A stretch of DNA of 64,000 nucleotides, from assembly GCA_964642015.1 (NCBI GenBank), contig CAZXLF010000001.1:254375-318374 (forward strand), in the 5' to 3' direction. Source of the stretch: an uncultured Planctomycetia bacterium. GTDB taxonomy: Bacteria; Omnitrophota; Gorgyraeia; 2-02-FULL-51-18. The first letter of the stretch is position 1. The number at the start of each line of letters is the position of its first letter. A program made the translations under genes and the position numbers. Shown here one piece after another: positions 1-64,000 of the stretch. Below the pieces are notes generated by a model. That model made no database searches. It saw only the letters and a list, made by a program, of their open reading frames with translations, and was not told the DNA's origin.

Positions 1-300
1 AAGCTGAAGCACCCGATCTTCGGGGTGAATTTTTATGACAACAACGGTTTTATGTACTGTGCGAACAGCGATTATGAAAGCGTGGCTTTTGGCGATGTGC
101 CGTTGAAGCGTTTGAAGATCATAGTGCGGGTTCCGGAATTTCATTTACCGATGAATAACTACCTGTGTTCTGCGGTGATCGCTGACCAGAATCCGGATAA
201 TTTAATGGATTGGCATAATATGACTTACCGCTTGACGGTAGGACGCGCTAAGAACTCGAGGGGGTCGGTTAAGCTGAAGACCCAATGGAGTGTGGAATGA
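1..300 (+). CDS. 3' end of a hypothetical protein; the ORF is open from the window edge
   Basis: The reading frame is open from nt 1 with no upstream stop in the window. Its stop at 298-300 overlaps the next start (ATGA). No recognisable motifs. Confidence 0.4.
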   Translation, partial: KLKHPIFGVNFYDNNGFMYCANSDYESVAFGDVPLKRLKIIVRVPEFHLPMNNYLCSAVIADQNPDNLMDWHNMTYRLTVGRAKNSRGSVKLKTQWSVE

Positions 301-1052
301 TCACGGGTACGGTCAAGAAAGCCGCTAAAAAAATATTGAAACCGTTCTTCCGACGGTTTCAGGATCCAATCCAATACACTTCAGATTCTCGCTGGGTAGA
401 AGTAAATAAGAAATTAAGCCAATCCAAAACGATCGTTGATCTGGGATGCGGCAATAATCCGGTCAAAGGTGCTACGGTTGCCGTCGATCAATATGTGGAG
501 CCCAAGGAAAGGATCTGCGGTTTCGGGCCTACGATCGATCTTAAGAAAATGGAACAGCAAAACATCAGATTTGTGAACACTCGAGTCGATGCGCCGCTGC
601 CGTTCAAGGATAAGGAATTTGATTTCGCGTACAGCCATCATGCGTTCGAGCATTTTGAAAATCTTCGAACGGCGTGTGATGAAATGATGAGGATCGCGAA
701 AGCAGGAGCTATTATTACGCCGTCTATATTTGCTGAATTTATTTTTGGACGTTCTTACCACCGGTGGATGGTCATGCAGCGTGAAGATATGCTGCTTTTC
801 TTTAAAAAAAGAGCTTTTGAGGATCGGCCTTTCGGAGAACATCCCCGATGGGACGAGGATCATAAAAAATGGGTGCTTGAAGAGCAGACTAATCCTTTTG
901 AGATCTTATTGAACGATGAAAATTGGTATCAAGGCAGGGAAGGCATGCCGCGTTTATCGAACACCATCCGCAAGCATTGGTACGGCAGAACGCCGTTGAT
1001 GGAAGTCGTTTTTCTCTGGGAATCCAGTTTTAAATATCAAATTTATGAATAA
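297..1052 (+). CDS. class I SAM-dependent methyltransferase
   Basis: Glycine-rich SAM-binding motif I 'VDLGCGNNP' followed by an acidic residue pattern. Start chosen at ATG 297, which overlaps the upstream stop. Confidence 0.65.
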   Translation: MITGTVKKAAKKILKPFFRRFQDPIQYTSDSRWVEVNKKLSQSKTIVDLGCGNNPVKGATVAVDQYVEPKERICGFGPTIDLKKMEQQNIRFVNTRVDAPLPFKDKEFDFAYSHHAFEHFENLRTACDEMMRIAKAGAIITPSIFAEFIFGRSYHRWMVMQREDMLLFFKKRAFEDRPFGEHPRWDEDHKKWVLEEQTNPFEILLNDENWYQGREGMPRLSNTIRKHWYGRTPLMEVVFLWESSFKYQIYE

Positions 1053-2199
1053 GAAAAAATTAACATTAGCTGTGATCCCTACGGATCCGTTGGAATTTTA
1101 TCTAGCCTCGGGTTATACAGACCCATGGCTTAGGTCTTATTTTAATCCCTGCGGATTTTTTGATAAGGTTTACATTCTTTCATCGCGCGAGAAAAGCAAT
1201 TCAAACCTCTTAGGTTTTGAATCGATTTATACGGAGCCCGCAGAGTTGAAACAGCGTCTCAAAGACCTGAACGTCGACATGGTGCGTGCTTATGGCGGGC
1301 ACTGGGCATGTGCGATGGCCTGTGATTTCAAAGCCGAAGATATTCCGGTCATGGTATCGGTGCATGATATGGATCCCGAACTACTTTGTGATTCTATCAA
1401 GCGGGCCGATTTTGTTCTTTGTGTATCCGAAGCGGTGAGAAACTTCGTGCTTACAAAATTCAAATATCCCGAGCGGGTCTGGGTTCTCCCGAATCGCGTG
1501 AACTTTGATGTTATGCGCCCTTACTCCAAAGAATCCTGCGGCGATCTGAGTGCCAAATATCCGTTCAAATTCAAGATTGTTCATGTCGGCAGAAAAAGAC
1601 CGCAAAAGAACCTTGATAATCTGATCAAGGCCTTGAAGATCCTAGGGCCTGATTATTGTTTGTTGGCTTCCGGCAAAGGCGATACGGAATTTTACGCACA
1701 GATCGCGAAAAGCGAAGGAGTGTCGGACCGTTGTTTTTTGATCGATGCGATTTCCAATGACGAATTGGCCAGATATTATTCCTGGGCTGACTGCATGTGC
1801 AATCCAAGCCGCCATGAAGGCTTTGGGATCGTATTCATTGAAGCGCTGGCATGCGGAGCGGCGGTCGTTACTTCGGACATCGCTCCGATGAACGAATATA
1901 TCACGAATTTGGAAAATGGCATCCTTGTCAAAGATTATGAAAATCCTGAAGCGCTTGCAAAAGCCGTTTCGGCCGCCTGTAATGACGTCAAAATCCGTGA
2001 AAAGATAAAAACCAATGCTAGATCCAGCGTTGGGCGTTTTGAAAAAAGCAAGGTCGATCAATTAGAGGCCGATTATTACCGGAAGGCGCTTGAGATGGGA
2101 CCGAATCACCGGTCTTTTTTTGAAAAGCTGCCCGATTTTGTTTATTACAGGATGCTCGAAACGAAAAACCGTATTTTCAAGAAAGAAGTGTTGAAATGA
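1045..2199 (+). CDS. glycosyltransferase family 4 (GT-B fold)
   Basis: C-terminal 'EGFGIVFIEALACGAAVVTSDI' matches the E-x7-E motif characteristic of GT4 retaining glycosyltransferases. Confidence 0.8.
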   Translation: MNKKKLTLAVIPTDPLEFYLASGYTDPWLRSYFNPCGFFDKVYILSSREKSNSNLLGFESIYTEPAELKQRLKDLNVDMVRAYGGHWACAMACDFKAEDIPVMVSVHDMDPELLCDSIKRADFVLCVSEAVRNFVLTKFKYPERVWVLPNRVNFDVMRPYSKESCGDLSAKYPFKFKIVHVGRKRPQKNLDNLIKALKILGPDYCLLASGKGDTEFYAQIAKSEGVSDRCFLIDAISNDELARYYSWADCMCNPSRHEGFGIVFIEALACGAAVVTSDIAPMNEYITNLENGILVKDYENPEALAKAVSAACNDVKIREKIKTNARSSVGRFEKSKVDQLEADYYRKALEMGPNHRSFFEKLPDFVYYRMLETKNRIFKKEVLK

Positions 2200-4505
2200 A
2201 AAAGACAGATCTTAAGAAAGCGATCAAATCCGCCGGCAAGTCGGGGATCAATTTTATGTTTGAATTCCTGATGCGCCAGTCCAAAACCCATAAAGGCCGG
2301 GTTCTTTACGATGCGTGTGAACTGAAGCTCTTGCGTGAAGCATTGGCGACGCAAAATCTATTTGGCATGGACGGATATATGGTTTCAACATTCGAAAAGG
2401 AATTTGCTGAAAACTACGGAGTACCTTATGGCGTTGCTTCTACATCGGGAACAGCGGCGATCCACACGGCGCTTGGCGCGTTGGACTTGAATGCCGGAGA
2501 TGAGGTGATCACGGCACCGATCACCGATCTGGGCACGATCATTCCTATTCTTTGTCAGAACGCGATCCCTGTATTTGCAGATACCGATGACACTTGCCAG
2601 ATGGACCCCGAAGATATTGAGAGAAAGATCACTTCGCGCACCAAAGCGATCCTGGTGGTGCATCTTTTTGGAAACGCCTGCGACATGGACCGTATTGCAG
2701 CGATCGCGAAGCATCATCAGATCCCTCTGATCGAAGATTGTTCTCAAGCGCATTTGACCGAATACAAGGGAAAATATGTTGGCACGATCGGAGATATTGG
2801 CTGTTTTAGTTTTCAACAATCTAAGCACATGACTACCGGCGACGGCGGAATGACGATCACTTCAAATAAAGACTATTATGAGCGCATGAAACTTTTTGTC
2901 GACAAAGGCTATGCGCGAAAAGGATGGGGAACGCGTGCTTATTTGTTCCACGCGCCGAATTATCGAATGAATGAACTGACTGCCGCGGTCGGCCGCGCTC
3001 AGCTTCAAAAAGTGAAAGCTGTTGTTGAAAAGCGGCACAAGATGGGTTTAGAGATGACACAGCTTTTGAAAGGCATCCAGACGATCACACCGGTTCCGAC
3101 AACAGAAGGCGCGAGTCATTCTTATTGGCTTTATCCGTTCAAAATCGAAGGAGTTGATCTTGAGCTTTTCTGTAAGGAGATGATCAAGCGCGGTGTTTAT
3201 GCGATGGCCGGATACACCGGGAAAGCCATTTATCTTTGCACCGAGTCGCTCAGAGCAAAAAAAACTTATGGTGATTCGCAGCTGCCTTTTAGTTGGAGAA
3301 AGGATAAAAATTTTGAGTATAAGGAAGGGCTTTGCCCGAAAGCGGAAAAGGCTTTGGAGACTCTTGTTTGCGTTCCTTGGAACGAGAGTTGGGGAACTGT
3401 GGGTGTCGAAAAAGCTGCGCGTGTGATCAAAGAATCGCTGGAAAAGGTAAGTGGTAAGACGGTCTTAGTTGCCAAAGAAATTTTTCAGAAGGATTCAAAT
3501 ACTGCTTCTTCGGAAAAATCTCAAGCGCAGAAATTACGTATCGGATTGATCGGTTGCGGTCAGATCGGCCACGCGCATATGGAAGCTTACAGAACCAATC
3601 CAAACGCCAAGATCATTGCGGTTGTGGACACAGACATTGACCGCGCGGAAAAATTCGCCAATGAAATAGGTGCCAAAGCGTACAAGTCTCATCGCGAAAT
3701 GATCCAGAATGAGAAACTGGACGGCGTTAGTCTCTGCACCGTACCGTCATCCCACCGGGATATTACGCTTGATCTCCTGGATGCCGGTATTCATGTTCTT
3801 TGCGAAAAACCGCTGGCATTATCGGTGGTTCAAGCCGAAGAGATGATCAACAAGGCAGCGCAAAAAAACCGCATTCTTTTGACGGCATTTAAACTGAGAT
3901 TTTTTGAGGAAGTGATCAAAGCCAAAGAAATGATCTCGAAAGGGGAGCTCGGCAAGCCCCTTACTTTTCGTCTGATGTTCGGCGGTTACATGGATATGGC
4001 CGGTACTTGGTATTCGAAAAAAGAAATATCCGGCGGCGGCGTGATTATGGATAACGGTCCCCACGCGATAGATCTGATCCATTATTTATTCGGCGAGGTA
4101 GCTAATGTTTCGGTGGATGCTTCGGATGTCAAAAATTTGGGCGTGGAAGATACGGCTAAACTGAATCTCGTTTTAAAAAACGGGACCGTTGGCACGATCG
4201 ATCTCAGCTGGCCGGCTTATGTCACACCGCAATCTTACTTAGAGATCATCGGAGACGAAGGGACGGCATTGCTTGATTTTTCAGGGATCACTTATAAATT
4301 AAAAACATGGGGCAATTGGAAAAGAGTGTTGAACCATTCCGGGCCTGATGAGGCATTCGCCAGACAGATCGAACATTTCCTGAATGCCATTGCCGGAAAG
4401 AAATATCCAGTGATCAATGCGCAGGCCGGTCTTCAGTCACAAAAAGTTTTGGAGGCAGCGTATCAGTCTATCAGCAAAGGAACACGAGTCAACATTGCTA
4501 ATTAA
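2196..4505 (+). CDS. bifunctional fusion: DegT/DnrJ/EryC1-type PLP sugar aminotransferase (N-terminal) and Gfo/Idh/MocA-family NAD(P) sugar dehydrogenase (C-terminal)
   Basis: N-terminal half has an aminotransferase fold with 'ASTSGTAAIHTAL' and a PLP-lysine context 'FSFQQSKHMTTGDGG'. C-terminal half begins with the Rossmann motif 'LRIGLIGCGQIGHAHMEAY' and 'LCEKPLA', typical of Gfo/Idh/MocA. A Ser/Gln-rich linker separates the halves at ~nt 3440-3560. Confidence 0.8.
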   Translation: MKKTDLKKAIKSAGKSGINFMFEFLMRQSKTHKGRVLYDACELKLLREALATQNLFGMDGYMVSTFEKEFAENYGVPYGVASTSGTAAIHTALGALDLNAGDEVITAPITDLGTIIPILCQNAIPVFADTDDTCQMDPEDIERKITSRTKAILVVHLFGNACDMDRIAAIAKHHQIPLIEDCSQAHLTEYKGKYVGTIGDIGCFSFQQSKHMTTGDGGMTITSNKDYYERMKLFVDKGYARKGWGTRAYLFHAPNYRMNELTAAVGRAQLQKVKAVVEKRHKMGLEMTQLLKGIQTITPVPTTEGASHSYWLYPFKIEGVDLELFCKEMIKRGVYAMAGYTGKAIYLCTESLRAKKTYGDSQLPFSWRKDKNFEYKEGLCPKAEKALETLVCVPWNESWGTVGVEKAARVIKESLEKVSGKTVLVAKEIFQKDSNTASSEKSQAQKLRIGLIGCGQIGHAHMEAYRTNPNAKIIAVVDTDIDRAEKFANEIGAKAYKSHREMIQNEKLDGVSLCTVPSSHRDITLDLLDAGIHVLCEKPLALSVVQAEEMINKAAQKNRILLTAFKLRFFEEVIKAKEMISKGELGKPLTFRLMFGGYMDMAGTWYSKKEISGGGVIMDNGPHAIDLIHYLFGEVANVSVDASDVKNLGVEDTAKLNLVLKNGTVGTIDLSWPAYVTPQSYLEIIGDEGTALLDFSGITYKLKTWGNWKRVLNHSGPDEAFARQIEHFLNAIAGKKYPVINAQAGLQSQKVLEAAYQSISKGTRVNIAN

Positions 4506-4514
4506 GGGGGAATA

Positions 4515-5489
4515 ATGAGTTTGTTGAATCTTTTCAGTTTCGAAAAAAAAGTGGATATGAGCAAACCTGTTGATGAAAAGGTGTGTGTGCAAAAAGCTAT
4601 TCAATGGGTGAGAAATAACCGCGTGCCTAACTCCGGCGTCAGACAGAGCCACAATCGAGAACTTATTACGCCGGAAGTAACCGGCTATTTGATCGACAGT
4701 CTGTATCGCATTGGCGAAAAAGAATTGGCTTATGATCTGGCGCGTTGGGAAGTGTCCATTCAGAAACCAAACGGCGCTTTCGGGGCTCCCGATGGTGTTG
4801 CTTACACGTTTGATACGGCTCAGGTGGCTCGGGGGTTCTTGTCGCTATTGGACGGCAAGCCTGAATTTGAAGCGCCGCTTCGCCGCGCCTGTGATTATGT
4901 GGATAAAATGATCGCCGCGGACGGAAATGTGACTCACGAAACCTATGACATGTGGTATCTGCCGGACGGCACGGTATTGTCAGAGTATGGGAATTTATAT
5001 GTGCTGCCACCGATGCTTCAAGCGGGAAAAAAATTGAATGAGCCCCGGTATACCGCTGCCGCCAAAAGAGGCATGGAATATTTCAGGAAAAAACCGGATC
5101 TTGTTGAGTTTAAATCCGAACTCGCGATGTTATCGCATTATTTCGGTTACATGATGGAAGCGCTCGTTGATCTGGGTGAGGTCGAGCTTGCGAAAAAAGG
5201 ACTGAAGCAGGCGCTGGCTGTTCAGCGAAAAGACGGATCGATCCCGGCGTATCCCGGTGTCAACTGGGTGTGCTCGACCGGCATGGCACAGCTGGCGATC
5301 GCGTGGTACAAACTTGGCGATCGTGAACCCGCGGACAAAGCGATGAATTATCTTTTCCGTCTTCAAAACCCAAGCGGTGGTTTTTACGGCGGATACGGCA
5401 AAGGCGCTGCATATTTTCCTGATGCTGAGATCAGTTGGGCAGTTAAATTTTTTCTTGATGCGGTCATGTTGAGGAACAAGGCGAAGTAA
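4515..5489 (+). CDS. hypothetical protein with prenyltransferase/squalene-cyclase-like (alpha/alpha toroid) repeats
   Basis: Three repeats of the Q-x-x-(D/N)G-(G/A/S)-(F/W/I) type: 'QKPNGAFGAPDGVAYTFDTAQ', 'QRKDGSIPAYPGVNWVCSTGMAQ', 'QNPSGGFYGGYG'. Strong RBS GGGGG upstream. Confidence 0.45.
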   Translation: MSLLNLFSFEKKVDMSKPVDEKVCVQKAIQWVRNNRVPNSGVRQSHNRELITPEVTGYLIDSLYRIGEKELAYDLARWEVSIQKPNGAFGAPDGVAYTFDTAQVARGFLSLLDGKPEFEAPLRRACDYVDKMIAADGNVTHETYDMWYLPDGTVLSEYGNLYVLPPMLQAGKKLNEPRYTAAAKRGMEYFRKKPDLVEFKSELAMLSHYFGYMMEALVDLGEVELAKKGLKQALAVQRKDGSIPAYPGVNWVCSTGMAQLAIAWYKLGDREPADKAMNYLFRLQNPSGGFYGGYGKGAAYFPDAEISWAVKFFLDAVMLRNKAK

Positions 5490-5493
5490 CATC

Positions 5494-6411
5494 ATGGAAA
5501 ACGATTCTTCCAAGGTCAGCATCATACTCCCGACTTACAACGGATCAAAACTGATCCGCCGGTCGATCGACAGCTGCCTTGCCCAGACACACAAGAATTT
5601 CGAATTGATCATTATTGACGATTGTTCGACTGATGATACGCCGTCGATCGTGAGATCTTATACGGATCCGCGTATCCATTATTTCCGTAATGAGAAAAAT
5701 CAGCGCTTGCCGCGATCTCTTAACATCGGTTTTGCAAAAGCTACTGGAGAATATCTAACCTGGACTTCAGATGATAATGAATACATGCTGGAGGCGATCG
5801 AAAAAATGCTTCGCATGTTCAGATCTGATCCGGAACTGGGATTTGTTTACGCGGATTTTTGGGCTTATTACGAAGATTCGGGCAAGAAGGAAGTTATCTC
5901 GCTGGGCAGTCTCGACCTGAAAGTAAGGAACCGTATCGGCGGTGCTTTTATGTATACGAGAAAAGTTTATGAAGCTATCGGGGATTACAATCCTTATTAC
6001 GAAATGGTGGAAGATTATGATTACTGGCTTAGGATCTTCAAAAGATTCAAAACAGCCAATCTCGCGGAGCCGGTCTATCTTTACCGTTATCATGCGCAGT
6101 CGCTGACAACGACGCGCCAGAATAACCAAGAACTTTTCGATATGATCTTGAAATACAGGAATGGTTATGTATCTTTGTCTAAACTGGGATGGACCGGTGC
6201 GTATTATCTTGAAAATATCACAAGATCCAACCGGCCGGCGGGAGAGAAAATAAAAATCCTTTTGCATGCTTGTTCGACGCTTTTTGGATTGTCCGTACCA
6301 TTTTTTTTATTGTTCATTTTTTTAACCATTTATTATTCCATTTACAAGAGCATCCGTTCATTTTTTGTCAGTACTTCGATTTTAAAAACACATCATAGGA
6401 GTTTGTTATGA
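5494..6411 (+). CDS. glycosyltransferase family 2 with C-terminal membrane segment
   Basis: 'VSIILPTYNGSKLIRRSIDSCLAQTHKNFELIIIDDCSTDDT' is a canonical GT2 N-terminus with a DxD region. The hydrophobic C-terminus suggests a membrane anchor. Confidence 0.8.
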   Translation: MENDSSKVSIILPTYNGSKLIRRSIDSCLAQTHKNFELIIIDDCSTDDTPSIVRSYTDPRIHYFRNEKNQRLPRSLNIGFAKATGEYLTWTSDDNEYMLEAIEKMLRMFRSDPELGFVYADFWAYYEDSGKKEVISLGSLDLKVRNRIGGAFMYTRKVYEAIGDYNPYYEMVEDYDYWLRIFKRFKTANLAEPVYLYRYHAQSLTTTRQNNQELFDMILKYRNGYVSLSKLGWTGAYYLENITRSNRPAGEKIKILLHACSTLFGLSVPFFLLFIFLTIYYSIYKSIRSFFVSTSILKTHHRSLL

Positions 6412-7385
6412 GGATATTGGTCGTCGGCGGGGCGGGATACATAGGGTCGAACATGGTGCGGATGCTTCTTGAGAAGAGACATAAGGTCGTCGTGTTCGAC
6501 AATTTGAGCACAGGCCACAAGGAATTTGTGCCCAAGGAAGCCGTTTTTTTTAAAGGAGACCTGAGAAGTATCCGGGATGTCGAGTCGATCTTTAAATTGT
6601 ACAAGATCGATGCTGTGATGCACTTTGCAGCCTCGGCGCTCGTCGGAGAATCGGTGGAAAATCCTTTGAAGTATTATGACAACAACGTTTCCGCCTGTAT
6701 CAATCTGCTCAAGGCAATGGTCGCTCACAAGGTCAATTATTTTATCTTTTCATCCACATGCGCGACCTTCGGAGAACCGAAAAAAGTTCCCATGGATGAA
6801 ACCCATGAACAGAATCCGGTAAACCCCTATGGGCGATCAAAGCTGATGATCGAAAAAATCCTGCAGGATCTTTCCCGTGCGGACCAGATGAATTATGTGG
6901 CTTTGCGTTATTTCAACGCTTGCGGAGCGCATCCTTCCGGGGAGATCGGGGAGCGCCATGATCCGGAAACGCATTTGATCCCGAATATTTTGAAAGTGGC
7001 TACCGGAGAAAAAAAAGAGCTGATGATCTTCGGGGACGATTATGATACTCCGGACGGCACCTGCATCCGGGATTATATCCATATCGAAGATCTGGCTACC
7101 GCGCATCTTCTGGCGCTTGAAGCGCTGAATAACGGCATGAAGAGCGATTTTTTTAATCTTGGCAGCGAAAAAGGGTATTCAGTGAAAGAGATCATCCGAG
7201 CCGTCGAGCGTGTCACGGGCAAAAAAATTAAGGCCAAAGTTTCTCCGCGAAGACCGGGCGATCCGGCGCGTTTGGTCGCGAAGTCGGATAAAGCAAAAAA
7301 AGTACTGGGCTGGAAGGCTACCTATGATCTTGAAGGTATTATCGAAACGGCGTGGAGATGGCATCGAAAAGAAGCGCATTCATGA
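6408..7385 (+). CDS. galE: UDP-glucose 4-epimerase
   Basis: 'MRILVVGGAGYIGSNMV' NAD-binding motif, catalytic 'YGRSKLMIEK' (YxxxK) and overall GalE architecture at ~325 aa. Confidence 0.85.
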   Translation: MRILVVGGAGYIGSNMVRMLLEKRHKVVVFDNLSTGHKEFVPKEAVFFKGDLRSIRDVESIFKLYKIDAVMHFAASALVGESVENPLKYYDNNVSACINLLKAMVAHKVNYFIFSSTCATFGEPKKVPMDETHEQNPVNPYGRSKLMIEKILQDLSRADQMNYVALRYFNACGAHPSGEIGERHDPETHLIPNILKVATGEKKELMIFGDDYDTPDGTCIRDYIHIEDLATAHLLALEALNNGMKSDFFNLGSEKGYSVKEIIRAVERVTGKKIKAKVSPRRPGDPARLVAKSDKAKKVLGWKATYDLEGIIETAWRWHRKEAHS

Positions 7386-8593
7386 AAGTAGCTTATCTTT
7401 TAAACATATTTCCCAAGATATCGGAAACGTTCATTTTGAACGAAATGCTCGAGATCCAATCCAAAGGGATCTCGATCGGCGTTTTTGCTTATCATGATTC
7501 AAAAGAAGAAAAGACCCAGCCGCGCGCGAAAGAGATCAAGGATGTTCAATATTTTTTCAAAGCCAATTTATTTCAGATCATTTACGCGCATTTGTTCTGG
7601 CTTTCGAGGAAACCCGTTTGCTATGTGAGAATGGTGTGGTTCATTTTGAGGCATGGCGACAGGGTCCGCAAACTTTTCCTGGTGCATTTGTATGATACGG
7701 TACGCGTCTATCAGTGGAAACCCGATCATCTGCATGCGTATTTCGGCGAAGCGCTGGGAGATGTGGCTTCTGCCAATTTGGCGATGGTGCTCCATCTTTT
7801 GTCGGGCATTCCTTATACGTTCACGACTTACGCGCATGACATCTTCGACATGCCGGCGACGAATTACCCGATCAAATCCAAATTGGCCGTGAAGCATGTC
7901 ACCGTTTCCGACTACAACAAACGGTATCTCATAGAAAAATTGGGAGTCGATGAAAAAGATATCGAAGTGATCTTTAGCGGCATCGATTTCAGGCATATTA
8001 GCGCTTTTGCCAATAAAAAAATTCCGTCGGCAAAAAAGCCGCTTATCCTTTGCATCGCGAGACTTTCGAAGGAAAAAGGGCTCGATATTTTGGTCAAGGC
8101 CTGCAAACGTCTTGCCGATCAGGGAATGGAGTTTGAATGCATCATCGTCGGCGACGGAGCGGAAAGGGAATATCTAGCGCGTCTGATCAAAGAGAACGGT
8201 CTTTCGGAAAAAGTCATTTTGGCTGGTTATCAGACCCAACCGCAGGTTTTTGAATGGTTGAATCAGGCGACACTGATGGCATTGCCAAGTTATTCGGAGG
8301 GCATTCCTTTATCTTTAATGGAAGCGATGGCGTTCCGCGTTCCGGTGGTTTCAACCCGTATCTGCGGGATCCCTGAACTGATCGAAGACGGCGAAAGCGG
8401 TTTTTTGGTAAAGCCCGGAGATCCTGAAGGTCTGTCTGAAAGAATAAAGCAGCTTTTGTCGGATGAGGCGCTGCGTCAGAAATTCACGGAGACAGGTTAT
8501 AAGAAAGTTTACGAAGATTTTAATCTTAAAACAGTGATGGACAAGCTTTTGAACATCTGGCCGGCCGCCGCAACCGGAGCCAATAGCCGATGA
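7382..8593 (+). CDS. glycosyltransferase family 4
   Basis: 'EGIPLSLMEAMAFRVPVVSTRICGIPELIEDGESGFLV' EX7E motif. Start at ATG 7382 overlaps the galE stop (ATGA). Confidence 0.8.
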   Translation: MKVAYLLNIFPKISETFILNEMLEIQSKGISIGVFAYHDSKEEKTQPRAKEIKDVQYFFKANLFQIIYAHLFWLSRKPVCYVRMVWFILRHGDRVRKLFLVHLYDTVRVYQWKPDHLHAYFGEALGDVASANLAMVLHLLSGIPYTFTTYAHDIFDMPATNYPIKSKLAVKHVTVSDYNKRYLIEKLGVDEKDIEVIFSGIDFRHISAFANKKIPSAKKPLILCIARLSKEKGLDILVKACKRLADQGMEFECIIVGDGAEREYLARLIKENGLSEKVILAGYQTQPQVFEWLNQATLMALPSYSEGIPLSLMEAMAFRVPVVSTRICGIPELIEDGESGFLVKPGDPEGLSERIKQLLSDEALRQKFTETGYKKVYEDFNLKTVMDKLLNIWPAAATGANSR

Positions 8594-10164
8594 GAAAACA
8601 GATCTTGAGCAATCTTTCGAGCAATTATCTGCTGAGTTTTTTCGGCATGATTCTCGGTTTTTTTCTCGTGCCGTTCCTGATCGGGAAATTGGGGAAAGGT
8701 GTTTACGGTATCATTGTTCTCACCGAATCAACGATCGCTTTTTTTGAGATATTGACCGTTAGTGTGCGCATGGCATTGTCGCGCCACGCGACGTTTGCGC
8801 TGTCACAGGACAAACTTGATGAGTTTGCGGAATATCTTTCGACCGGGTTCAGGGTACTGTATTTTTCAGCGGCGCTTGTATTGATATCAGGCGTTACTCT
8901 GAGCTTGAATTTCCCGAATATTTTTAAGGTCCCCGAAGGTTATGTTTTTGAAAGTAAAGTGCATTTTTTGTTGATCGCGCTCGCTTTTACGGCCGCGATA
9001 CCGAATATCATTTACTGGTCGGGTCTTTATGCGAAACAGCGTTTTGATTTGATCAATTTTTCGACGTCATTCGGGCTTATCATGCGCGCGATCTGTATTT
9101 TTCTATATTATTCCCTGGCCCCGAAAAGATACGCGACGCTGATGCCTTATGGGTTCATTTACCTTGTGATGACTCTAACGCAAAATAGCATGATCTATTT
9201 TTGGTTCAAGAAGATCATCCCTGGCATCAAGATCAGCATGCGGCGTTTCAATCCCGCGAAGGTCAGAGAGATCCTTTCTTTCAGCGCACATACGTCGCTT
9301 ACGCGTGCCAGCGGACTCCTTTATGAGAACACCGCGAACATCATCATTAACATTTTGTGGGGACCTTCTTATAACGCGATCTATTCGGTGGCCCTGAAGC
9401 TGCCGAACATGCTGAGAAAGATCTTTGTGGAACCGACTTGGACTTTGACACCGACATTCACGGACCTGGCGGCCAAGCACGACACCAAAAAGATCGAGAA
9501 CATGCTGTACATGTTCTCCAAGTCGCTGGCGATATTCACTTATCCTATCCTTCTGGGTCTGATGACATTATCAAGCTCCATCATTACTTTATGGGTTGGG
9601 CCCGATTTTTTGATGGCCGCTAAATTGCTCCGCATGTATATTGTGCCGCTTTTTGTTTTCATCCCATTCGCACTTTCGGGTTGCATCTTCAACGCTTACG
9701 CAAAGATCAAGGTGCCCAGCTTCGTCAGTTTTGGAATGGCGCTTTCCAATGTGGCCTGCTGCCTTATTTTTGGATATTTATTTTCTTGGAAACTCTACGG
9801 CATTGCGTTGTCAGCTGTCCTGTCGACCGCGGTATCGTCCACGGTTTACCCGTGGTATTGCTGCCGTATCGCCAAACTTTCGTTAAAAAAATATTGGCTG
9901 GGTTCGATCCTGGGCCCTTTAGCGCTGCTTGGTGCGGTGGCAATTGTTAATTTCTCCATTTTCGAATTATTTCATATCCCCTGGAAACTCAATCTTTTTG
10001 TTTTTGCCGAATTCTCTTTAACCGCTTTGGCATATTATGCGCTTGCTTATAAATTCCTTTTGACGCCGCATGAAAAGCGCCACATAGGCGATATACGGCA
10101 GGCGGTCATGGGAAGATTGAATCCCAGAGCGCTTAAACCTTCAGCGGTGGTGGTGGAGCCATGA
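8590..10164 (+). CDS. Wzx-like polysaccharide flippase (MOP superfamily), copy 1
   Basis: 524 aa, ~12-14 predicted hydrophobic helices, N-terminus 'LSNLSSNYLLSFFGMILGFFLVPFLIGKLG' typical of the polysaccharide biosynthesis protein/Wzx family. Paralogous to 26579-28141. Confidence 0.75.
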   Translation: MRKQILSNLSSNYLLSFFGMILGFFLVPFLIGKLGKGVYGIIVLTESTIAFFEILTVSVRMALSRHATFALSQDKLDEFAEYLSTGFRVLYFSAALVLISGVTLSLNFPNIFKVPEGYVFESKVHFLLIALAFTAAIPNIIYWSGLYAKQRFDLINFSTSFGLIMRAICIFLYYSLAPKRYATLMPYGFIYLVMTLTQNSMIYFWFKKIIPGIKISMRRFNPAKVREILSFSAHTSLTRASGLLYENTANIIINILWGPSYNAIYSVALKLPNMLRKIFVEPTWTLTPTFTDLAAKHDTKKIENMLYMFSKSLAIFTYPILLGLMTLSSSIITLWVGPDFLMAAKLLRMYIVPLFVFIPFALSGCIFNAYAKIKVPSFVSFGMALSNVACCLIFGYLFSWKLYGIALSAVLSTAVSSTVYPWYCCRIAKLSLKKYWLGSILGPLALLGAVAIVNFSIFELFHIPWKLNLFVFAEFSLTALAYYALAYKFLLTPHEKRHIGDIRQAVMGRLNPRALKPSAVVVEP

Positions 10165-11156
10165 ATCCGAAGATCAGCGTTGTCATCCCGGTTTACAATG
10201 GCGAACGTTTTATCAAAAGGGCCGTTTGCAGCGTGCTGGGACAGGACTATAAAGCGCATGAGATCATTGTGATCGACGACGGTTCAGCCGATGGAACGTC
10301 CGCGATCTTAGAAGGTTTCAAAGACCGGGTCATCACCAAAAGGATCAAGAATGCCGGCGTTTCGAATGCAAGGAACGAAGGCATAAAACTTTCGACTGGA
10401 GATTATATTGCTTTTCTGGATGCGGATGATATCTGGTTCAGGCGTAAACTTAAGGCGCAAGTCGAGATGATGCAGAAATATCCCGAGATCGGGTTTTTTT
10501 GTTGTAATTATGTTCTGAGAGTTAAATACTTCGGCGATAGGCTGGTCAGGCATTTTTCAGGTCTGAAATATCAGAAGGACCTGAATTTCAACACACCGTC
10601 GGAAAAGCACCCTTTTCAGCTGCTTCTTCATGAACATTTTGTAGGCACTCCCTCAACCGTCGTTGTACGGCGAGATGTGATCGATAAGGTCGGGGGTTTT
10701 GATGTGCGGATCACGCATTGTGAAGATTACGATTTTTGGTTGCGATGCGCGACACAGACGAACTTTATTGTGATATCGGATGTCTTGCTTTATAAGAGAA
10801 AGCACGGACAGAATGCATCCAATGACATGATCCGATTGTACACTGCTTATAAAAAAGTGATCGTGGATACGATCGCCAATCACCGGGATTTTATTCAAGA
10901 GCACGTTTTTTGGCCATCCTGCCGTCGAGCGCTGGCCGAGATTACTTATTACTTAGGCGACCTCCATTTAGAAGCCGGGAAATATTCGGAGGCCTTTTCG
11001 TTGTATTTTAAAGGCTTTTTGGAAAAGAAAACGCCGTCCAATTTCTGTTTTTTTGTATGGCTTTCGTTTAAAAGATCGGTTCGAGCTTTGAAAGGAATGT
11101 TGACCAAAAATTCCTTACCTCAAACTTATCCGCTGAAGAATGGAGCGGTTCAATGA
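10161..11156 (+). CDS. glycosyltransferase family 2
   Basis: 'ISVVIPVYNGERFIKRAVCSVLGQDYKAHEIIVIDDGSADGT...FLDADDIW'. Paralog of 11153-12166 and 25488-26474. Confidence 0.8.
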   Translation: MNPKISVVIPVYNGERFIKRAVCSVLGQDYKAHEIIVIDDGSADGTSAILEGFKDRVITKRIKNAGVSNARNEGIKLSTGDYIAFLDADDIWFRRKLKAQVEMMQKYPEIGFFCCNYVLRVKYFGDRLVRHFSGLKYQKDLNFNTPSEKHPFQLLLHEHFVGTPSTVVVRRDVIDKVGGFDVRITHCEDYDFWLRCATQTNFIVISDVLLYKRKHGQNASNDMIRLYTAYKKVIVDTIANHRDFIQEHVFWPSCRRALAEITYYLGDLHLEAGKYSEAFSLYFKGFLEKKTPSNFCFFVWLSFKRSVRALKGMLTKNSLPQTYPLKNGAVQ

Positions 11157-12166
11157 ACAGCGCTTTGATAGATCCCAAGATCAGCGTGGTGATCCCGGTC
11201 TATAACGGCCAGACCTATATTCGGAAGACACTCGAGAGTGTGTTGGCTCAGGAATATCCAGCTCATGAGGTTATCGTGATCAACGACGGCTCTACGGACG
11301 GGACCCAAAGTGAACTTGATAGATTTGGAAGAAGAATAACCGTAAAGACCACGAGGAACGAAGGAGTTGCAGCCGCCAGAAATACCGGCATCGATCTGGC
11401 GACAGGAGAATATATTGCACTTCTGGATGCGGATGATATATGGTTCAAAATAAAATTAAAAAGTATCGTGGAGGCGATCAAGCGAAATCCTCAGGCAGGA
11501 TTTATTTGTTCTGACTATTTTGTGCGTCATCCTGAATTTGGCAACAAGATGCAGCGTCAATTCTGGATCCAACCCGGCATCGACCATTTTAATTTCGATG
11601 CACCTCTCAAGCGAAATCCTTTTGAAATGCTGCTTTTGTACGGCAATTTCGTCGGCACGCCGTCAGCCGTAGTTTTTAAAAAGGCGATCGCCAAAGAGTT
11701 CGGTTATTTTAAATCGCTCTTCAAGATCGTGGAAGATCTCTATTTTTTTCTTGGAATGGCGATGCGGACGTCTTACTTGATCATTGGCGAGCCGTTGTTC
11801 TACAAAAGAACGCATCATATGAACATGTCGAACGACAAGCTGAACACATACCTTGGTCATCGGGGAGTGCTTCAGTCGATCTTTGTCACCGAGAAGGCTT
11901 ATATAGAACGGCATCATCTGCAGCCGTCTTTCGGTGTGGCTTTGGCGAACATCAATTATGCCATTGGGAATATGTATTATGAATTCGGCGATAGGAACAG
12001 AGCTTTTGAGGCGTATCGTGAAGCACTTCGCAGCAGCGCGACACCAAAGAATATCCTGGATTATCTGTGGATCGTCTCCAAAAAATCGCTCAGGTCCGCG
12101 AGTCATAATAAAATAAGCCGAAGAAACTTTGGGTGGGATCGATTGAAAATGAAGCATAAGGCCTGA
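11153..12166 (+). CDS. glycosyltransferase family 2
   Basis: 'ISVVIPVYNGQTYIRKTLESVLAQEYPAHEVIVINDGSTDGT...LLDADDIW'. Confidence 0.8.
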   Translation: MNSALIDPKISVVIPVYNGQTYIRKTLESVLAQEYPAHEVIVINDGSTDGTQSELDRFGRRITVKTTRNEGVAAARNTGIDLATGEYIALLDADDIWFKIKLKSIVEAIKRNPQAGFICSDYFVRHPEFGNKMQRQFWIQPGIDHFNFDAPLKRNPFEMLLLYGNFVGTPSAVVFKKAIAKEFGYFKSLFKIVEDLYFFLGMAMRTSYLIIGEPLFYKRTHHMNMSNDKLNTYLGHRGVLQSIFVTEKAYIERHHLQPSFGVALANINYAIGNMYYEFGDRNRAFEAYREALRSSATPKNILDYLWIVSKKSLRSASHNKISRRNFGWDRLKMKHKA

Positions 12167-12182
12167 CCCGGAAAAGGTATCC

Positions 12183-13436
12183 ATGAAGAACGAGCGTATC
12201 GAGCTGAAAGAGCTTCGTGTAGAAGGAAATAAGATCATTTATGCTTTTGAGTCGACACTTCCTTTTTTTAAAAAGAAGAGCTTTTTTGTGGAATATGAAA
12301 AGGATATTGCGGCGCCCGAATCTATTGCCGTGATACCATTCGCGGCGGTCATGTCTCCGATCTCGTGGGCCACAGGCGCTGATCTTATATTGCCTTCATT
12401 GGACAGAAAGTATGCCGGATCGCTCGAACACGGGGAACAATATTTCAAACGCTGGCTTGCTCAACGATGGCCTTTCGATGGGAAATTGAAGGCTCCGCTT
12501 GCCGATAATCGTGCCGAAACATCCAAAAGCGGAGTGCTTTTTAGCGGAGGCCTGGATTCTTTAACGACTTATGTCCGCTATAAGAATGAAAGGCCGGACC
12601 TCTTCATCATTTTTGGGGCGGATATCCCGATAATGAATGCGCGCTTCATCCAGCTGTGCAAGGATACTTACAGTAAATTTGCCGAGGAACAGAATGTGCG
12701 CATGAATTGTGTATATACAGATGTGAGACAGACGTATCACGATAAAGACCTTAGAAGATATTCGTTCAACTGGTACGGACAGGTCGCTCACGGAATGATG
12801 CTGACATCGATGGTGGCGCCTCTGGCTTATAAGGACCTAAAGACGCTTTATATCGCCAGTTCTCACACGACGGCTGCCGGCATCCAACCATGGGGCAGCG
12901 ATAAGCCGCTTGATGATGGTATTGCCTGGGTGAATACCGGTGTGATCCACGACAATGAAGACAGGAACAGATTCCAGAAGATCGCTTTTGATCTTAAAGG
13001 TCATCACGACGTTTATAAATACCTGCGCGTATGCTGGTCGCAGTTCCAGGAATTCAATTGCAGTCATTGCGAGAAATGCATGCGGACCATATCGGATCTT
13101 TTGCTGAATGACATCGACCCCAGCCTTTGTAATTTCCGAGTCTCCAAAGGCACTTTCGTCAGGCTCAAAGAGATCTTTTCAAAACGTTACAAGTTTTACG
13201 GTTATTTCCAGGGACGAGAAGGGGTCATGGACTACTGGCGCGAAATGCGCAGATCGATCGACGTCAGCAAGATCAATGATCGGTACGGCTCGAAAGAATT
13301 TTTTGAGTGGTTCCGGCATTTTGATGACATAGACCGCAAGCAAAACAAAGTTTTGGTATTCATCTTTCTTCGGCTGGCGAGACTGAAGCAGCGATTTTTC
13401 AAGAGTCAGAACAGCGGAGTATTGGCAAAGCCATGA
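12183..13436 (+). CDS. PP-loop ATP-pyrophosphatase superfamily protein, possibly an N-acetyl-sugar amidotransferase (WbpG/WbuX-like)
   Basis: PP-loop signature 'SGGLDSLTT' (SGGxDS) and a C-terminal Cys cluster 'CSHCEKC'. Its position inside a glycan locus matches the family of LPS N-acetyl sugar amidotransferases. Confidence 0.5.
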   Translation: MKNERIELKELRVEGNKIIYAFESTLPFFKKKSFFVEYEKDIAAPESIAVIPFAAVMSPISWATGADLILPSLDRKYAGSLEHGEQYFKRWLAQRWPFDGKLKAPLADNRAETSKSGVLFSGGLDSLTTYVRYKNERPDLFIIFGADIPIMNARFIQLCKDTYSKFAEEQNVRMNCVYTDVRQTYHDKDLRRYSFNWYGQVAHGMMLTSMVAPLAYKDLKTLYIASSHTTAAGIQPWGSDKPLDDGIAWVNTGVIHDNEDRNRFQKIAFDLKGHHDVYKYLRVCWSQFQEFNCSHCEKCMRTISDLLLNDIDPSLCNFRVSKGTFVRLKEIFSKRYKFYGYFQGREGVMDYWREMRRSIDVSKINDRYGSKEFFEWFRHFDDIDRKQNKVLVFIFLRLARLKQRFFKSQNSGVLAKP

Positions 13437-14734
13437 ACCAAGAACGGCCTTTATTCATTTTAGCGGGCAACGGGCCTTATGAGAATCGGGGATGCGAGGC
13501 GATTATTCGAGGGACCGTAAACGTGATCCGCCGGCAATATAAGGATCCTCAATTTGTCGTTTGCAGTCAGTTTAAGAATAAAGAAGGCCTCGTCAGGCAG
13601 CAGCGCTCCGAAGAAGATACCGCTATCCGCCATGTACGGATGCGTTTATTACCGTCGGCTCCTGCAGGAATCATCTTTGGCAGTTTTCTGAACAAGGTTT
13701 TATGGAAGATCTATTCCCTGGCGCCTGGGCCAAGGAGAGAATATGTTTATCAGGAGATAGCGCCTTTTATGGATCGTGCCGAAGCTGTTTTATCGGTCGG
13801 CGGCGACAATTATACCTCGGATTATAGTACGATCGGTTATTTCATCGACCTGGACGATTATGCCTTGAGCCGAAAAAAGAAATTGATCATCTGGGGGGCC
13901 TCGATCGGGCCGTTCTCAAAAGACTCCGACCGGGAATCGTCGATGGCAGAACATTTAAAGAAGCAAACGGCGTTATTTGTGCGTGAAAGTGTGTCACTCG
14001 AATACTTATCGACAATAGGTGTCAGGCACAATGTTTTTCGATGTATTGATCCTGCTTTCACGATGACCGCCAAAGAACCCAGGGACGCGTTTCAGTACGG
14101 CGAACTCGCGTCTTCTGTCGGGGTCAACTTAAGTCCGCTGATGTCCAGGTTCGTCTGCGCGGGAGATGATGCTCAATGGCTTGCATTGGCCTCAGATACT
14201 GTGCGGTCTATTTACGAAGCGTCTCATCGCCCGATCCTGCTTATCCCTCATGTATTCGAAGAAGGGAACGATGATCTATCGTTTTTGGATCAGATCTGTA
14301 AGCAGGTAAATTTGCCTGACGTTAAAGTTTTGTCCGGAGATCATGATGCTGCGGAGACTAAATGGTTCATTTCAAATTGTTCCGTTTTTGTGGGTGCCAG
14401 GACTCATTCCGCGATCGCGGCGTATTCAACCAATGTTCCCGCACTGACATTGAGTTACAGCGCGAAGGCAAAAGGTCTTAATGAAGATATTTATGGCGAT
14501 CCAAGTTTTTGTATCCCTGCGTCCGAGTATTCGGCGGATAAAGTGACAACCAAGATTATGGAGTTGATCAACAAGCGGCAGCAGATCTGTGATTCTTTAA
14601 AGGATAAGATCAATAGAATGGTGCATCAAGCCTATGAAAGCGGGCGGACCCTTAAGGAGATCTGTGAAGGACAGATAGAAGACCTTAGTATTCAAGATGC
14701 CGGATCCCGAGTTCATAGTGAGGTTTTATCATGA
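13433..14734 (+). CDS. polysaccharide pyruvyl transferase (WcaK/AmsJ/CsaB family)
   Basis: 'LFILAGNGPYENRGCEAIIRG' and 'VGARTHSAIAAYSTNVPALTLSYSAKAKG' closely match the conserved N- and C-terminal blocks of WcaK-type pyruvyl transferases. Confidence 0.8.
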   Translation: MNQERPLFILAGNGPYENRGCEAIIRGTVNVIRRQYKDPQFVVCSQFKNKEGLVRQQRSEEDTAIRHVRMRLLPSAPAGIIFGSFLNKVLWKIYSLAPGPRREYVYQEIAPFMDRAEAVLSVGGDNYTSDYSTIGYFIDLDDYALSRKKKLIIWGASIGPFSKDSDRESSMAEHLKKQTALFVRESVSLEYLSTIGVRHNVFRCIDPAFTMTAKEPRDAFQYGELASSVGVNLSPLMSRFVCAGDDAQWLALASDTVRSIYEASHRPILLIPHVFEEGNDDLSFLDQICKQVNLPDVKVLSGDHDAAETKWFISNCSVFVGARTHSAIAAYSTNVPALTLSYSAKAKGLNEDIYGDPSFCIPASEYSADKVTTKIMELINKRQQICDSLKDKINRMVHQAYESGRTLKEICEGQIEDLSIQDAGSRVHSEVLS

Positions 14735-15660
14735 AGATCAGCGTGATAATCCCGACCATGAATCGGCCACAGGATGTCCACGTCGTGTTGGAATCTATCG
14801 CAAAACAGACGCGCATACCCGAAGAAGTGCTTGTGATCGACCAGAGCATCGATGACAAGACAAAGAGTGAGGTGGATTCGATACAGAAAAGATTTCCCAA
14901 GCTCGCATCGGTCGTGCGTCATTATGTTCAGGAAGAGAAGAGTCTGGTGAAGGCGCGTAACCGCGGTCTTTCACTGGCCAAAGGGGAACTGATCAGTTTT
15001 TTGGACGATGATTCCGAAGTTTTTCCGGATTATTATCAACATATCGAGGCGTTCTTTGAAGCGGAGCCGCTGGTCGGCGGATTAAGCGGCAACACGATCC
15101 CTAAGGAGAAATTCGAGGGATTAGGTTGGCGCTTGAGACAGACGCTGATGCAGTTTTTTTTGTTAAGCGACTGGAACGGTCATATGACGGCATCCGGTTT
15201 TGGCCACCCGATCTATGAAAGGGAGATCGATCGCACAGTTTCCGTGGATCTTTTGCCCGGGTGCAATATGAATTTCCGCTCTGAATGCATTCAAGGCGAG
15301 AAATTCGATGAATGGTTCAGCGGTTATAGTTTTAGAGAAGACGTCGACTTTTGTTATAGAATATCCAGAAAAACGTTTCTTAAGATGATCCCCGATGCGA
15401 AGCTGTACCATCATTATTCGACAGGTAACCGGATGAATATCGGCAAGCTCCGGAAAATGGAGATGCGTAACAATCATTATCTGTTCAAAAAATACAAATA
15501 TAAAAATATGTTCTCCAACCTCCTTTTTTGTTACTCGCTATGCGGCTCTATTAGTATTGACCTGATCGAGTTCTTGACCAGCTGGGATAAGTTAAAATTC
15601 GACAAGCTTTGCGGAGGAGTATCGGCTTCATTTGATATCTTGAGGAAACCGGCATCATGA
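14731..15660 (+). CDS. glycosyltransferase family 2
   Basis: '[26 protein letters not shown]...[10 protein letters not shown]...FLDDDS'. Confidence 0.75.
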
Positions 15661-16196
15661 GAAAAACAGAGCGCATCTTTTCAAGAATGCATTTTAATTT
15701 CTTACGAGCGTTTTGTGGATCGGGCAAAATAAAAACGTCGGGAAAGAATTATCTGTCCTGTGGGAAGGTGTGGATCGCGGGCGGAAGCCAATGGCATCTT
15801 GGTTCGGATAATGTGATCGAACGCGGAGTGGATATTGACTTGTCCGGCGGCAAGCTGATCATGGGATCCCATAATTATTTTAATCAAAACGTGAAGATCG
15901 CATCTTTGGGTGAAGTCAAGATCGGCAATGATTGTCTTCTTGCTGATTCCGTACAGATCTATGATCACAGCCACCGTTTTGATGACAATCAAAAGCTTAT
16001 CCGCGAGCAGGGACATGAAGTGAAGCCTGTGGCGATAGGCGATAACGTTTGGATCGGCGCAAGGTCTATTATCCTTTCGGGTGTTCATATAGGAAGTAAT
16101 TCCGTGATCGGGGCGGGTTCGGTGGTAACCAAAGACATTCCCGCCAATGCCATCGCAGCCGGAGTGCCCGCCAAAGTCATCCGGATGCGGACATAA
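15657..16196 (+). CDS. hexapeptide-repeat (LbH) O-acetyltransferase
   Basis: Left-handed beta-helix hexapeptide repeats '[46 protein letters not shown]'. Confidence 0.8.
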
Positions 16197-16205
16197 GCGA
16201 CCGGT

Positions 16206-17171
16206 ATGTCTGAAAATACGCGCAAACCAACGCCCGTCTCGGTGATCGTCCTGAATTATAACCGGCGCTCAGAATTGAAAGATACTTTGAAAGATATTCT
16301 GGCGCAGGACTATCCGTCGCTCGAAGTGATCGTAGCTGATAACGCTTCGACGGACGGTTCGCGGGAAATGGTCCAAAAAGAATTTCCATCTGTCAAACTC
16401 GTAACATTTGCGGAAAATATAGGCACGCACGCGCGTCGTGTCGCGGCCGAAAGAGCCGCCGGGGATTATGTCGTCATGTACGATGATGACAGCGGCCCTT
16501 CAACGCCCACCACTATCCGCGGCATCGCAGATTTTTTTGACCGAAGATCCGAAGCCTCAGTGGTCTGCACCGCGATCTACCGCACGCGCTCCGGTTATTT
16601 TGAAACGTGGAATTGGGAATCTTTCGCGGTCGGTGGCGACGCCGAAAACGGTTTTGAGGGTCTTTTTCTTCACGGCTCAGGGACTGCATATCGCCGCGAG
16701 CATCTTCTCAAGACCAGCGCTTTTGACAATGACCTTTTCTGGGGTGACGAAGAATTTGACGCGGCGCTCAACCTGATCGCGCACGGATTCCGCATCTTTT
16801 ATTTTCCGCGTGTCGTGACCAATCACCGCGCTTCATTCACCAACCGCAATAAAGCGAGGTTTTACAGGGTGGTGCCAAGGAATCACCTGGTGACTTTTTT
16901 TAAATATTTTGACACGACTCAAGCGCTCGGATTTTTTTTCAAAGAGATCTTTTATATGTCGCTTCTGGCACGTACTTATTTTCCCTATGTGCTTTTAGGA
17001 GTGTTCGATGCTTTACAACGCTTAGCAAGAACAAAAGGCGAGCGTGTGAGGATCCCTGAAGAGTTCAGACCTTATCTGCGCGAAGTCCGTGAACATCGTT
17101 ATCCCGGTTTATTTGCCTGGTATCGTCAGCAGCAGGCGCTTAGAAAATACCGCAAGATGAAAGATTATTAA
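16206..17171 (+). CDS. glycosyltransferase family 2
   Basis: 'VSVIVLNYNRRSELKDTLKDILAQDYPSLEVIVADNASTDGS'. Confidence 0.75.
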   Translation: MSENTRKPTPVSVIVLNYNRRSELKDTLKDILAQDYPSLEVIVADNASTDGSREMVQKEFPSVKLVTFAENIGTHARRVAAERAAGDYVVMYDDDSGPSTPTTIRGIADFFDRRSEASVVCTAIYRTRSGYFETWNWESFAVGGDAENGFEGLFLHGSGTAYRREHLLKTSAFDNDLFWGDEEFDAALNLIAHGFRIFYFPRVVTNHRASFTNRNKARFYRVVPRNHLVTFFKYFDTTQALGFFFKEIFYMSLLARTYFPYVLLGVFDALQRLARTKGERVRIPEEFRPYLREVREHRYPGLFAWYRQQQALRKYRKMKDY

Positions 17172-17172
17172 G

Positions 17173-18321
17173 ATGAAGCAAAAGATACTGCATGTGATCA
17201 AAACTCTTGAGCTTGGCGGCGCGGAAACGAACCTTTGCAATCTGCTTCAGGCGTTCGATCCGGCCAAATTCGAACATCATGTGGCTTATTCATTCGGCGG
17301 TGAGATCGAAGAAAATTTGAAGAAAATTCCGCATGTGAAGCTTTATAAATACAGCCGGGGCAAACACAAGATCGCGAGTCTTCATACTTTATTTATCATC
17401 GCGCGGCTCCGGTCTTATATGAAACGTGAGCATATTTCTGTTGTCCATACGCATAATTTTAACGCACATTTTTGGGCAGTTTATGCCGCTAAGCTTGCCG
17501 GCGTCAAAGTTGTCGAGCATGTGCATGATTTTCGATATTTTGAAATTAAGGAATTAGAAAAACGCCGAGGCGTCGCGAATTTGAACCGGCATATAGGAAA
17601 ATTCAAAGGGTTATCGGATATCGTGGTGGTGCTGACCGAACAGAATAGAGAATTTCTGGTCAAAAACGGATTTTACAAGCAAAATAAGGTGAGAATTATC
17701 CCGAATGGGATCTCTTTGCGAAACAACGTCCGCTCTGACAGGAAAGAAGTAATGTCAGAATTTAAGATAGACGAACATTCTCTTTTGGTTTTGACGGCTT
17801 CCAGGATGGCGCCGACCAAAAATATCGAATTGGTCGTACGCATTGCGCCCGAGGTGCTGCGCCAAGTTCCTGACGCGGTGTTTTTGATCGCCGGAAACGG
17901 GGAACTTCTGGACTCTTTAAAGAAAGAAGCCGCCGAAAAAAATGTGGCTGACCGCGTACGTTTCGTGGGTTTCCACGCGGATATTCATAGACTTCTCGGT
18001 GCATCAGACCTTTTTTTACTGCCGTCCTTCCTCGAGCTTCATTCGATATCGATCCTTGAAGCGATGAGTATGGGTGTTCCGTGCGTAGTCTCGTCCGGCG
18101 TGGGTTGCAATAACGAGACTTTCGATTCTTGGAAGAACGGCGTTCTAGCCGATCCGTACGACGCGCCCTCTTGGTCTAACGCGGTGGTAAAATTGCTGCA
18201 AGATGAAGCGCTGAGGAAGAATATGGGAAAGAGCGGCCTTGAGCTCTGCAAGGCAAGGTTCGATATCCGCAAGACTGCCGCGCAATTCGAAGCCCTTTAC
18301 GAGGAACTTTGCGTTGAATAG
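17173..18321 (+). CDS. glycosyltransferase family 4
   Basis: 'ILHVIKTLELGGAETNLCNLL' N-terminus; C-terminal 'LELHSISILEAMSMGVPCVVSSGVGCNNE'. Paralog of 45374-46513. Confidence 0.8.
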   Translation: MKQKILHVIKTLELGGAETNLCNLLQAFDPAKFEHHVAYSFGGEIEENLKKIPHVKLYKYSRGKHKIASLHTLFIIARLRSYMKREHISVVHTHNFNAHFWAVYAAKLAGVKVVEHVHDFRYFEIKELEKRRGVANLNRHIGKFKGLSDIVVVLTEQNREFLVKNGFYKQNKVRIIPNGISLRNNVRSDRKEVMSEFKIDEHSLLVLTASRMAPTKNIELVVRIAPEVLRQVPDAVFLIAGNGELLDSLKKEAAEKNVADRVRFVGFHADIHRLLGASDLFLLPSFLELHSISILEAMSMGVPCVVSSGVGCNNETFDSWKNGVLADPYDAPSWSNAVVKLLQDEALRKNMGKSGLELCKARFDIRKTAAQFEALYEELCVE

Positions 18322-19723
18322 GTTATTTTTGATCGTGTCATGTTTTGTTCTGGCATTCGGTACGGCGTTGGGGCTGCTTTATTTTTCTCCGATGCTGACA
18401 AAAAATGTGATGTTCGTTGCGCTGATACCGTTCGCGGCGCTGTATGTTTTGGTCATGTTCCTGGACGCCAAATGGATGATGCTGCTCCTGCTTTACACTC
18501 GGTCGCTGCTTGATCCGATCCTGAACATGACAAAGTTCGGCAGCGAGGGAGGCGGCGGCGCGGGAATGGGGGCCGTATTGAATCTTCTCGTCATAGCGCT
18601 TGTGGTCATTTTATTGTGCCGTTTCCCCGGGCAGATCACAGGTCACCGTGTATTCATTAGGACGTGGCTTTTTTTTCTTGGATTCTGTTTCTTGTCAGTG
18701 CTCTTGTCGCCGGACCGTATCAAATCGTTCAAGCTTTGGACCAATCTACTGACCTACCTTTGCATTGTGCTTATTCCGTTCATGATCGTTAAAAAACCGG
18801 AAGACAAAAAATTCTGGATCAAAACACTGCTTTATTCTTCTTATCTGCCGGTGGCCTTGGCTTATGTGGGTGTGGTGACCAAACATCCGTTCTTTTATGC
18901 GTTTGAGCGCCTTAAAGGCACGTTCACGCACTCAAATATTCTGGCTTTTTATCTGGCGCTTGTGATCGCGGTCGTTTTTTACATTCTGAAAACCAAACAA
19001 TTCGGACTATCCTTTGAAAAAAGAGCGCTTCTTTGGATCTATCAGCTGCTTTTACTGGTATTGCTCATCATCACGCAGACCAGAAGCGCCTGGATCTCGT
19101 GTGCGGGACTTTTTGTGATCTATTCGGTATTCAAGGAGCGCAAATATCTCTTCATACTGATGATCATCGGCCCGCTTATATTTTTGATCCCGCAAGTTCA
19201 ATCGCGTCTCAGCGATCTTTCCGAAGGTACGGGGACCAGAACGTATGAAAAGCTGAACTCAATGGCTTGGCGTCTCAAATTGTGGGAAAGCAGTCTTGAT
19301 TCGATCAAGCGCCGGCCTGTCAGCGGATACGGCCTCGGGACTTTCGAGCAGATGTCGGTGGATTTCTTTTCTTTGGAGAAAAAGACAGGCGCTCCGGCTC
19401 ACAATTCTTATTTGGAACTTTTATTCGAAACAGGGGTCATTGGTTTACTGAGTTATTTAGCCATCTACTGGGCGATACTCAAAGAGCTTTTTTCTAAAAT
19501 GAAAAGCAAGGTCCGCCTGCTTTCTGTGGAAGCGACGGTCGTTTTCGCGTATACGATCGGCTACATTCTTGTCGGATTATCGGATAACACGCTGTATTAT
19601 CTGGCGTTCAACTGGTATTTCTGGTTCTTCATCGGGCTCATTCTTCAGTCCTTTCTTCTGTCTGACCGAGAAAAGGAAGGTAATGCAGAGTCAAAAGCTC
19701 TACGTACCGCGAAAAAAGCATGA
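18314..19723 (+). CDS. Wzy-like O-antigen polymerase/ligase family membrane protein, copy 1
   Basis: Polytopic membrane protein with the conserved block 'IITQTRSAWISCAGLF' and 'HSNILAFYLALVIA'. Paralog of 46513-47850. Start uncertain: TTG 18314 in frame, or a downstream ATG. Confidence 0.65.
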   Translation: MNRLFLIVSCFVLAFGTALGLLYFSPMLTKNVMFVALIPFAALYVLVMFLDAKWMMLLLLYTRSLLDPILNMTKFGSEGGGGAGMGAVLNLLVIALVVILLCRFPGQITGHRVFIRTWLFFLGFCFLSVLLSPDRIKSFKLWTNLLTYLCIVLIPFMIVKKPEDKKFWIKTLLYSSYLPVALAYVGVVTKHPFFYAFERLKGTFTHSNILAFYLALVIAVVFYILKTKQFGLSFEKRALLWIYQLLLLVLLIITQTRSAWISCAGLFVIYSVFKERKYLFILMIIGPLIFLIPQVQSRLSDLSEGTGTRTYEKLNSMAWRLKLWESSLDSIKRRPVSGYGLGTFEQMSVDFFSLEKKTGAPAHNSYLELLFETGVIGLLSYLAIYWAILKELFSKMKSKVRLLSVEATVVFAYTIGYILVGLSDNTLYYLAFNWYFWFFIGLILQSFLLSDREKEGNAESKALRTAKKA

Positions 19724-20619
19724 ACAAGATCTCGGTCGTGATCCCTTCATACAATTCATTTCTGACGATACGTTACACCATCGACGCGCTTTTGGGGCAG
19801 GAAAAAGAGCTGTTGGAAGAAATCATTGTGGTTGATTCGTCGGATGACCAGAAGACGCGCGACCTTTTATCGTGTTATGACAACCCAAAGTTGAAAACCA
19901 TTCTTCTGCCAAAAAAAACGGTTCCTGCGATAGGAAGAAATATTGGCGCGGAGAAGGCGAGGGCGCGTGTTATCGCGTTCATTGATTCGGACGCGTATCC
20001 CGCCGATGATTGGCTTAACAAGATATCCGAAGCGGCCGATGAGGGCGTTTTGGTCGGCGGAGGCTCGATCGCGCTTCCGACCTTTCAAAGGTGGTCGCTG
20101 ATAGCGGGTGCGCAGTATCTGCTGCAGTTCAATGAATTCATCGATCATGGTGAAAAAAGGCAGAAATCGTTTGTGCCGTCCTGTAATCTTTTCTGTGAAA
20201 AAGCGCTGTTTCAGAGTATCGGAGGCTTTCCGGATATCCGCGCCTCGGAAGACGTGCTGTTCGGGTTCAAGGCCGGCGAGAAAACCAAATTGTATTTCAT
20301 CCCGGACATAAAGGTGTATCATATATTCCGGAAGGAATTCGGGGGCTATCTCAGGAATCAAGAGTTGCTTGGGCGGTACATCCTGATATACCGCCGTCAG
20401 CGTTCTGATAGCTGGATATATAAAGGTTTGGCCGCGGCGGCCTTTTTACCTGCGTTCTTGGTGATCAAATTTTTGAGGATCAGCCAAAGAGTGTTGACCA
20501 GCTTCAATATGGAACTTTATACGCTTTTTGTTGTTTCGTTGCCGTTATTCCTTTTAGGACTTTGTTCGTGGGCGTGGGGGTTTTTTCAAGGCAGTATTTC
20601 TAAGGAAGAGCCGGTATGA
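19720..20619 (+). CDS. glycosyltransferase family 2 with C-terminal TM segments
   Basis: 'ISVVIPSYNSFLTIRYTIDALLGQ...IIVVDSSDD...FIDSDAY'. Confidence 0.7.
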   Translation: MNKISVVIPSYNSFLTIRYTIDALLGQEKELLEEIIVVDSSDDQKTRDLLSCYDNPKLKTILLPKKTVPAIGRNIGAEKARARVIAFIDSDAYPADDWLNKISEAADEGVLVGGGSIALPTFQRWSLIAGAQYLLQFNEFIDHGEKRQKSFVPSCNLFCEKALFQSIGGFPDIRASEDVLFGFKAGEKTKLYFIPDIKVYHIFRKEFGGYLRNQELLGRYILIYRRQRSDSWIYKGLAAAAFLPAFLVIKFLRISQRVLTSFNMELYTLFVVSLPLFLLGLCSWAWGFFQGSISKEEPV

Positions 20620-21377
20620 GCCCAGATGGCAGAGTGAATATCTGTGGGGTCCAGATCGACAACTTGACGATGCGCGGGTCTTTGGAACGCATCGGCGATC
20701 TGGTGCGTCAGAGAAAGCCGTCATATGTGATCACGCCGAATGCTGATCACATTGTAAAAGTCCAGAATGACGCTCTGTTCAAGAAGATCTATGCGGAGGC
20801 GTCGCTTGTGCTAGCTGACGGCATGCCCTTGATCTGGGCTTCCTATTTTCTTGGGACCCCTCTTAAGGAAAAAGTTTCCGGGTCTGATCTTGTTCCTGAG
20901 CTTTGCCGGGAAGCCGCAAAAAAAGGATACCGCCTTTTTTTTCTCGGAGGCCGTCCGGGAGCGGCGGACCGGGCCAAAGAGTTTCTGGAAAAAGAGTTCC
21001 CTAAGATCAACATCGTGGGAACGGATTGCCCGCCGCTTGGTTTTGAAAAGGATGCCGCTGAAATGCGCAGGATCTCTGAAAAGATCAAGCGGTCCGCACC
21101 GGATATTTTACTGGTGGGCCTCGGAGCTCCTAAACAGGAAAAATGGATCTATGATTCCCACAATGATGTGCAGGTTCCTGTCAGCGTCGGCGTCGGCGTT
21201 ACATTCGAATTTATCGCAAAGATAGTCAAGCGCGCGCCGAAGTGGATGCAAAAAGCCGGATTGGAATGGTCCTGGCGGCTTGTCATGGAACCCAAAAGGT
21301 TGTGGCGAAGATATCTTTTAGACGACCCTGTCTTTTTTGTTCTCGTATTGAAACAAAAGTTCTCAAAGAAAAAATAA
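20616..21377 (+). CDS. WecB/TagA/CpsF-family glycosyltransferase (GT26), copy 1
   Basis: 'NICGVQIDNLTMRGSLERI...VITPNADHIV...LADGMPLIWAS...FFLGGRPG' matches WecG/TagA N-acetylmannosaminyl-transferase blocks. Paralog at 53203-54087. Confidence 0.8.
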   Translation: MSPDGRVNICGVQIDNLTMRGSLERIGDLVRQRKPSYVITPNADHIVKVQNDALFKKIYAEASLVLADGMPLIWASYFLGTPLKEKVSGSDLVPELCREAAKKGYRLFFLGGRPGAADRAKEFLEKEFPKINIVGTDCPPLGFEKDAAEMRRISEKIKRSAPDILLVGLGAPKQEKWIYDSHNDVQVPVSVGVGVTFEFIAKIVKRAPKWMQKAGLEWSWRLVMEPKRLWRRYLLDDPVFFVLVLKQKFSKKK

Positions 21378-21382
21378 ATCCC

Positions 21383-23491
21383 ATGCGCATTCCGTTGTTC
21401 CTCATGAGAAGTGTTTTTCTCCCTATTTTTATTCTTTTTTCATCTTCTATTTTTGCTGAAGAGCCCAAAGCGATAAGGCCTCAGTGGGAATTTGCCGGCT
21501 GGTATGGTGGAGGCTGTTATCCGGACATCCAGTTCGACCCGATGCACAAAAACAGAGTTTATCTGACCTCCGATGTTGCAGGTATATGGCGCAGCGATGA
21601 TCGGGGAGAGAGCTGGCGCTTTATCAATAACGGCATTGAAGATTTTACCGTGGCATTTATTGTTCCGGCTCCGTCAAATTCCGATGTGTTGTACGCAGGC
21701 ACCAAAAGCGGGCTTTTTCGGTCGATAGACGCCGGCGCAAACTGGGAACGCTGCGATCGCTATAGGAATAAGATCGCTTTCAAACGGCCTGAAAATTACA
21801 AAAGCGCGGTGATCTCGCGTTCTAATGCCGCAAAATTAGTTATAGGAACCGCTGACGGCGATGTTTTGTATTCTGAGGATAGCGGAGACCATTGGAAACC
21901 GCTCGGATATATTGAAAGATCATTTTTCAAAGGTTCAGCGATCACGGCGATGGCATGGAGCTCTGATGAAAATTTTCTTTACGCCGCATCTTCCAAAGGG
22001 CTGGCAATGTATTCGTTTGAAAAAAAGCGGTGGAAATTTTTTGCCGATGGTCCTAAAAACATTTCAGATCTTGTGATCTCAAAGAACGATCCCAACGCTT
22101 TTTATGTAGCCGGCGCGAGATCACTTTGGATATCCGATGATTCCGGAAAGTCCTGGAGACAGACATCCCCCATATCACGCGGACTTACTTACCGCATAGC
22201 GCTTTTGAGTCCCGATAGTTCAAATAAAATTCCGATAATGACGGTCGCGTGGAATGACGGTTGGCGCGGAGGGGTCTTGTTCAGTGATGATGAAGGTAAG
22301 TCGTGGCGGAGAGGCGAGCAGAAAATGTTTCCGGATAACCTCTCCGATCCGACTCGACTTTGGGCAGGCACGGAATTCAGGATCAATGCGTTAAAAGCAG
22401 ACCCTTTCAATGATCAGACTTTATTTTTCACCGAATGGTGGGGAATATGGCGTAGTGACGATGGGGGATCGAGTTGGCATGAGAAGATCAAAGGAGCTCC
22501 GAACACGGTGGCTGAAGATATTCTTGCGCAACGGGATGGCACGCTATATGTCGCGACGATGGACAACGGGCTCCTCAAAAGTCTGGACGGAGGAAAAAGT
22601 TTTACACCGATCTATCCCGTAGGCGCGTACGACAACAGGGTCAACGGCCATGTTTGGAGAGTTTGCAACGCCGACGCTTCCAATTCCAAGCTCATCGCGA
22701 CGGCTTCGCCCTGGTTCGATAAATTAAATCAGGTGGTATTGATAGATGCTATCGATGAGCATTTTGAGATCGTGCGTCATGGATTGCCCGGAAAAAGGCC
22801 GGCGGTGAATACGATGTGGGAGGCCGGATATCCGAGAGCATTGGCGGTGGACCCGAAAGATCCGAAAAGGGTCTATCTGGGTATCGACGGCGATGATGGC
22901 GGAGGGCTTTTTATTTCTGATGACGGAGGGAAAAGTTGGGAATATTCAAAAGGTCAGCCGGCTTGCAAGCGTGTGTTTAACGCTTTGGCCGTTGATCCAT
23001 CGGATACGAACAGGATCTATTGGGGCGCGTACAGTGAAAATGGAAACGCCGGAGGCATCTATCTTTCAGAAGATCGGGGCATGACATGGAAACAGGTATT
23101 CGATCAAGTGAACAAAGTTTTTAATCTCGCGATAGCTAAGGATGGGACGGTTTATGTCGCCGGAGATGAAAAAGGGCCTGTTTTGTATGTTTCACAGGAT
23201 CACGGAAAAACTTGGAAGCTCTTGAACCGATTCGGTGACGAGGGTGCAGTCACTGGCATTTGCTTGAATGGAAAAGATGAAAAAAAGATCGCGATAGGCA
23301 CCGCTAAATGGAACGCAAAAAAGAACGCCCATCTGGTCTATATCAGCGAAGACAGCGGTGTTCATTGGGAAGATTATACAAGCGACCTGCCTTTTAGCTC
23401 AGGCATCAATACTATTACTTATAGTTCTAAGGATGGTTACCTGTATGTGGCGGAGTCCGGAAGCTCTATATATAAGGTAAAGTGGCCTTAA
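21383..23491 (+). CDS. secreted BNR/Asp-box repeat protein (probable tandem beta-propellers; glycosidase- or sortilin-like)
   Basis: Signal peptide 'MRIPLFLMRSVFLPIFILFSSSIFAEE'. About ten S-x-D-x-G-x-(T/S)-W Asp-box repeats: SDDRGESW, SEDSGDHW, SDDSGKSW, SDDEGKSW, SDDGGSSW, SLDGGKSF, SDDGGKSW, SEDRGMTW, SQDHGKTW, SEDSGVHW. Confidence 0.75.
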   Translation: MRIPLFLMRSVFLPIFILFSSSIFAEEPKAIRPQWEFAGWYGGGCYPDIQFDPMHKNRVYLTSDVAGIWRSDDRGESWRFINNGIEDFTVAFIVPAPSNSDVLYAGTKSGLFRSIDAGANWERCDRYRNKIAFKRPENYKSAVISRSNAAKLVIGTADGDVLYSEDSGDHWKPLGYIERSFFKGSAITAMAWSSDENFLYAASSKGLAMYSFEKKRWKFFADGPKNISDLVISKNDPNAFYVAGARSLWISDDSGKSWRQTSPISRGLTYRIALLSPDSSNKIPIMTVAWNDGWRGGVLFSDDEGKSWRRGEQKMFPDNLSDPTRLWAGTEFRINALKADPFNDQTLFFTEWWGIWRSDDGGSSWHEKIKGAPNTVAEDILAQRDGTLYVATMDNGLLKSLDGGKSFTPIYPVGAYDNRVNGHVWRVCNADASNSKLIATASPWFDKLNQVVLIDAIDEHFEIVRHGLPGKRPAVNTMWEAGYPRALAVDPKDPKRVYLGIDGDDGGGLFISDDGGKSWEYSKGQPACKRVFNALAVDPSDTNRIYWGAYSENGNAGGIYLSEDRGMTWKQVFDQVNKVFNLAIAKDGTVYVAGDEKGPVLYVSQDHGKTWKLLNRFGDEGAVTGICLNGKDEKKIAIGTAKWNAKKNAHLVYISEDSGVHWEDYTSDLPFSSGINTITYSSKDGYLYVAESGSSIYKVKWP

Positions 23492-23599
23492 ATTCGAGGA
23501 GTTTTAGGGGCTTATTCTAGATATTTTTTCGATTAACAATAGATTTGTAAAACAGATAGGTATTAGGTAAACTATACGGAATAAACCAGGAAAAATGAA

Positions 23600-24403
23600 A
23601 TGACGGATATCGAGTTTTTCAAAGAAAACGGTTATTTATTTCTTCAAAATTTCTTCTCCGAAGAGGAGATGTACACGCTTGAAGCATCGCTCAAAGAAGC
23701 CAAACCGCGTTTTCCGACCACACTCAATAAGAGCGGACTTGTGTTCTGTGAATTTGTCCATTTTCACAGCAAAGCACTTCAATCATTCATTGCAAGCGAA
23801 AAGATGGTGAATTTTTTGAAAGATTATATCGGGGATGATTTCTGGCTCCGCAAAGACCAGACCGTCACGAAATATCCGGGCGGCGAGGAATTTCCGTGGC
23901 ATCAAGACAATGCTTATAACAAATTGAAAGATGCGTATAACCAGTTTTGGGTCGCTTTGACCGACATGAGCCCTGAGAATGGCGGCTTGCGTCTTTTGGC
24001 CGGCACTCATAAAAGCGGCATATTACCTCACAAGCTTGTTGATAATCACTTGGCTTGGCAGGGGGATGATAAAAAAGAGATCATTATCCGGGCCAAGCGC
24101 GGAGATGTGCTCTTTTTTTCGTCGATGCTTCTGCATCGCACGGGCCCGAATCATACGCAGAATAACCGCGTCGCTTACGTGCTCGAATTCATGTCCAGCG
24201 AACATTTCGATCCTTATGTCCATCCGCCTTATTTTCAGGTCGTGAGGAACGGCCGGTCCGATCCAAAATTCATTAATTTCTACAAAGGCAACCTCTCGAT
24301 CAAAAATCAATGGGATTATCTGGGTCCCAGGATCAAACGCAAGAGCTGGCTGATCGAGACGGGTTTGAAGGATCGATTGAAAAAACTGCGGGCTAAGACG
24401 TGA
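23600..24403 (+). CDS. phytanoyl-CoA dioxygenase (PhyH) family Fe(II)/2-oxoglutarate-dependent oxygenase
   Basis: 'FPWHQDNAY' (H-x-D iron ligands) and the downstream 'LLHRTGPN' histidine/arginine region typical of PhyH-family enzymes. Confidence 0.7.
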   Translation: MTDIEFFKENGYLFLQNFFSEEEMYTLEASLKEAKPRFPTTLNKSGLVFCEFVHFHSKALQSFIASEKMVNFLKDYIGDDFWLRKDQTVTKYPGGEEFPWHQDNAYNKLKDAYNQFWVALTDMSPENGGLRLLAGTHKSGILPHKLVDNHLAWQGDDKKEIIIRAKRGDVLFFSSMLLHRTGPNHTQNNRVAYVLEFMSSEHFDPYVHPPYFQVVRNGRSDPKFINFYKGNLSIKNQWDYLGPRIKRKSWLIETGLKDRLKKLRAKT

Positions 24404-25491
24404 AAACATCAGCTGATCTTTTTTTGAGTTTGGAAAATGGTGATGGCGGTTTTCGTTTCTCGCCGGGATCTCCGGCTACGCTGGTGGCCACTTCTTACTG
24501 TGTGCTGGGTCTTGAATTCTCCGGAGCACTTGAGAAAATGGACCATTCAAAAAAGTCAAAGATAGCTTCTTTTATTCTCTCAGGCGCTACAAAGGACGGC
24601 TATTTCCGCGATAAACTTTTTAACCAGAAAGATGTGATGAGTTCCGAGCACGATCCGGCTTATTTCGAAGACGAAACTACCGCGTTTTGTTTACAGGCGC
24701 TCGATGCGCTGAAATCGGGGCCGGTATCTGCACTTGAACTGCCCGCGCGATGGGCAAACGCCGAAGCGCTGGTCTCATATTTAAATTCGCTGCCTTGGAA
24801 GAATCCATGGCTTGATTCCAACCGCGTGATGTTCGCGCTGAGCCGTCTTTGTTATGAAGCCGAAAAAGGCCAAACTCAGCACTTAGCAAGTGTAGATAAA
24901 GCGCTTGATTGGCTGGATACACAGCAGGACAAGATCACAGGATTATGGCGCGGCCGAGAAAACGCGGAACTGAACAATGCGATGGCCGCTACAGTGCACT
25001 TCACTTTTTTTTATGCTTACCGTAAAAGATCAATACAGTTCGCCGATAAGATAATCGACAGCTGTCTTTCTCTGCAGGCTTCGCATGGTTTGTTCGACAA
25101 ATGGACCGTGGGGCATACGTGTTTTGATTACGATGCGGTCCAGCTTCTGGATACGGCAAGCAGGCAGTCTGACCATCGCAAAAAAGAAGTTCATGATGCT
25201 TTGAGCCGGGCCGCCAGAGCGACACGTGCGCTTCAAAATGAGGATGGAGGATTTGCCGATGCCAAAATGAGGGTGCGGCGTTTTCTTGGCAGACCGTTAC
25301 CGCTTTTTTTGTCCCAAAAGATCGTTGATGAGCGTTATAATAATTGCTGGAAACATCTGTCATGCCGGTCAGTTGAAAGCAATGCCTATTCGACGTGGCT
25401 GCGATCGATTATTCTTTTTTTAGCGGATGGCCGACCAAAGAACGGACATTCATTCCGGCGATTACCGTTCTTGGGATATATACCTCCATGA
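24400..25491 (+). CDS. hypothetical protein with prenyltransferase/squalene-cyclase-like repeats
   Basis: 'ENGDGGFRFSPGSPATLVATSYCVLGL', 'QASHGLFDKWTVGHTCFDYDAVQ', 'QNEDGGFADAK': same repeat style as 4515-5489. Confidence 0.4.
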   Translation: MKTSADLFLSLENGDGGFRFSPGSPATLVATSYCVLGLEFSGALEKMDHSKKSKIASFILSGATKDGYFRDKLFNQKDVMSSEHDPAYFEDETTAFCLQALDALKSGPVSALELPARWANAEALVSYLNSLPWKNPWLDSNRVMFALSRLCYEAEKGQTQHLASVDKALDWLDTQQDKITGLWRGRENAELNNAMAATVHFTFFYAYRKRSIQFADKIIDSCLSLQASHGLFDKWTVGHTCFDYDAVQLLDTASRQSDHRKKEVHDALSRAARATRALQNEDGGFADAKMRVRRFLGRPLPLFLSQKIVDERYNNCWKHLSCRSVESNAYSTWLRSIILFLADGRPKNGHSFRRLPFLGYIPP

Positions 25492-26474
25492 GCGAACCTA
25501 AGATCAGTGTTGTGATACCGGTTTATAACAGCGCCGATTTTTTTGCACGTACGCTGGAGTGTGTCCTGAGGCAGACGAGTCCCGCACACGAGATCGTCGT
25601 GATCAACGACGGTTCCACGGACAATACTCAGGAGCTCTTGGACCGATACAAGGGCAGGATCGTCACAAAGACCATTAAAAATTCCGGCTGTGCCGCCGCG
25701 CGCAATGAAGGTGTCCGTATCGCGACGGGGGATGTCATCGCGTTCCTGGATGGCGATGATCTTTGGTTCCGCAAAAAACTGAAAGTGGTCATGAAATATC
25801 TTAAACGCTATCCTGACATCGACTTTTTCTGCAGTAATTACCTGGTTTATTCGGAATATCACGGCCGCATTGTCCGCCATTATGAAAATTTAGCGAATGC
25901 GGATGATTTTAATTTCGATGAACCGCTGCGTAGGTTGCCTTTTAAATTGCTATTAGAAAGTAACTTTGTCGGCACTCCTTCGACCGTCGTGGTGAGGAAG
26001 AGATTTTTTGAAAAGACGGGGGGTTTTGATCCCAGCTGCAAGATCGTGGAGGATCTGGATTATTTTTTCCGAGCCGCCGCCCGGTCGAATTTCGTGCTGA
26101 TCCATGATGTACTGCTCTACAAGCACAACCATGCCGAGAACATGTCCCACAATAAGATCAAATTGTACGAAGGCCACAAGCGTGTTTTTAACCGATGCAT
26201 CACCGGCGAACGTGAATTCATTTCAAACCGTCATCTAAAAAGAGACGTTGATCTGGGCTTGGCGAATATCAATTACATCCTTGGGAGATTGTATTTTGAA
26301 ACAGGACAAAGGAAACACGCTTATAAATTGTTCTGGGAGGCTTTCAAAGCGGCGATCTATCCGTCCAATTTTTTTCAGTTCATTTGGGAGACTTCAAAAA
26401 AAACAGCCCGAGTCCTCACCGGCAACGCGATCAGCAAAAAGAATCTGAAGCGGGCCCTGCATAGCGCCCATTGA
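25488..26474 (+). CDS. glycosyltransferase family 2
   Basis: 'ISVVIPVYNSADFFARTLECVLRQTSPAHEIVVINDGSTDNT...FLDGDDLW'. Third member of the paralog set with 10161 and 11153. Start at ATG 25488. Confidence 0.8.
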   Translation: MSEPKISVVIPVYNSADFFARTLECVLRQTSPAHEIVVINDGSTDNTQELLDRYKGRIVTKTIKNSGCAAARNEGVRIATGDVIAFLDGDDLWFRKKLKVVMKYLKRYPDIDFFCSNYLVYSEYHGRIVRHYENLANADDFNFDEPLRRLPFKLLLESNFVGTPSTVVVRKRFFEKTGGFDPSCKIVEDLDYFFRAAARSNFVLIHDVLLYKHNHAENMSHNKIKLYEGHKRVFNRCITGEREFISNRHLKRDVDLGLANINYILGRLYFETGQRKHAYKLFWEAFKAAIYPSNFFQFIWETSKKTARVLTGNAISKKNLKRALHSAH

Positions 26475-26578
26475 CCGCGTTTTTTGCCGCCAGAAGAAAT
26501 GAATTCACCCCTGCTGTCATAAATCCTGTATCATAAGACAATGATCCTCCGGACGGAATATTTACGGGAGTTATTATT

Positions 26579-28141
26579 TTGAAAAAACAGATCTTATTGA
26601 ATATCTTGAGTAATTACGCCGGCCGCGCGGTCGGCATGGTCTTGGGATTTTTTCTCGTGCCTTTCCTCATTTACAAGCTGGGCGTGGAAGTGTTCGGTCT
26701 GGTGATCGTGTTTGAATCCATGATGAAATTCATGGAAGCGGTCAGTACGAGCGTGCGCGTGGCTTTGTCGAGGTACGCGACTTATTCGTTGTCTCAAGAA
26801 AGGGAAGGCGATTTTGTGTCCTATCTTTCCACGGGACGCGGGCTCTTTCTGATGATTTCCGTGCTGATATTCGCGGTAGGTTTTATGTTAAGTTTTTGGA
26901 TCCCGGGCATCTTCCGCATCCCCGAAGGGCGCTACCATGAATGCCAGCAGTATTTTGCTCTGATCACGGCGGCGTTCGCGGTGACGGTGCCGAATATAGT
27001 TTTCTGGGCCGGCTTATACGCGAAACAGCGTTTCGATCTGATCAATCTGGCGAGCTCCACGGGCATGACGCTGAGGGCGATAGCGATATTCGTGATCTTT
27101 TCGATCGTGCCCAAGCAGTATGTGTCGCTCGTTACTTACGGCTGGATCTATCTGATTATGACCTGGTCGCAGAATTATGCGGTTTACTTCGCGTTCAAGA
27201 AACTGATGCCTCACATCAAGGTGAGTCTCAAATATTTTCAGATGCATAAAGTAAAAGAGATATTGTCTTTCAGCGTCTACACTTTGTCGGGACACATGAG
27301 TTCGATCATCAACGAAAATGCGACGAATTTCATCATCAATTTTTTCTGGGGCCCGGCCGCGAACGCCGTTTACGGCATCGGCACCAAATTTTCTTCTCTG
27401 ATCGAGAATATCGTGCTTGAGCCGACGTGGACGCTGACACCCACATTCACGGACCTTGTGGCGAAAGGGGAGCATCAGAAATTAAAGACGCTGATCTTTG
27501 TGTTCACGAAGGCGATGACGATCCTTTGCTTTCCGGCGTTTTTGGCGCTGATGATATTCGCTAAGCCCATCCTGACCCAGTGGGTCGGCGGGAGGTTCAA
27601 TGACGCGCCATGGATCATGGTTTTAAGCATTCTTCCGCAATGTTTTTACATCCCGATCGCATCAACACATAACCTTCCGAATGCCTACGGCCATGTCAAA
27701 GTGCCCGGTATCGTGAACCCGATCTATGACCTTTTATCGGTGCTGACTTGCTATATTTTTGCGGTGCCTTTGAAGTTCGGTCTTATTGGTATGGCGATGG
27801 GCTCGTGTGTGTGTGCGATCTCGATGGCGTTCCTGTTCGCTGTGCCTTACGGATGCTATTTGGCCGGTTTTTCGGCGACTGAATACTGGCTCCGCGCTTA
27901 CTTCAAACCGGTGGCTTGGGCTGCTGTTCTTTGGATGCCGACGCTTTTATTTCTCGTTAAATGGAAACCTTTTTTATGGATGAGTGTTTCCGGTATGGCT
28001 GTCTTGTCCGGGGTCTCCATTGTCTATATCGTAGGGGTCTACTTTATGGTCTTGAACACCAAAGACAAGGGTTATGTTGACCAATTTTTAAAGGTTATAA
28101 AAACAAAAACCGGCTTTTCCAAGCCTTTGATCGCCGGCTAA
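26579..28141 (+). CDS. Wzx-like polysaccharide flippase, copy 2
   Basis: 'LLNILSNYAGRAVGMVLGFFLVPFLIYKLG' is collinear with 8590-10164, including 'YAKQRFDLIN' and 'EPTWTLTPTFTDL' blocks. TTG start. Confidence 0.75.
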   Translation: MKKQILLNILSNYAGRAVGMVLGFFLVPFLIYKLGVEVFGLVIVFESMMKFMEAVSTSVRVALSRYATYSLSQEREGDFVSYLSTGRGLFLMISVLIFAVGFMLSFWIPGIFRIPEGRYHECQQYFALITAAFAVTVPNIVFWAGLYAKQRFDLINLASSTGMTLRAIAIFVIFSIVPKQYVSLVTYGWIYLIMTWSQNYAVYFAFKKLMPHIKVSLKYFQMHKVKEILSFSVYTLSGHMSSIINENATNFIINFFWGPAANAVYGIGTKFSSLIENIVLEPTWTLTPTFTDLVAKGEHQKLKTLIFVFTKAMTILCFPAFLALMIFAKPILTQWVGGRFNDAPWIMVLSILPQCFYIPIASTHNLPNAYGHVKVPGIVNPIYDLLSVLTCYIFAVPLKFGLIGMAMGSCVCAISMAFLFAVPYGCYLAGFSATEYWLRAYFKPVAWAAVLWMPTLLFLVKWKPFLWMSVSGMAVLSGVSIVYIVGVYFMVLNTKDKGYVDQFLKVIKTKTGFSKPLIAG

Positions 28142-28286
28142 GTTCTGAGAGTTTTCGAATATTTCCGTCAAATCCCAATTATTTGTATTCCTCTATTTTG
28201 CAGTGTACACTATAGGTTCATTATCAATCGGATAGCAGGCTCTATCAGCGCTTATATCGTAAATAGGATCTCTAGGAAGTTGACTT

Positions 28287-29696
28287 ATGCTTAAAGAACA
28301 CAACGCAGTATTTAGACGTATCATGATCATGGCTGACCTCTGCGTGATCGCGGTCTCGTTCGTGTTGGCTTATCCGCTGGCTTGCAAACTGAACCCGAGC
28401 ATGAACCCGTTCAAGATTCACATCGCGTTCTTACCGGTGATCCTGATGCTTTGGGGGTTCCTGCTTTATTTTTCCCGGATGTACCAGTCTTTTCGCGTGA
28501 AACCTCTTTTTGAGATGTTCTATATTGTGTTCAAGACCGCTTTGGCCGGTTTCATCATCTTTGGAAGCATCACTTACATTCTGAAGATCACCTATGTTTC
28601 CCGCGCATTCATCGTTTTTGCTTTCTTGATCTCGTCGGTACTTTTGTGCGCTGAAAAGGCGTTCGTGGTGATGTTTTTCCGCTTCACTCGCAGGAAAGGT
28701 TTTAATTTCAGGAGCGTGCTGATCATCGGCACCAATAAACGCGCCCAGCGTTTCGAGGAACTTCTGTACAACCATAGGGAATGGGGATTCCATGTGCTCG
28801 GCTTTATTGATGAAGATCCCAAAAAGAAAGGCGAGGCGTTCGGCAAATCCAAAGTTCTTGGTTCATTCGACGATCTGCCTGATGTGATCCATAGCAACGT
28901 CGTTGATGAGGTCGTGTTCATCGTGCCGAGGTCGTGGCTCACGAAGATCGAGGAGATCGTTCATTTCTGCGAGACCGAAGGTTTAAAGATCCATCTGGCT
29001 GTCGACCATTTTGAGCTGCAATTCGCCAAAGCAAAACAAACGGATTTCCACGGATTTCCGCTGATCACTTTTGAAAGCGCGCCGGACAAGATCTGGCATC
29101 TTTTATTCAAACGGCTTTTTGACCTTGTCCTATCGGGTGTGGCGCTTGTCGTGCTGTCGCCGTTCTTGCTCATCATCGCGATATGCATCAAAGCAACGTC
29201 CAAAGGACCGATATTTTTCAAGCAAACCCGCTGCGGTTTGAATAGCAGGCGCTTCACGCTGCTCAAGTTCAGAACGATGGTCGTGGATGCGGAGAAAAAA
29301 TTGGCGGAACTTGAGAAGCATAATCAAATGAAAGGACCGGCTTTCAAGATGGATAATGACCCGCGTGTCACGCCGATCGGCCGGTTCTTAAGAAAGCTTA
29401 GTTTGGATGAATTGCCCCAGCTCTGGAATGTTCTCGCCGGCGATATGAGCCTCGTGGGCCCGAGACCTCCGATCCCCAAAGAGGTCGAGCGGTATGATAA
29501 TTGGCATCGCCGCCGCTTAAGCATGCGCCCCGGCCTTACGTGTTTGTGGCAGGTGAACGGCCGCAATAAGATCACGGATTTTGACGATTGGATGAAGCTT
29601 GACCTCGAATATATTGACAACTGGTCCTTGTGGCTTGATCTTAAGATCGTGTTCAAAACAGTCCCTGTGGTCCTGATTGGTCACGGCGCCAAATAA
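28287..29696 (+). CDS. polyprenyl-phosphate hexose-1-phosphate transferase (WbaP/ExoY-type bacterial sugar transferase), the initiating enzyme
   Basis: N-terminal TM helices, then 'KRLFDLVLSGVALVVLSPFLL...KGPIFFKQTRCGLNSRRFTLLKFRTM...DELPQLWNVLAGDMSLVGPRP', the canonical sugar-transferase domain. Confidence 0.85.
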   Translation: MLKEHNAVFRRIMIMADLCVIAVSFVLAYPLACKLNPSMNPFKIHIAFLPVILMLWGFLLYFSRMYQSFRVKPLFEMFYIVFKTALAGFIIFGSITYILKITYVSRAFIVFAFLISSVLLCAEKAFVVMFFRFTRRKGFNFRSVLIIGTNKRAQRFEELLYNHREWGFHVLGFIDEDPKKKGEAFGKSKVLGSFDDLPDVIHSNVVDEVVFIVPRSWLTKIEEIVHFCETEGLKIHLAVDHFELQFAKAKQTDFHGFPLITFESAPDKIWHLLFKRLFDLVLSGVALVVLSPFLLIIAICIKATSKGPIFFKQTRCGLNSRRFTLLKFRTMVVDAEKKLAELEKHNQMKGPAFKMDNDPRVTPIGRFLRKLSLDELPQLWNVLAGDMSLVGPRPPIPKEVERYDNWHRRRLSMRPGLTCLWQVNGRNKITDFDDWMKLDLEYIDNWSLWLDLKIVFKTVPVVLIGHGAK

Positions 29697-30954
29697 TCAT
29701 TTCTCATCAGTGAAGATCGCGATCATCACGCCGCTTTATTATCCTTCGGTCGGCGGCACCCAAACGTCCCTTGGTTTTTTAGGAAAGTTCTTATCGGCAC
29801 AAGGTCACGAGGTCCGTGTCTATACGAGCCAGCTAGGCAGGATGGACGAGCTTAAGATCCCGAGTTCAAAAAGGATCCAAAATTTTCCGGATACCGAGAC
29901 CAAAGACGGCGTGCTGATCAAGCGTTACTCGTGCGGCGGCGTTTTGGATTTTTGCTTGGGATTCGCGTATGCGGTCTCATTCAAACTAAAACTTCCTTTT
30001 ACGGAGGCGCTGTTCGACCTTTACCGGTTAAGGGTAGCGAGAGTTTCACGCTTGCTGAAGGACTTGAGGACCTTTGCGCCTGACGTTGTCTTAGCCGATC
30101 CTTATATTGGATATCAGGCCGAGATCCTGTTCCGCGCACAGAAAACCACCGGCGCAAAGATCATGATGCGTACCGCCCTGCATATCGATTTTCCCGGTTC
30201 CGATTATTCTCCGAAGAAACTCAAGCGGTTGGCAGGCTTGGATGCAGTGATGACTAATACCGAATATGAACGCCGCTTTCTGATCGATTGCGGAGTGAGT
30301 GCGGAGCGGATCCATGTTACGGGTGTCGGGATCGACTCACAAGAATGGAGCGCAGCTTCCGCGGATGATGGCGCTGATATCTCTTTGCAGAAAAAATTGT
30401 CAGGCAAAAAATACGTGCTTTATTTAGGCAGAAAACAGGAAGGCAAGGGGATCGAGACATTGATCGAGGCGATGCAGAAAGTCGCAACGCGTTTTCCGGA
30501 CGCCGTGCTTGTGCTCGCCGGAGAGTCGACGCCTTATTTTGATCAGAAGGTAGCGCCTCTGATCAAGAGGCACAGTTTTATTGAGAATGTGGGCCGGGTG
30601 CAGGGTGCCGTGAAACGATGGCTTTTGCAGAACGCTTATATTTTTTCGATGGTGTCAAATGCCGACAGTTTCGGCATTGTTTATTTGGAGGCATGGTTGT
30701 GTAAAAAACCGGTGATCGGCGCGGACCTTGGCGCGATGCGCTGCGTGATCGATGAAGGGAAGGACGGTTTTCTTGTCCCTTACGGCTCTGCGGATATCCT
30801 TGCGGAAAAGATCAGCGCGCTTCTTCAAGATGCTTCGCTTGCGAAAAGTATGGGCGAGCGGGGATGTGAAAAGGCCGTAGGCCTGTATGATCATCGCGTG
30901 ATTGGAAAAAAGATCGAAGATCTGATGCTGGAAATCTCGCGGAAAAGACCCTGA
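29677..30954 (+). CDS. glycosyltransferase family 4
   Basis: 'IAIITPLYYPSVGGTQT' N-terminus; C-terminal 'VYLEAWLCKKPVIGADLGAMRCVIDEGKDGFLV'. Alternative GTG start at 29710. Confidence 0.7.
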   Translation: MVTAPNNHFSSVKIAIITPLYYPSVGGTQTSLGFLGKFLSAQGHEVRVYTSQLGRMDELKIPSSKRIQNFPDTETKDGVLIKRYSCGGVLDFCLGFAYAVSFKLKLPFTEALFDLYRLRVARVSRLLKDLRTFAPDVVLADPYIGYQAEILFRAQKTTGAKIMMRTALHIDFPGSDYSPKKLKRLAGLDAVMTNTEYERRFLIDCGVSAERIHVTGVGIDSQEWSAASADDGADISLQKKLSGKKYVLYLGRKQEGKGIETLIEAMQKVATRFPDAVLVLAGESTPYFDQKVAPLIKRHSFIENVGRVQGAVKRWLLQNAYIFSMVSNADSFGIVYLEAWLCKKPVIGADLGAMRCVIDEGKDGFLVPYGSADILAEKISALLQDASLAKSMGERGCEKAVGLYDHRVIGKKIEDLMLEISRKRP

Positions 30955-31106
30955 AATAATCTTAATTTTATGTCGTTTTACATCTATTGATTTTACTGAT
31001 TTATTAGGTTATAATATGACTCTTTATGGTTGGTCTGCTCTATGATTTTCCCTTCGATGATCCGTAGACTCGCAAAGTCTTAAGAGTTATTTTTAGGGTG
31101 ATTTAG

Positions 31107-31736
31107 ATGATTTGGGGGCAATTAGTGTCGCAAAAATATTTACGTTCAACAATTTTGTTTATTCTTCTTCTTTTGATCAGCGTCTACTCTTACGCTGCTG
31201 AAAATGGTACGCCAGCGGTTTCGAGCCCTACCTCGGTATCATTGCAATACCAGATCGGCGTGGATGATATTATAGAGATAGACGTTCTTCAGCCTCAGCA
31301 GCTTGCATCAACGCTGACGGTTGCGCCGGATGGCACGATCACTTTTCCGTATATAGGGAGCGTTCAGGTTAAAGGCTGTACGCTTGCAGATGTCCAGCAA
31401 AAGATCCAGGCCGGGCTGATGGATTATATGAAATATCCTGTGGTCAGCGTGTCGTTAACGCAATCGCGCAGCCGTATGTTTTATGTGTACGGTGAGGTGA
31501 ATCATCCCGATTCTTACGTGATCCAGGAAAATATGACGGTAGTGCAGGCGATCTCAGTTGCCGGCGGATTCACAAAGGTAGCTTCGACCAACGACGTCAA
31601 AATACTACGGCACAATCATGACGGATCAGGAAGTAACACGATCACCGTGCGGGTATCCGATGTGATGAGCGGCAAATCGCAGGATGTGAAAGTCGAGCCC
31701 GGTGATGTGATCACGGTGCCGCAGAAATTTTTCTAA
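31107..31736 (+). CDS. Wza/GumB-like periplasmic polysaccharide export protein
   Basis: Signal/TM N-terminus, 'YQIGVDDIIEIDV' polysaccharide-export motif and the SLBB-like block 'ENMTVVQAISVAGGFT'. Confidence 0.8.
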   Translation: MIWGQLVSQKYLRSTILFILLLLISVYSYAAENGTPAVSSPTSVSLQYQIGVDDIIEIDVLQPQQLASTLTVAPDGTITFPYIGSVQVKGCTLADVQQKIQAGLMDYMKYPVVSVSLTQSRSRMFYVYGEVNHPDSYVIQENMTVVQAISVAGGFTKVASTNDVKILRHNHDGSGSNTITVRVSDVMSGKSQDVKVEPGDVITVPQKFF

Positions 31737-31737
31737 A

Positions 31738-33402
31738 ATGAGCCAACAACTGATGAACCAGATGAACGGTGCGAACAACACGACTCCCATTACACCCGTG
31801 ATCGCTGAGCGTCCGATCAAGACGACCCGTGATTACGTGAAGGTGGTTTTTCGTCAAAAAAGATTCATTATCCTGACCGTCATCGTCGTCACATTGATGA
31901 CTTATTTCGGGCTTAAATTTTTTACACCGGTATATGAATCGGAAGTAAAGATGCTTGTCTCAGCCGAAAAGGAAACTGACGCGCCGTACCAGCGTGATTT
32001 TTCTATCTATAGCGGCAATGACTCCGGTCAGACGCTCACTCAAAGCGAGATCGTGACCTCCAAGCCCGTGCTTGAGCGCGCGGTGCTGGCTTTGGGTTTG
32101 AACGAGCGCCCTCTTGATTATGAAAATCACTTCGCGTCGCCTTTGAAGCAAAAATTTGTGAATTGGCAGAACAAGCAAACCGGTGCTCGGCTTGAAACCA
32201 TGGCGCTCCAGCAGAAAGAAGGGCTCAAATTCTACATGGCGATGGAAGACTTGAAAAGTCGCGTGAAAGTGACACCGGTCCGCGACACGCACTTATTTTC
32301 GATCGTCGTGACGGATTTCAGCCCGATCGCCGCGGCGGTGACGGCCAATGCGGTGAGCCGCTCTTACGTGATGTTCGATCTGGAGCAGCAGTATGTCGAT
32401 CTTCAAGCCAAGTATACTGAAAAAAATCCCGTTGTTATCCAGATGAAGGAAAATATCGCGAATATCAGAAAAGGGCTTTCCGGCCAGCCTCTGCCAAGTA
32501 TTGAGGCGATAGGCCCGGCCTCGGTCAAGATCATCGAACAGGCGACGCCGGCTTTAAAACCCGTTGGCCTTCCGCGAAAATTGATTCTTCTGATCGGCTT
32601 CGTGATGAGTATTTTTCTCGGCGCATTTTTGGCATTCAGCTTTGAGTATCTCGACCAAACATTTCACTCCAAGCAGGACCTTGAGGTATTTTTGGGCGCT
32701 CCGGTGATCGCCTGCATCAATAAGAAAAAAGGGTTGGGCGACCGCCAGCTGGTCCATGATGTGTCCGATACCAACAAATCGCCTCGCGCGGTGTCCTATC
32801 GTATCTTGGCCCAGCAGATCCTTTTCATGGTGAAGACGAAGAATCTAAAGCACATGCTTTTTGCATCCGTGAATCCCGCAGATGATTCGGCGACTATTCT
32901 TTCGAATTCAGCTGTTTTTATATCCAGTCGTTTGGGACTGCGCACTCTTGTGATCGATGCGAACTTAAGAAATCCTTCGCTTCATAAATTTTTCAAAGGC
33001 AAGGTCAATCAGGGTCTTGCGGAGATCTTGGAGGGAAGCCTTAAGTCTGAAGAAGCGGTCCGGCCAGTGAATGAAAAGCTTCATTATATTTCCGCCGGCC
33101 ATAGCGTCGCGGATCCCGGCATTCTACTAGGCAAGGAATCTTTTTCTCGTATCCTATTGACCTTAAGCCCATCTTATGACCTGCTTCTGATTAACGGCGC
33201 GAATGTACGTGATTTCCGCGACACACCGCTTATTGCTTCATCCACGGATGGTGTTATCCTGATCATCGGCGAAAGCACCGTACGCCGTCAGGTCGTTCAG
33301 TATTCGATGAAGCACCTGAATGACAACCACTGCCGTATCCTCGGCGCGGTCATGCCCAATCGGGAATACATGATCCCGAAATTCCTCTACGAAAGCGTTT
33401 GA
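31738..33402 (+). CDS. Wzc/GumC-like polysaccharide co-polymerase with a degenerate (probably inactive) BY-kinase-like C-terminal domain
   Basis: N-terminal Wzz-type domain with a TM helix and long periplasmic segment. The C-terminal ~230 aa are collinear with CpsD/Wzc ATPase domains but Walker A is 'SVNPADDSAT' (no GK[ST]), Walker A' is 'VIDANLRNP' (D to N), Walker B is 'LLINGAN' (no Asp), and there is no terminal Tyr cluster. Confidence 0.75.
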   Translation: MSQQLMNQMNGANNTTPITPVIAERPIKTTRDYVKVVFRQKRFIILTVIVVTLMTYFGLKFFTPVYESEVKMLVSAEKETDAPYQRDFSIYSGNDSGQTLTQSEIVTSKPVLERAVLALGLNERPLDYENHFASPLKQKFVNWQNKQTGARLETMALQQKEGLKFYMAMEDLKSRVKVTPVRDTHLFSIVVTDFSPIAAAVTANAVSRSYVMFDLEQQYVDLQAKYTEKNPVVIQMKENIANIRKGLSGQPLPSIEAIGPASVKIIEQATPALKPVGLPRKLILLIGFVMSIFLGAFLAFSFEYLDQTFHSKQDLEVFLGAPVIACINKKKGLGDRQLVHDVSDTNKSPRAVSYRILAQQILFMVKTKNLKHMLFASVNPADDSATILSNSAVFISSRLGLRTLVIDANLRNPSLHKFFKGKVNQGLAEILEGSLKSEEAVRPVNEKLHYISAGHSVADPGILLGKESFSRILLTLSPSYDLLLINGANVRDFRDTPLIASSTDGVILIIGESTVRRQVVQYSMKHLNDNHCRILGAVMPNREYMIPKFLYESV

Positions 33403-33474
33403 TCGCCGTTTGTTATCCCAATCAAGCCTGCTTATTTAAAGAGAGATCTTTAAAAAATTAATCAAGAAAACAAA

Positions 33475-33504
33475 GGGCTAGGCCGAATTTCTTCGACCTA
33501 GCCC
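33475..33504. terminator. bidirectional rho-independent terminator between convergent genes
   Basis: Hairpin 'gggctaggccgaa-tttc-ttcgacctagccc' (8+4 bp stem) between the + strand gene ending at 33402 and the - strand gene ending at 33532, followed by a T-rich tract. Confidence 0.5.
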
Positions 33505-33531
33505 AAGCGTTCTATTTGTTGATCGCCAATA

Positions 33532-33828
33532 TTACTTAAGCACTTTGTGCAATTCAGCCAGAGATTTATCAATATATTGGATTGCTAAATCTCGGTTAGT
33601 GCCACCAAAATTAGAAGAAGTATTCGATAATTCATGTCTGGCTCTTTCCAGAGAAGAGATTGCAATATACCATGCATCTTCTCGCTCTTTATTGGGGTCT
33701 TTATGAGCTGGCTTGCTGGAAACTGCTGCTGGTTTAGTAGGTGTGTTTGTGTCAGCAAAAACATGAATTGATTGGAAGCCAAATAAAATAACAAATATTG
33801 CGCACAACATTAATCTACGACTCTTCAT
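33532..33828 (-). CDS. small secreted hypothetical protein
   Basis: N-terminal signal peptide 'MKSRRLMLCAIFVILFGFQSIHVFA'. No recognisable domain. Confidence 0.45.
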   Translation of the reverse strand: MKSRRLMLCAIFVILFGFQSIHVFADTNTPTKPAAVSSKPAHKDPNKEREDAWYIAISSLERARHELSNTSSNFGGTNRDLAIQYIDKSLAELHKVLK

Positions 33829-34189
33829 TTATTCCCCCTTATTTAACGTTAATCACCTTAAATGTTCTTTCTTTTACCTAAAGATTTATTATACCTCATT
33901 TGAGAAAAATATCGATCTTTTACTGAAGAAAATTATTTAATTTTTCTCAAAATAATCCTAGTGCAACCTAGTTAGAACCATATTTTGCACGAACTTTAAG
34001 CTTCCATAAACCAAAGGGGTTAAGATCTATATTGCAAGACCATCTGCGTACACCATGAAGTATTATTTCCACTTCATACAAGTTCCCTTTTGGGGTTAAA
34101 ACTATAGCTTTAAGCTCTTTTATTGGAGTTGGATTAGAAAGCCGAGTCCTTAGGAGATTACAAGTGAGTGTTATTGATCGGAATAACAG

Positions 34190-36031
34190 CTATTCTGTGT
34201 AATGATAGCCAGCGTCGGGATGAATGTTGACGTCATCCGGAGTGCCGTCTTTTCGGGCGCTGCCGTCGATAGGAACCGGCTTACCGATGGCTTTCTTGAC
34301 CCAATCGGGGAGCGTCGAGTACCAGGATGTCGTTCCCAGATCGATGGCAGGGGAGTCGGGAGACAGATGAGCATCGTAATCGGCGCTTTTGTCATTTGAA
34401 AGAAGCGCATTGGCAGCGACAGAATGTTTGTCCTGGCCTGAGATAGACTGCCATTCAGAAAGACCGATCGATTTATCATGTACTTTGAATAATTTCGTTA
34501 TTTCCGAAGACTTGCTCCAGACGTTATAATCGGAATCCATACGCAGATAATTGTCAGCGCCAATGCTTCCTATTGCGGCTCCCGCATTGGCGTTTTGATT
34601 GAATATGCAATTTTTTATTGTTAGTTTCCCATCAGAAGAAAAATGGTAGACACCAAAGGTCCGGTAGGCATCTTTAATACCTTGCCCAATGTTAAAAGTA
34701 TCGTTGTAAAGATAAACTTTCCCCATTTTATCAGTATTATCGTTGATGCTGATCGTGATTGCATCGCCTTTGTTGCTATAAGAAAGAGTATTGATCACAT
34801 ACAGCTCATCCGGAGTCCTGATGGACGAGTGTTCCGAAGACAGGGAAATTCCTGATGTAATGCTCGAGTTGTTTCTGGTGCCCGCGCCGTGCGTTTTGCA
34901 GGAGTAAATCAGGATATGGTCGGCACCGTCGCTGTAAAAACCGGCATCAAAATTGCCTTTAGCATTCCATTCCTGTGCATTAGTATCCGCTTCGCAGCGT
35001 ATGGCACCCGAATACTGGACCTTAGTATTGGCGTTATAATCCAAAAAATCAAAACCGGCGCGTCCGCCGTATTGCGCGAAACAATCGATCCACCAGGAAT
35101 AAGAGGACTCCATTGTGAAATTCTGCCCGTGCCCGTTGCCTCCGGAGTTACTAAAACGTCCTGTACACCGCACACAGGAATTGTAATCCGCCCCGTTTTC
35201 AGGAGGATTTATTCCGTTTCGGACAAAATAAAAAGATTCTTTACCGTTGTACTCGGCCCAGCAATCGATGAACTGAACATGCTGGCTTTGTGAGCGGAAA
35301 GCTTCGCCGTTCGACCATCTTACATGAAGGTTTTTTGCGACGACCCACGGCGCACTGCCTGTTTTATCGCCGATCTTGATCAGTGCATCGTATTGTTCTT
35401 TGGGATATTGCCCCAACCGTATTGTGTGAGCCGATGGATCAGAGCCATCCAGCAGTTTTAAAAAGACAAGATGACTACTCCATGAAAGCATATAAGCTGA
35501 TGCTACATCAGATGCGGTGGTTACTCCTCCAAATCCATCCAATTGATGCTTAAGATAAGCCACTTCATTGTCATCTACTGAAAGTAGATATAAAAAGTCG
35601 CCCAAATATTTGGCATTTGTTTGATAAGTGTGTCCGCTAGAATCATTAGGATAAACGGTCCAGCCGCCTTTGTAGATCTCGCTCCCTATAAAAAGGGGAT
35701 CGTTATCGTGATATTTAAGTTTCCCAAAAACTACTTTACTTTGGGGTTCGCCATAAGCGTCCAAAACAATAGGGTTATTTTCAGCTCCCGAGGAGTTAAG
35801 CGTCCAATACGCGTCTTTACCGACCCAGGTGTCTCCGCGTTTGAATGACACTTCGTCGCCCGGTTTTAGAAAATTGTGCCCTGTGACGGCTGAGGGAGTT
35901 TTGAAAGCATAGGCGGGATCGGTACCGTTATTGGAATTATTACCATCGGAATTACTGATGTAATAATGAGTAGCCCATGCTTTGGTAGTTAGCAAAAGAA
36001 ATAAAAGTATAAAGTAAGAAGTTTTCTTCAT
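34190..36031 (-). CDS. secreted right-handed parallel beta-helix protein (pectate-lyase-fold; candidate polysaccharide lyase/depolymerase or adhesin)
   Basis: Signal peptide 'MKKTSYFILLFLLLTTKAWA'. Repeated Asn/Gly-rich beta-helix rungs such as 'IKNCIFNQNANAGAAIGSIG' and 'VRCTGRFSNSGGNGHGQNF'. Confidence 0.55.
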   Translation of the reverse strand: MKKTSYFILLFLLLTTKAWATHYYISNSDGNNSNNGTDPAYAFKTPSAVTGHNFLKPGDEVSFKRGDTWVGKDAYWTLNSSGAENNPIVLDAYGEPQSKVVFGKLKYHDNDPLFIGSEIYKGGWTVYPNDSSGHTYQTNAKYLGDFLYLLSVDDNEVAYLKHQLDGFGGVTTASDVASAYMLSWSSHLVFLKLLDGSDPSAHTIRLGQYPKEQYDALIKIGDKTGSAPWVVAKNLHVRWSNGEAFRSQSQHVQFIDCWAEYNGKESFYFVRNGINPPENGADYNSCVRCTGRFSNSGGNGHGQNFTMESSYSWWIDCFAQYGGRAGFDFLDYNANTKVQYSGAIRCEADTNAQEWNAKGNFDAGFYSDGADHILIYSCKTHGAGTRNNSSITSGISLSSEHSSIRTPDELYVINTLSYSNKGDAITISINDNTDKMGKVYLYNDTFNIGQGIKDAYRTFGVYHFSSDGKLTIKNCIFNQNANAGAAIGSIGADNYLRMDSDYNVWSKSSEITKLFKVHDKSIGLSEWQSISGQDKHSVAANALLSNDKSADYDAHLSPDSPAIDLGTTSWYSTLPDWVKKAIGKPVPIDGSARKDGTPDDVNIHPDAGYHYTE

Positions 36032-36156
36032 GGGTTTATTCTAGCATATTGTCGGCCAACTCCCCCAACCCCTCTTTAAGTAGAGAGGGGAGAATTTTAG
36101 ACTAGCTGTTTCCCCCTCTTCATTTGAAGAGGGGGAAAGGGGGAGTTCAGATTGAC

Positions 36157-38679
36157 TCACGCCAGCGCTTGAAGCTTATCCCACGGGAACTGTTTCATGA
36201 CGTCCCAAAGCTGGAGTCCACCGAAATAGGGTGCATAGGCGTCTTCTCCTTTGCCGTACTGCGTTGGGTCCTCAGCAGTGAAGACGACCGAGCTTGCCTG
36301 GTCGCGCACGATCATGCCATAGTCCCGGATCGCGATCACCATCATTTTGACGATGGGGGACCAGTTGGGATCGATCGTGATATTAGCGGGGAAGCGGAAG
36401 CGGGTCCCTTCGGGGATCGCATTGGGGCCTGTGTACCAGCCGTCGCTTCGCTGGGCAGGCCACACATAATTGGTCCAGGTCGCGGGACGTACGATCGCGA
36501 CGGCGAGTTCATGCGGGATCACACCGGCCTGAACTTCTTTAAGAAGCATTGTGCCTCCGATCGTCGGAAGCCCTGTGGCGGTGGCGCCCCATTGCTCATC
36601 ACCTCCGAGAGTATTTTTCACAGTGGGCATGATGCCGCTTGAAGTGCTTGCGTTATCAATGATCCCTCCCCAGCTTGCCTGCCACTGGCCGTTCACTTTC
36701 TTGAACTGCCAGAACTCATACAGTTTATCGGCACTCTTATCATAAATAGTGATCTCGCCATCGAGACCCCCTGATGCGGCCACGTTCGCGGGGATCGGGA
36801 TGCCTTGCTGACAGACCTGGTAAAGCGCGGTCCAGGTCAGCGTCTGTCCGTTTTGGACGATCGAGACAGGAGCTTTTGTGGCGCTTGAGTCCACGATATA
36901 GTACGGTGTGCTGTACTGTGTGATATTGATCCACGGACCGGCAAGCTGAGTATTCGCGACGAATTCATTCACATAATTCGCTGAGTTGGCATTCAGCGCT
37001 TGATTTGCGGACAAGGGCTGATTCCAGAATGAAGTTGGACTGAAAAGCTCCCCTGTTGGCGGAGGCGGGGGAGGCGGCTGCGTCGGCAATGTTGTGAGTG
37101 AATTTAGGAAACTTGCTAAATCAAAGTTCGAAGCGCCGGTTATGACAAAAAGAACGTTGCGATCGTTGGCCGAGGGGGATCCCGATGTTGGTAATTGTGT
37201 GAAATAGCGTGTGTTGAAAACGGAGCATTTGTCCGAATCTGCCAAAAGCGCGTTGTATAGATCCGTGACTTTTTGCAACTTTGTTAAAAAGGTTGTCTGA
37301 TTAAAAGCCGGATCACTCACAACACTTAGGATTTCAGCACGGTCGGTAGAGTTTGGGTAACCTGTTGTGAGTAGAGAAGTTTTATAAATTAGATTAAAGT
37401 TTGATAGGTTGGCGATATTAGCTTGCATAAAATGATAAAAACCAGACGCTTTTAATATGGAAGTCAAAAAATTTGCTTGGGTATAAGCAGGGTCACTAAC
37501 AACGAGCAATAGAGGAGAATAATCGGAAGCGCCCCCAAAAATGTTGTTATAGTACCAAGTGTAGGATGTGTTGCTTTTTATTGCTTTATAAAGATCCGCA
37601 GCTTTCTGGAGTATGGCCAGAAAGCTTGTTTGATTAAAATTAGAGGTGCCTGCAACATTTAAGAGTGTAGCCCTGTCTGTAACGCTCGGATAACCCGTTG
37701 TTGGAAGAGAAGTTTTATAAATCAGATTAAAATTAGATAAATTAACAGAGTTGGACTGCATATATCTATACAAATTTGAAGCGAGTTGCACCGTCTTTAT
37801 GAATGTCGTTTGATTATAAGAGGGATCGCTAGCGGCATTTACCAAAGGGGAATAGTCGGAAGTACTCCCGAAGACATTTCCGTAATACCAGAGATAACCC
37901 CCTGTCTTCATTGTATTGTACGTGTCCGCAGCTTTCTGGAGTATGGCCAGAAAGCTTGTTTGATTAAAATTAGAGGTGCCTGCAACATTTAAGAGTGTAG
38001 CCCTGTCTGTAACGCTCGGATAACCCGTTGTTGGAAGAGAAGTTTTATAAATCAGATTAAAATTAGATAAATTAACAGAGTTGGACTGCATATATCTATA
38101 CAAATTTGAAGCGAGTTGCACCGTCTTTATGAATGTCGTTTGATTATAAGAGGGATCGCTAGCGGCATTTACCAAAGGGGAATAGTCGGAAGTACTCCCG
38201 AAGACATTTCCGTAATACCAGAGATAACCCCCTGTCTTCATTGTATTGTACGTGTCCGCAGCTTTCTGGAGCGACGACAGGAATTTAACCTGATTAAAGC
38301 TAGAAGGGCTTGTAACGTTTAACAGGACCGAACTGTCAGATGCCGTGGGAGCTCCGGAAGTTGTGAGAACAGTCTTATAGATAAGATTGAAATTTGAAAG
38401 TTCTCCGGAATTTGATTGTAATTCACTAAGAAGAAGATTTGCCGCCGTTTGGTTCAAAAGTTGCGCAGGCGTCAGAGGCGCTGTTGACGGAATGGTAATG
38501 ATTGTATTTTTGGAATCGATCAAGTTTTGGCTGGTCTGAGCTGCCTGTTGAGTTTGGGCCGGAGTAAATCCGCTGGGCGTTGTGGTCTGAGTCGTCGGAT
38601 CAGCCGCAAGTAAGACTTTGCCGTCGGTTAAAAAAAAGCTTAAAAGAACTAGGTAAAAAAACACCGCTCTATTTTTCAT
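36157..38679 (-). CDS. secreted tandem-repeat protein: signal peptide, ~7 half-repeats of ~55 aa, poly-proline linker, unassigned ~350-aa C-terminal domain
   Basis: Signal peptide 'MKNRAVFFYLVLLSFFLTDGKVLLA'. Alternating repeats 'SNFNLIYKTSLPTTGYP...FNQTSFL..LQKAAD.Y' and 'YLWYYGNVFGSTSDYSPLVNAASDPSYNQTTFIKTVQLASNLYRYMQSN', then 'PTQPPPPPPPTG', then a C-terminal domain with no motif I recognise. Confidence 0.65.
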   Translation of the reverse strand: MKNRAVFFYLVLLSFFLTDGKVLLAADPTTQTTTPSGFTPAQTQQAAQTSQNLIDSKNTIITIPSTAPLTPAQLLNQTAANLLLSELQSNSGELSNFNLIYKTVLTTSGAPTASDSSVLLNVTSPSSFNQVKFLSSLQKAADTYNTMKTGGYLWYYGNVFGSTSDYSPLVNAASDPSYNQTTFIKTVQLASNLYRYMQSNSVNLSNFNLIYKTSLPTTGYPSVTDRATLLNVAGTSNFNQTSFLAILQKAADTYNTMKTGGYLWYYGNVFGSTSDYSPLVNAASDPSYNQTTFIKTVQLASNLYRYMQSNSVNLSNFNLIYKTSLPTTGYPSVTDRATLLNVAGTSNFNQTSFLAILQKAADLYKAIKSNTSYTWYYNNIFGGASDYSPLLLVVSDPAYTQANFLTSILKASGFYHFMQANIANLSNFNLIYKTSLLTTGYPNSTDRAEILSVVSDPAFNQTTFLTKLQKVTDLYNALLADSDKCSVFNTRYFTQLPTSGSPSANDRNVLFVITGASNFDLASFLNSLTTLPTQPPPPPPPTGELFSPTSFWNQPLSANQALNANSANYVNEFVANTQLAGPWINITQYSTPYYIVDSSATKAPVSIVQNGQTLTWTALYQVCQQGIPIPANVAASGGLDGEITIYDKSADKLYEFWQFKKVNGQWQASWGGIIDNASTSSGIMPTVKNTLGGDEQWGATATGLPTIGGTMLLKEVQAGVIPHELAVAIVRPATWTNYVWPAQRSDGWYTGPNAIPEGTRFRFPANITIDPNWSPIVKMMVIAIRDYGMIVRDQASSVVFTAEDPTQYGKGEDAYAPYFGGLQLWDVMKQFPWDKLQALA
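37597..38272. repeat. perfect direct tandem repeat, 330-bp unit, about 2.05 copies (within CDS 36157-38679)
   Basis: Read by eye, 37597-37926 is identical to 37927-38256, and the first 16 nt of a third copy follow. Older, diverged copies of the same unit extend on both sides (~37200-38400). Confidence 0.85.
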
Positions 38680-38925
38680 TACAAAACCCCCTTGCCCAAA
38701 CTCGCAGTAATCACCTTAGATATTTTTGAATCCTTTTTAAATTAAAATTTGATTAATAAATCTTACAAAACGATCATTAAAATTTGATGAAAATAAGATT
38801 AATTTTTCTTAATGGCCTATTTTATACCATATTCCGCTATGAATTAGCGAATGTTTTCTCTTATAATATTTAAGATCCAAATGAGAGAAAAAAATATTTT
38901 TTTGGAAGATCCGAGTCAAAACTGA

Positions 38926-38992
38926 AAAATCAAAAGTCAAAACCGCAACTTAAAACGCAAAATGTTTTTGTTTGTTTTGACTTTTGATCTTT
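38926..38992. repeat. inverted repeat in the divergent intergenic region
   Basis: 'atcaaaagtcaaaac' (38929-38943) is the reverse complement of 'gttttgacttttgat' (38974-38988), a 15-bp stem with a ~30-nt spacer. The repeated 'gtcaaaac' motif also occurs at 38915. Confidence 0.4.
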
Positions 38993-39135
38993 AACTTTTG
39001 AGTTTTTAGTCACCGTATTATAGTTGTATATACAAAAGTATTATGCTACAATGACCCCTTTCGATTTAATCCCAAACCGGGTTTTCGTAGGGCTATCTGA
39101 TCAGAGAAGTGTTAAAAAACAAAAAGGACCATGAG

Positions 39136-39351
39136 ATGGAAGATAAATTGAAAAAGGAGGCGTTCTTGACAGTCGACCTTAAAGAAGTAGACAGCATCGC
39201 TCAGGACATCGTCTCAAGAAAAAAGGATGCTGTCTTGAACATCCGCATGAATAGCAGGGATCTGCGCAGTATCAAGCAAAAGGCGAGGAAGATGGGCGTT
39301 AAGTATCAGACGTTCATCTCTGAGCTTCTGCATCGCATCGCGCATAGCTGA
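39136..39351 (+). CDS. BrnA/CopG-like ribbon-helix-helix small protein (orphan antitoxin-like)
   Basis: C-terminus 'NIRMNSRDLRSIKQKARKMGVKYQTFISELLHRIA' resembles the BrnA antitoxin family. No BrnT/DUF497-like partner ORF is visible nearby. Start ambiguous among 39109, 39136 and TTG 39162. Confidence 0.45.
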   Translation: MEDKLKKEAFLTVDLKEVDSIAQDIVSRKKDAVLNIRMNSRDLRSIKQKARKMGVKYQTFISELLHRIAHS

Positions 39352-39356
39352 TCTTT

Positions 39357-39884
39357 ATGGAAAAGATCAAGCGCTCATTCCACTGCTTCCTATATTACGG
39401 TTTTGCTAGGCATTTACCTATCTCGTATTTGCCGGGTGGCAAGATTGCTAAAGCGATCCGCGCTTTTATCTGTAGGCGTCTTTTCAAAAAATGCGGTAAG
39501 GACGTGAATGTCGAAGCTAAGGCCTTTTTTAACACCGGTCGCGAGATAGAGCTTGGAGATCATTCGGACATAGGGGTCAATGCCAAGGTATTTGGTCCGG
39601 TCGTGATCGGGAAGGATGTGATGATGGGGCCTGATGTGGTGTTCGTTGGCGGAGCACACGAATTTGGCCGTATTGACATTCCGATGAGGAAACAAGGATT
39701 TAAAACACCTATGCCAACGATTGTATCGGATGATGTTTGGATTGGAACGAGGGCGTTGATTTTGGCAGGGGTCAAGATCGGCCGCGGGGCGATCATCGGG
39801 GCCGGCGCAGTTGTTACCAAAGATATTCCCGATTGGGCGGTTGTTGTGGGAAATCCAGCTCAAGTCATTCGGTTAAGAAAATGA
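39357..39884 (+). CDS. hexapeptide-repeat (LbH) sugar O-acetyltransferase
   Basis: 'VWIGTRALILAGVKIGRGAIIGAGAVVTKDIPDWAVVVGNPAQVIR'. Confidence 0.8.
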   Translation: MEKIKRSFHCFLYYGFARHLPISYLPGGKIAKAIRAFICRRLFKKCGKDVNVEAKAFFNTGREIELGDHSDIGVNAKVFGPVVIGKDVMMGPDVVFVGGAHEFGRIDIPMRKQGFKTPMPTIVSDDVWIGTRALILAGVKIGRGAIIGAGAVVTKDIPDWAVVVGNPAQVIRLRK

Positions 39885-40405
39885 ACCCTAATTTTCAATC
39901 AACCACTTTATGGTTCACCGGTAGACCGTGTTCGGGAAAAAGCACGATAGCAGCTCACCTTGTCAAAGAAATGGAAAAGAGGCAAATTCGTATTGCAAGA
40001 CTTGACGGTGATGATGTACGCGGTCGATTAAATTCGGATTTGGGTTTTACTGACAAAGATCGGCGTGAAAATTTACGCAGAATAGCGCACGTGGCACAGC
40101 TATTTAATGAGAACAATAATTTTGTGATCGCTACGTTTGTATCGCCCACCAATGATATGAGAGCGTTGGTTCGGAGAATCATAAAGAATTTCAAATTATG
40201 TTACATCCGCTGTGCTCCCGAAGTATGCGAAAGCCGGGACGTAAAAGGCATGTATAAAAAAGCCAGAGCGGGTCAGATCAAAGATTTTACCGGTATTTCG
40301 GCACCTTTCGAAGAACCGATCGGGCCTGAGATTATTGTAGACACTGATCACGCTGGTATAGATCAGTGTGTGAATCATATATTGAAAGAGATGGGGATCG
40401 GATAG
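39881..40405 (+). CDS. cysC: adenylyl-sulfate (APS) kinase
   Basis: 'LWFTGRPCSGKSTIA' P-loop in the exact APS-kinase context, and 'ARLDGDDVR' matching the LDGDN(V/I)R APS-binding motif. 174 aa. ATG at 39881 overlaps the upstream stop. Confidence 0.85.
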   Translation: MNPNFQSTTLWFTGRPCSGKSTIAAHLVKEMEKRQIRIARLDGDDVRGRLNSDLGFTDKDRRENLRRIAHVAQLFNENNNFVIATFVSPTNDMRALVRRIIKNFKLCYIRCAPEVCESRDVKGMYKKARAGQIKDFTGISAPFEEPIGPEIIVDTDHAGIDQCVNHILKEMGIG

Positions 40406-41178
40406 TGTCATTGACTGATATTGATAAAGCGATTTTACCTGAAATTATCAACATCGCCGAAGATGCGGGCCGATCGATCTTAAGGATCTATTCGCTTAGC
40501 GATTTTGGTATCGTGATGAAAATCAATGATTCTCCTTTAACTTTGGCAGATACAGCGGCGCATGAAGCGATCGTGAGATCCTTGAACCGGTTGACGCCGG
40601 ATTGGCCGGTGTTGTCGGAAGAATCGAAATCCGTTCCTTATAATATAAGGAAGGAGTGGAAAACTTTTTGGATGGTCGATCCTTTGGACGGAACGAAGGA
40701 ATTCATTAAAAGGAACGGAGAGTTTACCGTAAACATTGCATTGATCAAAGGCAATGTTCCCGTGATGGGGGTCGTGCATGCGCCGGTGAAGCAGCTGACT
40801 TATTTTGCAGAAGATCGCCAAGGCGCTTTTAAAAGTATCGCCGGCGCTAAAGCGGAACGGATACAAACGGATAAAAAGCCTAAAGGGGTTTTGAAAGTCG
40901 TCATTAGTCGTGATCATATCGGCGGCGAAATGGAAGCATTTCTAAAAACTCTCGAACATTATGAAGCGGTGCACGTGGGAAGTTCGTTGAAATTTTGTTT
41001 GGTGGCCGAAGGTCAGGCGCATCTTTATCCTCGTTTTTGGCCCTGCATGGAGTGGGACACCGCAGCGGCGGAGTGTGTGGTGCGCGAAGCTGGAGGTAGC
41101 GTGAAAGATCTTTCGGGAAATAACTTGAAATACAATAAACCTGATCTTCTAAACCCATATTTTATCGTCAAAGCATAA
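40366..41178 (+). CDS. cysQ: 3'(2'),5'-bisphosphate nucleotidase (inositol monophosphatase superfamily)
   Basis: 'WMVDPLDGTKEFI' metal-binding motif (DPxDGT) and 'GSSLKFCLVAEGQA'. Genomic pairing with APS kinase supports a CysQ role. GTG start at 40366 or 40405. Confidence 0.75.
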   Translation: MCESYIERDGDRIVSLTDIDKAILPEIINIAEDAGRSILRIYSLSDFGIVMKINDSPLTLADTAAHEAIVRSLNRLTPDWPVLSEESKSVPYNIRKEWKTFWMVDPLDGTKEFIKRNGEFTVNIALIKGNVPVMGVVHAPVKQLTYFAEDRQGAFKSIAGAKAERIQTDKKPKGVLKVVISRDHIGGEMEAFLKTLEHYEAVHVGSSLKFCLVAEGQAHLYPRFWPCMEWDTAAAECVVREAGGSVKDLSGNNLKYNKPDLLNPYFIVKA

Positions 41179-41193
41179 AAGAAAGGGAGCAAC

Positions 41194-41865
41194 ATGGAAG
41201 AAATTATGGAGCTGGATCTGAACAAGCCGGGAAGTATAGGGGAAAAGTCTTTCAATATTTTATGGGAAAAAATAAAAAGTTTAGCGGCAAAAAATATATT
41301 GGAATTCGGAAGCGGTGTAAGCTCGATCAGAATGGCTAGAGCTTTCCCGGAGACGAACATCGTCTCGATCGACCATGACCTTAAGTATTATAGGAAGACG
41401 CATACCTTGAAACGGAAATATTGTCCCGGTTCCAATTTGAACATCCTGTTTTCACCGCTTCGATATCAATGGTCGAGCGGAAGTCTGTTCTTGAGTTATG
41501 CCAAAAATAAATTTAGCGGGATCTTTGATTGTGTGATCATCGATGGCCCTCAAAGCTGGCTAACCCTTAGGGGCAGGGAAGTTTGTTTGTATAAGGTCTA
41601 CGAAAATTTAAGGATTGGTGCAGTGGTGGTACTGGACGATTATTCAAGAGAGGAAGAAAAGACCGTTCTCAAAAACTGGCTTTTGACCTATCCCGGCAGT
41701 TTTAGAGTGGACGTTGTCGAGGAAGGTCATCATCTGGTTTTTTTGACAAAGGTAAAGCAGGTAAAGCCGCGTTATTTTTGCTGGTCGAAGTTTATCGACA
41801 ACCTGCAGACAAATATACATTTGTTTTTAAGATCATTTAAAAGAAGGTTTATTCCAGCGCATTAA
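41194..41865 (+). CDS. putative class I SAM-dependent (O-)methyltransferase
   Basis: 'NILEFGSGVSSIRMA' glycine-rich motif I followed by 'VVLDDY' acidic motif. The assignment is weak. Confidence 0.4.
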   Translation: MEEIMELDLNKPGSIGEKSFNILWEKIKSLAAKNILEFGSGVSSIRMARAFPETNIVSIDHDLKYYRKTHTLKRKYCPGSNLNILFSPLRYQWSSGSLFLSYAKNKFSGIFDCVIIDGPQSWLTLRGREVCLYKVYENLRIGAVVVLDDYSREEEKTVLKNWLLTYPGSFRVDVVEEGHHLVFLTKVKQVKPRYFCWSKFIDNLQTNIHLFLRSFKRRFIPAH

Positions 41866-41871
41866 CAAACT

Positions 41872-44205
41872 ATGGATCTAAAACAAAAAACGATAAAAGG
41901 CTTGAGCTGGTCATTTGCCTCTCAAGCAGCCAGACAGGTCAGCCAATTTGCGGTGACCGTCATCCTGGCGCGCTTATTGATGCCCGACGATTTTGGACTG
42001 GTGGGAATGGCGACCGTTTTCACCGGATTCATTTCAGCGGTCAATGAGATCGGTGTAAGCGGAGCTCTAATCCAAAGGCAGCAAGTGGACGAAAGCCATT
42101 ATAGTTCGGTTTTTTGGCTGAACATTTTTCTGGGAACGGCATTTACAGCCTTATTCATTGCCGTGTCTCCGGCGATCGCGGCATTTTACAACAAACCCGA
42201 ACTCATCTCTATTTTAAGGATCAGCGCTTTTAATTTTATTTTGGCAGCATTTTCCATCGTGCAAAGAGCTATTTTCCAAAAACATATGGAATTTAAAAAG
42301 CTTGCCGTGATCGAAACTTTGGCGATCGTTATAGGGGGTGTCGTCGGAATCGTCATGGCTTACCGCGGATTTGGTGCATGGAGTTTGGTCTACCAAATGA
42401 TCGCATTCACGCTGGCCAATACGGTTTTGTTGTGGCTGTTTTCCCACTGGAGACCACGGTTTATTTTTTCCATCTCTTCGATCAAAGATATATTCGGTTT
42501 CAGCGCGCATGTGACGGGATTTACTGTCATGAATTACTTCGCCAGGAACGTGGATTATCTTTTGATTGGTAAATTTTTGGGCGCAGAATCGCTAGGTTAT
42601 TACACCTTGGCCTATAAACTAATGCTCTATCCTTTGCAGAACGTTACTTGGACCATACAAAAAGTAATGTTTCCGGCGTTTTCAGTTATCCAAAATGACA
42701 TCGCGAAGGTCAAGAACGCCTATTTAAAGATGATAAAAAGCATATCGATCACAGTGTTTCCGATGATGTTCGGTCTTTTTGCGCTGGCGCCTGAATTGAT
42801 CGACGCCGTTTACGGAGCCAAATGGCTGCCTTCGGTGATCGTTATCAGGATTTTTTGTTTTTGCGGAATGATCCAGTGCCTTTCGAGTACGGCGGGCACT
42901 ATTTATCAATCTCAAGGCCGTTCGGATATCCAATTTAAGATAGGTTTTCTCGGATCTTTGGGGGCTGTTTTATCTATTATTTTAGGACTTCGCTGGGGCA
43001 TTGAAGGAGTAGCGGCCTGTTATACTGCCTATTCCATTCTGTGGGGATTTTATTCACTGTACATCGTAGAAAGATTGATCAGTTTAAAGAAAAAAGATTT
43101 TTATTTATTATTCGCCAAGATATTCCTGATCTCATCGGGCATGTTCCTTTTTACGTTGTATCTCAAGAGTATTTTAAGAATTCATGGCTGGCCGGAATTA
43201 ATGATTGTCATGACAGCGGCAGCCACTGTTTATGTTTTTTTGTTGCTTGTTTTTAAACAAATCGGTTATCAAAATATGGATCATGTTTTGAATGGTAAGA
43301 AACAAAATACCAAAGTTGCGCCCAATTTCTTTTGTGTAGGCACAAAGAAAGGTGGCACGACGACTTTGCAGGATATTTTAGTACAGCACCCAGATATTTA
43401 TTTGCCCAAGGTAAAAGAGACAAAATTTTTTGCAATCGAAGAAAAATACTCCAAAGGAATTGAGTATTACAAAAAAGAGTATTTCTCAAGATGTAATGGT
43501 CAAAAAGCGGTAGGAGAAATTGATCCCGCTTATATGTTCGTCCCTTATGCCCCTTCAAGGATCCACAAAGCTTTAGGAGATGAGATAAAGATTATTTTCC
43601 TTCTGCGAAATCCGGTTGACCGAGCTTATTCTCATTATCTGATGAATTACCGTTGGGGTATCGAGAGTAGATTATTCGAAGAAGCGATAGAAGCTCCCGA
43701 GATCGTGCCAAGCGAAGGATTGTCGTTGGACGATTTTTCAAACAAATATAATTTCTGTTATAGGGAAACTGGTTATTATGCAAAACAGATATCCGCCTAT
43801 TTAAAGTTCCTCAAAAGATCCAATATGATCTTTTTTGTTTTTGAAGAGGATATTAAATCAAATATCCGATCGACTATTGAGTCTATAGAGAAGTTTCTTG
43901 GGATCAGGCACGTTGAATTGAACTTTAATAAAATAAGCAACCCTGCAAGTATGCCTAGATTTAGGATCATCAGGGATTTTACGAGAAAAACAAATATCGT
44001 AAGAAAAATAGGCAAACACTTTTTCCCATCTCAATCCTTACGATATAGGATCCTTATGAGAATAGATGAAATGAATCAAGTTGAAATCAAGCCAAAACCT
44101 TTGGATAGTTCATTCAAAAAATATCTACTAGACAAATATTACAAAGAAGAGGTCAAGGCATTGGAAGTCATTTTGAACAGAAATTTAAGCGTTTGGATGG
44201 AATAA
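41872..44205 (+). CDS. fusion protein: Wzx/MOP-type polysaccharide flippase (aa ~1-460) and PAPS-dependent sulfotransferase domain (aa ~470-777)
   Basis: N-terminus has ~12 hydrophobic helices with a Wzx-like start 'LSWSFASQAARQVSQFAVTVILARLL'. The C-terminal domain has the sulfotransferase 5'-PSB loop 'FCVGTKKGGTTTL' and 3'-PB motif 'LLRNPVDRAYSHY'. Confidence 0.75.
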   Translation: MDLKQKTIKGLSWSFASQAARQVSQFAVTVILARLLMPDDFGLVGMATVFTGFISAVNEIGVSGALIQRQQVDESHYSSVFWLNIFLGTAFTALFIAVSPAIAAFYNKPELISILRISAFNFILAAFSIVQRAIFQKHMEFKKLAVIETLAIVIGGVVGIVMAYRGFGAWSLVYQMIAFTLANTVLLWLFSHWRPRFIFSISSIKDIFGFSAHVTGFTVMNYFARNVDYLLIGKFLGAESLGYYTLAYKLMLYPLQNVTWTIQKVMFPAFSVIQNDIAKVKNAYLKMIKSISITVFPMMFGLFALAPELIDAVYGAKWLPSVIVIRIFCFCGMIQCLSSTAGTIYQSQGRSDIQFKIGFLGSLGAVLSIILGLRWGIEGVAACYTAYSILWGFYSLYIVERLISLKKKDFYLLFAKIFLISSGMFLFTLYLKSILRIHGWPELMIVMTAAATVYVFLLLVFKQIGYQNMDHVLNGKKQNTKVAPNFFCVGTKKGGTTTLQDILVQHPDIYLPKVKETKFFAIEEKYSKGIEYYKKEYFSRCNGQKAVGEIDPAYMFVPYAPSRIHKALGDEIKIIFLLRNPVDRAYSHYLMNYRWGIESRLFEEAIEAPEIVPSEGLSLDDFSNKYNFCYRETGYYAKQISAYLKFLKRSNMIFFVFEEDIKSNIRSTIESIEKFLGIRHVELNFNKISNPASMPRFRIIRDFTRKTNIVRKIGKHFFPSQSLRYRILMRIDEMNQVEIKPKPLDSSFKKYLLDKYYKEEVKALEVILNRNLSVWME

Positions 44206-44225
44206 GAACCCAAGAAATTTAGAAC

Positions 44226-45377
44226 ATGAATATGAATGTGCTGATGCTCACGAGATATTTTCCGCCGGAGTTTGGTGGAGCTGCTATCCAGGCGACGTAT
44301 CTGGCAGACGAATTGAGAAAACAAGGGGCGAATATCGAATTCTATGTGGACAACGGTAGCCGTAAGACAGCTGTTGACTTGTATAATGGCACCAAAGTCT
44401 ATAGGGACAGGACCTATGCGGATAAAGGTTTTTTGCGCAATTGGATTTACTATTTCAAACTGTTTTTATTTATAGCCCGTAATCCAAAATACAAAATATT
44501 GCATTTTCATTCAATGAACGGTATTGAGTCTATCTGGTTCCCATTTTTCAGGCTCATGAAAAGAAAGATTATATTCAAGTTAACGCTTGTAGGCATTGAT
44601 GATCCTCAGAGTTTCAGAAAAAGAAAGATGGGATTTTTTATTTGTTGGGCGCTTGGTTTTGTCGATAAATTCGTGGCTATATCCAAAGCACTTTTTGAAA
44701 AATCTACGTCGGCTGGGATCAAAAAGGACAAAATAGTTTATATTCCAAATGGGGTCAACGTTGAAAAATTCAACCGGATCGAAACCTTAAAAAAGAATGT
44801 GCTGAAGGCGAAACTTGGATTAAGCAGTTTTTCAAAGATCTTTTTTTCTGTCGGAAAAATTGAACTGCGCAAGGGTTATGATTTTTTGTTAAATGCCTGG
44901 ATCAAAATTTGCGACACTTTTCCGGCATCGGTGCTTATCATAGGAGGCCCCGGCAATGTGCCGGAAAATGAGTATTATCTGAAACTTCAAAACATGATAA
45001 AGGAAAATGGATTAAAAAATATCATCTTCCTTGGTCAGATTGATAACGTGGATGAGTATATGAAGATATCGGACGCGTTCTTGTTTTGCTCGCTTCGAGA
45101 AGGTTTTGGGAATGTTCTGATCGAAGCTATGTCCACCGGTGTTCCGGTCGTATCGCGCTATCTTCACGGGATAACCGACGATATTATAATTGATCCTGAA
45201 ATCGGCCGGGTTGTTAAAGAAGATTCATTTGAAAAATACGCTGATGAAGTCATTTCATTTATTCAAAATATCAACCAAGAGAAATCACTAAAGGCGTCAG
45301 AAAAAATAAGATCGAAGTTTGATATTAAAATCATTAGCAGACAATATACAGAGCTTTACCAGGCGCTGAGCATATGA
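44226..45377 (+). CDS. glycosyltransferase family 4
   Basis: 'VLMLTRYFPPEFGGAAIQATYLADEL' and 'EGFGNVLIEAMSTGVPVVS'. Confidence 0.8.
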   Translation: MNMNVLMLTRYFPPEFGGAAIQATYLADELRKQGANIEFYVDNGSRKTAVDLYNGTKVYRDRTYADKGFLRNWIYYFKLFLFIARNPKYKILHFHSMNGIESIWFPFFRLMKRKIIFKLTLVGIDDPQSFRKRKMGFFICWALGFVDKFVAISKALFEKSTSAGIKKDKIVYIPNGVNVEKFNRIETLKKNVLKAKLGLSSFSKIFFSVGKIELRKGYDFLLNAWIKICDTFPASVLIIGGPGNVPENEYYLKLQNMIKENGLKNIIFLGQIDNVDEYMKISDAFLFCSLREGFGNVLIEAMSTGVPVVSRYLHGITDDIIIDPEIGRVVKEDSFEKYADEVISFIQNINQEKSLKASEKIRSKFDIKIISRQYTELYQALSI

Positions 45378-46513
45378 GTCAACATAAAATACTTCATGTC
45401 ATTAAGACATTAAATCTTGGTGGAGCAGAGACAAATCTCTTAAATCTTCTTAGGGAAAGCAAAGACTCAGAAGATTATTATTTGGCTTATTCTTATGGCG
45501 GAAAATTTGAAGAAGAATTTCGGAATCTTGGGATAAGTTTTTATAAATATGCCGGCTGCGAACATAAGGTTAAAAGTTTCGCATCTTTGGCCATTATTCT
45601 TAAATTGGCGCTATTTATCAGACGAAATAAGATTCAGATCGTGCATACTCATAATTACAACAGCCATGTTTGGGGAGCGTTGGCCGGGAAGCTTGCCGGA
45701 GCAAAGGTCGTCGAGCATGTCCACGATTTTCGTTATGAAAAAGCCGATTATCTAAAGGAAAGGGGATTGAATCCGAAACAGTTCAAGACGGCTGTTTTTT
45801 TCAGCAGATTTTCGGACCGCATCCTTGTGCTGACCAAGAATAATCAAAGATACTTGATCGAGAACGGAGTCCCCGCTGAAAAGATCGTTCTTATACCGAA
45901 CGGTGTCCCGCTTGGCTTTGATTTGAACGGCGGCCGTCCAGGTCTTTTGGACTCTTTATCGATCCCAAGCGGCAAAAAGATCTTATTATCAGCGGCAAGG
46001 ATATCCGTTGAAAAAAATATAGGATTTCTTTTGGATATTGCCTCACAGTTGAAGCGCGAAGATATTCTTTTTTTGATCGCGGGAGATGGGTCTCTTAAAA
46101 AAGAGCTGGAAGAGCGCACTATAAAAGAGGGCCTTGAAGAAAAGGTAAAATTCATCGGTTTTTATCCTGATGTCAAAAGATTGCTCGGAGTTTCAACTTT
46201 ATTTCTTCAGCCCACTTTACTTGAACTTCATTCGATCACGATGCTTGAGGCGATGAGCATGGGCGTGCCGGCGCTTGTCTCCAAAGGTGTCGGTTGTAAT
46301 GATGATTTTATCGAAAACGGTAAGAACGGGTTTCTGCTTGATCCTTGCGATGCCAAAGCATGGGCGAAAATAGTAGGGACTCTGCTGGATGACGAGAAGC
46401 TCTCCGCTAAAGTGGCCGGTGAAGGGCAGAGACTGATTGAGAACCAATACGATATTGAAAAGACAGTCAAAGCGATTGAGGGGATTTATAGGGAACTTGT
46501 GAGGGAAGAATAG
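45374..46513 (+). CDS. glycosyltransferase family 4 (paralog of 17173-18321)
   Basis: 'ILHVIKTLNLGGAETNLLNLL' and 'LELHSITMLEAMSMGVPALVSKGVGCNDD' are collinear with the 17173 gene. Confidence 0.8.
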   Translation: MSQHKILHVIKTLNLGGAETNLLNLLRESKDSEDYYLAYSYGGKFEEEFRNLGISFYKYAGCEHKVKSFASLAIILKLALFIRRNKIQIVHTHNYNSHVWGALAGKLAGAKVVEHVHDFRYEKADYLKERGLNPKQFKTAVFFSRFSDRILVLTKNNQRYLIENGVPAEKIVLIPNGVPLGFDLNGGRPGLLDSLSIPSGKKILLSAARISVEKNIGFLLDIASQLKREDILFLIAGDGSLKKELEERTIKEGLEEKVKFIGFYPDVKRLLGVSTLFLQPTLLELHSITMLEAMSMGVPALVSKGVGCNDDFIENGKNGFLLDPCDAKAWAKIVGTLLDDEKLSAKVAGEGQRLIENQYDIEKTVKAIEGIYRELVREE

Positions 46514-47850
46514 TGATAAAAAGTATTTTTGATTATAGGATCTATCTGACCATTGGGGTAGGGTGTCTCCTCTCGTTCGTTCTGGTCAGCGGACTGCCGT
46601 GGTATTACGCCGTAGGATTTATGTTTGTGTGGGTGATTACTCTGATCGCCATCAATAATCCGCTCCATTTTTTATTCGCACTTTTTTTGATAAGACCAGC
46701 TCTTGATTCCGTGCTTTCGGGAATGCGTTTCGGCGATACCGGTGGTTTCGGTTTTGGGGGAGCCGTGTCATTATTTTTGATCGTATTGACAGGTTTTTAT
46801 ATGCTGACCTCTCCGAATAGTCTTAGAGGGTTCAGTCAACCGATCGTGAAAATGTATCTTGTTTTTATCGCAATCAGTGCGTGTTCCTATTTTTTTCCTC
46901 AGGATAAAGTGACTATATCAAAAACCCTTATCAATTATGTGGCAATCTTATCTATTACATTGCTCACTTTCCTTTTATCCAAAACGGAAAAAGAAACACG
47001 CGTGATCATCCGTTCTATCGTGTTGTCCCCGATGCTATGTCTCAGCTTAGGCATTTTTACGAATAAGCGCAGTGTAGACGGAAGATTTGCCGCGACGTTC
47101 GCGCATCCTAATATTCTGGCTTTTTATCTTCTGATCATCATCGGCTGTCTTTTGCTGAATATAGAGAGTTATAAACGAGAAAAGAAATTTTCGACTATAA
47201 AGAAATTTTATTTCCTGATATTGGTCACCGCACTGGCGTTCACTCAAACTAGAAGCGGATGGGGTGCTTTCGTGGTCATGCTGGGAATCTACTCACTTTT
47301 TTTCAACAGAAAGTTCATTTTACCGGGCATTATCATGTTGTTAGTTCTTTTATGCGTACCATTCGTGAAAGAGCATATTGCGAATATTTTTCATTCCCAT
47401 GGAAAATTAATACAGGTCAACGAACAGAGTTCGTTGGGATGGCGTTTTGAGAAATGGAGTTATTTATGGACGCCCATTACCAAAAAACCCTTGACCGGAT
47501 ATGGGATAGGCGCAGCAACCGAATATGGCAAAGATAAGCTGGGCGCGCATAATGATTATCTTCGTTTTCTGATAGAGTCAGGGATATTCGGCCTTATTTC
47601 TTATTTTCTGCCGTTCTGGTACATGCTCTACCGGGCTATTAAAGATAGGAAGGGATTAAATGAACAAAGTATCACTTACCGGCTTGCGCAATTTTTCATC
47701 ATTTTTATTCCCGCGTTTCTTGTCATGAGCATCACTGAGAATCTTGGAAATTATGTCATTATTCAATGGTATATTTGGGCGCTTTTCGGGATCTATTTTG
47801 GCTTGATATCCGCACGCTCTGAACACATTTCCAACCATGCAAAACGCTGA
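46513..47850 (+). CDS. Wzy-like O-antigen polymerase/ligase family membrane protein, copy 2
   Basis: 'HPNILAFYLLIIIGCLL' and 'LAFTQTRSGWGAFVVML' match blocks of 18314-19723. Confidence 0.65.
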   Translation: MIKSIFDYRIYLTIGVGCLLSFVLVSGLPWYYAVGFMFVWVITLIAINNPLHFLFALFLIRPALDSVLSGMRFGDTGGFGFGGAVSLFLIVLTGFYMLTSPNSLRGFSQPIVKMYLVFIAISACSYFFPQDKVTISKTLINYVAILSITLLTFLLSKTEKETRVIIRSIVLSPMLCLSLGIFTNKRSVDGRFAATFAHPNILAFYLLIIIGCLLLNIESYKREKKFSTIKKFYFLILVTALAFTQTRSGWGAFVVMLGIYSLFFNRKFILPGIIMLLVLLCVPFVKEHIANIFHSHGKLIQVNEQSSLGWRFEKWSYLWTPITKKPLTGYGIGAATEYGKDKLGAHNDYLRFLIESGIFGLISYFLPFWYMLYRAIKDRKGLNEQSITYRLAQFFIIFIPAFLVMSITENLGNYVIIQWYIWALFGIYFGLISARSEHISNHAKR

Positions 47851-49030
47851 ATTAGAACTTAAAAACGAGAACATCATTTGCTTTGCCGGTGAAGATTGGT
47901 GGTATCACAATCCGCATTCCAATTTTCACATCATGAAATCCTTCGCCAAAGAGAACCGTGTACTTTTTGTGAATTCGATCGGTGTAAGTGCGCCCAACAT
48001 GAATGATAAGTATGTCTGGAAAAGGATAGGGAATAAGATCAAGAGTCTTGCACGTTATTTAAAAAAAGTCGAAAAAAATATCTATGTGCTTTCGCCGATA
48101 GCCTTGCCTCTTATTAAAGGTCATGAAAAAATAGTCCAGCGGTTCAATAAATTTTTGATTTTGCTTCAAATGAAAGTTATTTTAAAAATAATTCGATTTG
48201 AAAAACCTATTCTTTGGGTATGTGCTCCTTCATTTGCTGATGTTGCCCTGGCTTTAAAAAAACGGGCGAAGTGCTTGATCTATTATTGTGTCGATAACAT
48301 TACTTTTTATAGCGGAGAAATGAATCCATACATTTTGGATCTCGAGATCAAATTGCATTCTAATGCGGATGCCGCTTTGTTTGTCAACCATCGGCTTGTG
48401 GAAGAAAGAAAGAAATTTAACCCTAAAACTTACCATATAGGACATGGAGTGGATTATGACCATTATGCGGTATGCCAAAATGGCCATCTGTCTATACCTT
48501 CTGATATGGAGGAGATAAAGGCTCCGATCGTGGGATATATAGGTGTTATTCGCGGAGTGAACCTTGAGCTGGTAAAGTTTTTGGCGGACAAAAATCAAGA
48601 CGTCTCATTTGTATTCATTGGCGACATTCAACAGGACATTTCAAGTCTTAAAGATATCGGGAATGTCCATTTTTTAGGCCGAAGAGAATACAGGTTATTA
48701 CCGCAATATATGCAAAAAATGTCTTGTTTCGGGATTTTTTATCAGATCAATGATGTATTTAACAATTACAGAAATCCGAAGAAGCTTCTGGAATATTTTG
48801 CATCCGGAAAGCCTATTGTATCAGTTCCGATATTGGAGCTAGAGTATTTTAAAGAACTTGTTTACATCGCTGAGAATTATGAGGCGTTCGACCATTTTAT
48901 AAAAAAAGCATTGTACAACGATAGCCCGGAATTAAGGAAAATGCGCATTCAATTTGCCAAAGAGCATACCTGGGATGTTATTTCGAGCGAGTCCTCACAA
49001 TATATTTTTCAAGCGATAAAGGGGACATGA
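47837..49030 (+). CDS. putative GT-B fold glycosyltransferase (divergent)
   Basis: No strong signature. C-terminal 'YRNPKKLLEYFASGKPIVS' resembles the GT1/GT4 nucleotide-sugar binding helix. Context only. Confidence 0.4.
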   Translation: MQNAELELKNENIICFAGEDWWYHNPHSNFHIMKSFAKENRVLFVNSIGVSAPNMNDKYVWKRIGNKIKSLARYLKKVEKNIYVLSPIALPLIKGHEKIVQRFNKFLILLQMKVILKIIRFEKPILWVCAPSFADVALALKKRAKCLIYYCVDNITFYSGEMNPYILDLEIKLHSNADAALFVNHRLVEERKKFNPKTYHIGHGVDYDHYAVCQNGHLSIPSDMEEIKAPIVGYIGVIRGVNLELVKFLADKNQDVSFVFIGDIQQDISSLKDIGNVHFLGRREYRLLPQYMQKMSCFGIFYQINDVFNNYRNPKKLLEYFASGKPIVSVPILELEYFKELVYIAENYEAFDHFIKKALYNDSPELRKMRIQFAKEHTWDVISSESSQYIFQAIKGT

Positions 49031-49908
49031 TGGAACGGCTGGAGAGCGTCAAGAGTTTTTGGAATTCAAATCCATGTGGGAGTCGGTCATCGGATGACCA
49101 GAACAGATCAAATTATTTCAAGGAGGTCGCTTCTAAGAGATATGACGCAGAATTTCATATTCCTGAAATAGCTAAATTTGAGAATTTTAAGGATCGCGAT
49201 GTTTTAGAAATAGGTTGCGGATTAGGGACTGACGGCCTTCAATTTGCGAAAGCGGGAGCCCGCTATGTAGGCGTGGATCTGACCCCGGCAGCTGTCAGCT
49301 TATCCAAAGAGCATTTCAGTCTTTTTAATATTAACGGAATATTTTTTGAGGTTAATGCTGAAAAGCTGCCTTTTCCAGATAATAATTTTGATCATGTTTA
49401 CAGTTTTGGCGTTATACATCATTCCCCCGATATTGAAGCGATCGTCAGAGAGATATACCGTGTTCTCAAGCCAAACGGGACGTTTTGCATTATGATTTAT
49501 AACAAATCATCTATTAATTATTACCTGGAAATAATGTTCTTTAGAAAGATCTTTAAGCGCCTGCTTTATCCCGCATTTATGCCTTCATTCTTGTCAAAAT
49601 GTTTCGGCTTTAGCAAGGATAAATTGGAAGAACATAGGAAAATTCTGTGGAATGCTAAGAAAATCTCAAAGGAAAAATGGATCAGCATCAATACCGATGG
49701 GCCTAATTGTCCGTTGGCAAGAGTGTACAACAAGGAGGAAGCGTTTGAGCTTTTTAGAAAATTTGAAGACATAAGAAGCGAAGTCCGTTTCTTTGACAAA
49801 TCTCACTGGCCTCTCTTGAGGAACTTGTTGCCAAAATCCGCGGTATCATGGCTCGGAAATCGCTGGGGATGGCACAGAATGGTGTATGGAAAAAAACCTT
49901 CTTATTGA
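49027..49908 (+). CDS. class I SAM-dependent methyltransferase (Methyltransf_11-like)
   Basis: 'DVLEIGCGLGTDGLQFAKAGARYVGVDL' motif I, 'FDHVYSFGVIHH' motif II/III region. Confidence 0.75.
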   Translation: MMERLESVKSFWNSNPCGSRSSDDQNRSNYFKEVASKRYDAEFHIPEIAKFENFKDRDVLEIGCGLGTDGLQFAKAGARYVGVDLTPAAVSLSKEHFSLFNINGIFFEVNAEKLPFPDNNFDHVYSFGVIHHSPDIEAIVREIYRVLKPNGTFCIMIYNKSSINYYLEIMFFRKIFKRLLYPAFMPSFLSKCFGFSKDKLEEHRKILWNAKKISKEKWISINTDGPNCPLARVYNKEEAFELFRKFEDIRSEVRFFDKSHWPLLRNLLPKSAVSWLGNRWGWHRMVYGKKPSY

Positions 49909-51130
49909 TAAAGACTTTAAGGTCGATATAACCGATCAAAGTTATTTACGGCCTATGATCGATTCTTTCTTGGGATGGCTTGATAAAAACGGCTATGCCG
50001 GCTATGACGCGTATGATCTGTGGGCTACGCGATACGGAATTTTTTCAAGGAAGATCTATTACAAGAACAAATTTTTATCCGCGCCTTTTGTTGCGCCGGT
50101 CGTATTGGCGGAGATGCTTTGCCCTGGCTTGAGCCGTTTGTTTTTACGGAGGCACCGCTTTGCGATCGCTGACGCGCATTTTATCTTGGGTTATCTAAAT
50201 CTTTTTTCGGCGACGAAAGAAGAGCGATATCTTAAAGAAGCGACCAAGCTTTCGGATGAATTATTGGGCCAAAGCGTCAGCGGGTATTCCGGCATATGCT
50301 GGGGCTATCCATTTGACTGGCAAAATAACCGCGGGCTCTGGAAAAAGGGAACGCCTTTTGTCACCGTAACGCCTTATGGCATGGAAGCGATGCTTGCGCT
50401 ATATGATGCGACAAAGGATAAAAAATATCTGGATCAAGCGCTTTCAAGCGCACAGTTCATTTTGAAAGATATCCGTGATACCAAAACCTCGGATGACGCG
50501 TCGGCATGCTCTTATTCGCCGCTGGATGAAAGCAAAGTCGTGAACGCGAGCGCTTACCGCGCTTTTGCGCTTACGGAAGCGTTCCATAGATCCCAGCAAA
50601 AAGAATTTCAGGAAAAAGCGCTGAGGAATCTCAATTTTGTGCTTCAAAGTCAAAAACCCGACGGTTCATGGCTTTATGCCGAAGGCAATTCGCAGGATGC
50701 TTTCATAGATAATTTTCATACTTGTTTTGTGCTGAAAAATCTCTGCAAGCTGAACCGGCATCTAAAAAGCGCGGATGTAGAAGGTGCGATCATTAAGGGT
50801 TATGGATATTATAGGAAGCAGCTGTTCGATAAGAGCGGGGAGCCCAAACCTTTTGCTGGAACAAAGAGCGGCCAATTCGTGAGGTATGAGTTGTACGATT
50901 TTGCCGAAGCGATCACATTGGGGACTCTATTAAAAGAAAAAGTATTAGGAGCTTTTGAATTGTCAAAAACGTTAGCAGAAAAGGTGATGAAAAATTACCA
51001 GCTTCGTGACGGACATTTTGTCACGCGTGTTTATAAGTCGGGCACCAAAAACTCCGTACCTTATATCCGCTGGCCTCAAGCGCAGATGTTTTATGCACTG
51101 ACCAGCCTTTTAAAGGAAGTGAGCGGCTGA
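49886..51130 (+). CDS. hypothetical protein, possible alpha/alpha-toroid fold
   Basis: 'QKPDGSWLYAEGNSQDAFIDNFHTCFVL' repeat reminiscent of the 4515 and 24400 proteins, and 'ICWGYPFDWQN'. No confident family assignment. Confidence 0.35.
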   Translation: MEKNLLIDKDFKVDITDQSYLRPMIDSFLGWLDKNGYAGYDAYDLWATRYGIFSRKIYYKNKFLSAPFVAPVVLAEMLCPGLSRLFLRRHRFAIADAHFILGYLNLFSATKEERYLKEATKLSDELLGQSVSGYSGICWGYPFDWQNNRGLWKKGTPFVTVTPYGMEAMLALYDATKDKKYLDQALSSAQFILKDIRDTKTSDDASACSYSPLDESKVVNASAYRAFALTEAFHRSQQKEFQEKALRNLNFVLQSQKPDGSWLYAEGNSQDAFIDNFHTCFVLKNLCKLNRHLKSADVEGAIIKGYGYYRKQLFDKSGEPKPFAGTKSGQFVRYELYDFAEAITLGTLLKEKVLGAFELSKTLAEKVMKNYQLRDGHFVTRVYKSGTKNSVPYIRWPQAQMFYALTSLLKEVSG

Positions 51131-51131
51131 T

Positions 51132-53039
51132 ATGTGCGGCATAGCGGGTGTATTTAATTTCCAAAGTCAAGACACGGTCTCAGAGGAGCTTCTTAAACGG
51201 ATGTGCGACGCGATCAAGCACCGCGGGCCGGATGACGAAGGATTCTTTATCGACCCGGTTTCGCGCGTCGGGTTTGGTCATCGACGGCTCAGCATTATCG
51301 ACCTGTCCGGCGGAAAACAGCCGATGCCGAACGATGCGGAAGATGTCTGGATCGTATTCAACGGTGAGATCTATAATTTTCCGGAACTAAAAAAAGAACT
51401 ATTGGACAAAGGATATGTTTTCAGAAATAGATCCGATACCGAAGTGATCGTGAATCTTTATAAAGAATACGGCGTCGAAGCTTTTGACCGGTTGAATGGC
51501 ATTTTTGCTTTCGCGATCTATGATAAAAAAGATCGCTCAGTGATCCTGGCAAGAGATCGTTTTGGTGTAAAACCGCTTTATTATTGGCTCAATAAAGGGA
51601 AGGTCGTCTTCGCCTCGGAAATGAAGGCAATATTTCAAGATGAGTCTGTCCCGAAAGAGTTGGATACGGAATCGCTGGATAGCTTCCTAACTTTTCGTTA
51701 TAACCCTTCCCCGCAAACGATGTTCAAGGGTGTTAAAAAATTGTACCCGGGACATTATCTGAAGATCGAACTGGACAAAGGATGGGAACTTAAAAGTTTT
51801 ACTCAAGACAGCCCGAGGATCGACGTGCGTATCAGCGAGCAAGATGCTGTCGCGGAATATAGAAGACTTCTCGAAGCGGCGGTCAAGCGTCAAATGATCA
51901 GCGATGTGCCGGTAGGCCTTTTCTTAAGCGGGGGCGTGGACTCGGCGGTGCTTGGAGTGCTGATGCAGAAGCACTATAAGGAAAAAATAAACACGTTCAC
52001 GATCGGCTTTGAAGGGCAGGGTGATTACAACGAGCTGGAAGACGCGAGAGTGTCCGCAAAGCTGATCGGCTCCGATCATCATGAGATGACGCTGTCGCAG
52101 GCGGATTATATGAAATTTTTTTATGAATCATTCACCGTCACGGAGGAACCGATCGCTGAGACGACGATCCCGGCGCTTTACTATGTATCCAAGCTTGCGG
52201 CCAAGCACCTTAAGGTGGTGCTGGCAGGCCAAGGGGCAGATGAGCCGATGGCGGGTTATCACCGGTATCTGGGAGCGCATTTTATAGGGAAGTACGGAAA
52301 TATTTTGAAAGCATTGCCGCTTGGACTTGCGTCAAAATTCATCCCCCGGAATGAGCGCTTCAAAAGAGCTGTCTATGTGAGTCGTTTTTCCGGGGAGCTC
52401 GAAAAGATCCTTGCGATCTATACGATCTTTGATCCCGAACAGAAAAAACTCCTTTATAACGGCCGGGCGCACACGAATGGAAATAATGTTAATGAAACCA
52501 TAACGAACCGGCTGTATGCCGAAGCCAAAGATCTGCCGGATATGCTTTCAAAAATTCTATACATAGATACGCGAATGAGCTTACCGGACGATCTTTTGCT
52601 TTTCAACGACAAGATCACAATGGCCAATTCTCTGGAAATGCGCGTACCTTTTCTGGATATAGAACTTGTAAAATTTCTGGAATCTCTGCCTTCGTCGATG
52701 AAATTGAAGGGCACGCAGCGCAAGTATATCCATAAAAAAGCTGTCGAGGCGTGGCTGCCGAATGAGATCATTTATAGGAAGAAAAGGGGATTTATGACAC
52801 CGATGGATGAATGGCTGCAGAATGATATGGCATTGACGGTAAAAAAGATCGTTAATGATAAAGCATCGGCTTCCAGGAAGTTTTTTGATGTGGGATATAT
52901 CGACAGAATGATCGATCTTCACAGAGCTAGGAAGGAAAATTATCAGCGCCACATTTTCGCGCTTTTGTCATTCGAGCTTTGGTATAAAACTTTTTTTGAA
53001 AATAAAACTTTTGTAGTGCCCCAGCTTATAGGTCAATAA
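51132..53039 (+). CDS. asnB: asparagine synthetase-type glutamine amidotransferase (exosortase/EPS-locus-associated AsnB homolog)
   Basis: N-terminal nucleophile 'MCGIAGVFNF', class-II GATase domain and a PP-loop synthetase domain 'FLSGGVDSAV'. 635 aa. Confidence 0.85.
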   Translation: MCGIAGVFNFQSQDTVSEELLKRMCDAIKHRGPDDEGFFIDPVSRVGFGHRRLSIIDLSGGKQPMPNDAEDVWIVFNGEIYNFPELKKELLDKGYVFRNRSDTEVIVNLYKEYGVEAFDRLNGIFAFAIYDKKDRSVILARDRFGVKPLYYWLNKGKVVFASEMKAIFQDESVPKELDTESLDSFLTFRYNPSPQTMFKGVKKLYPGHYLKIELDKGWELKSFTQDSPRIDVRISEQDAVAEYRRLLEAAVKRQMISDVPVGLFLSGGVDSAVLGVLMQKHYKEKINTFTIGFEGQGDYNELEDARVSAKLIGSDHHEMTLSQADYMKFFYESFTVTEEPIAETTIPALYYVSKLAAKHLKVVLAGQGADEPMAGYHRYLGAHFIGKYGNILKALPLGLASKFIPRNERFKRAVYVSRFSGELEKILAIYTIFDPEQKKLLYNGRAHTNGNNVNETITNRLYAEAKDLPDMLSKILYIDTRMSLPDDLLLFNDKITMANSLEMRVPFLDIELVKFLESLPSSMKLKGTQRKYIHKKAVEAWLPNEIIYRKKRGFMTPMDEWLQNDMALTVKKIVNDKASASRKFFDVGYIDRMIDLHRARKENYQRHIFALLSFELWYKTFFENKTFVVPQLIGQ

Positions 53040-53163
53040 GTTCAATAACTAGTGTCGATATCATCAATAATTAATAAAAATTAATCCTATTTTAATATTT
53101 TTTTAATCATACATTTTATATGATAAGCACGTATTACTTATACGCAAAGATCGTAAAAGTCTG

Positions 53164-53192
53164 TTGCACTTGACCCATTGAATTAGTATAAT
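53164..53192 (+). promoter_or_regulatory. putative sigma70-type promoter (TTGCAC-17-TATAAT)
   Basis: -35 'ttgcac' 53164-53169, 17-nt spacer, perfect -10 'tataat' 53187-53192, inside a 150-bp AT-rich intergenic region after asnB. This implies the downstream gene starts at ATG 53203 rather than 53191. Confidence 0.3.
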
Positions 53193-53202
53193 GCTACCCG
53201 CT

Positions 53203-54087
53203 ATGGAAGCTGTAATGGAAGCCAACAACTTATATCTGGACCACACCGAAAAGAAGAAAAGGGCGCTTATTTTCGGCTCTTTGGTCGATCCCTTGACGAT
53301 GGAAGAGACGCTGCAAAGCGTCGAGCGGATCGTTGACTCCCGCCAGACCGTCCAGCATGTTGTGATCAATGTCGCGAAGCTCGTGTTGATGCAGAAGGAC
53401 GAACATCTCAGGCAGATCGTGAACTCTTGCGGACTTATCAATTGCGACGGGCAGGGCGTGATCATGGGTGCCAAATTTTTGGGCATGCGGATCCCCGAGC
53501 GTGTGACCGGCATCGATCTTTTTTTGAATCTCGTCGAACGTTCCGAGCAGAAGGGCTATAAGCTGTATTTCTTCGGTGCGACAGAGCAAGTTGTTCAAAA
53601 AACGATCCGCGAGCTCCGGTCACAATACCCTGATCTAAAGATCGCCGGTTATCATAATGGTTATTACTCTCGCGAGCAGGAAGCGGAGATCGTTCAGGAC
53701 ATCAAAGCATCCGGTGCCGATATTTTGTTTGTCGCGATGAGCTCGCCTCAGAAAGAAATTTTTTTGAACAAATATATTCATGAAATGAACGTGCCTTTTG
53801 TAATGGGCGTCGGCGGCAGTTTTGATATTGTAGCCGGAGTGACTTTTAGAGCGCCTCTTTGGATGCAGAAAGCAGGGCTTGAATGGTTCCACCGCCTTTT
53901 GAATGAGCCCGCACGTATGTGGAAAAGATATCTTACTTCGAACAGTATCTTTTTGTGGATGCTGATCAAGGCGAAGCTTTTTGGCAAGGAAAGATACGGC
54001 TGTTTCCAGGAAGACCGCCGCCAGAACTGGCAGAGAACAGAGCCGGTTGAGGCCTATTTCACGGGCCAGGCCGCCGAAAATCTTTAG
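53203..54087 (+). CDS. WecB/TagA/CpsF-family glycosyltransferase (GT26), copy 2
   Basis: 'LIFGSLVDPLTMEETLQSVERI...VINVAKLVLM...INCDGQGVIMGAKF...YFFGATEQV' is collinear with 20616-21377. Confidence 0.75.
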   Translation: MEAVMEANNLYLDHTEKKKRALIFGSLVDPLTMEETLQSVERIVDSRQTVQHVVINVAKLVLMQKDEHLRQIVNSCGLINCDGQGVIMGAKFLGMRIPERVTGIDLFLNLVERSEQKGYKLYFFGATEQVVQKTIRELRSQYPDLKIAGYHNGYYSREQEAEIVQDIKASGADILFVAMSSPQKEIFLNKYIHEMNVPFVMGVGGSFDIVAGVTFRAPLWMQKAGLEWFHRLLNEPARMWKRYLTSNSIFLWMLIKAKLFGKERYGCFQEDRRQNWQRTEPVEAYFTGQAAENL

Positions 54088-54124
54088 TCCGAATAATCCC
54101 CCTCTTATAATATAATATTTCCCC

Positions 54125-54973
54125 ATGAAGCAGGTTTTACGCGCTCAACAAAAGAGCTTTGATATTTTCGATATTCTTGTCGCTGTCTCGGCAGGGATCA
54201 TGTTCGGCCCGACATTTTGCCGTCTCGCGACGCTGGGCTGGATCCAGGCCGATTATACGCACGCTTATTTTATATTTCCCATATTCATTTGGCTTGTCGC
54301 CAGAAAAAAGAAACTGCTTGCCAAAAGCGAAGACCTCTCTTTATTTGGGGCGGTGCTTTTTACCGCGGGGCTTACGGTCTACGTCTTTTCTGCGCTGAGC
54401 CGCTTCATGTTCCTTGAAGGCGTATCGCTTGTCGTCGTGGTGTGGGGCTTATTCAAACTTAAGTTTACGCGCGAGTCATACAAAAAAATACTATTTCCTC
54501 TGGCGTATCTGATATTTCTTATCCCGCCGCCGAAGCTTGTTATCGACACTGTTACGTCACCGCTTAAGATCATCAGCACGGACGGGAGCTATTTTCTTTT
54601 GAAACTGGTGCATCTGCCCGTATCAGTCCACGGCGCTATTCTTAAAGTAGGGGAATATGAGCTTTTCGTGGCGGACGCATGCAGCGGGTTCCGTTCGATG
54701 GTGACGCTTCTGGCGCTCGGCGCGTTGTACTCTTATCTTCAGCCGCTTTCTGCGAAAAAGAAATGGACTCTTTTTTTGTCAACGATCCCATTGGGCATTG
54801 CCGGCAATACGCTGAGACTTTTTTTGACCGGATGCATCGCTCATTTTGCCGGCATCCGCTATGCCGAAGGATTCTTTCATGAATTATCGGGCGCCGTGAT
54901 GTTCATATTTACGGTACTCGGCTTGATGTTCATTTCGACAAAACTCACCAGCAAGCCCAGCTTCAAAACGTGA
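54125..54973 (+). CDS. exosortase (EpsH/Xrt family transpeptidase)
   Basis: 282 aa polytopic membrane protein carrying the exosortase catalytic signature 'VADACSGFRSM' (conserved Cys followed by Arg) and the downstream 'AGNTLRLF' (conserved Asn...Arg). Confidence 0.8.
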   Translation: MKQVLRAQQKSFDIFDILVAVSAGIMFGPTFCRLATLGWIQADYTHAYFIFPIFIWLVARKKKLLAKSEDLSLFGAVLFTAGLTVYVFSALSRFMFLEGVSLVVVVWGLFKLKFTRESYKKILFPLAYLIFLIPPPKLVIDTVTSPLKIISTDGSYFLLKLVHLPVSVHGAILKVGEYELFVADACSGFRSMVTLLALGALYSYLQPLSAKKKWTLFLSTIPLGIAGNTLRLFLTGCIAHFAGIRYAEGFFHELSGAVMFIFTVLGLMFISTKLTSKPSFKT

Positions 54974-55695
54974 CGCTGAATCGATCTGCTTTTAGGGATT
55001 TGACACTCGCCGTTTTGATGATCGCCGCTTTCTTTCTGGTGATCAGTCATCCCGCCAAAAAGATCAACACGCAAAAAAAACTTTATATCGCTTCGCAGAT
55101 ACCGGAAAAATTCTCGGCATGGGACAGCCGTACCTATGATACGTCCGACTATTCGGATAAATGGCACTCGATCAATGAGCTTTTGATCAGGAATTATTTC
55201 AAGGCCACGCCATTTTCATTCAGAAGCCCAGCGGTCAATATCGGATTCATCACTGAGTTCAGCAGCGATATCCGGCAGAATTTCAGTTTTCATTTTCCGG
55301 AGAATTGTCACCGCGCGGGCGGAAATGATGTCGAGTTTTTGAAGCCGCTCCAAGTGGATCTGGGCAGCGGAAAGCATTTGCTGGCGAAGCGTATTTTCAT
55401 CAAAGGCCGTCTGGCATCCGAAGAAAAAGATGACAAGATCGTGACTTATTGGATCGTCATGGACGGAAAGCAATATTACAGGACGTTCTTTATCAAACTT
55501 GACCAAATGCTTTCAGGACTTCTCACGCACGCGAAACAGGGTATCTTGGTCAGGATCGATTATCAGCAGGATTTTGAATATTCTCCAGAAGGTATCGAGA
55601 AGGCCTCAAAAGTGACAGGGGATTTTATCAAAGACCTGTACGGTTCTCTGGATACCGAAAAAAGACGATTGATCTTCGGTAAAGAACTCGCTTAA
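54970..55695 (+). CDS. EpsI-family exosortase-associated protein
   Basis: N-terminal TM anchor plus the EpsI hallmark 'HFPENCHRAGGND' (H-x-P-E-x-C...GG). GTGA overlap with the exosortase stop. Confidence 0.7.
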   Translation: MTLNRSAFRDLTLAVLMIAAFFLVISHPAKKINTQKKLYIASQIPEKFSAWDSRTYDTSDYSDKWHSINELLIRNYFKATPFSFRSPAVNIGFITEFSSDIRQNFSFHFPENCHRAGGNDVEFLKPLQVDLGSGKHLLAKRIFIKGRLASEEKDDKIVTYWIVMDGKQYYRTFFIKLDQMLSGLLTHAKQGILVRIDYQQDFEYSPEGIEKASKVTGDFIKDLYGSLDTEKRRLIFGKELA

Positions 55696-55823
55696 GAAGG
55701 CCCGCCGGCTAAATTTGAATTTCATAAATTCATACTGTACACTTTGATTGAAGCCGAAGTGAGGACTGTCGGCTTCCAGTTTTTTTGGATGCATTTGAAA
55801 AACTTTTATAATAAGAGGACACT

Positions 55824-56126
55824 ATGAAGAAGTCACGATATGGAAAAAAGCGCGCATTGCGCATCAAGACATGCCGCGCTGTCAAATTTCTAGCGGCTTA
55901 CACGCTGATCTACATCGTCGCGTCGTTTTGCTTTCATCTGTCCATGGACCTTAGAAGCAGTAATTTCACACTATGGGAATATGGTTGGCTGGCTGTGAAA
56001 ATACCTGTTTTTGGTTTCTGCCTGATGATGCTTTTCCGCCGCGTGATCATTGATTCCGTGATACGCGTCCGCCGGACGAAATCCTACCGCTTTAATCCAA
56101 ACCGCTCTTCGGCGCTTGCCTCGTAA
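55824..56126 (+). CDS. small two-TM membrane protein, hypothetical
   Basis: Basic N-terminus followed by two hydrophobic helices. No motifs. Confidence 0.3.
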   Translation: MKKSRYGKKRALRIKTCRAVKFLAAYTLIYIVASFCFHLSMDLRSSNFTLWEYGWLAVKIPVFGFCLMMLFRRVIIDSVIRVRRTKSYRFNPNRSSALAS

Positions 56127-56167
56127 TCCGAGCTATCGTATACTGACCCCACGATCAAGGAGGGCGT

Positions 56168-56911
56168 ATGCGCATAGCAAGATCTTACGGATGGGTACCG
56201 GATGTTCCCGATCACCGCGATTATCTTTATAAAAATATTCGCCGTAAATTACGTCCGCCGAAAAAAATCGACCTGAGGATTTTTTGTTCACCGGTAGAAG
56301 ATCAGGGGCAGCTGGGAAGCTGCACGGCGAATGCGTTGGCAGGCAATATGGAATTTGTGGATGTAAAAACCCCGCCGAGCGGATATGTCGATGTGAGCCG
56401 ACTTTTCATTTACTACAATGAACGCGTGCTGATCCATACGGTCAAGAACGACTCGGGCGCGATGCTGCGTGACGGCATCAAGACGTTGACGAAGCAGGGT
56501 GTTTGCACAGAAAAGAGCTGGCCTTATCTGATAAGTAAATTTACGGATAAACCTCCCCAGACTTGTTTTGATGAAGCCAAGAAGCGCCGCATAATTTCTT
56601 ATCACCGAATCCTCACCCATGAAGAACGCCTATCATGCCTGACTGAAGGGTATCCGTTCGTTTTCGGGTTCACGGTCTATGAAAGCTTTGAGTCCCAAAC
56701 GGTAGCAAAAACAGGGGTGGTGCCGATGCCGTCAAAAGCAGAGCGTACCGTAGGCGGCCACGCGGTCATGGCGGTCGGATATGATGATAAAAGCAAGCGC
56801 TTTTTGGTGCGGAATTCATGGGGAAACGGATGGGGAATGAGCGGATATTTCACAATACCCTATAAATACCTCGATACACTCGCGGATGATTTCTGGACGA
56901 TCAGAAAATAG
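56168..56911 (+). CDS. papain-like (C1 family) cysteine peptidase, no signal peptide
   Basis: Catalytic Cys block 'QGQLGSCTANALAG', His block 'VGGHAVMAVGYDD', Asn/Trp block 'NSWGNGWGMSGYF': the Q-C-H-N tetrad of the papain fold. Confidence 0.75.
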   Translation: MRIARSYGWVPDVPDHRDYLYKNIRRKLRPPKKIDLRIFCSPVEDQGQLGSCTANALAGNMEFVDVKTPPSGYVDVSRLFIYYNERVLIHTVKNDSGAMLRDGIKTLTKQGVCTEKSWPYLISKFTDKPPQTCFDEAKKRRIISYHRILTHEERLSCLTEGYPFVFGFTVYESFESQTVAKTGVVPMPSKAERTVGGHAVMAVGYDDKSKRFLVRNSWGNGWGMSGYFTIPYKYLDTLADDFWTIRK

Positions 56912-57040
56912 TTTCTAAACCTTGCAAAGATTCAATTTATGTGAAAATTGATTCAATGTAGCATATTCCAATCCTGTTATTTAAGCTTTAACAATCCTAT
57001 TAATTTTTACACATTGGGGCTTTTTTTAGCAAAGTATGGC

Positions 57041-57069
57041 TTGACTGTATTTTTGCCGTTTGGTAAATT
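57041..57069 (+). promoter_or_regulatory. putative sigma70-type promoter (TTGACT-17-TAAATT) upstream of the PEP-CTERM gene
   Basis: -35 'ttgact' 57041-57046, 17-nt spacer, -10 'taaatt' 57064-57069, ~57 nt upstream of ATG 57127. Confidence 0.3.
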
Positions 57070-57126
57070 AACCACAGTCGATTTTTAAAAATTAGTCACA
57101 TTAAAATTTTTTTTGAAGGGAACACA

Positions 57127-57873
57127 ATGAAAAAAACATTCCGCGCGATTTTAGCAGTTACAATTTTATCGATCCTCGTGATGCCGAGCGCATTCGCGCA
57201 ATTCAATGTGAATTGGGGCACAAGCCAGGATGATGGGAATTTTGGATACCAGGATCTCGGTACTTGGTTCAAGAACAACGGCTATGCGCCAGACCAAGCC
57301 TCCGGTGAAAATTTCGCGAAGACCGGTTATATCGGCTTCAACGGCGGCGATGCGGATCCTTATTATTTCGGACCGACGACCTCAGCGACTCTTCAGGTGG
57401 TTCAGCGTATAGCGGGTAATGCGGATCTGACGACGTTGGGTTACTATACGGGTTCCGGTGCGGGCAAGACACTCACTCAGGTGCTAGGCCTCAATCAGAA
57501 TGGCCCAGCAACAGTAAATAATTTATCAAATCCATTTGGCTTGTATTTTAGCTCGCCTGATAACTATAGGAGCAGCACATATAACACTTGGTATACGAAC
57601 AGAGCGGAGAATTCTCAAGCGGGTGTTCCCAATAATGCAGGCGGAGATCCTCAGGCGCTGATCTATTCGTTAGGCAAGGGTCAGTGGCTTATCGCATGGG
57701 ATGATATGGACGTGACCACGGGGCTTTCTGACAGAGATTATAACGATGCTTATGTCAAATTGACCACGACCGTGAACCCCGAGCCTGTCAGCTCGCTTCT
57801 TTTTGCTTTGGGCGGTTTGGTGTTGGCTGCGGGTATCTTCATGCAGCAGAGAAAGGCCGTTGCGGTTAGGTAA
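57127..57873 (+). CDS. PEP-CTERM sorting-domain secreted protein (exosortase substrate)
   Basis: Signal peptide 'MKKTFRAILAVTILSILVMPSAFA'. C-terminus 'VNPEPVSSLLFALGGLVLAAGIFMQQRKAVAVR' is the tripartite PEP motif, hydrophobic helix and basic tail. Confidence 0.8.
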   Translation: MKKTFRAILAVTILSILVMPSAFAQFNVNWGTSQDDGNFGYQDLGTWFKNNGYAPDQASGENFAKTGYIGFNGGDADPYYFGPTTSATLQVVQRIAGNADLTTLGYYTGSGAGKTLTQVLGLNQNGPATVNNLSNPFGLYFSSPDNYRSSTYNTWYTNRAENSQAGVPNNAGGDPQALIYSLGKGQWLIAWDDMDVTTGLSDRDYNDAYVKLTTTVNPEPVSSLLFALGGLVLAAGIFMQQRKAVAVR

Positions 57874-57896
57874 TATTTCATAAATTTATTTTAAAG

Positions 57897-57926
57897 AACG
57901 GGAGTCTTCGGACTCCCGTTTTTTTA
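57897..57926 (+). terminator. rho-independent terminator
   Basis: 'aacgggagtc-ttcg-gactcccgtt' perfect 10-bp stem with a GNRA-like loop, followed by 'ttttttt'. Confidence 0.7.
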
Positions 57927-57976
57927 TGTCTAAAAAATACTGAAAGATTTCTTATGAGTCTGGTATGATGGTGCGC

Positions 57977-59125
57977 ATGAAAAAAAGAAAAGTAGCGATC
58001 GTGTTCGGTACAAGGCCCGAGGCGATCAAAATGGCGCCGATCGTCAAAACGCTTGAAAAAGACCGCGCCCGCATTCAGCCTGTCGTAGTGGTCACTGCCC
58101 AGCACCGCCACATGCTTGATCAAATCCTCCATATATTTCGCATCAAGGCGGACCATGATCTGAACGTGATGTCGAATAATCAGACTCTCGCCGATATCGT
58201 GTCCGTCTCGGTAACGCGTATCAGCCATGTTTTTGCTCAAGAAAAACCGGACCTTGTTCTGGTCCAGGGCGATACCACGACGAGCTTTATCGCGGCGCTC
58301 GCCGCTTACTTTCATAAGATCCCTATCGGGCATGTCGAAGCGGGTCTGAGGACCTATAATAAATACGAACCATTCCCCGAAGAGATGAATCGCCGCCTTG
58401 CCGGAGTTTTGACCGACTTGCATTTTGCGCCTACAAAGACTTCCTATAATCATCTTGTCAGAGAGGGAGTGGATAAGAAAAATATTTTCATCACCGGCAA
58501 TACGGTCATCGATGCGCTTCTGATGACCGTGAAAAAAAAGTTTGATCTCCGCAAGATCCGGGACGCACATCTTGCGGAAAAATTGTCGAAAGTGGATTTT
58601 AAACGGCGCCGCATTATTTTGGTAACCGCGCACCGCAGGGAAAGTTTCGGCAAACCTTTTCTCAGTATCTGCGGGTCCATCAAAGAGATCGTCGAAAAGA
58701 ACAAAGACGTCGAAGTGATATACCCGGTGCATCTGAATCCTAACGTGCAGGAGCCGGTGAACAAGATCCTCGGAGGGCTTGATCGTGTGCATCTGATCCC
58801 GCCGCTGGATTATGAAGTGTTTACTCAGCTGATGAAAAGAAGTTACCTGATCCTCACGGATTCAGGCGGTGTGCAGGAAGAGGCACCGTCGCTGGGTAAG
58901 CCGGTTTTGGTGATGAGAAATGTTACCGAGCGCCCTGAGGCGGTGAAAGCCGGTACCGTACGTCTGGTCGGAACCGACAAGCGCGTGATCCTGCGCGAAG
59001 TCCAACGGCTTCTTGATAGTAAAAAAGCATATCGGGCCATGTCCCGCAGCCATAATCCCTATGGCGACGGCAAGTCCGCGGCCCGCATTCATAAGATTAT
59101 TCTCCGATATCTGTCTAATAAATAA
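57977..59125 (+). CDS. wecB: UDP-N-acetylglucosamine 2-epimerase (non-hydrolysing)
   Basis: 'KVAIVFGTRPEAIKMAPIV' canonical N-terminus, 'VQGDTTTSF', 'HVEAGLRTY' and 'TDSGGVQEEAPSLGKPVLVMR' blocks. Confidence 0.85.
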   Translation: MKKRKVAIVFGTRPEAIKMAPIVKTLEKDRARIQPVVVVTAQHRHMLDQILHIFRIKADHDLNVMSNNQTLADIVSVSVTRISHVFAQEKPDLVLVQGDTTTSFIAALAAYFHKIPIGHVEAGLRTYNKYEPFPEEMNRRLAGVLTDLHFAPTKTSYNHLVREGVDKKNIFITGNTVIDALLMTVKKKFDLRKIRDAHLAEKLSKVDFKRRRIILVTAHRRESFGKPFLSICGSIKEIVEKNKDVEVIYPVHLNPNVQEPVNKILGGLDRVHLIPPLDYEVFTQLMKRSYLILTDSGGVQEEAPSLGKPVLVMRNVTERPEAVKAGTVRLVGTDKRVILREVQRLLDSKKAYRAMSRSHNPYGDGKSAARIHKIILRYLSNK

Positions 59126-59272
59126 TTAGTACATGTCATCCCGAGCGTAGTCGAGGGATCTAAAGAAGTTTTTTGCATGACAAGAAATTCTGTAGATTCC
59201 TCGATTCGCTAAATTGAAAAAATTAGGCTCACTCGGAATGACAATTTAGTCTGTCATGACGAGCCAATCCCA

Positions 59273-59300
59273 TTGACATTAAAATCTAACTGTGGATAAT
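59273..59300 (+). promoter_or_regulatory. putative sigma70-type promoter (TTGACA-16-GATAAT) for the cytochrome oxidase operon
   Basis: Perfect -35 'ttgaca' 59273-59278, 16-nt spacer, -10 'gataat' 59295-59300, ~50 nt upstream of the coxB start. Confidence 0.4.
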
Positions 59301-59352
59301 TGTAAGCTTAAATAAGTACACGAGTTGTTTTCCGTTCATAGAGGACTGATCG

Positions 59353-60108
59353 TTGCAGCCAAAATATTACGGATGGGGGCTTCCCATCGATATTTCAACG
59401 ACCGGAGCGCAGATCGATCAACTGATCAATCTGCTCCATATTTTTATGCTCGTTCTTTTCGTGGGTTGGGGAGCATTTTTCATCTATGTGCTGATCCGCT
59501 TCCGCAAAAGAGACGGTCACAAGGCCGAATATCATATCCAGCATTTCAAAACACCGACCTATCTTGAGGCCGGTGTGGCGGTCACCGAATTCGTGCTTCT
59601 GTTCGTTTTCGCGATCCCTATTTGGCATGCACAGAAGAACGAGATGCCGCCGCGTGACAAATCGCTGGTTTTGCATGTCGTGGCGGAACAATTCGCCTGG
59701 AACATCCACTATCCCGGTAAGGACGGTATCTTTGGCAAAACAGATCCCAAACTTATTTCTTCGACAAATCCGATCGGCGCCGATCCGAATGACCCCAATG
59801 GCAAGGATGATGTCATCACCTTGAATCAACTGCATATTCCGGTCGACACACCGGTCATCGTCGATCTTATGTCAAAGGACGTGATCCACAGCTTTACCTT
59901 GCCGGTGATGCGTGTGAAGCAGGACGTGATCCCCGGTCAGAAGATCCCGATCTGGTTTCAGGCCAAACAGACGGGGAATTTCGAGATCGCTTGTGCTCAG
60001 CTTTGCGGGCTAGGGCATTACCGCATGCGGGGATTTTTTGTCGTGGACTCCAAAGAAGATTTTGCGAAGTGGTTTGCCGAACAGACCGCGGAAAAGGCCA
60101 AACAATGA
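59353..60108 (+). CDS. ctaC: cytochrome c oxidase subunit II (CuA subunit, no fused cytochrome c domain)
   Basis: Two N-terminal TM helices, then the cupredoxin domain with the CuA ligands 'DVIHSF' ... 'CAQLCGLGHYRM' (C-x-Q-x-C-G-x2-H-x2-M). TTG start. Confidence 0.8.
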   Translation: MQPKYYGWGLPIDISTTGAQIDQLINLLHIFMLVLFVGWGAFFIYVLIRFRKRDGHKAEYHIQHFKTPTYLEAGVAVTEFVLLFVFAIPIWHAQKNEMPPRDKSLVLHVVAEQFAWNIHYPGKDGIFGKTDPKLISSTNPIGADPNDPNGKDDVITLNQLHIPVDTPVIVDLMSKDVIHSFTLPVMRVKQDVIPGQKIPIWFQAKQTGNFEIACAQLCGLGHYRMRGFFVVDSKEDFAKWFAEQTAEKAKQ

Positions 60109-61847
60109 GCGATAAACATCATTCTGATCACTCCAAAGAACTGCCATTCTGGCGTAAATATATATTTTCAACGGATCATAAAGTGATCGGCATTCAATAT
60201 GCGGTCACAGGGCTTTTATTTTTGCTGTTTGGATTCTCCCTGATGATGCTGATGAGATGGCAGCTGGCGTATCCCGGAAAACCGCTGCCGTTCTTGGCGA
60301 ATTGGCTGGCTGAAAGTCCGGTGATGCCGGGAGGCATCATGCTGCCTGAGTTTTACAATCAGCTCGGCGCGATGCACGGTACGATCATGGTTTTCTTGGG
60401 TGTCGTGCCTTTAGCTGTCGGCGGGTTCGGTAATTTTGTGCTGCCGCTTCAGATCGGCGCTCCGGATATGGCATTTCCGAAGCTTAACATGCTGAGCTAC
60501 TGGCTTTATTTTACGGGCGGTGTCATTATGATCACAAGCTTCTTCGTGCCGGGAGGTGCCGCGCAATCAGGATGGACTTCTTATCCGCCACTTTCCAATA
60601 TCGCGTCCGTCGGACAGACTTTCTGGCTGATCGGCATGGCGTTTTTGATCAACTCCTCGCTTTTGGGTTCAGTGAATTTTATCGTAACGACGGTCCAGCT
60701 CCGCGCGGACGGGCTGACGTTTTTCCGTTTGCCGTTCTTTGTGTGGGCGCAGTTCGTCACGTCTTTCCTTTTATTATTAGCGTTCCCACCGCTCATGGCG
60801 GCGGCTGTGCTGCAGCTGATGGATCGCATCGCCGGATCGAGTTTCTTTATGCCATCGGGTCTCGTCGTCAACGGCGCCACGACGCAATGGGTGGGAGGCG
60901 GTAGTCCGGTGCTTTGGCAGCATCTTTTCTGGTTTTTGGCGCATCCGGAGGTTTATGTGCTGATCCTTCCGGCAATGGGCATCGTGGCTGAGGTGATCGC
61001 GTGCAATACGAGAAAGCCGCTTTATGGATATAAGGCGCTCGTATATTCAGTGATATTCTTGGGATTTTTATCTTTCATTGTTTGGGCGCATCATATGTTC
61101 CTGACGGGAATGGGCACGCAGATGAACACATTTTTCCAGATAACTACGATGATCATCTCGATCCCATCGGTGGTCGTGCTGACAACAATGATCCTGAGTT
61201 TATGGGGAGGGTCGATACGCTTTACAGTGCCGATGCTTTTCGCGCTGGCTTTTTTACCCATGTTTGGGATAGGCGGATTAACGGGTTTACCTCTTGGCTT
61301 GGCCGCGGCAGACATACATCTGCATGACACCTATTATGTGATCGGGCACTTTCATTATGTGGTAGCTCCGGGCACGATCTTTGCGTTGTTCGCCGGCGTG
61401 TATCACTGGTTCCCCAAAGCCACGGGCCGGAAAATGTCGGATATACTGGGCAAGATCCATTTTTGGCTGTCATTCGTATTTATCAACGGCGTTTTCATGC
61501 CGATGTTTATCATGGGGTTGGCCGGAGTCTCGCGTCGTCTTTATGACCCGATACAATACGCTCACGCGCAGCCCGTGCAGCCGCTGAATGTCTTTATTTC
61601 CATTTGCGCTTGGTGCCTTGGATTGGCGCAGATCCCTTTCATCATCAACTTTTTCGGCAGCATCTTTTTCGGCAAGAAAGTGGATAATAATCCTTGGGAA
61701 GCGACGACGCTTGAATGGACCGCGCCGTCTCCGCCGCCTCATGGTAATTTTGAAAAAGCACCGGTAGTTTATCGCGATCCTTATGAATACAGTGTGCCGG
61801 GATGCAAGAAGGATTTTCTGCCGCAAACCGCATCGGAGGTAAGATAA
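60105..61847 (+). CDS. ctaD: cytochrome c oxidase subunit I
   Basis: Heme-copper oxidase signature blocks 'WFFGHPEVY'-like 'FWFLAHPEVYVLILPAMG', 'HHMF', 'GGLTGLPLG...HDTYYVIGHFHYV'. ATGA overlap with ctaC. Confidence 0.9.
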   Translation: MSDKHHSDHSKELPFWRKYIFSTDHKVIGIQYAVTGLLFLLFGFSLMMLMRWQLAYPGKPLPFLANWLAESPVMPGGIMLPEFYNQLGAMHGTIMVFLGVVPLAVGGFGNFVLPLQIGAPDMAFPKLNMLSYWLYFTGGVIMITSFFVPGGAAQSGWTSYPPLSNIASVGQTFWLIGMAFLINSSLLGSVNFIVTTVQLRADGLTFFRLPFFVWAQFVTSFLLLLAFPPLMAAAVLQLMDRIAGSSFFMPSGLVVNGATTQWVGGGSPVLWQHLFWFLAHPEVYVLILPAMGIVAEVIACNTRKPLYGYKALVYSVIFLGFLSFIVWAHHMFLTGMGTQMNTFFQITTMIISIPSVVVLTTMILSLWGGSIRFTVPMLFALAFLPMFGIGGLTGLPLGLAAADIHLHDTYYVIGHFHYVVAPGTIFALFAGVYHWFPKATGRKMSDILGKIHFWLSFVFINGVFMPMFIMGLAGVSRRLYDPIQYAHAQPVQPLNVFISICAWCLGLAQIPFIINFFGSIFFGKKVDNNPWEATTLEWTAPSPPPHGNFEKAPVVYRDPYEYSVPGCKKDFLPQTASEVR

Positions 61848-62446
61848 TGTCAGAAGCGATGATCCGATACATATCGAAACCTCATCCGATTACTGGCGTA
61901 ACGAACTCAAAGCTCGGTATCTGGTGTTTTTTGGCTTCTGAAGTAATGCTTTTCGGCGGACTTTTTTCGGCCTACATCATGCTGCGGGTGGGTGCAGATA
62001 CATGGCCGCATGGCTGGGAACTTTTGAATGTGCCTCTGGCAACAATGAACACACTTTTTCTTATTACTTCAAGCGTGACAATGGTGATGTCGTGGGCATC
62101 GCTTGCGCTGAAGGACATCAAAAAATACCGGATGTACATGGCCGCGACGATTTTGCTGGGCATCTGTTTTTTGATCGTCAAAGGTTTTGAGTATCATCAC
62201 AAATTCGAGGATCATCATTTTCCGTCAACGAACAATTTTTACGCGATCTATTTCACGCTGACAGGCCTTCACGGTCTGCACGTCCTGGGGGGCATTTTGA
62301 TCAACACGTATTTTCTTTTTCCAGGCAGCGCGCTTTGGAAAAAGGACCCGGATCAATTCATGGGAAGGGTGGAGGCGGCGGGGCTTTATTGGCACTTTGT
62401 CGACTTGGTCTGGATCTTCCTTTTCCCGGTGCTGTATCTATTATAG
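61847..62446 (+). CDS. ctaE: cytochrome c oxidase subunit III
   Basis: 'LGIWCFLASEVMLFGGLFSAY' and C-terminal 'GLYWHFVDLVWIFLFPVLY' typical of subunit III. Confidence 0.8.
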   Translation: MSEAMIRYISKPHPITGVTNSKLGIWCFLASEVMLFGGLFSAYIMLRVGADTWPHGWELLNVPLATMNTLFLITSSVTMVMSWASLALKDIKKYRMYMAATILLGICFLIVKGFEYHHKFEDHHFPSTNNFYAIYFTLTGLHGLHVLGGILINTYFLFPGSALWKKDPDQFMGRVEAAGLYWHFVDLVWIFLFPVLYLL

Positions 62447-62455
62447 GAGAAGCCG

Positions 62456-62746
62456 ATGAGCGATCTTACTCCCGAAGCGGTCAAACATCACGTAAAAATC
62501 TACGTACGTGTGTTCATCGCGCTGGCCGTCATGACCGCGGTGACCGTCGCAGTTTCTTATCTCCATCTGCCTTTGCTGGCCGCTGTGATCGTAGCACTTT
62601 GCATAGCGACTTTTAAATCTTCGCTGGTGGCCGGGTTTTTCATGCATCTGACCTCTGAGAAAAAGATCATTTTTGCAATCCTCATGCTGGCCGCTTTCTT
62701 TTTCTTGGCGCTCCTATTTTTTCCGTTACTTTCGCATCACCACTAA
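62456..62746 (+). CDS. cytochrome c oxidase subunit IV (bacterial caa3/aa3 small subunit)
   Basis: 96 aa, three TM helices, 'HHVKIYVRVFIALAVMTAVTV' resembles the prokaryotic CtaF/CoxD family. Position immediately after subunit III. Confidence 0.55.
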   Translation: MSDLTPEAVKHHVKIYVRVFIALAVMTAVTVAVSYLHLPLLAAVIVALCIATFKSSLVAGFFMHLTSEKKIIFAILMLAAFFFLALLFFPLLSHHH

Positions 62747-62764
62747 TTACGCAGGCGGTGACCC

Positions 62765-62968
62765 ATGTCGCTTAGAGCCATTCATGTGATGGTGATCATA
62801 TTCTCGATAGCACTTCTATTTTTCTTCGGTATTTGGGCTTTCTCCGCATTTCAAGCTCAGGCCGGCAGGCCGTATTTCTATTGGGGCATCGCGTCGGTGT
62901 CGGCGGGAATCCTATTGGTGCCGTATCTGGTTTGGTTTATAATGAAGATGCGGAGGCCAAGTAACTGA
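62765..62968 (+). CDS. small two-TM membrane protein, hypothetical
   Basis: 67 aa, two hydrophobic helices, operonic with the cox genes. Confidence 0.3.
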   Translation: MSLRAIHVMVIIFSIALLFFFGIWAFSAFQAQAGRPYFYWGIASVSAGILLVPYLVWFIMKMRRPSN

Positions 62969-63207
62969 TGAAGTTAAAGCATTTGCTGTTGTTGACAGTT
63001 TGGGCAGCTTTTTTGACTCTATCAAAGAGCGCATTTGCGTGCTCGGTCTGCTTTGGAGACCCGAATTCTAAATCGACCCAAGGGATCTTTGCTGCGGTCT
63101 ATCTTTTGTTGGGGGTCGTGGTCTTTGTGCTGGGCGGCATCGCTTTTACCGCTATGAGCTGGGCGAAGCGGGCCAGAAGCATTGCGGCGCAGAATGGGAG
63201 TTTTTGA
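62968..63207 (+). CDS. small membrane protein with CxxC motif, hypothetical
   Basis: Signal/TM helix, 'CSVCFGD', second TM helix. Possible metal-handling accessory but unsupported. Confidence 0.3.
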   Translation: MKLKHLLLLTVWAAFLTLSKSAFACSVCFGDPNSKSTQGIFAAVYLLLGVVVFVLGGIAFTAMSWAKRARSIAAQNGSF

Positions 63208-63518
63208 TCATGTTGGCGCAGGTCAGTATTTTTCCGATGGACAAAGGCGAAAGTATCGGTAAATTCGTAGCGGATGCCGTCAGCGAGATCGACAAGAGCG
63301 GTCTGGATTATCGCATCACAGCGATGGGAACTATCATAGAAGGCGAATGGGATGCCGTTATGAAAGTTCTCAAGAAAATACGAGAGAAGCTTCTTAAAAA
63401 TTCCAGAAGGGTTTATATGACCATTTCGATTGATGACCGCCAGGGTGATCGACGTCGCCGCATCGAAACAAAAGTCAGATCTGTCGAGGAGATCCTCGGC
63501 AAGACCTTGAGAAAATGA
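63204..63518 (+). CDS. MTH1187/YkoF (UPF0045) family protein
   Basis: 'VSIFPMDKGESIGKFVADAV' N-terminal block is characteristic of the MTH1187/YkoF ferredoxin-like family. Confidence 0.65.
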   Translation: MIMLAQVSIFPMDKGESIGKFVADAVSEIDKSGLDYRITAMGTIIEGEWDAVMKVLKKIREKLLKNSRRVYMTISIDDRQGDRRRRIETKVRSVEEILGKTLRK

Positions 63519-63883
63519 ATGTCGCTGTCGTTGGCGCTTCCGATAATCCAGAAAAATATTCCTACCAAGCCGTGATGCTTTTGAGGGAAAAAGGCCACAC
63601 AGTATTTCCGGTGCACAATTCGATCCGCGAGATAGGGGGAGTAAAAGTTTATCCTTCGGTGAAGGATATCAAGGAACCGCTGGATACGATCTCTCTGTAT
63701 GTGAACCAAGAGATCTCTTCGCGCTTGGCGCAGGAGTTTTTTGATAAAAAACCGCGCAGAATGATATTCAATCCGGGCGCTGAGAATCCGGAACTGGAAT
63801 CGAAGGCGACCGCAAAAGGCATAAAGACTTTGAACGCATGCACGCTGGTGATGCTTCGCACGAACCAGTTCGAGAAAAATTAA
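63515..63883 (+). CDS. CoA-binding domain protein (YccU-like)
   Basis: 'NVAVVGASDNPEKYSYQAVMLLREKGHTVFPVHN' Rossmann-like CoA-binding motif. Confidence 0.7.
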   Translation: MNVAVVGASDNPEKYSYQAVMLLREKGHTVFPVHNSIREIGGVKVYPSVKDIKEPLDTISLYVNQEISSRLAQEFFDKKPRRMIFNPGAENPELESKATAKGIKTLNACTLVMLRTNQFEKN

Positions 63884-63887
63884 ACTT

Positions 63888-64000
63888 ATGAAAATTTTTG
63901 AAGATATCAGAGCCAGAAAGGCGAAGATCGCCGTTGTGGGACTGGGATATGTTGGTTTACCGCTGGCGGTGGAGTTCGGAAAATCTTTTAAGACCATAGG
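63888..64000 (+). CDS. nucleotide-sugar dehydrogenase (UDP-glucose/UDP-ManNAc dehydrogenase family), 5' fragment truncated by the window end
   Basis: 'KIAVVGLGYVGLPLAVEFGK' NAD-binding N-terminus typical of WecC/WbpO/Ugd enzymes. Confidence 0.7.
   Translation, partial: MKIFEDIRARKAKIAVVGLGYVGLPLAVEFGKSFKTI

Follow-up and report, generated by a model that had tools for sequence, protein, structure and literature searches.

Three distinct families of cytoplasmic α/α-toroid proteins, candidate sugar-acting modules, in three polysaccharide clusters of an Omnitrophota bacterium

Introduction

MmpH, the methylmannose-polysaccharide endo-α-(1→4)-mannosidase of Mycobacterium hassiacum (PDB 7QSJ), is a cytoplasmic enzyme encoded together with sugar methyltransferases and a mannosyltransferase (PMC9883506). 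A toroid with QW-like repeats is also the fold of class II terpene cyclases, such as squalene–hopene cyclase (SHC), among which are monodomain proteins of about 350 aa (PMC12414744). In ABC-transporter-dependent O-antigen assembly, the described polymerase–terminators (WbdA/WbdD; Klebsiella O4/O7 ORF6) contain coiled-coil rulers or, for one of them, a carbohydrate-binding module (CBM) (PMC3482155, PMC11231755). A literature search found no toroid module in the described terminator systems. Cyclic β-1,2-glucan synthase joins a glycosyltransferase (GT) domain to (α/α)6 glycan-processing domains that set the chain length.

Here, we compare with these systems three toroid proteins, A, B and C, encoded in a 64,000-nucleotide stretch of DNA (the window) from an uncultured Omnitrophota bacterium.

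Results

Three soluble toroids in three glycan clusters

The window contains three separate polysaccharide clusters with one toroid gene in each. All three encode a flippase and two of them a polymerase, and the glycan pathway is of the Wzx/Wzy type. The three open reading frames (ORFs) lie exactly where the original prediction had placed them, all on the forward strand (Table 1). A, B and C are soluble proteins, with neither a signal peptide nor a convincing transmembrane segment.

Table 1. Toroid genes and neighbouring or partner genes in the window.
Feature	Length and start codon	Position	Strand	Assignment or evidence
DegT-type aminotransferase/Gfo/Idh/MocA oxidoreductase fusion (UDP-GlcNAc 3-dehydrogenase-like)		2196..4505	+	Pfam, NCBIfam
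Protein A	324 aa, ATG	4515..5489	+	ORF; soluble, single-domain (α/α)6 toroid
GT2 glycosyltransferase, TuaG/EpsE-like		5494..6411	+	Pfam, NCBIfam
PhyH-family Fe(II)/2-oxoglutarate dioxygenase		23600..24403	+	Pfam
Protein B	363 aa, GTG	24400..25491	+	ORF; prenyltransferase/squalene-oxidase-repeat toroid
GT2 glycosyltransferase		25488..26474	+	Gene call in L001; Pfam
Class I SAM methyltransferase		49027..49908	+	Pfam
Protein C	414 aa, ATG	49886..51130	+	ORF; (α/α)6 barrel, six-hairpin clan
Asparagine-synthase-type glutamine amidotransferase (WbpS / eps_aminotran_1-like)		51132..53039	+	Pfam
Non-hydrolysing UDP-GlcNAc 2-epimerase, WecB		57965..59125	+	Pfam; TIGR00236, 495 bits

In the toroid fold class, the hairpin repeat has the Q-x-x-DG-x-(F/W) motif as a structural signature. 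A strict form, Q-x(2,3)-[DNS]-G-[GSA]-[FWIY], occurs three times in A, each time as Q-x-x-(D/N/S)-G-x-(F/I), and once each in B and C, against a shuffle expectation of about 0.01 per protein; the remaining 17,110 residues of window proteins hold no copy. A looser form was found three times in both A and B (P about 0.003–0.006), and its single copy in C is not above chance. Of the repeats that had been described in all three proteins, those of A and B are strong by these looser counts and that of C is weak.

AlphaFold2 models of A and C (pLDDT 94.1 and 93.7, respectively) have at least 12 helices arranged in hairpins, and Foldseek matched both to α/α-toroid structures. B is assigned to the fold through its match to Pfam Prenyltrans (PF00432; 33.4 bits, cut-off 26.5). 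The view of A, B and C as cytoplasmic toroids of the six-hairpin/terpenoid-cyclase–prenyltransferase fold class, encoded in glycan loci, held up.

Protein A travels with a glycosyltransferase and sugar-modifying enzymes

We found 973 homologues of A. Relatives in a wide range of bacterial phyla, and in two archaeal MAGs, are 41–84% identical to it. The 80 genome loci in which the gene was located belong to Planctomycetes, Acidobacteriota, Chloroflexota, Nitrospirota, Omnitrophota, Proteobacteria, Firmicutes and archaea. At least 98% of the family share more than 30 positions, some of them occupied by Glu, Asp, His, Cys or Lys (E54, D100, H208, C253, E305 and K311 among them). In the AlphaFold2 model, each of E54, D100, H208, C253 and E305 belongs to a different hairpin and begins every second helix at its N-terminus.

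The best Foldseek match of A among solved structures is MmpH (7qsj; E 8.6e-11, TM 0.74, 17% identity), with single-domain SHCs close behind (E 1e-8). Like A, MmpH is a single-domain cytoplasmic (α/α)6 barrel (345 versus 324 aa) whose gene is grouped with sugar methyltransferases and a glycosyltransferase; its action on a nascent or mature cytoplasmic glycan would be a further likeness. The catalytic residues of MmpH are D47, D50 and E262, for which E54, D100 and E305 of A are candidate counterparts. In contrast to MmpH, for which no such pair is described, at least 98% of A members carry a His/Cys pair. MmpH has the GT4 enzyme ManT as its partner, whereas A is accompanied by GT2, WecB and the DegT–Gfo/Idh/MocA fusion; A moreover belongs to export pathways (Wzx/Wzy, ABC) and not to an intracellular storage-type polysaccharide.

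The most conserved partner of A is the GT2 gene that begins 4 nt past it. A homologue lies within 3 kb downstream of A in 60 of 70 loci, at least 38% identical in 46 of those 60, and the GT2 cluster of A neighbourhoods was found in 57 loci. Upstream, the DegT–Gfo/Idh/MocA gene stops 9 nt before A; the fusion is also immediately 5′ of A in loci L003 and L005 and in 20–26 of about 72 loci. A WecB homologue follows A on the 3′ side in 39 other loci (median +20 nt; within 300 nt in 23). The representative of this cluster is 50% identical to the WecB of the window, which, unlike in those loci, is encoded about 52 kb from A. Of 120 homologues, 18 continue at the C-terminus of A into a class I methyltransferase, which elsewhere is encoded directly downstream. 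In Phosphitispora, such a fusion is encoded between a WbdD-like kinase-methyltransferase and a GT2, beside Wzm/Wzt, as in terminator systems. The conserved module can be written as [DegT–Gfo/Idh/MocA]–A–[class I methyltransferase, often fused]–[WecB]–GT2 and is present in Wzx/Wzy as well as ABC-transporter pathways. Cytoplasmic capping of the chain end, or control of chain length there, has less evident relevance to the former, the type found in the window, than to the latter.

Protein B is fused to glycosyltransferases and methyltransferases

The family of B comprises 921 clusters at 50% identity and has only four invariant positions, G181, H200, C241 and D243. When long relatives were scanned, 19 of 20 proved to combine B with GT2, methyltransferase or GT4 modules in one polypeptide, in the architectures B-GT2, methyltransferase-B-GT2, methyltransferase-B, B-methyltransferase, GT4-B and methyltransferase-B-GT2-GT2-GT4. 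All seven B contexts are glycan loci, each with a GT2 gene adjoining B or one gene off. In the window, the GT2 gene overlaps the stop of B by 4 nt, and its product is likely to be the working partner of B. On the other side, the PhyH stop overlaps the GTG start of B by 4 nt, an arrangement that predicts translational coupling. A 53%-identical PhyH adjoins a B homologue in locus L007; none was found in the other five B contexts examined.

The best PDB sequence matches of B are protein farnesyltransferase (FTase) β subunits (E about 0.01), and B passes the gathering threshold of PF00432. The match spans only about 70 residues, however, and the order of potential ligands in B is H...C-x-D, whereas the Zn ligands of FTase β follow the order D-x-C...H. 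Unlike prenyltransferase β subunits (FTase/GGTase β), B has no α-subunit gene beside it, and in glycan loci it occurs joined to modules of the GT2 and methyltransferase types. In combining terminator-type methyltransferase and GT modules with a non-GT middle in single polypeptides, as in methyltransferase-B-GT2(-GT2-GT4), the B fusions resemble polymerase–terminators. The A, B and C of the window differ from terminators in being stand-alone proteins in Wzx/Wzy-type clusters.

Protein C is paired with an amidotransferase

C has 1797 homologues, in which residues conserved at 98% or more include D41, W139, Y141, W145, N220, Y224, D275, H278, E341, R395 and W396. Family models gave marginal best scores for C, with Pfam matches to Pec_lyase, GlcNAc_2-epim, C5-epim_C, GH88 and GH127. 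Sugar 2-epimerases/isomerases of the AGE superfamily and GH76 mannanases head the Foldseek list (E about 1e-7), at a modest TM of 0.54–0.68 (either-chain normalisation), 11–14% identity and with weak PDB and Pfam sequence matches. C shares with them the (α/α)6 barrel and the aromatic and polar residues at helix N-termini. It differs in its single invariant His, H278, where AGE enzymes use a His pair, and in its conserved partnership with an AsnB-type amidotransferase.

This amidotransferase gene, the most frequent partner of C, begins 1 nt past the C stop, and a homologue is immediately 3′ of C in about half of the loci (34 of 66). Its best NCBIfam match is TIGR03108 (520.6 bits, under the cut-off of 816.9). 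Uronamides are the products of WbpS, WbqG and PGN_1234, which belong to this amidotransferase family (PMC7468200). The methyltransferase gene that overlaps the start of C by 23 nt is not a conserved neighbour (0 of 59 loci elsewhere). UDP-sugar dehydrogenases are encoded in 14 C loci, and genes for PAPS synthesis adjoin C in L010, L093 and the window, where the cluster encodes an APS kinase, a CysQ-like phosphatase and a flippase–sulfotransferase fusion.

Such proteins had been thought to lack an obvious role in Wzx/Wzy pathways. The neighbourhood survey of relatives runs counter to this: each toroid travels with glycan-assembly partners of its own, A with GT2, WecB, the DegT–Gfo/Idh/MocA fusion and a methyltransferase, B through its fusions and C with the WbpS-like enzyme.

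Discussion

We consider it probable (roughly 0.6) that each of the three clusters encodes one uncharacterised cytoplasmic toroid, not paralogous to the others, which acts on a sugar or nascent glycan. The substrates, at the cytoplasmic face, would be sugars or the nascent lipid-linked glycan, and terpenoids would not be among them. For A and B, the most likely task is to bind or process the end of the growing chain beside the glycosyltransferase and an end-modifying methyltransferase; trimming, transglycosylation, length control or acceptor presentation may be their roles, comparable to MmpH acting on methylated mannan. An hhalign alignment of A with B, collinear over about 250 columns but statistically non-significant, places the invariant His and Cys of one family on those of the other; the two families may share and use a common His/Cys(+acid) site. 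The likeliest substrate of C is a sugar containing uronic acid, to be bound or isomerised by C and converted to a uronamide by the neighbouring amidotransferase. Adjacency to GT2 and methyltransferase genes is by itself weak evidence because such genes abound in every glycan locus; the fusions are stronger points, as is the orthology of the GT2 that accompanies A.

Could A and/or B instead act on the carrier lipid, as toroids comparable to prenyltransferase β subunits or class II cyclases that keep or alter undecaprenyl-(pyro)phosphate for the GT2 encoded beside them? All substrates in these pathways are polyprenyl-linked, and the sequence matches of the toroids include Prenyltrans and SQHop_cyclase models in Pfam and NCBIfam (A against SQHop_cyclase_C, 26.7 bits, cut-off 26.1) and FTase β and SHC in the PDB. 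For A, Foldseek also retrieved single-domain SHC-like proteins (8PAJ/8PAK), drimenyl-PP synthase and monodomain MstE, and the invariant His, Cys and Asp of B are the ligand types of the prenyltransferase-β Zn site. The sequence matches of A to class II terpene cyclases are weak; in Foldseek, this group takes ranks 3–13. However, no terpene-cyclase acid motif was found in A, B or C; in place of the DxDD/DxD proton donor, A has a sole conserved Asp, in F99-D100-T101-A102. The conserved residues are mostly polar or charged, including those of the A pocket, and the toroids are soluble, with no membrane anchor. A is always in a glycan locus, and prenyltransferase α-subunit and isoprenoid or hopanoid genes are absent from the neighbourhoods examined. 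Orthologues of the GT2 partner of A mostly lack transmembrane segments and are therefore not polyprenyl-phosphate sugar synthases. A prenyl-binding or prenyl-modifying role is thus unlikely. A sugar or glycan is favoured over the polyprenyl carrier by the polar character of the invariant pockets, by the structural neighbours and by the lack of isoprenoid genes, and a role of the toroids as helpers in sugar handling is more likely than one as terpene enzymes.

The toroids might also be non-catalytic, binding glycan or serving as scaffolds that organise the glycosyltransferase, methyltransferase or amidotransferase. The position of B in the middle of methyltransferase-B-GT2 polypeptides and the fusion of A to a methyltransferase would suit such a role, for which terminators with ruler or CBM modules set a precedent (PMC11231755, PMC3482155). 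We regard it as improbable, given the extreme conservation of A across phyla and the presence of His, Cys and Asp among the four invariant positions of B, a pattern typical of an active or metal site.

For C, a further candidate function is that of a uronate C5-epimerase or lyase-type enzyme, comparable to heparosan C5-epimerase, on a uronic-acid polymer that may be sulfated. The sulfation genes of its cluster and the UDP-sugar dehydrogenase and PAPS genes of other loci point this way, as do weak matches to PF06662 (C5-epim_C; E 0.0016) and Pec_lyase, and R225, R395, Y224, H278 and N220, all at least 90% conserved, would suit carboxylate-directed chemistry. Yet all Pfam matches of C are short and at or below threshold, the top Foldseek matches contain no C5-epimerase or polysaccharide lyase (PL) apart from one PL at rank 28, and a PDB sequence search did not retrieve glucuronyl C5-epimerase even at E 10. 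C is moreover cytoplasmic, whereas the periplasm or Golgi is where the epimerases and lyases known to work on polymers are active. This function is decidedly improbable for C.

The three genes had been read as a triplication. They share the fold class and repeat motif, and the Pfam matches of all three go to α/α-toroid families; the collinear A–B alignment with its coinciding His and Cys would also fit. Nevertheless, pairwise BLASTP gave no significant similarity (E-values 0.04–0.6), nor did hhalign (probabilities of 15%/5.6% for A–B, 8% for A–C and 0.8–1.5% for B–C); their nearest relatives are in other phyla and not in the same genome (B 47–60% and C 38–58% identical, A as given above), their partner genes differ, and their closest structures are not the same, being sugar epimerases and GH76 for C but MmpH and SHC-like proteins for A. 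Recent duplication is largely refuted, and it is very hard to credit that one ancestral gene was triplicated and its copies retained since the function was needed three times.

By sequence comparison, A, B and C instead belong to three distinct, large, widespread and functionally uncharacterised families, none with a curated functional model. Similarity among the three was undetectable, but their assignment to ordinary, characterised families failed as well. The suggestion of a lineage-specific family came near the truth in that the families are uncharacterised, but they are spread across phyla. Their best reading is as accessory carbohydrate-acting modules of cytoplasmic glycan assembly.

Toroid genes in three polysaccharide clusters

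Pfam and NCBIfam scans of about 50 ORFs placed A, B and C, the genes of three alpha/alpha-toroid proteins, in three separate polysaccharide clusters of the window, all on the plus strand. The original prediction had noticed the three proteins; this observation is confirmed, and the ORF listing gave the positions that had been proposed, with all three genes on the plus strand. Every toroid gene is tightly packed with its neighbours. A lies 9 nt from DegT-GFO, the gene of a DegT aminotransferase–Gfo/Idh/MocA fusion, and 4 nt from a GT2 gene. B overlaps both the PhyH dioxygenase gene and its own GT2 gene by 4 nt, and C overlaps a methyltransferase gene by 23 nt and is separated by 1 nt from an AsnB-type amidotransferase gene.

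Features of the window (all clusters on the plus strand)
Feature	Position	Strand	Description
Cluster i	285 to ~23491	+	carries A; methyltransferase, GT4, DegT-GFO, A, GT2, SDR, GT4, Wzx, several GT2, pyruvyl transferase, acetyltransferase, Wzy, WecG, BNR/sortilin-repeat protein
DegT-GFO	2196-4505	+	one 769-aa polypeptide, DegT/PLP aminotransferase and UDP-GlcNAc 3-dehydrogenase-like Gfo/Idh/MocA
A	4515-5489	+	324 aa
GT2 of A	5494-6411	+	
Tandem GT2s	10161-11156, 11153-12166	+	
ORF in cluster i	12183-13436	+	
Beta-propeller protein	21242-23491	+	749 aa, BNR/Asp-box, sortilin-Vps10 type, one N-terminal hydrophobic segment; ends cluster i
Cluster ii	23600 to ~33402	+	PhyH dioxygenase, B, GT2, Wzx, Bac_transf (initiating phosphoglycosyltransferase), GT4, Wza, Wzz
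B	24400-25491	+	363 aa, GTG start
GT2 of B	25488-26474	+	
Minus-strand genes	34190-36031, 36157-38679	-	613 and 840 aa
Cluster iii	39357 to ~55695	+	carries C; acetyltransferase, APS kinase, CysQ-like phosphatase, Wzx-sulfotransferase fusion, GT4 x2, Wzy, TuaH-like protein, methyltransferase, C, AsnB-type amidotransferase, WecG, exosortase EpsH, EpsI-like protein
APS kinase, CysQ-like phosphatase	39737-40405, 40366-41178	+	
ORF in cluster iii	41194-41865	+	
Flippase-sulfotransferase	41872-44205	+	Wzx-type (Polysacc_synt_3) and sulfotransferase domain in one protein
C	49886-51130	+	414 aa
EpsH, EpsI-like	54125-55695	+	exosortase, DUF3485 protein
Protease	56168-56911		papain family, between the EpsH/EpsI-like and PEP-CTERM protein genes
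PEP-CTERM protein	57127-57873	+	secreted, C-terminal sorting signal (..VNPEPVSS-hydrophobic-QQRK)

Cluster iii is a sulfated-EPS locus of the XrtA/PEP-CTERM type: the flippase-sulfotransferase fusion, with an APS kinase and a CysQ-like phosphatase ahead of it, makes a sulfated exopolysaccharide its probable product. The two sole minus-strand genes between clusters ii and iii encode proteins that have signal-peptide-like N-termini and no Pfam or NCBIfam match. Two ORFs inside clusters i and iii also lack a family match in Pfam and NCBIfam; the 417-aa one has a 25%-identical homologue in a planctomycete A locus (L011). A homologue of the beta-propeller protein is found ahead of PhyH-B in another locus (L001). 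The GT2 adjoining B is 46% identical to the tandem GT2s of cluster i, which suggests exchange or duplication of GT2 genes between clusters whose toroid genes are unrelated.

Fold and relatedness of A, B and C

A has three copies of the strict motif Q-x(2,3)-[DNS]-G-[GSA]-[FWIY] (QKPNGAF, QRKDGSI, QNPSGGF), B has one (QNEDGGF) and C has one (QKPDGSW). The motif is absent from the remaining 17,110 residues encoded in the window, and appears about 0.01 times per protein in shuffled sequences. A looser pattern has three copies in A, three in B and one in C. These counts confirm the predicted repeats, which are strong in A and B but weak in C. By a Kyte-Doolittle scan, A and B have neither a signal peptide nor a membrane segment, and the only feature found in C, a marginal hydrophobic stretch, is a barrel helix in the structural model, so that all three proteins are soluble and, as had been proposed, cytoplasmic.

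None of the three has an NCBIfam model. A matched PF13243 (SQHop_cyclase_C) at 26.7 bits against a cut-off of 26.1, over only ~70 residues, and scored far below the class II terpene cyclase models TIGR01507 (19.8 bits vs 431) and TIGR01787 (19.5 vs 323). B matched PF00432 (Prenyltrans) at 33.4 bits against a gathering score of 26.5, over residues 6-78 only; most B homologues have precomputed PF00432 matches. For C, marginal Pfam matches were spread over Pec_lyase, GlcNAc_2-epim, C5-epim_C, GH88, GH9, GH127 and GH76. Sequence profiles of PDB entries pointed, at E values of ~1e-2 to 1e-3, to SHC for A, FTase beta for B, and GH76 or cellobiose 2-epimerase for C.

AlphaFold2 models of A and C, built from alignments of 102 and 119 sequences, had pLDDT values of 94.1 and 93.7, that of A comprising six hairpins, or twelve helices. 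Foldseek searches of the PDB recovered toroid folds for both. The first of 1160 matches to A was MmpH (7qsj; E = 8.6e-11, probability 1.00, TM 0.74/0.70, 17% identity), an endoglycosidase that shares its overall (alpha/alpha)6 fold and is the nearest solved structure; next came the single-domain SHC-like 8paj/8pak (E 1e-8), SHC, drimenyl-diphosphate synthase, GH88/GH105 and a polysaccharide lyase. The top matches to C were glucose/cellobiose 2-epimerases of the AGE type and GH76 mannanases (E ~1e-7), at query-normalised TM scores of only 0.54–0.63.

The proposed triplication, with A, B and C as paralogues, did not hold. All-vs-all BLASTP gave short motif matches only (E = 0.6 for A-B, 0.04 for A-C and 0.11 for B-C), and hhalign comparison of the family alignments yielded non-significant probabilities of 15% (A-B), 8% (A-C) and 0.8% (B-C), or 5.6% (A-B) and 1.5% (B-C) with deeper, more diverse alignments. 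Relatives in other organisms are far closer to each protein than the three are to each other: A has 973 homologues, with identities down to 57% among the 120 listed; B has relatives of 47–60% identity, mostly cyanobacterial; and C has 1797 homologues at ~50–58% identity, many from Verrucomicrobiota. What recurs across the three clusters is a fold, not a gene.

Family A

Scanning one genome per species yielded 133 relatives of A. The best 80 of these come from Planctomycetes (80% identity), Acidobacteriota, Armatimonadota, Chloroflexota, Nitrospirota, Omnitrophota, beta-, gamma- and delta-proteobacteria, Verrucomicrobia, Firmicutes, Methanoperedens and one nanoarchaeon. Identity across phyla reaches 84%, a conservation that is unusually high for a protein of a glycan locus.

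Partner genes were identified in 81 loci by targeted tblastn and unbiased ORF clustering. In 60 of 70 loci, a homologue of the GT2 that adjoins A in the window is encoded within 3 kb downstream; the GT2 ORF cluster is represented in 57 loci, and 46 homologues are at least 38% identical. WecB (non-hydrolysing UDP-GlcNAc 2-epimerase, TIGR00236) follows A in 39 loci, within 300 nt in 23. An acidobacterial ABC-transporter locus is among the 20–26 loci in which DegT-GFO precedes A, at up to 300 nt in 15 of 20; the fusion is kept upstream of A in Acidobacteriota, Planctomycetes, Omnitrophota, the nanoarchaeon and others. Its oxidoreductase half is closest to UDP-GlcNAc 3-dehydrogenase (NCBIfam), so the A module plausibly makes a 3-amino sugar.

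Methyltransferases form a further link. A class I methyltransferase gene directly follows A in 13 loci. In ~22 loci the two are fused, and 18 of the 120 listed homologues are such fusions; BLAST places A at the N-terminus and the methyltransferase at the C-terminus, and the reverse order was rejected. The locus of Phosphitispora sp. TUW77 (L083) encodes, in this order, Wzm, Wzt with a Wzt_C domain, a pyruvyl-transferase-like protein, a WbdD-like kinase-methyltransferase, an A-methyltransferase fusion, a GT2 and two GT4s. Wzt_C is a glycan-end-binding domain, and the WbdD-like protein (4490-6004), a protein-kinase fold fused to a methyltransferase, is encoded directly upstream of the A-methyltransferase fusion.

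Among 63 diverse A members, the residues conserved to at least 98% include E54, D100, H208, C253, E305 and K311 as well as numerous aromatics. The model has E54, D100, H208, C253 and E305 at helix N-termini or immediately ahead of them (helices 2, 4, 8, 10 and 12), positions that would put them on one face of the barrel, the pocket side of (alpha/alpha)6 enzymes, where they may line a putative pocket. In MmpH of M. hassiacum, a methylmannose-polysaccharide hydrolase, the central cleft contains D47/D50 as the catalytic acid and E262 as the base (PMC9883506); A has E54, D100 and E305 at helix N-termini.

Family B and its possible link to A

An exhaustive profile search for B gave 921 clusters at 50% identity (E <= 1e-3), and about 37 of the top 150 relatives are at least 500 aa long. 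Pfam scans found fusions in 19 of 20 long relatives: B-GT2 in eight, methyltransferase-B-GT2 in five, methyltransferase-B or B-methyltransferase in four, GT4-B in one, and methyltransferase-B-GT2-GT2-GT4 in one protein of 1648 aa. The last, P0346, is the one scanned among four giant single polypeptides with a B domain (with P0369, P0376 and P0430; 1648–1734 aa), which look like complete polymerase-terminator machines with a toroid module. The B-GT2 fusion is confirmed in full-length representatives; P0197, on a truncated 2.4 kb contig, is unreliable alone. The methyltransferases and GT2s fused to B show just generic similarity (25–33%) to the A-associated modules and were rejected as their orthologues.

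The seven B contexts examined are all glycan loci, of Wzx/Wzy and ABC types and often with sulfotransferases, and in all seven a GT2 adjoins B or sits one gene off. Of the relatives examined, only the closest (L007, 53% identity) also has the PhyH partner.

Only four columns, G181, H200, C241 and D243, are invariant across 71 diverse B sequences (23–47% identity). The A-B hhalign match is non-significant, yet collinear over 256 columns, and it sets H200 of B on H208 of A and C241 on C253, a register confirmed by column count. This collinearity suggests an ancient common origin of A and B and a shared candidate His/Cys(+acid) site, a lead and not a result. This putative site would share its ligand chemistry with the Zn sites of prenyltransferase beta subunits, LanC and GH127; in FTase beta, the Asp, Cys and His ligands follow a chain order other than that of H200, C241 and D243.

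Such a site, and the PF00432 match that B shares with prenyltransferase beta subunits, would also suit a role on the polyprenyl carrier, especially for B. We nevertheless disfavour this explanation. No gene for a helical-repeat alpha subunit adjoins B in the window or in six other contexts. Class II terpene cyclases (SHC, MstE) have a DxDD/DxD general-acid motif in the cavity of the beta domain, whereas A and its family have neither form, their one conserved Asp in a DTA-like context being D100 (F99-D100-T101-A102); C241-x-D243-x-D245 of B lies at another chain position than the cyclase DxDD, and of its acids only D243 is invariant. The pockets are polar, the proteins are soluble, and the neighbours in the 81 A loci and seven B contexts are GTs, sugar-nucleotide enzymes, methyltransferases and transporters, with no isoprenoid, hopanoid or meroterpenoid genes among them. 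A GtrB/ArnC-like polyprenyl-phosphate sugar synthase beside A would have favoured a lipid-carrier role; the GT2 has one C-terminal hydrophobic segment, but this is found in only 2 of 46 orthologues, and the nearest NCBIfam models are TuaG/EpsE, so the GT2 was rejected as such a synthase. That the toroids are non-catalytic scaffolds is also disfavoured, given their invariant pattern of His, Cys and acidic residues.

Family C

More than 564 relatives of C came out of a metagenome scan, and 80 loci were retained. The most frequent neighbour of C is an amidotransferase of the asparagine-synthase type. Of the 66 loci that extend at least 600 nt downstream of C, 34 (52%) encode it directly downstream on the same strand, and 39 encode it anywhere in the locus. 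GT2-like proteins (17 loci), UDP-sugar dehydrogenase (14) and SDR epimerase (11) also recur, and PAPS-synthesis genes occur near C in two loci (L010 and L093) and the window. The top NCBIfam match of the window amidotransferase is TIGR03108 (XrtA/PEP-CTERM system amidotransferase; 520.6 bits, below the cut-off of 816.9). WbpS, WbqG and PGN_1234, of the same amidotransferase family, convert uronic acids to uronamides (PMC7468200).

Most of the residues that are at least 98% conserved in C are Tyr, Trp, Arg, Asn, Asp, His and Glu located where helices start; conserved positions include N220, Y224, D275, H278, E341, R395 and W396. This set would fit binding of an acidic sugar. AGE 2-epimerases use a catalytic His pair on opposite sides of the sugar; C has one conserved His, H278, among 75 family members, and matches PF07221 at 24.2 bits against 23.4 over 34 residues only. 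The reading of C as a C5-epimerase or lyase, to which some of its marginal Pfam matches point, is weak: PF06662 scores 18.4 bits, below the 23.3 cut-off, and D-glucuronyl C5-epimerase is absent from PDB sequence matches (E up to 10) and from the 50 Foldseek matches listed. One apparent C fusion (P0247, 610 aa) proved to be just C with a low-complexity insertion.

Discussion

Our data establish that the three toroid families are not paralogous and that each is a conserved accessory to modules that assemble glycans in the cytoplasm. A and B would act on a sugar or on a lipid-linked glycan still being built, alongside a GT2 and a methyltransferase that modifies chain ends, and could serve in acceptor-end binding, trimming, transglycosylation or chain-length control; C would act with the amidotransferase on a uronic-acid sugar. 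Cyclic beta-1,2-glucan synthase, a GT fused to (alpha/alpha)6 domains, offers a precedent for A and B. Others are MmpH with its methyltransferases and mannosyltransferase (PMC9883506) and, in ABC-transporter pathways, the multi-module polymerase-terminator proteins (PMC3482155, PMC11231755).

Taken further, A and B may be remote relatives in an undescribed class of His/Cys, possibly Zn-dependent, toroid enzymes, integrated into GT2/methyltransferase glycan machines of Bacteria and Archaea or docked to them, performing a step beyond current models (cytoplasmic trimming or transglycosylation that sets length or priming, or a new sugar modification), with C and a WbpS-type amidotransferase as a second undescribed unit making a uronamide or related product. 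We consider this full reading tentative, with a probability of roughly 0.3.

Neither the fold nor the general notion of (alpha/alpha)6 proteins as accessory enzymes of glycan pathways is new. The literature searched held nothing relevant on toroid or prenyltransferase-like proteins in polysaccharide clusters, nor were families A, B and C, their partnerships or the B-domain fusions found there. We regard the finding as a moderately interesting pointer to enzymology that awaits assignment, rather than as a system of a new kind.

Polysaccharide clusters are usually read as sugar-nucleotide enzymes, GTs, flippase, polymerase and export proteins. A, B and C are very widespread accessory families, together hundreds to thousands of database clusters, and their partner genes and fusions yield two testable hypotheses: a toroid module that cooperates with a GT2 and a methyltransferase modifying chain ends, and a toroid that cooperates with an amidotransferase forming uronamides. 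Were the toroids merely structural, the interest would be modest. If they are catalytic, they would represent new enzymology for the assembly of O-antigen, EPS and S-layer glycans, and would allow better annotation of 'prenyltransferase/squalene oxidase repeat' proteins, whose names misleadingly hint at terpenoid metabolism.

Follow-up and report, generated by a model that had tools for sequence, protein, structure and literature searches.

The window, a 64,000-nucleotide stretch of a 510-kb contig from a bacterium whose nearest relatives are Candidatus Omnitrophota MAGs, is probably a compound, Wzx/Wzy-dependent and exosortase-linked exopolysaccharide super-locus, in which two collinear repeat-unit modules lie around one PGT/OPX/PCP set and serve two polymers. 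Its repeats are real but ancient, which makes it a locus of a known kind, though of unusual size, and not the outcome of recent duplication. Pfam and NCBIfam profile matches bear out the gene families and coordinates of a preliminary description: three MOP flippases, two Wzy_C proteins, two GT4+Wzy pairs, three related GT2s, two GT26s, and one PGT, one OPX and one PCP. The 17 transferases (7 GT2, 6 GT4, 1 GT1-like, 2 GT26 and 1 PGT), three flippases and two Wzy exceed the usual need of one repeat unit. By their hydrophobic segments, polytopic membrane proteins are limited to the three flippases, the two Wzy, the PGT and the exosortase. Two complete, collinear gene sets, each with GT26, GT4, Wzx, Wzy and decoration enzymes, occupy module A (6408-23491) and module C (39357-55695). 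Submodule B, with an extra GT2 and Wzx (23600-28141), lies between them, and the sole PGT, OPX and PCP genes of the window (28287-33402) are located exactly between the two modules. Genes described below are on the forward strand and assigned by Pfam, except where stated.

At the left end of the window, a methyltransferase (285-1052), a GT4 (1045-2199), a DegT aminotransferase::GFO oxidoreductase fusion (2196-4505), an alpha/alpha-toroid-like protein (4515-5489) and a GT2 (5494-6411) probably belong to an ABC-transporter-dependent glycan route. Directly before the gene at 285, an upstream Logan contig carries DegT, GT2, ABC2_membrane and ABC_tran+Wzt_C in that order. The single primer/export set proposed in the preliminary description is found within the window; a Wzm/Wzt ABC-transporter route is situated directly upstream of position 1.

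Module A begins with an NAD-dependent epimerase/dehydratase (6408-7385), whose 56-62% identical orthologues likewise precede Wzx in four related loci. It is followed by a GT4 (7352-8593) and by Wzx flippase 1 (8590-10164; Polysacc_synt_3/MurJ/Polysacc_synt), a divergent MOP-family protein of 524 aa with at least nine hydrophobic segments. A tandem pair of GT2s (10161-11156 and 11153-12166; Glycos_transf_2) completes a Wzx-GT2-GT2 order also present in three other loci. The next segment contains a conserved unknown protein (12183-13436; Pfam and gene order in relatives), a polysaccharide pyruvyl transferase (13433-14734), a GT2 (14731-15660), a hexapeptide acyltransferase (15657-16196) and a further GT2 (16206-17171); its gene order is kept in L006/L012, L018 and L030, with orthologues 25-59% identical. 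The GT4 of cassette 1 (17173-18321; Pfam, NCBIfam) represents a distinct GT4 subfamily, its best NCBIfam match, TIGR03088, scoring 153 bits, below the cut-off of 409. Behind it is Wzy_C protein 1, a putative polymerase with ten hydrophobic segments (18335-19723; Wzy_C, E=1.5e-22), whose ORF opens at a TTG at 18239 and whose start is placed by gene callers at 18335 or 18410, judging from the gene calls in L003 and L005. The module ends with a GT2 (19720-20619), GT26/WecG-family transferase 1 (20616-21377) and a BNR/sortilin-like beta-propeller protein (21242-23491), in an order kept in most related loci (orthologues 50-62% identical for the GT26 and 41-57% for the GT2 and BNR protein).

Between paralogs, blastp gives 40.5% identity over 511 aa for Wzx 8590 and 26579 (E=1e-129), 23% over 191 aa for Wzx 8590 and 41872, 42.8% over 381 aa for the GT4s at 17173 and 45374, 25.4% over 378 aa for the Wzy pair and 33% over 248 aa for the GT26 pair; judged from these alignments, homology within the pairs is far beyond chance. 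The three GT2s at 10161, 11153 and 25488, previously called near-identical, share only 41.6-46.8% (41.6% between the first two, 45-47% between the third and either of them). Relative to 25% identity, the line below which independent recruitment rather than cassette duplication had been proposed, the Wzy pair and the third Wzx lie at or below it and the other pairs above. The N-terminal motifs that the copies have in common are characteristic of a family or subfamily: in a 10-sequence alignment of the GT4 subfamily, most positions of ILHVIKTLxLGGAETNL do not vary (L6, H7, I9-L12, L14-E18, N20, L21). In self-blastn of the window, no long DNA repeats connect the copies, and the longest paralog-to-paralog match is 283 nt at 67%.

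In bootstrapped neighbour-joining trees based on simple distances, GT4_17173 is sister to L008 (bootstrap 99), GT4_45374 groups with the GT4s of L047, L050 and L045 (87), Wzx_8590 is sister to the L008 Wzx (100), Wzx_26579 to L035 (96) and Wzy_46513 to L050 (100). Wzy_18239 falls among Wzys of other genomes and at a great distance from Wzy_46513, a placement that lacks strong support. For GT4_17173, at least 119 database clusters, at 46-63% identity, are nearer relatives than the partner GT4 in the window. A recent cassette duplication, now diverging, had been suggested, and the recurrence of gene families and local order (GT4 then Wzy, Wzx beside GT2) inside one locus would agree with it. With most paralogs closest to a protein of another genome, with protein identities of only 23-47%, DNA similarity reduced to short motif-level matches and a composition that differs between the two modules, such an origin is very improbable and is rejected. 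Judged by these comparisons, the paralogs are old, and each one with a found orthologue (both GT4s, all three Wzx, both Wzy and GT26_20616) belongs to an orthologue group that is single in other genomes. The branching of the GT2 trio is not resolved, so these GT2s may reflect an old duplication within this lineage.

The gene order of related loci, compared across 45 genome loci (mostly from Candidatus Omnitrophota MAGs) and additional metagenome loci, places both modules in a common framework. The usual state in the 45 is one locus, most with a single Wzx and a single Wzy no more than ~10 kb away from the GT4, arranged as PGT-Wza-Wzc-(AcT)-Wzx-GT2s-(AcT)-GT4-Wzy and continuing as (GT1-like)-GT2-(BNR)-GT26-(exosortase-EpsI). 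Wzy follows GT4 in 25 of the 39 informative loci, the orthologues of Wzy 1 being 31-45% identical. Module A corresponds to the L006/L010/L012/L023 type and the segment from PGT to module C to the L022/L031/L033 type, and the gene order of each module is that of orthologous loci present in single copy in other genomes. On these comparisons, GT4 followed by Wzy and Wzx followed by two GT2s are conserved units shuffled between genomes.

The metagenomic origin of the contig and the differing GC of module C raise the question of an assembly artefact, that is, a collapsed or chimeric join of the loci of two strains. Logan assemblies of four independent runs (SRR12313477 to SRR12313480) are 99.9-100% identical to the window over their overlaps, which for the DNA-level comparison lie outside the 37.6-53 kb stretch. 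One Logan contig, reported at 42.9 kb, matches in its retrieved pieces from 5.3 kb upstream to 11052 and over 14173-21321; a Wzx_26579 variant is listed on a 42.9-kb Logan contig, and the ORF of the Wzx::sulfotransferase fusion in module C is recorded in both Logan and NCBI sources. Given also that no repeats able to mislead an assembler are found, the likelihood of an artefactual join is close to negligible. Assembly duplication is ruled out over the overlaps by self-blastn and the Logan agreement.

Submodule B consists of a PhyH-like dioxygenase (23600-24403), a prenyltransferase-like toroid protein (24400-25491), a GT2 (25488-26474) and Wzx flippase 2 (26579-28141), and has no polymerase of its own. 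The L035 sister of this flippase is the only Wzx in the retrieved stretch of its locus. The adjoining initiation and export set comprises the polyprenyl-phosphate glycosylphosphotransferase (PGT, Bac_transf, 28287-29696; Pfam, NCBIfam), a GT4 (29677-30954), a short OPX of 209 aa (Poly_export/SLBB, 31107-31736) and a Wzz-domain PCP (31738-33402). The NCBIfam evidence for this set is a TIGR03025 match of 461 bits, above the cut-off of 295.55. Orthologues in related loci are 40-68% (PGT), 41-54% (OPX) and 35-41% (PCP) identical. The names Wza and Wzc given earlier are right as to family, but the former is the short OPX and the latter carries a degenerate kinase domain that lacks the Walker A lysine; with both features, the export machinery may need further partners.

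Just past the PCP stop, a strong hairpin with a 13-bp stem (33475-33504) likely marks a transcription-unit boundary between convergent genes. Two reverse-strand genes (34190-38679) interrupt the canonical Wzc-to-acetyltransferase junction and encode secreted proteins of 613 and 840 aa, with N-termini that by eye resemble signal peptides and no Pfam or NCBIfam matches; homologues at 33-34% occur in three EPS loci, and the gene of the 840-aa protein contains 330-nt tandem repeats of 78% identity. The AT-rich intergenic region that follows (38680-39351) probably acts as the control region for module C. It includes a 28-nt imperfect inverted repeat (38916-39001) and a small ORF (39109-39351) that weakly resembles ribbon-helix-helix/CopG-like proteins (CopG_antitoxin, 24.8 bits, below the cut-off of 28). 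The separation of module C from the PGT/OPX/PCP genes by these elements is compatible with modules that function independently, in which module A or C would draw on a set located in another part of the genome or one of the two would be silent cargo, the single shared set being an effect of viewing one window. In Synechocystis, the gene for the synechan OPX is indeed found outside the xss cluster (PMC8205485). Here, ~69 kb of the 510-kb contig is covered, and further PGT, OPX or PCP genes may exist elsewhere on it, which counts against two polymers sharing one set, as does the Wzm/Wzt route upstream. Independence is nevertheless rather improbable: in relatives, PGT/Wza/Wzc directly adjoin one end of either module type, and the window has one set exactly between the two, no second copy occurs in the window or the 5 kb upstream, and the module genes examined contain no internal stop codons.

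Module C begins with a hexapeptide acyltransferase (39357-39884), whose 53-60% orthologues lie directly 3' of Wzc in six loci. An APS kinase (39737-40405), a CysQ-type bisphosphate nucleotidase (40366-41178), a methyltransferase-like protein (41194-41865) and Wzx flippase 3 follow; the APS kinase-CysQ-Wzx block recurs in L055 at 67%, 56% and 57% identity, respectively. Flippase 3 is fused to a C-terminal sulfotransferase (777 aa, 41872-44205; Polysacc_synt_3 E=1e-100, Sulfotransfer_1 E=4e-20) and matches the NCBIfam MOP flippase model at 323.6 bits, above the cut-off of 273. The sulfotransferase domain is absent from its best 119 Wzx homologues, all of ~437-526 aa, and the best 150 representatives of the domain are nearly all stand-alone proteins of ~290-300 aa. 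Further downstream are a GT4 (44226-45377), the GT4 of cassette 2 (45374-46513) and Wzy_C protein 2, a putative polymerase with ten hydrophobic segments and 36% identity to the L057 Wzy (46513-47850; Wzy_C, E=2e-18). A GT1-like protein (47837-49030) comes next; its orthologues, 43-52% identical, lie behind GT4/Wzy in about twelve loci (for example L019, L022, L027, L029, L032, L033, L050 and L051) and in L057. It is succeeded by a methyltransferase (49027-49908), a toroid-like protein (49886-51130), an asparagine-synthase-type amidotransferase (51132-53039; TIGR03108, 520 bits, below the cut-off of 817) and GT26/WecG-family transferase 2 (53191/53203-54087), whose best orthologue in related loci is 36% identical, with no close one. 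An exosortase (54125-54973) and EpsI (54970-55695) close the module, which at this end has an NCBIfam TIGR02602 match of 159 bits, above the cut-off of 105.55; the GT26-exosortase-EpsI order is shared with L022. Beyond the module, a PEP-CTERM protein (57127-57873), recognized directly from its C-terminus (NPEP, a hydrophobic stretch and QQRK), precedes a UDP-GlcNAc 2-epimerase (57965-59125; Epimerase_2, E=2e-121). The latter enzyme would be the source of UDP-ManNAc, the type of donor that GT26 enzymes usually use.

The most likely products, as read from the gene content, are two differently decorated anionic polymers with common initiation and export. The single PGT would make one Und-PP-sugar primer, which each GT26 would commit to a different repeat unit. 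One unit would be pyruvylated and acetylated; the other would be sulfated, with PAPS from the APS kinase and PAP cleared by CysQ, and possibly methylated. Each would be flipped by its own Wzx and polymerized by its own Wzy, and both polymers would exit via the common PCP/OPX. The earlier suggestion that the locus makes two or three different polymers or repeat units in parallel and exports them by one common route fits everything found, its product side being deduced from genes. The third Wzx has no polymerase partner, which counts against this scheme.

Pfam Wzy_C covers WaaL-type ligases as well as polymerases, so one of the two Wzy could be a ligase. All transferases could then build one complex product, either a block polymer or one repeat unit that is large or branched, with a WaaL-like Wzy_C attaching the glycan to lipid or PEP-CTERM proteins and the extra flippases, including the unpartnered one, moving side-chain or modification donors. 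The exosortase and PEP-CTERM protein adjoining module C agree with this, as does the link between EPS loci and PEP-CTERM protein sorting (Haft et al. 2006, PMC1569441), and four relatives (L028, L038, L052 and L057) have a second, distant Wzy_C gene beside PGT. However, both Wzy_C genes of the window occupy the conserved GT4-Wzy slot, which in most single-module relatives is the home of the sole Wzy_C, and that protein must be a polymerase there provided that a PCP/OPX pathway is at work. Neither protein matches the exosortase-associated O-ligase model of NCBIfam at E<=0.001, and the GT26, Wzx and Wzy of each module form a complete set. One complex product is unlikely, and two polymers remain the preferred reading.

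The centre of module C is compositionally foreign, with a GC3 of 0.40-0.48 over 39737-49908 versus 0.54-0.65 in the PGT/Wza/Wzc and GT26/exosortase flanks, and in this respect it resembles the serotype-specific centre of capsule and O-antigen loci. For two polymers with shared steps, Agrobacterium tumefaciens provides the precedent: it makes two unipolar polysaccharides through pathways that overlap and that include two Wzx and two Wzy, each of the latter acting specifically on one polymer (bioRxiv 10.1101/2021.04.22.440995).

Polysaccharide genes run almost without a break along the plus strand from 285 to about 55.7 kb (open reading frame listing with Pfam and NCBIfam scans), and all features below lie on this strand unless otherwise indicated. 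The genes form a module of pyruvyl- and acyltransferase type (module A, 6408-23491), a short submodule B (23600-28141) and a module of sulfation type (module C, 39357-55695). Every gene named in the preliminary description is present at the position and in the family given there. Two Wzx flippases, at 8590-10164 and 26579-28141, score 37.9 and 37.2 bits against Pfam Polysacc_synt_3 (cut-off 23), each with at least nine hydrophobic segments. The third, at 41872-44205, is a single 777-aa open reading frame that joins a Wzx (Polysacc_synt_3, E=1e-100; NF007773, 323.6 bits, cut-off 273) to a sulfotransferase. In both modules a GT4 gene is directly followed by a putative polymerase: GT4 17173-18321 by the Wzy_C protein at 18239/18335-19723, and GT4 45374-46513 by that at 46513-47850. 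The Wzy_C scores are 80.5 and 66.9 bits (cut-off 31.7), with ten hydrophobic segments in each protein; the domain is found in polymerases and WaaL-type ligases alike. In a simple hydropathy scan of the window, no further polytopic membrane protein fits a third polymerase. Pfam also identifies a trio of GT2s starting at 10161, 11153 and 25488 and two WecG/TagA-family GT26s starting at 20616 and 53191, within a window total of seven GT2, six GT4, one GT1-like, two GT26 and one phosphoglycosyl transferase.

The initiation and export genes are single. The phosphoglycosyl transferase (PGT, 28287-29696) carries Bac_transf (E=2e-74) and CoA_binding_3 domains and scores 461 bits with TIGR03025 (cut-off 295.55). 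It is followed by the export protein OPX ("Wza", 31107-31736; Poly_export and SLBB) and by PCP ("Wzc", 31738-33402, 554 aa; Wzz domain 31.7 bits, cut-off 25.5). By these curated-model scores, the window holds the initiating PGT, MOP flippase, PCP and OPX of a Wzx/Wzy pathway. In the kinase-like C-terminal domain of PCP the Walker A lysine is missing (NPADDSAT) and Walker B is degenerate; PCP also lacks a tyrosine cluster at its C-terminus, and every NCBIfam tyrosine-kinase model stays below its cut-off. Tyrosine phosphorylation may be dispensable for the export machinery. OPX has only 209 aa, like the short EpsY and PEP-CTERM-type export proteins, and may depend on a partner in the outer membrane.

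A different export route adjoins the left end. On L053, a contig from the Logan assemblies of public runs that reaches upstream of the window, positions 1185-5555 encode DegT, GT2, Wzm (ABC2_membrane) and Wzt (ABC_tran and Wzt_C), and the last part of the Wzt gene overlaps the first gene of the window, a methyltransferase (285). Because the Wzm/Wzt genes abut and overlap this gene, the genes at 285-6411 probably belong to an ABC-transporter-dependent glycan pathway, and the super-locus in the wider sense then has more than one export route. The single primer and export set described earlier thus holds for the window, with its one PGT, OPX and PCP, but not for the region immediately upstream. 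That the modules work independently, with genes from outside the window, is quite improbable. Within this left end, 2196-4505 is a single 769-aa open reading frame in which a DegT/DnrJ-type sugar aminotransferase is fused to a GFO/IDH/MocA oxidoreductase, a fusion that would unite two consecutive amino-sugar synthesis steps in one polypeptide. Weak alpha/alpha-toroid matches (squalene-hopene cyclase C-terminal, prenyltransferase, pectate lyase or GlcNAc 2-epimerase) occur in one protein per block, at 4515-5489, 24400-25491 and 49886-51130. As a fourth set of paralogs these three were rejected, having no significant mutual similarity (blastp; hhalign probability at most 1.2%).

The repeated genes are homologous but far apart. 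In an all-against-all blastp of the window proteins, Wzx 8590 and 26579 share 40.5% identity over 511 aa, Wzx 8590 and 41872 share 23% over 191 aa, the GT4s 17173 and 45374 share 42.8% over 381 aa, Wzy 18239 and 46513 share 25.4% over 378 aa, and GT26 20616 and 53191 share 33% over 248 aa. A further pair absent from the preliminary description, the acetyltransferases 15657 and 39357, shares 33% over 184 aa. On these alignments the homology of the pairs is certain. The GT2 trio, earlier called near-identical, is only 41.6-46.8% identical over about 310-324 aa. The N-terminal motifs shared by the copies are real, but they are family signatures; that of the GT4s varies little among ten aligned sequences of the subfamily. 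The longest DNA match between paralogs is 283 nt at 67% identity. Logan assemblies from four separate runs (SRR12313477 to SRR12313480) are 99.9-100% identical to the window wherever they overlap it, which excludes assembly duplication as far as the overlaps extend. The pieces retrieved from one Logan contig, reported as 42.9 kb, extend from 5.3 kb ahead of the window's start to 11052, and also cover 14173-21321; a variant of Wzx 26579 is recorded on a 42.9-kb Logan contig.

The closest relatives of the copies lie in other genomes. A cluster-level search of 5.8 billion proteins with GT4 17173 returns at least 119 clusters at 46-63% identity, the query excluded, all nearer to it than its in-window partner 45374; in a second database search, 22 clusters (46-53%) are nearer to GT2 10161 than the in-window copy 25488. 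Bootstrapped, distance-based neighbour-joining trees were built from the related GTDB loci, numbered with the prefix L. Both window GT4s fall inside one subfamily, split from other GT4s at bootstrap 96, where 17173 pairs with L008 (99) and 45374 with L047/L050/L045 (87). Wzx 8590 likewise pairs with L008 (100) and Wzx 26579 with L035 (96), and Wzx 41872 belongs to another clade, together with L024, L027, L031 and L033. Wzy 46513 pairs with L050 (100), and Wzy 18239 is placed among sequences of L006, L018, L035 and L046. GT26 20616 sits among orthologues at 50-62% identity; no close orthologue of GT26 53191 was found in the related loci, the best being 36%. The tree of the GT2 trio is star-like with low support. 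By its divergence the trio is old and recent duplication is excluded for it; an old duplication within the lineage is possible. The earlier suggestion of a recently duplicated, diverging locus is accordingly not borne out, given the low DNA identity and the grouping of the GT4s, Wzx 8590, Wzx 26579 and Wzy 46513 with other genomes at bootstraps of 87-100. Recent segmental or tandem duplication was rejected as an explanation, the copies sharing little DNA identity and, where the trees place them with support, not being mutual closest relatives.

Scanned with the alignment of this GT4 subfamily, the GTDB species genomes yield 45 loci. Most are in Candidatus Omnitrophota MAGs; the others are in records labelled uncultured Planctomycetales or Planctomycetia and in a few Eisenbacteria, Elusimicrobia and Betaproteobacteria. 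The highest identity is 61%, the source genome itself lying outside the scanned representatives. When all open reading frames of the related loci are compared by blast with the window proteins, a recurring single-copy order emerges: PGT, Wza, Wzc, (39357-type acetyltransferase), Wzx, GT2(s), (15657-type acetyltransferase), GT4, Wzy, (47837-type GT1-like), 19720-type GT2, (BNR), GT26, (exosortase, EpsI). The PGT is at the opposite end in L010, L023, L028, L038 and L052. A Wzy-like gene directly follows the GT4 in 25 of the 39 informative loci, and the order Wzx-GT2-GT2 also occurs in L042, L056 and L057. The BNR/sortilin-like beta-propeller protein (21242-23491 in the window), of 700-750 aa with one N-terminal hydrophobic segment, is kept at 38-46% identity in most related loci, beside the GT26 or Wzy gene.

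Module A is collinear with loci of the L006/L012/L010/L023 type, and 28287-55695 with those of the L022/L031/L033 type, apart from inserts consisting of a reverse-strand gene pair (34190-38679) and the sulfation block. The window is therefore two head-to-tail variants of one phylum-typical locus, with the single PGT/OPX/PCP set exactly at the module junction and an extra GT2 and Wzx pair (25488-28141) just ahead of it. The picture of duplicated cassettes is replaced by that of a standard Omnitrophota-like exopolysaccharide (EPS) locus, present in two diverged versions around one initiation and export set. A multi-copy state is not unique to this genome, since among the 45 loci two Wzx-like genes occur in L008 and two Wzy-like genes in L017, L028, L038 and L052. 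In L057 (13885-20532), a 17173-type GT4, a BNR protein, a 46513-type Wzy, a 47837-type GT1-like protein and a stand-alone sulfotransferase occur together. L055 (8697-11419) has the APS kinase-CysQ-Wzx block of the window at 67%, 56% and 57% identity, and two Wzx genes adjoining an exosortase. Judged from these combinations, the building blocks are reshuffled between genomes.

Base composition sets the centre of module C apart. GC3 is 0.40-0.48 in the genes between 39737 and 49908, 0.50-0.58 in most of module A, and 0.54-0.65 in the PGT/Wza/Wzc, GT26 53191, exosortase, WecB and cytochrome oxidase genes. With its low GC3 between flanks of higher GC3, this centre looks like a segment more recently acquired or exchanged between conserved flanks. 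The region heading module C (38680-39351) is AT-rich and contains a 28-nt imperfect inverted repeat (38916-38943/38974-39001) and a small open reading frame (39109-39351) whose similarity to CopG/ribbon-helix-helix proteins is weak (24.8 bits, under the cut-off of 28); the region may serve as the module's own regulator and operator. Just behind the PCP gene lies a strong hairpin (33475-33504). Separate regulation of module C is plausible from these features. Promoter and terminator counts from 21 to 40 kb are not above those of shuffled sequence, and the hairpin alone is kept as a lead. Invertible-promoter repeats flanking module C were also considered; only the intergenic 28-nt imperfect palindrome and no recombinase were seen, leaving phase variation unsupported. 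The reverse-strand genes (34190-36031 and 36157-38679, both minus) encode putative secreted proteins with no family match, and break the conserved junction between Wzc and acetyltransferase. The second gene, for a protein of 840 aa, includes tandem repeats of 330 nt (78% identity), in which 37 nt recur exactly at 37600 and 37930; the protein has homologues at 33-34% in the betaproteobacterial-type EPS loci L029, L039 and L051.

In the fused flippase of module C, the Sulfotransfer_1 domain occupies residues 485-690 at the C-terminal end (E=4e-20), and its part of the gene has a GC content of 35%, against 43% in the Wzx part. Genes for PAPS supply (APS_kinase, E=2e-53) and PAP removal (CysQ-type Inositol_P, E=5e-49) are in the locus; with the sulfotransferase, they complete the predicted gene set for PAPS-dependent synthesis of a sulfated polysaccharide. 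The architecture is absent among the 119 best Wzx homologues and among the 150 best sulfotransferase-domain representatives, nearly all of which are stand-alone, with one GT2::sulfotransferase fusion; it thus appears rare. In L055, the closest Wzx relative is followed by a gene of 209 aa; the idea that this is a split-off sulfotransferase was rejected (no similarity, E=0.6). Two Omnitrophota relatives encode Wzx::pyruvyl transferase fusions (L040, 6224-9013; L023, 4080-6737), so that a flippase fused to an enzyme of anionic decoration may be a recurring device.

It is reasonably probable, from gene content, that the two modules make two differently decorated polymers with shared initiation and export. 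The single PGT would prime undecaprenyl phosphate. One initiating transferase can serve two pathways, as WecA does for O antigen and ECA, and WbpL in Pseudomonas. GT26 enzymes typically add the second sugar to a primer linked to lipid-PP (TagA, WecG, GumM), which makes the two window GT26s natural branch points; the UDP-GlcNAc 2-epimerase at 57965 is a candidate for supplying a typical GT26 donor. The unit of module A would receive a pyruvyl ketal (13433) and be acylated (15657). That of module C would be sulfated, and possibly methylated and acylated as well; the sulfotransferase fused to Wzx would draw on PAPS from the APS kinase (39737), and PAP would be cleared by CysQ (40366). Each unit would then be flipped by its own cognate Wzx and polymerised by its own cognate Wzy, both polymers leaving through the common PCP/OPX. 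The main rival has a single complex product, and one Wzy_C protein would be a ligase whose acceptors may be PEP-CTERM proteins. The Wzy_C domain allows such a role and a PEP-CTERM protein lies near the locus; set beside the two complete blocks of flippase, transferases and Wzy_C protein, this rival is unlikely. An extension of the two-polymer reading is tentative: one primer-export set would serve at least two distinct anionic polymers, and Wzx fused to the last cytoplasmic decoration enzyme would flip correctly decorated units only. If true, the fusion is a built-in quality gate against cross-talk of parallel pathways on a common lipid carrier, and such fusions are a possible means to enforce substrate specificity. 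The locus also offers a testable example of how uncultured bacteria could vary surface chemistry, pyruvylated versus sulfated, by stacking Wzx/GT/Wzy blocks.

The locus ends with an exosortase (54125-54973; PF09721, E=1.4e-55; TIGR02602, 159.2 bits, cut-off 105.55) and EpsI (54970-55695). At 57127-57873, 1.4 kb downstream of these genes, a 248-aa protein has a probable N-terminal signal peptide (by eye) and the tail VNPEPVSSLLFALGGLVLAAGIFMQQRKAVAVR, read directly as a PEP motif, a hydrophobic helix and a basic cluster; it is likely an exosortase substrate. The exosortase-subtype cut-offs are missed (XrtA 165.7 versus 208; XrtV 168.9 versus 313), as are those of XrtA-associated families (TIGR03088 153 and 120 versus 409; TIGR03108 520.6 versus 816.9; TIGR03027, an export protein, 124 versus 180). 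With scores under these cut-offs, the proteins are relatives of these families and not members, and the locus is not an XrtA system in the strict sense.

In capsule and O-antigen loci, conserved export genes surround a low-GC, serotype-specific Wzx/Wzy/GT centre. The window likewise has conserved flanks (PGT/OPX/PCP and GT26/exosortase) around a compositionally distinct Wzx/Wzy/GT centre, and its cassettes occur in new combinations, such as the 17173-type GT4 with a 46513-type Wzy in L057. Serotype loci normally have one variable centre, whereas the window has two different centres side by side. No new category arises, pathway sharing of initiation and export parts and mosaic low-GC modules being established ideas.

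The logic proposed for the two polymers has an experimental precedent in Agrobacterium tumefaciens, where, in the available part of the source, two Wzx and two Wzy are described, each Wzy being specific for one of two adhesive polysaccharides, and the title speaks of "overlapping pathways" for the dual unipolar polysaccharides (bioRxiv 10.1101/2021.04.22.440995). There, as far as that part goes, the duplicated genes apparently occupy separate loci and came to light through genetics; the window is one contiguous locus known from sequence, its shared genes lying at the junction. The synechan (xss) cluster of Synechocystis PCC 6803 is also Wzx/Wzy-dependent, with a sulfotransferase, many GTs and a PCP (PMC8205485), but its sulfotransferases XssA and XssE are separate proteins, whereas that of the window is fused to a flippase, and the window locus itself encodes APS kinase and CysQ. 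The synechan paper states that sulfated EPS was unreported in other bacteria (PMC8205485); later papers, in the parts available, describe sulfated capsules in Vibrio and Cobetia.

The locus belongs to the Wzx/Wzy-dependent, exosortase-associated EPS class (PMC1569441). As in the PEP-CTERM/exosortase (EpsH) loci of Haft et al. 2006 (PMC1569441), exosortase and EpsI end a large EPS cluster, whose other genes include those for a PGT, a short OPX, a PCP, an asparagine-synthase-type amidotransferase and GT4s that score best with the XrtA-associated TIGR03088; a PEP-CTERM protein adjoins it. The floc-formation clusters of Zoogloea and Aquincola, as far as the available part of PMC9850573 describes them, are likewise among the closest known systems. 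Unlike the PEP-CTERM/exosortase loci, the window is from an Omnitrophota-like lineage, not Proteobacteria, and has two repeat-unit modules and three flippases. In conclusion, the locus is ordinary in kind: large and compound, it belongs to a known class and is built of ancient exchangeable modules.

Follow-up and report, generated by a model that had tools for sequence, protein, structure and literature searches.

Gene organization of the locus

Three genes encoding putative secreted proteins of 98, 613 and 840 aa were identified on the minus strand of a 64,000-nucleotide stretch of DNA from an uncultured Planctomycetia bacterium (hereafter the window), within a run of approximately 50 plus-strand genes (Table 1). 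The remaining long minus-strand ORFs in the window are all shadows of plus-strand genes, and the opposite-strand trio described in the initial annotation is thus confirmed. Secretion of all three products had also been proposed, and their N-termini, read directly, have the features of signal peptides. Each gene of the trio has its own spacers and hairpins, and promoter-like sites are present.

The trio lies between two blocks of glycan genes. The upstream block finishes with the export genes Poly_export and Wzz (Wza-like and Wzz/PCP, respectively) and a hairpin, with the Wzz gene (plus strand) and the 98-aa gene (minus strand) convergent. The downstream block opens with a small ribbon-helix-helix (RHH) protein followed by acyltransferase and PAPS-supply genes, and the flanking genes on this side are Hexapep, APS kinase, CysQ and a flippase-sulfotransferase fusion. 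Flippases, Wzy, a pyruvyl transferase and an aminotransferase are encoded elsewhere in the window. The only other copies of the locus that we found, L001 and L002, are both from the same strain (100% identity), and no relative was found among GTDB representatives.

Table 1. Coordinates of the trio and of associated features, counted from the first nucleotide of the window
Feature	Position	Strand	Description or basis
Terminator-like hairpin	33475-33504	minus	Intrinsic-terminator-like, 13 bp, 8 G-C pairs, then TTTGTTTT; between Wzz (+) and 98-aa gene (-)
98-aa secreted-protein gene	33532-33828	minus	ORF call, composition, sequence reading
Leader/promoter segment of 98-aa gene	33850-33950	minus	Resembles segment upstream of 840-aa gene
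613-aa secreted beta-helix-type gene	34190-36031	minus	ORF call, homology profiles
Nested strong hairpins	36058-36147	minus	125-bp spacer between 840-aa and 613-aa genes; dG -53.8, z -6.3
840-aa secreted modular-protein gene	36157-38679	minus	ORF call, domain dissection
C-terminal 299-aa domain, aa 542-840	36160-37056	minus	Large uncharacterised family
PPPPPPP linker, aa 535-541	37057-37077	minus	
Repeat region, aa 94-534	37078-38400	minus	GC 0.407
Perfect tandem duplication	37595-38271	no strand	330 bp, 2.05 copies, 100% identity; inside repeat region
Divergent AT-rich control region	38680-39108	no strand	429 bp, GC 0.289; composition, repeats, folding z -3.8 and -4.7
RHH-like 80-aa ORF	39109-39351	plus	CopG/BrnA-like, sub-threshold; head of downstream glycan block

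Terminators, leaders and the divergent region

The hairpin between the Wzz and 98-aa genes had been described as a bidirectional terminator. The 13-bp G+C-rich stem is present and folds strongly on the minus strand (dG -27.8, z -6.6); however, the T-run occurs on that strand only, and the plus-strand hairpin (dG -21.2) has no U-tract. The nested hairpins in the spacer between the 840-aa and 613-aa genes include a perfect 14-bp stem (36109-36138) and are probably a terminator or an attenuator.

The leader of the 98-aa gene contains a promoter-like site (33915-33888, 10/12 matches) and a perfect 12-nt inverted repeat (33899-33910 / 33940-33951). Local alignment of this leader with that of the 840-aa gene gives a score of 40, compared with 22.7 +/- 2.7 for shuffled sequences, none of which reached it in 300 trials. 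The segment common to the two genes is found at 38708-38812, within the divergent region. The length proposed for this region (~430 bp) agrees with our measurement. The inverted repeat reported there is also present (38916-38943 / 38974-39001), but its arms are 28 nt long and 89% complementary rather than 15 bp.

The 80-aa ORF on the far side of the divergent region is separated from the hexapeptide acyltransferase gene by 5 bp and is annotated as 71 aa in L001. Its C-terminus weakly matches Pfam CopG_antitoxin (PF12441, 24.8 bits) and NCBIfam BrnA (NF047399, 17.9), for which the curated cut-offs are 28 bits and 60, respectively. The initial annotation had named it an orphan BrnA-like RHH gene. 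It does appear to be a small RHH-like ORF, and no BrnT-type toxin partner was identified on either side, as the 429-bp spacer upstream contains only ORFs of at most 49 aa and the downstream gene is the acyltransferase; however, the BrnA label rests on scores below both cut-offs. The ORF resembles BrnA/CopG antitoxins in these weak matches and differs from them in lacking BrnT and in heading a glycan operon. This position makes a small RHH regulator the more plausible reading.

The 98-aa protein

The smallest protein of the trio is an orphan. It forms a singleton cluster with no detectable relatives and has no match in Pfam, NCBIfam or PHROG. Its signal peptide is MKSRRLMLCAIFVILFGFQSIHVFA followed by D, and the C-terminal half looks helical.

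The 613-aa beta-helix-type protein

The 613-aa protein has no direct match in Pfam (E <= 0.01), NCBIfam or PDB. It belongs to a family of 1889 relatives, in which PF13229 matches are weak and found in 4 of 58 members. However, the family profile (A4) aligns over its full length with the A9 profile (hhalign Prob 100, E 8.8e-50, 475 aligned columns, query 5-555), and the A9 members P0198 and P0217 exceed the PF13229 gathering score. The full-length alignment with PF13229-bearing proteins is strong, although indirect, support for the right-handed beta-helix proposed in the initial annotation. An AlphaFold model built from a two-sequence alignment is unreliable (pLDDT 40.8) although all-beta with short periodic strands, and Foldseek searches with this poor model returned no significant match. 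G326 and E400 are invariant in the family, and Q303, D328, N351, D362, Y366 and D368 are nearly so.

GH136 enzymes are retaining glycosidases with a right-handed beta-helix and a tailspike-like structure (PMC8106489). The N-terminal 90–160 residues of the 613-aa family match them, including lacto-N-biosidase LnbX (PDB 5GQC, 7V6M and others), with E-values of 5e-18 to 4e-13. The match is significant at profile positions 17–180 only, corresponding to the N-terminal cap and first coils, and a later collinear segment has an i-Evalue of 13. The GH136 catalytic region is not aligned, which precludes a comparison of catalytic residues. Additionally, no LnbY-like partner was recognised, and the substrate is certainly different.

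The protein also resembles the tailspike and tail-fibre depolymerases of phages (P22, HK620, and the receptor-binding proteins of Klebsiella phages) in its predicted beta-helix architecture, and the P22 tailspike weakly matches the family profile (E 0.008). The nearest relatives (P0002, P0130) adjoin tail-fibre genes or sit in IMG/VR viral contigs, and RGI_lyase, CBM5/12 or Laminin_G_3 domains occur in some members of the family. The 613-aa protein differs in carrying a Sec signal peptide where tailspikes have a virion-attachment N-terminus. Its gene is not in a phage tail module: the neighbours are EPS genes, and PHROG searches gave no structural matches. Based on the beta-helix profile, the GH136 match and the tail-fibre-adjacent relatives, it is reasonable to consider the 613-aa protein a candidate glycan depolymerase.

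The 840-aa modular protein

In the 840-aa protein, a signal peptide is followed by eight repeats of ~55 aa, a poly-proline linker and a 299-aa C-terminal domain. The earlier description as a secreted repeat protein is correct for the repeats and secretion signal but understated, as it leaves out the enzyme-like C-terminal domain. The repeat units are of two alternating types, A (LSNFNLIYKT...) and B (YLWYYGNVFG...), and a homologue (P0004) has seven units of 60 aa. No match to the repeat profile was found in PDB. Copy number of the 330-bp duplication within the repeats varies between assemblies of the same strain: L001 is short by exactly one unit, and the L002 contig stops at 37624.

The 299-aa domain belongs to a large uncharacterised family that comprises at least 931 clusters and has no Pfam model; none of 65 members examined matched Pfam. 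The AlphaFold model is of high confidence (pLDDT 97.2), and no PDB neighbour was identified by either Foldseek or profile searches. Three aspartates (D99, D205 and D252 in domain numbering) are invariant and H182 is nearly invariant, phage homologues included. The domain matches phrog_17388, annotated 'minor tail protein' (HMM E 2.4e-9, aa 546-802), and is structurally similar to gp9 of Gordonia phage Guillaume (Foldseek TM 0.74). Matches in BFVD have TM scores of 0.73–0.74 and E-values of 1e-18 to 1e-19. It is present in 48 Gordonia phages, and in an IMG/VR tail protein that has tail genes on its flanks.

The phrog_17388 proteins of actinophages, such as Guillaume gp9 and BlingBling gp30, share the domain at 22–30% identity with the same invariant Asp residues. 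The phage copies are embedded in virion proteins of 750–1200 aa, whereas the copy in the window forms the C-terminal head of a cellular, secreted protein whose N-terminal repeat array is different; the function of the domain is uncharacterised in both. We describe the domain as a putative enzyme because of the conserved polar residues and the phage-tail context. In other genomes, genes for 840-aa-type homologues lie outside EPS loci, close to a cluster for molybdopterin synthesis and a ZnuA gene, to two-component systems, or to type II secretion genes, and the beta-helix gene is not conserved as a neighbour.

Base composition and the question of insertion

The initial annotation regarded the trio as a markedly more AT-rich island and as a later insertion. 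The claim of AT-richness is mostly incorrect, and the two large genes do not fit it. Their GC contents (0.453 for the 613-aa gene and 0.467 for the 840-aa gene) are close to the window mean of 0.458, and their GC3 values (0.46 and 0.50) are intermediate between those of the two flanks. The value for the whole island (0.434) is explained by the spacers (0.29–0.39) and the 98-aa gene (GC 0.374, GC3 0.283) only. These parts are AT-rich, as is the repeat portion of the 840-aa gene. The latter gene is a mosaic, in which the repeats have a GC content of 0.407 and the C-terminal domain (0.561, GC3 0.647) is among the most GC-rich coding sequence in the window. The lowest-GC block is not the island but the plus-strand segment at 41.2–49.9 kb, with genes of 0.37–0.42. 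In both GC and codon usage the large genes are within the range of the flanks, and AT-richness therefore fails as an argument for later insertion.

A horizontally acquired island or phage-derived remnant, added later to an older unidirectional locus, is an unlikely origin for the trio. The opposite orientation, the long AT-rich spacers, the low GC3 of the 98-aa gene and the phage relatives of both large proteins are consistent with acquisition, although no other phage genes accompany the trio. Codon-usage fit is the lowest in the window for the 98-aa (-1.225) and 840-aa (-1.182) genes, compared with -0.97 to -1.14 for plus-strand genes; however, the 840-aa gene deviates only in its N/S/T/Y-rich repeats, which account for its low fit, and the plus-strand block at 41–50 kb is compositionally more atypical than the island. 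The single relative of the locus beyond the same strain (L024, Wzz 63% identical) lacks the trio, and plus-strand genes come straight after Wzz. However, its whole downstream gene set differs and contains no orthologous genes, so it does not represent an empty site. The window contains no tRNA and no integrase or transposase ORF, and apart from the shared leader motifs no direct repeats were found flanking the island. Nothing in the DNA points to a recent foreign origin, and later insertion is unsupported by composition. The question of insertion concerns origin, and either answer is compatible with any functional reading of the trio.

Possible functions of the trio

EPS clusters commonly include glycoside hydrolase genes, and the glycanases of these loci control polymer release, chain length or clearance (PMC9075953, PMC8829089, PMC4928890). 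AlgL (PL5), PslG (GH39), PelA (GH166), BcsZ (GH8) and PgaB are secreted or periplasmic enzymes that cleave glycans and are encoded within exopolysaccharide biosynthetic loci. The trio is similarly located inside an EPS biosynthesis and export locus, and its products carry signal peptides. However, the candidate enzyme genes are on the opposite strand, appear monocistronic and are two in number, and searches of Pfam, NCBIfam and PDB sequences found no homology of the trio to PL5, GH39, GH166 or GH8.

The enzymes could instead attack foreign glycans, either in the envelope or capsule of another cell (host or prey) or as environmental polysaccharides taken for food, and the EPS locus would then offer only a permissive operon junction. 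Phage tail proteins, which serve to breach the envelope of another cell, are among the relatives of both large proteins, and the occurrence of 840-aa homologues outside EPS loci also favors this possibility. The closest named homologues are from MAGs of the Omnitrophota, a phylum whose members have been characterised as ultra-small, with traits of host dependence or predation (PMC10066038; bioRxiv 10.1101/2023.11.21.568195). However, the Omnitrophota/PVC affinity is indicated by homologue taxonomy only. The trio lies exactly between export and modification genes, a common place for self-acting glycanases, with no predation or adhesion genes adjacent, and we consider foreign targets possible but doubtful. 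Beta-helices and tandem repeats are also common in adhesins and matrix proteins, and the two large proteins might lack catalytic activity and act at the surface or in the matrix, one as a beta-helix adhesin and the other as a repeat protein bearing a lectin-like head, both binding EPS and organising the matrix. The unstable repeat copy number, frequent in surface proteins, would fit, and no catalytic motif links either protein to a characterised family. Such a role is nonetheless improbable given that acidic and His residues are invariant in very distant family members, phage copies too, that the beta-helix family is linked to GH136 and tailspikes, and that lyase or CBM modules are fused to some family members.

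The 299-aa domain has no characterised relative at all, and no catalytic residue maps to a characterised enzyme. We tentatively suggest, as a possibility short of an even chance, that the domain founds a family of enzymes that cleave polysaccharides, with a new fold and an Asp/Asp/Asp(+His) centre, common to actinophage minor tail proteins and to secreted proteins of Omnitrophota/PVC bacteria, Actinobacteria and others. In the 840-aa protein, a new 60-aa repeat module would direct the domain to a sulfated exopolysaccharide, where it would work beside a tailspike-like beta-helix depolymerase.

Our preferred interpretation, to which we assign a probability of roughly 0.45, is that the trio is an accessory module for secreted glycanases, placed where two co-directional glycan-biosynthesis blocks meet. 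The 5.7-kb module would comprise three separately transcribed genes with Sec-exported products, of which the 98-aa and 840-aa genes may be co-regulated through their shared leader. The 613-aa and 840-aa proteins are most likely extracellular glycan-cleaving enzymes, an activity that we infer: the former would be a beta-helix of the kind found in phage tailspike depolymerases and GH136 enzymes, and in the latter the N-terminal ~55–60-aa repeats may bind a surface or polymer and would be tied by the poly-proline linker to the domain with the invariant Asp/His residues. Judging by its position, the trio could plausibly act on the cell's own EPS. The module would then trim, release or disperse the extracellular polysaccharide, probably sulfated, made by the surrounding genes, in a role analogous to those of AlgL, PslG, PelA and BcsZ in other EPS loci.

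Organization of the locus

Approximately 50 co-directional plus-strand genes span 0.3 to ~59 kb of the window, and those sampled are devoted to glycan biosynthesis. Their products include a methyltransferase, a DegT aminotransferase-oxidoreductase, a pyruvyl transferase, AsnB, UDP-GlcNAc 2-epimerase, Bac_transf, GT4, Poly_export and Wzz proteins, Wzx-type flippases and Wzy-like polymerases. With three flippases and two polymerases, the "59-kb locus" probably comprises two or three adjoining glycan clusters, not a single one. The plus-strand glycan block also contains a gene for a 749-aa BNR/Sortilin-Vps10 beta-propeller protein.

The initial annotation singled out three minus-strand genes amid the glycan genes, encoding secreted proteins of 98, 613 and 840 aa. 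These are indeed the only genuine minus-strand genes; the remaining long minus-strand ORFs all overlap plus-strand genes with strong Pfam matches. The N-termini of all three products resemble signal peptides, in agreement with predicted secretion. In contrast to the closely spaced plus-strand genes, the trio is interrupted by spacers of 361 bp and 125 bp. The spacers contain a promoter-like site and, between the 840-aa and 613-aa genes, an unusually stable pair of C/G-run hairpins that lacks a clear U-tract. An Rfam search of 33300-39400 returned only chance matches of miRNA models on hairpins. The hairpin proposed as a bidirectional terminator is terminator-like, but its T-run is present on the minus strand only. 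Given the promoter-like site and hairpins in the spacers, the trio seems to form two or three independent transcription units, with a minus-strand terminator at its end, facing the 3' end of the Wzz gene.

Features of the window and of homologue-bearing contigs
Feature	Position	Strand	Details
Wzx-type flippase	8590-10164	+	
Wzy-like polymerase	18239-19723	+	
749-aa BNR/Sortilin-Vps10 protein	21242-23491	+	
Wzx-type flippase	26579-28141	+	
Wzz gene	31738-33402	+	
Terminator-like hairpin	33475-33504		
98-aa gene	33532-33828	-	GC 0.374, GC3 0.283
Shared segment, 98-aa gene	33850-33950		
Promoter-like site	33915-33888		10/12 matches
613-aa gene	34190-36031	-	GC 0.453, GC3 0.46
Hairpin pair	36058-36147		dG -53.8 kcal/mol, z -6.3
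840-aa gene	36157-38679	-	GC 0.467, GC3 0.50
~55-aa repeats	37078-38400	-	aa 94-534
330-bp tandem duplication	37595-38271		perfect; 110 aa
Shared segment, 840-aa gene	38708-38812		
RHH-like ORF and hexapeptide acyltransferase gene	39109-39884	+	
Sulfation genes	39737-44205		
Low-GC block	41.2-49.9 kb	+	GC 0.37-0.42
Wzx-type flippase	41872-44205	+	
Wzy-like polymerase	46513-47850	+	
L007, 840-aa-family paralogues with adjoining two-component pair	5350-11530		657 and 509 aa, tandem
L008, 840-aa homologue with adjoining two-component pair	10001-13662		
L008, BNR homologue	13843-16134		37% identity
L012, 1224-aa tail protein	5797-9471		

The trio lies at the boundary between two glycan blocks, the first of which closes with Wza-like and Wzz genes and a hairpin. 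The second begins with a 429-bp AT-rich region, followed by an RHH-like ORF and genes for a hexapeptide acyltransferase, APS kinase, CysQ and a flippase-sulfotransferase fusion. A divergent region of ~430 bp with a 15-bp inverted repeat had been described here; the region stands, but the arms of the repeat are 28 nt. The RHH-like ORF ends 5 bp ahead of the hexapeptide acyltransferase gene. It was thought to be an orphan BrnA-like gene, and it is an orphan in that it has no toxin partner. However, its matches to CopG_antitoxin and BrnA are sub-threshold only, and it is more simply read as a small regulator of the downstream block.

The sulfation genes encode APS kinase, a 3'-phosphoadenosine phosphatase of the CysQ type (Inositol_P) and a 777-aa protein in which a flippase is joined to Sulfotransfer_1. 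Together these would supply the ingredients for a sulfated exopolysaccharide (EPS). Polymers of this kind are seldom seen in bacteria other than cyanobacteria (compare synechan, PMC8205485).

Ahead of both the 98-aa gene and the 840-aa gene lies a similar segment of ~105 nt, with an alignment score of 40 compared with 22.7 +/- 2.7 for shuffled sequences (0 of 300 shuffles reach 40). The segment ends in TAAGGTGATTA, ~20-30 nt ahead of each start codon, and this 11-mer has no further occurrence within the window. The shared segment hints that the two genes may be under common regulation. The 98-aa protein itself has no match in Pfam, NCBIfam, PHROGs or PDB sequences. It was considered as a conserved partner of beta-helix proteins, but the small ORFs that follow two relatives of the 613-aa gene (P0130 and P0002) bear no similarity to it.

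Base composition and related loci

The minus-strand region had been described as a markedly more AT-rich island that looks like a later insertion. For coding sequence the first description fails, as the 613-aa and 840-aa genes are close to the window mean GC of 0.458; low values are found in the spacers (GC 0.29-0.39) and the 98-aa gene. The 840-aa gene is a mosaic, with a repeat region of GC 0.407 and a C-terminal domain whose GC of 0.561 and GC3 of 0.647 are among the highest in the window. The true low-GC block lies on the plus strand (flippase-sulfotransferase, GT4s and Wzy-like genes), and its composition is more atypical than that of the flagged island. Composition gives no support to an insertion. 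No tRNA was found in the window, no integrase or transposase among its ORFs, and no direct repeats flanking the island. In its orientation, and in its supposed AT-richness and supposed insertion, the island is unremarkable.

Two Logan contigs from sister runs (L001 and L002) are 100% identical to the window and represent the same strain. L001 differs by one missing unit of the 330-bp duplication inside the 840-aa gene, which gives a 730-aa protein, and L002 ends inside the duplication. The copy number of this repeat is either polymorphic or mis-assembled. No close relative of the flanking Wzz was identified in GTDB representatives. A single relative of the locus was found in JGI metagenomes (contig L024; Wza 58% and Wzz 63% identical), in which plus-strand genes begin 2 bp after Wzz. 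We rejected this contig as a clean empty site, since the genes after Wzz are not orthologous to the downstream genes of the window.

The 613-aa protein

The 613-aa protein has no direct match in Pfam, NCBIfam, PHROG or PDB sequences, and a word-indexed search returned a single homologue (P0002, 29% identity). Exhaustive HMMER searching identified 1889 relatives at E <= 1e-3, many of which have only the N-terminal ~100 residues in common with it, and 38 at E <= 1e-30. The threshold of PF13229 (Beta_helix) is passed by five of ten proteins with this N-terminus. A profile of 58 family members aligns to a profile of 12 such N-terminus-sharing proteins over 475 columns (Prob 100, E 8.8e-50, residues 5-555). 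Within the N-terminal 90-160 residues only, the family profile also matches chains of the GH136 lacto-N-biosidase at E 5e-18 to 4e-13; the P22 tailspike scores E 0.008. LnbX of family GH136 is a retaining glycosidase with a beta-helix fold and a tailspike-like structure (PMC8106489). The beta-helix fold proposed in the initial annotation is therefore well supported at the level of profile homology. An AlphaFold model built from a 2-sequence alignment reached a pLDDT of only 40.8, and its Foldseek result was discarded as meaningless.

Within the family G326 and E400 are invariant, and Q303, T306, D328, N351, D362, Y366, D368 and G369 are nearly so. A few members carry RGI_lyase, CBM5/12, Laminin_G_3 or FN3 modules. 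Several relatives are found in phage-tail contexts. P0002 directly follows a gene with an Mtd_N / hyaluronidase-type tail-fibre N-terminus, P0130 (33% identity over its full length) is encoded two genes past a tail-fibre gene, on a contig of 45.9 kb that IMG/VR classes as viral, and a further relative occurs on an IMG/VR contig (L029). Based on the profile homology, the GH136 and tailspike matches and this context, a depolymerase-type function is a reasonable inference, although the sequence does not assign the protein to a CAZy family.

The 840-aa protein

The 840-aa protein consists of a signal peptide, a T/Q-rich stretch of ~70 aa, eight repeats of ~55 aa in which two types alternate, seven prolines and a 299-aa C-terminal domain at aa 542-840. 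In searches of Pfam, NCBIfam, PHROGs and PDB its sole match is phrog_17388. The homologue nearest to it over the full length, P0004 (44% identity), comes from a groundwater MAG of Candidatus Omnitrophota; there the same type of repeat is present as seven exact 60-aa units at aa 107-520. The consensus of the ~55-60-aa repeat is FNLLYGT..SG.P..DR..L....S.Y.Q..FL.....A..LY..LQ.N. Only the Omnitrophota/PVC subgroup has the repeat, with 2-8 copies preceding the C-terminal domain, and a repeat-unit profile has no match in PDB or Pfam.

The C-terminal domain is far more widespread. Searching with a profile of 7 sequences yields at least 931 clusters, all 'hypothetical' and none with a Pfam domain; named carriers include Omnitrophota, 'Planctomycetia' MAGs, Methylotenera, Thermoleophilaceae, Solirubrobacterales and Chitinophagales. 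AlphaFold predicts its fold with a pLDDT of 97.2 and a pTM of 0.93 from a 65-sequence alignment. In a Foldseek search with this model nothing in the PDB passes E <= 0.001 (best E 1.4, TM ~0.1), and the 65-sequence HMM finds nothing at E <= 1 among PDB sequences. A match of one profile to 6g6o 'Ika8' (E 0.0025) did not persist with a deeper profile and was set aside as spurious.

Among predicted viral structures (BFVD) the domain matches a minor tail protein of Gordonia phage Guillaume (gp9; E 1.7e-18, TM 0.74), three uncultured-phage proteins and a 760-aa protein. The UniProt name of the last, 'Parallel beta-helix repeat', is the sole hint of a fusion between the domain and a beta-helix. The domain also matches phrog_17388 'minor tail protein' (E 2.4e-9), and tblastn locates it in 48 Gordonia phages, mostly in genes annotated as minor tail protein. 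In phage BlingBling the domain-bearing gene (product gp30) is the last of the tail module. On the IMG/VR contig L012 the domain makes up the N-terminal part of a 1224-aa protein whose gene has tail and tail-fibre genes on either side. This protein has a signal-peptide-like start, and the domain is followed by four He_PIG Ig-like domains. The rest of the protein shows no relation to the 613-aa family or PF13229, and we rejected it as evidence for a fusion of the domain with a beta-helix.

Cellular and phage members share invariant W11, P51, P89, D99, I180, P200, A201, D205, P215, G217, Y246, G247 and D252 (domain numbering), and H182 is nearly invariant. E114, R203 and E216 are also conserved in >90% of the 65 cellular members.

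Homologues of the 840-aa protein show no tie to EPS loci in the three contigs L003, L007 and L008. In L003 the neighbours are small DUF5666-type genes and a ZnuA transporter, with a sulfotransferase and APS kinase ~5-6 kb away. The tandem paralogues of L007 are accompanied by type II secretion genes, and the L008 homologue by BNR/Sortilin, GH130 and GT4 genes. An OmpR-type histidine kinase / response regulator pair directly adjoins the 840-aa-family genes in L007 and L008, which are unrelated contigs. The L008 homologue of the 749-aa BNR protein lies 2.4 kb from P0011, an 840-aa-family member, beside GH130 and GT4. A conserved pairing of beta-helix and 840-type genes was rejected, as the L007 neighbour is an 840-aa-family paralogue and the L003 neighbours are unrelated.

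Possible functions

We tentatively favor, with a probability of roughly 0.45, a reading in which the trio encodes accessory secreted proteins, active on glycans and related to phage tail proteins, at an operon junction in an EPS locus whose product is probably sulfated. By analogy with AlgL, PslG, PelA and BcsZ (PMC9075953, PMC8829089, PMC4928890), the proteins would act on extracellular polysaccharide, and their arrangement in a glycan locus follows a known theme with some variation. The main rival, that the proteins target foreign envelopes or polysaccharides, is somewhat less likely. The non-EPS contexts of the homologues fit a foreign target, as does the proposal that Omnitrophota live in dependence on hosts (PMC10066038). 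That the proteins are non-catalytic matrix components or adhesins is improbable. Invariant acidic residues in a domain that is secreted or borne on virion tails suggest that the C-terminal domain may catalyze a reaction on an envelope polymer.

Should two of the proteins prove to be glycanases, this poorly known uncultured lineage would naturally combine, in one locus, a pathway for a probably sulfated EPS and the cognate enzymes that degrade it. Enzymes of this kind are of use in structure determination and biofilm dispersal. The 299-aa domain is the component most worth following, being abundant, unannotated, confidently folded and without a solved structural neighbor. A function for this domain would annotate many proteins at once, and dozens of cultured Gordonia phages carry it in their minor tail proteins, where its activity could be assayed directly.
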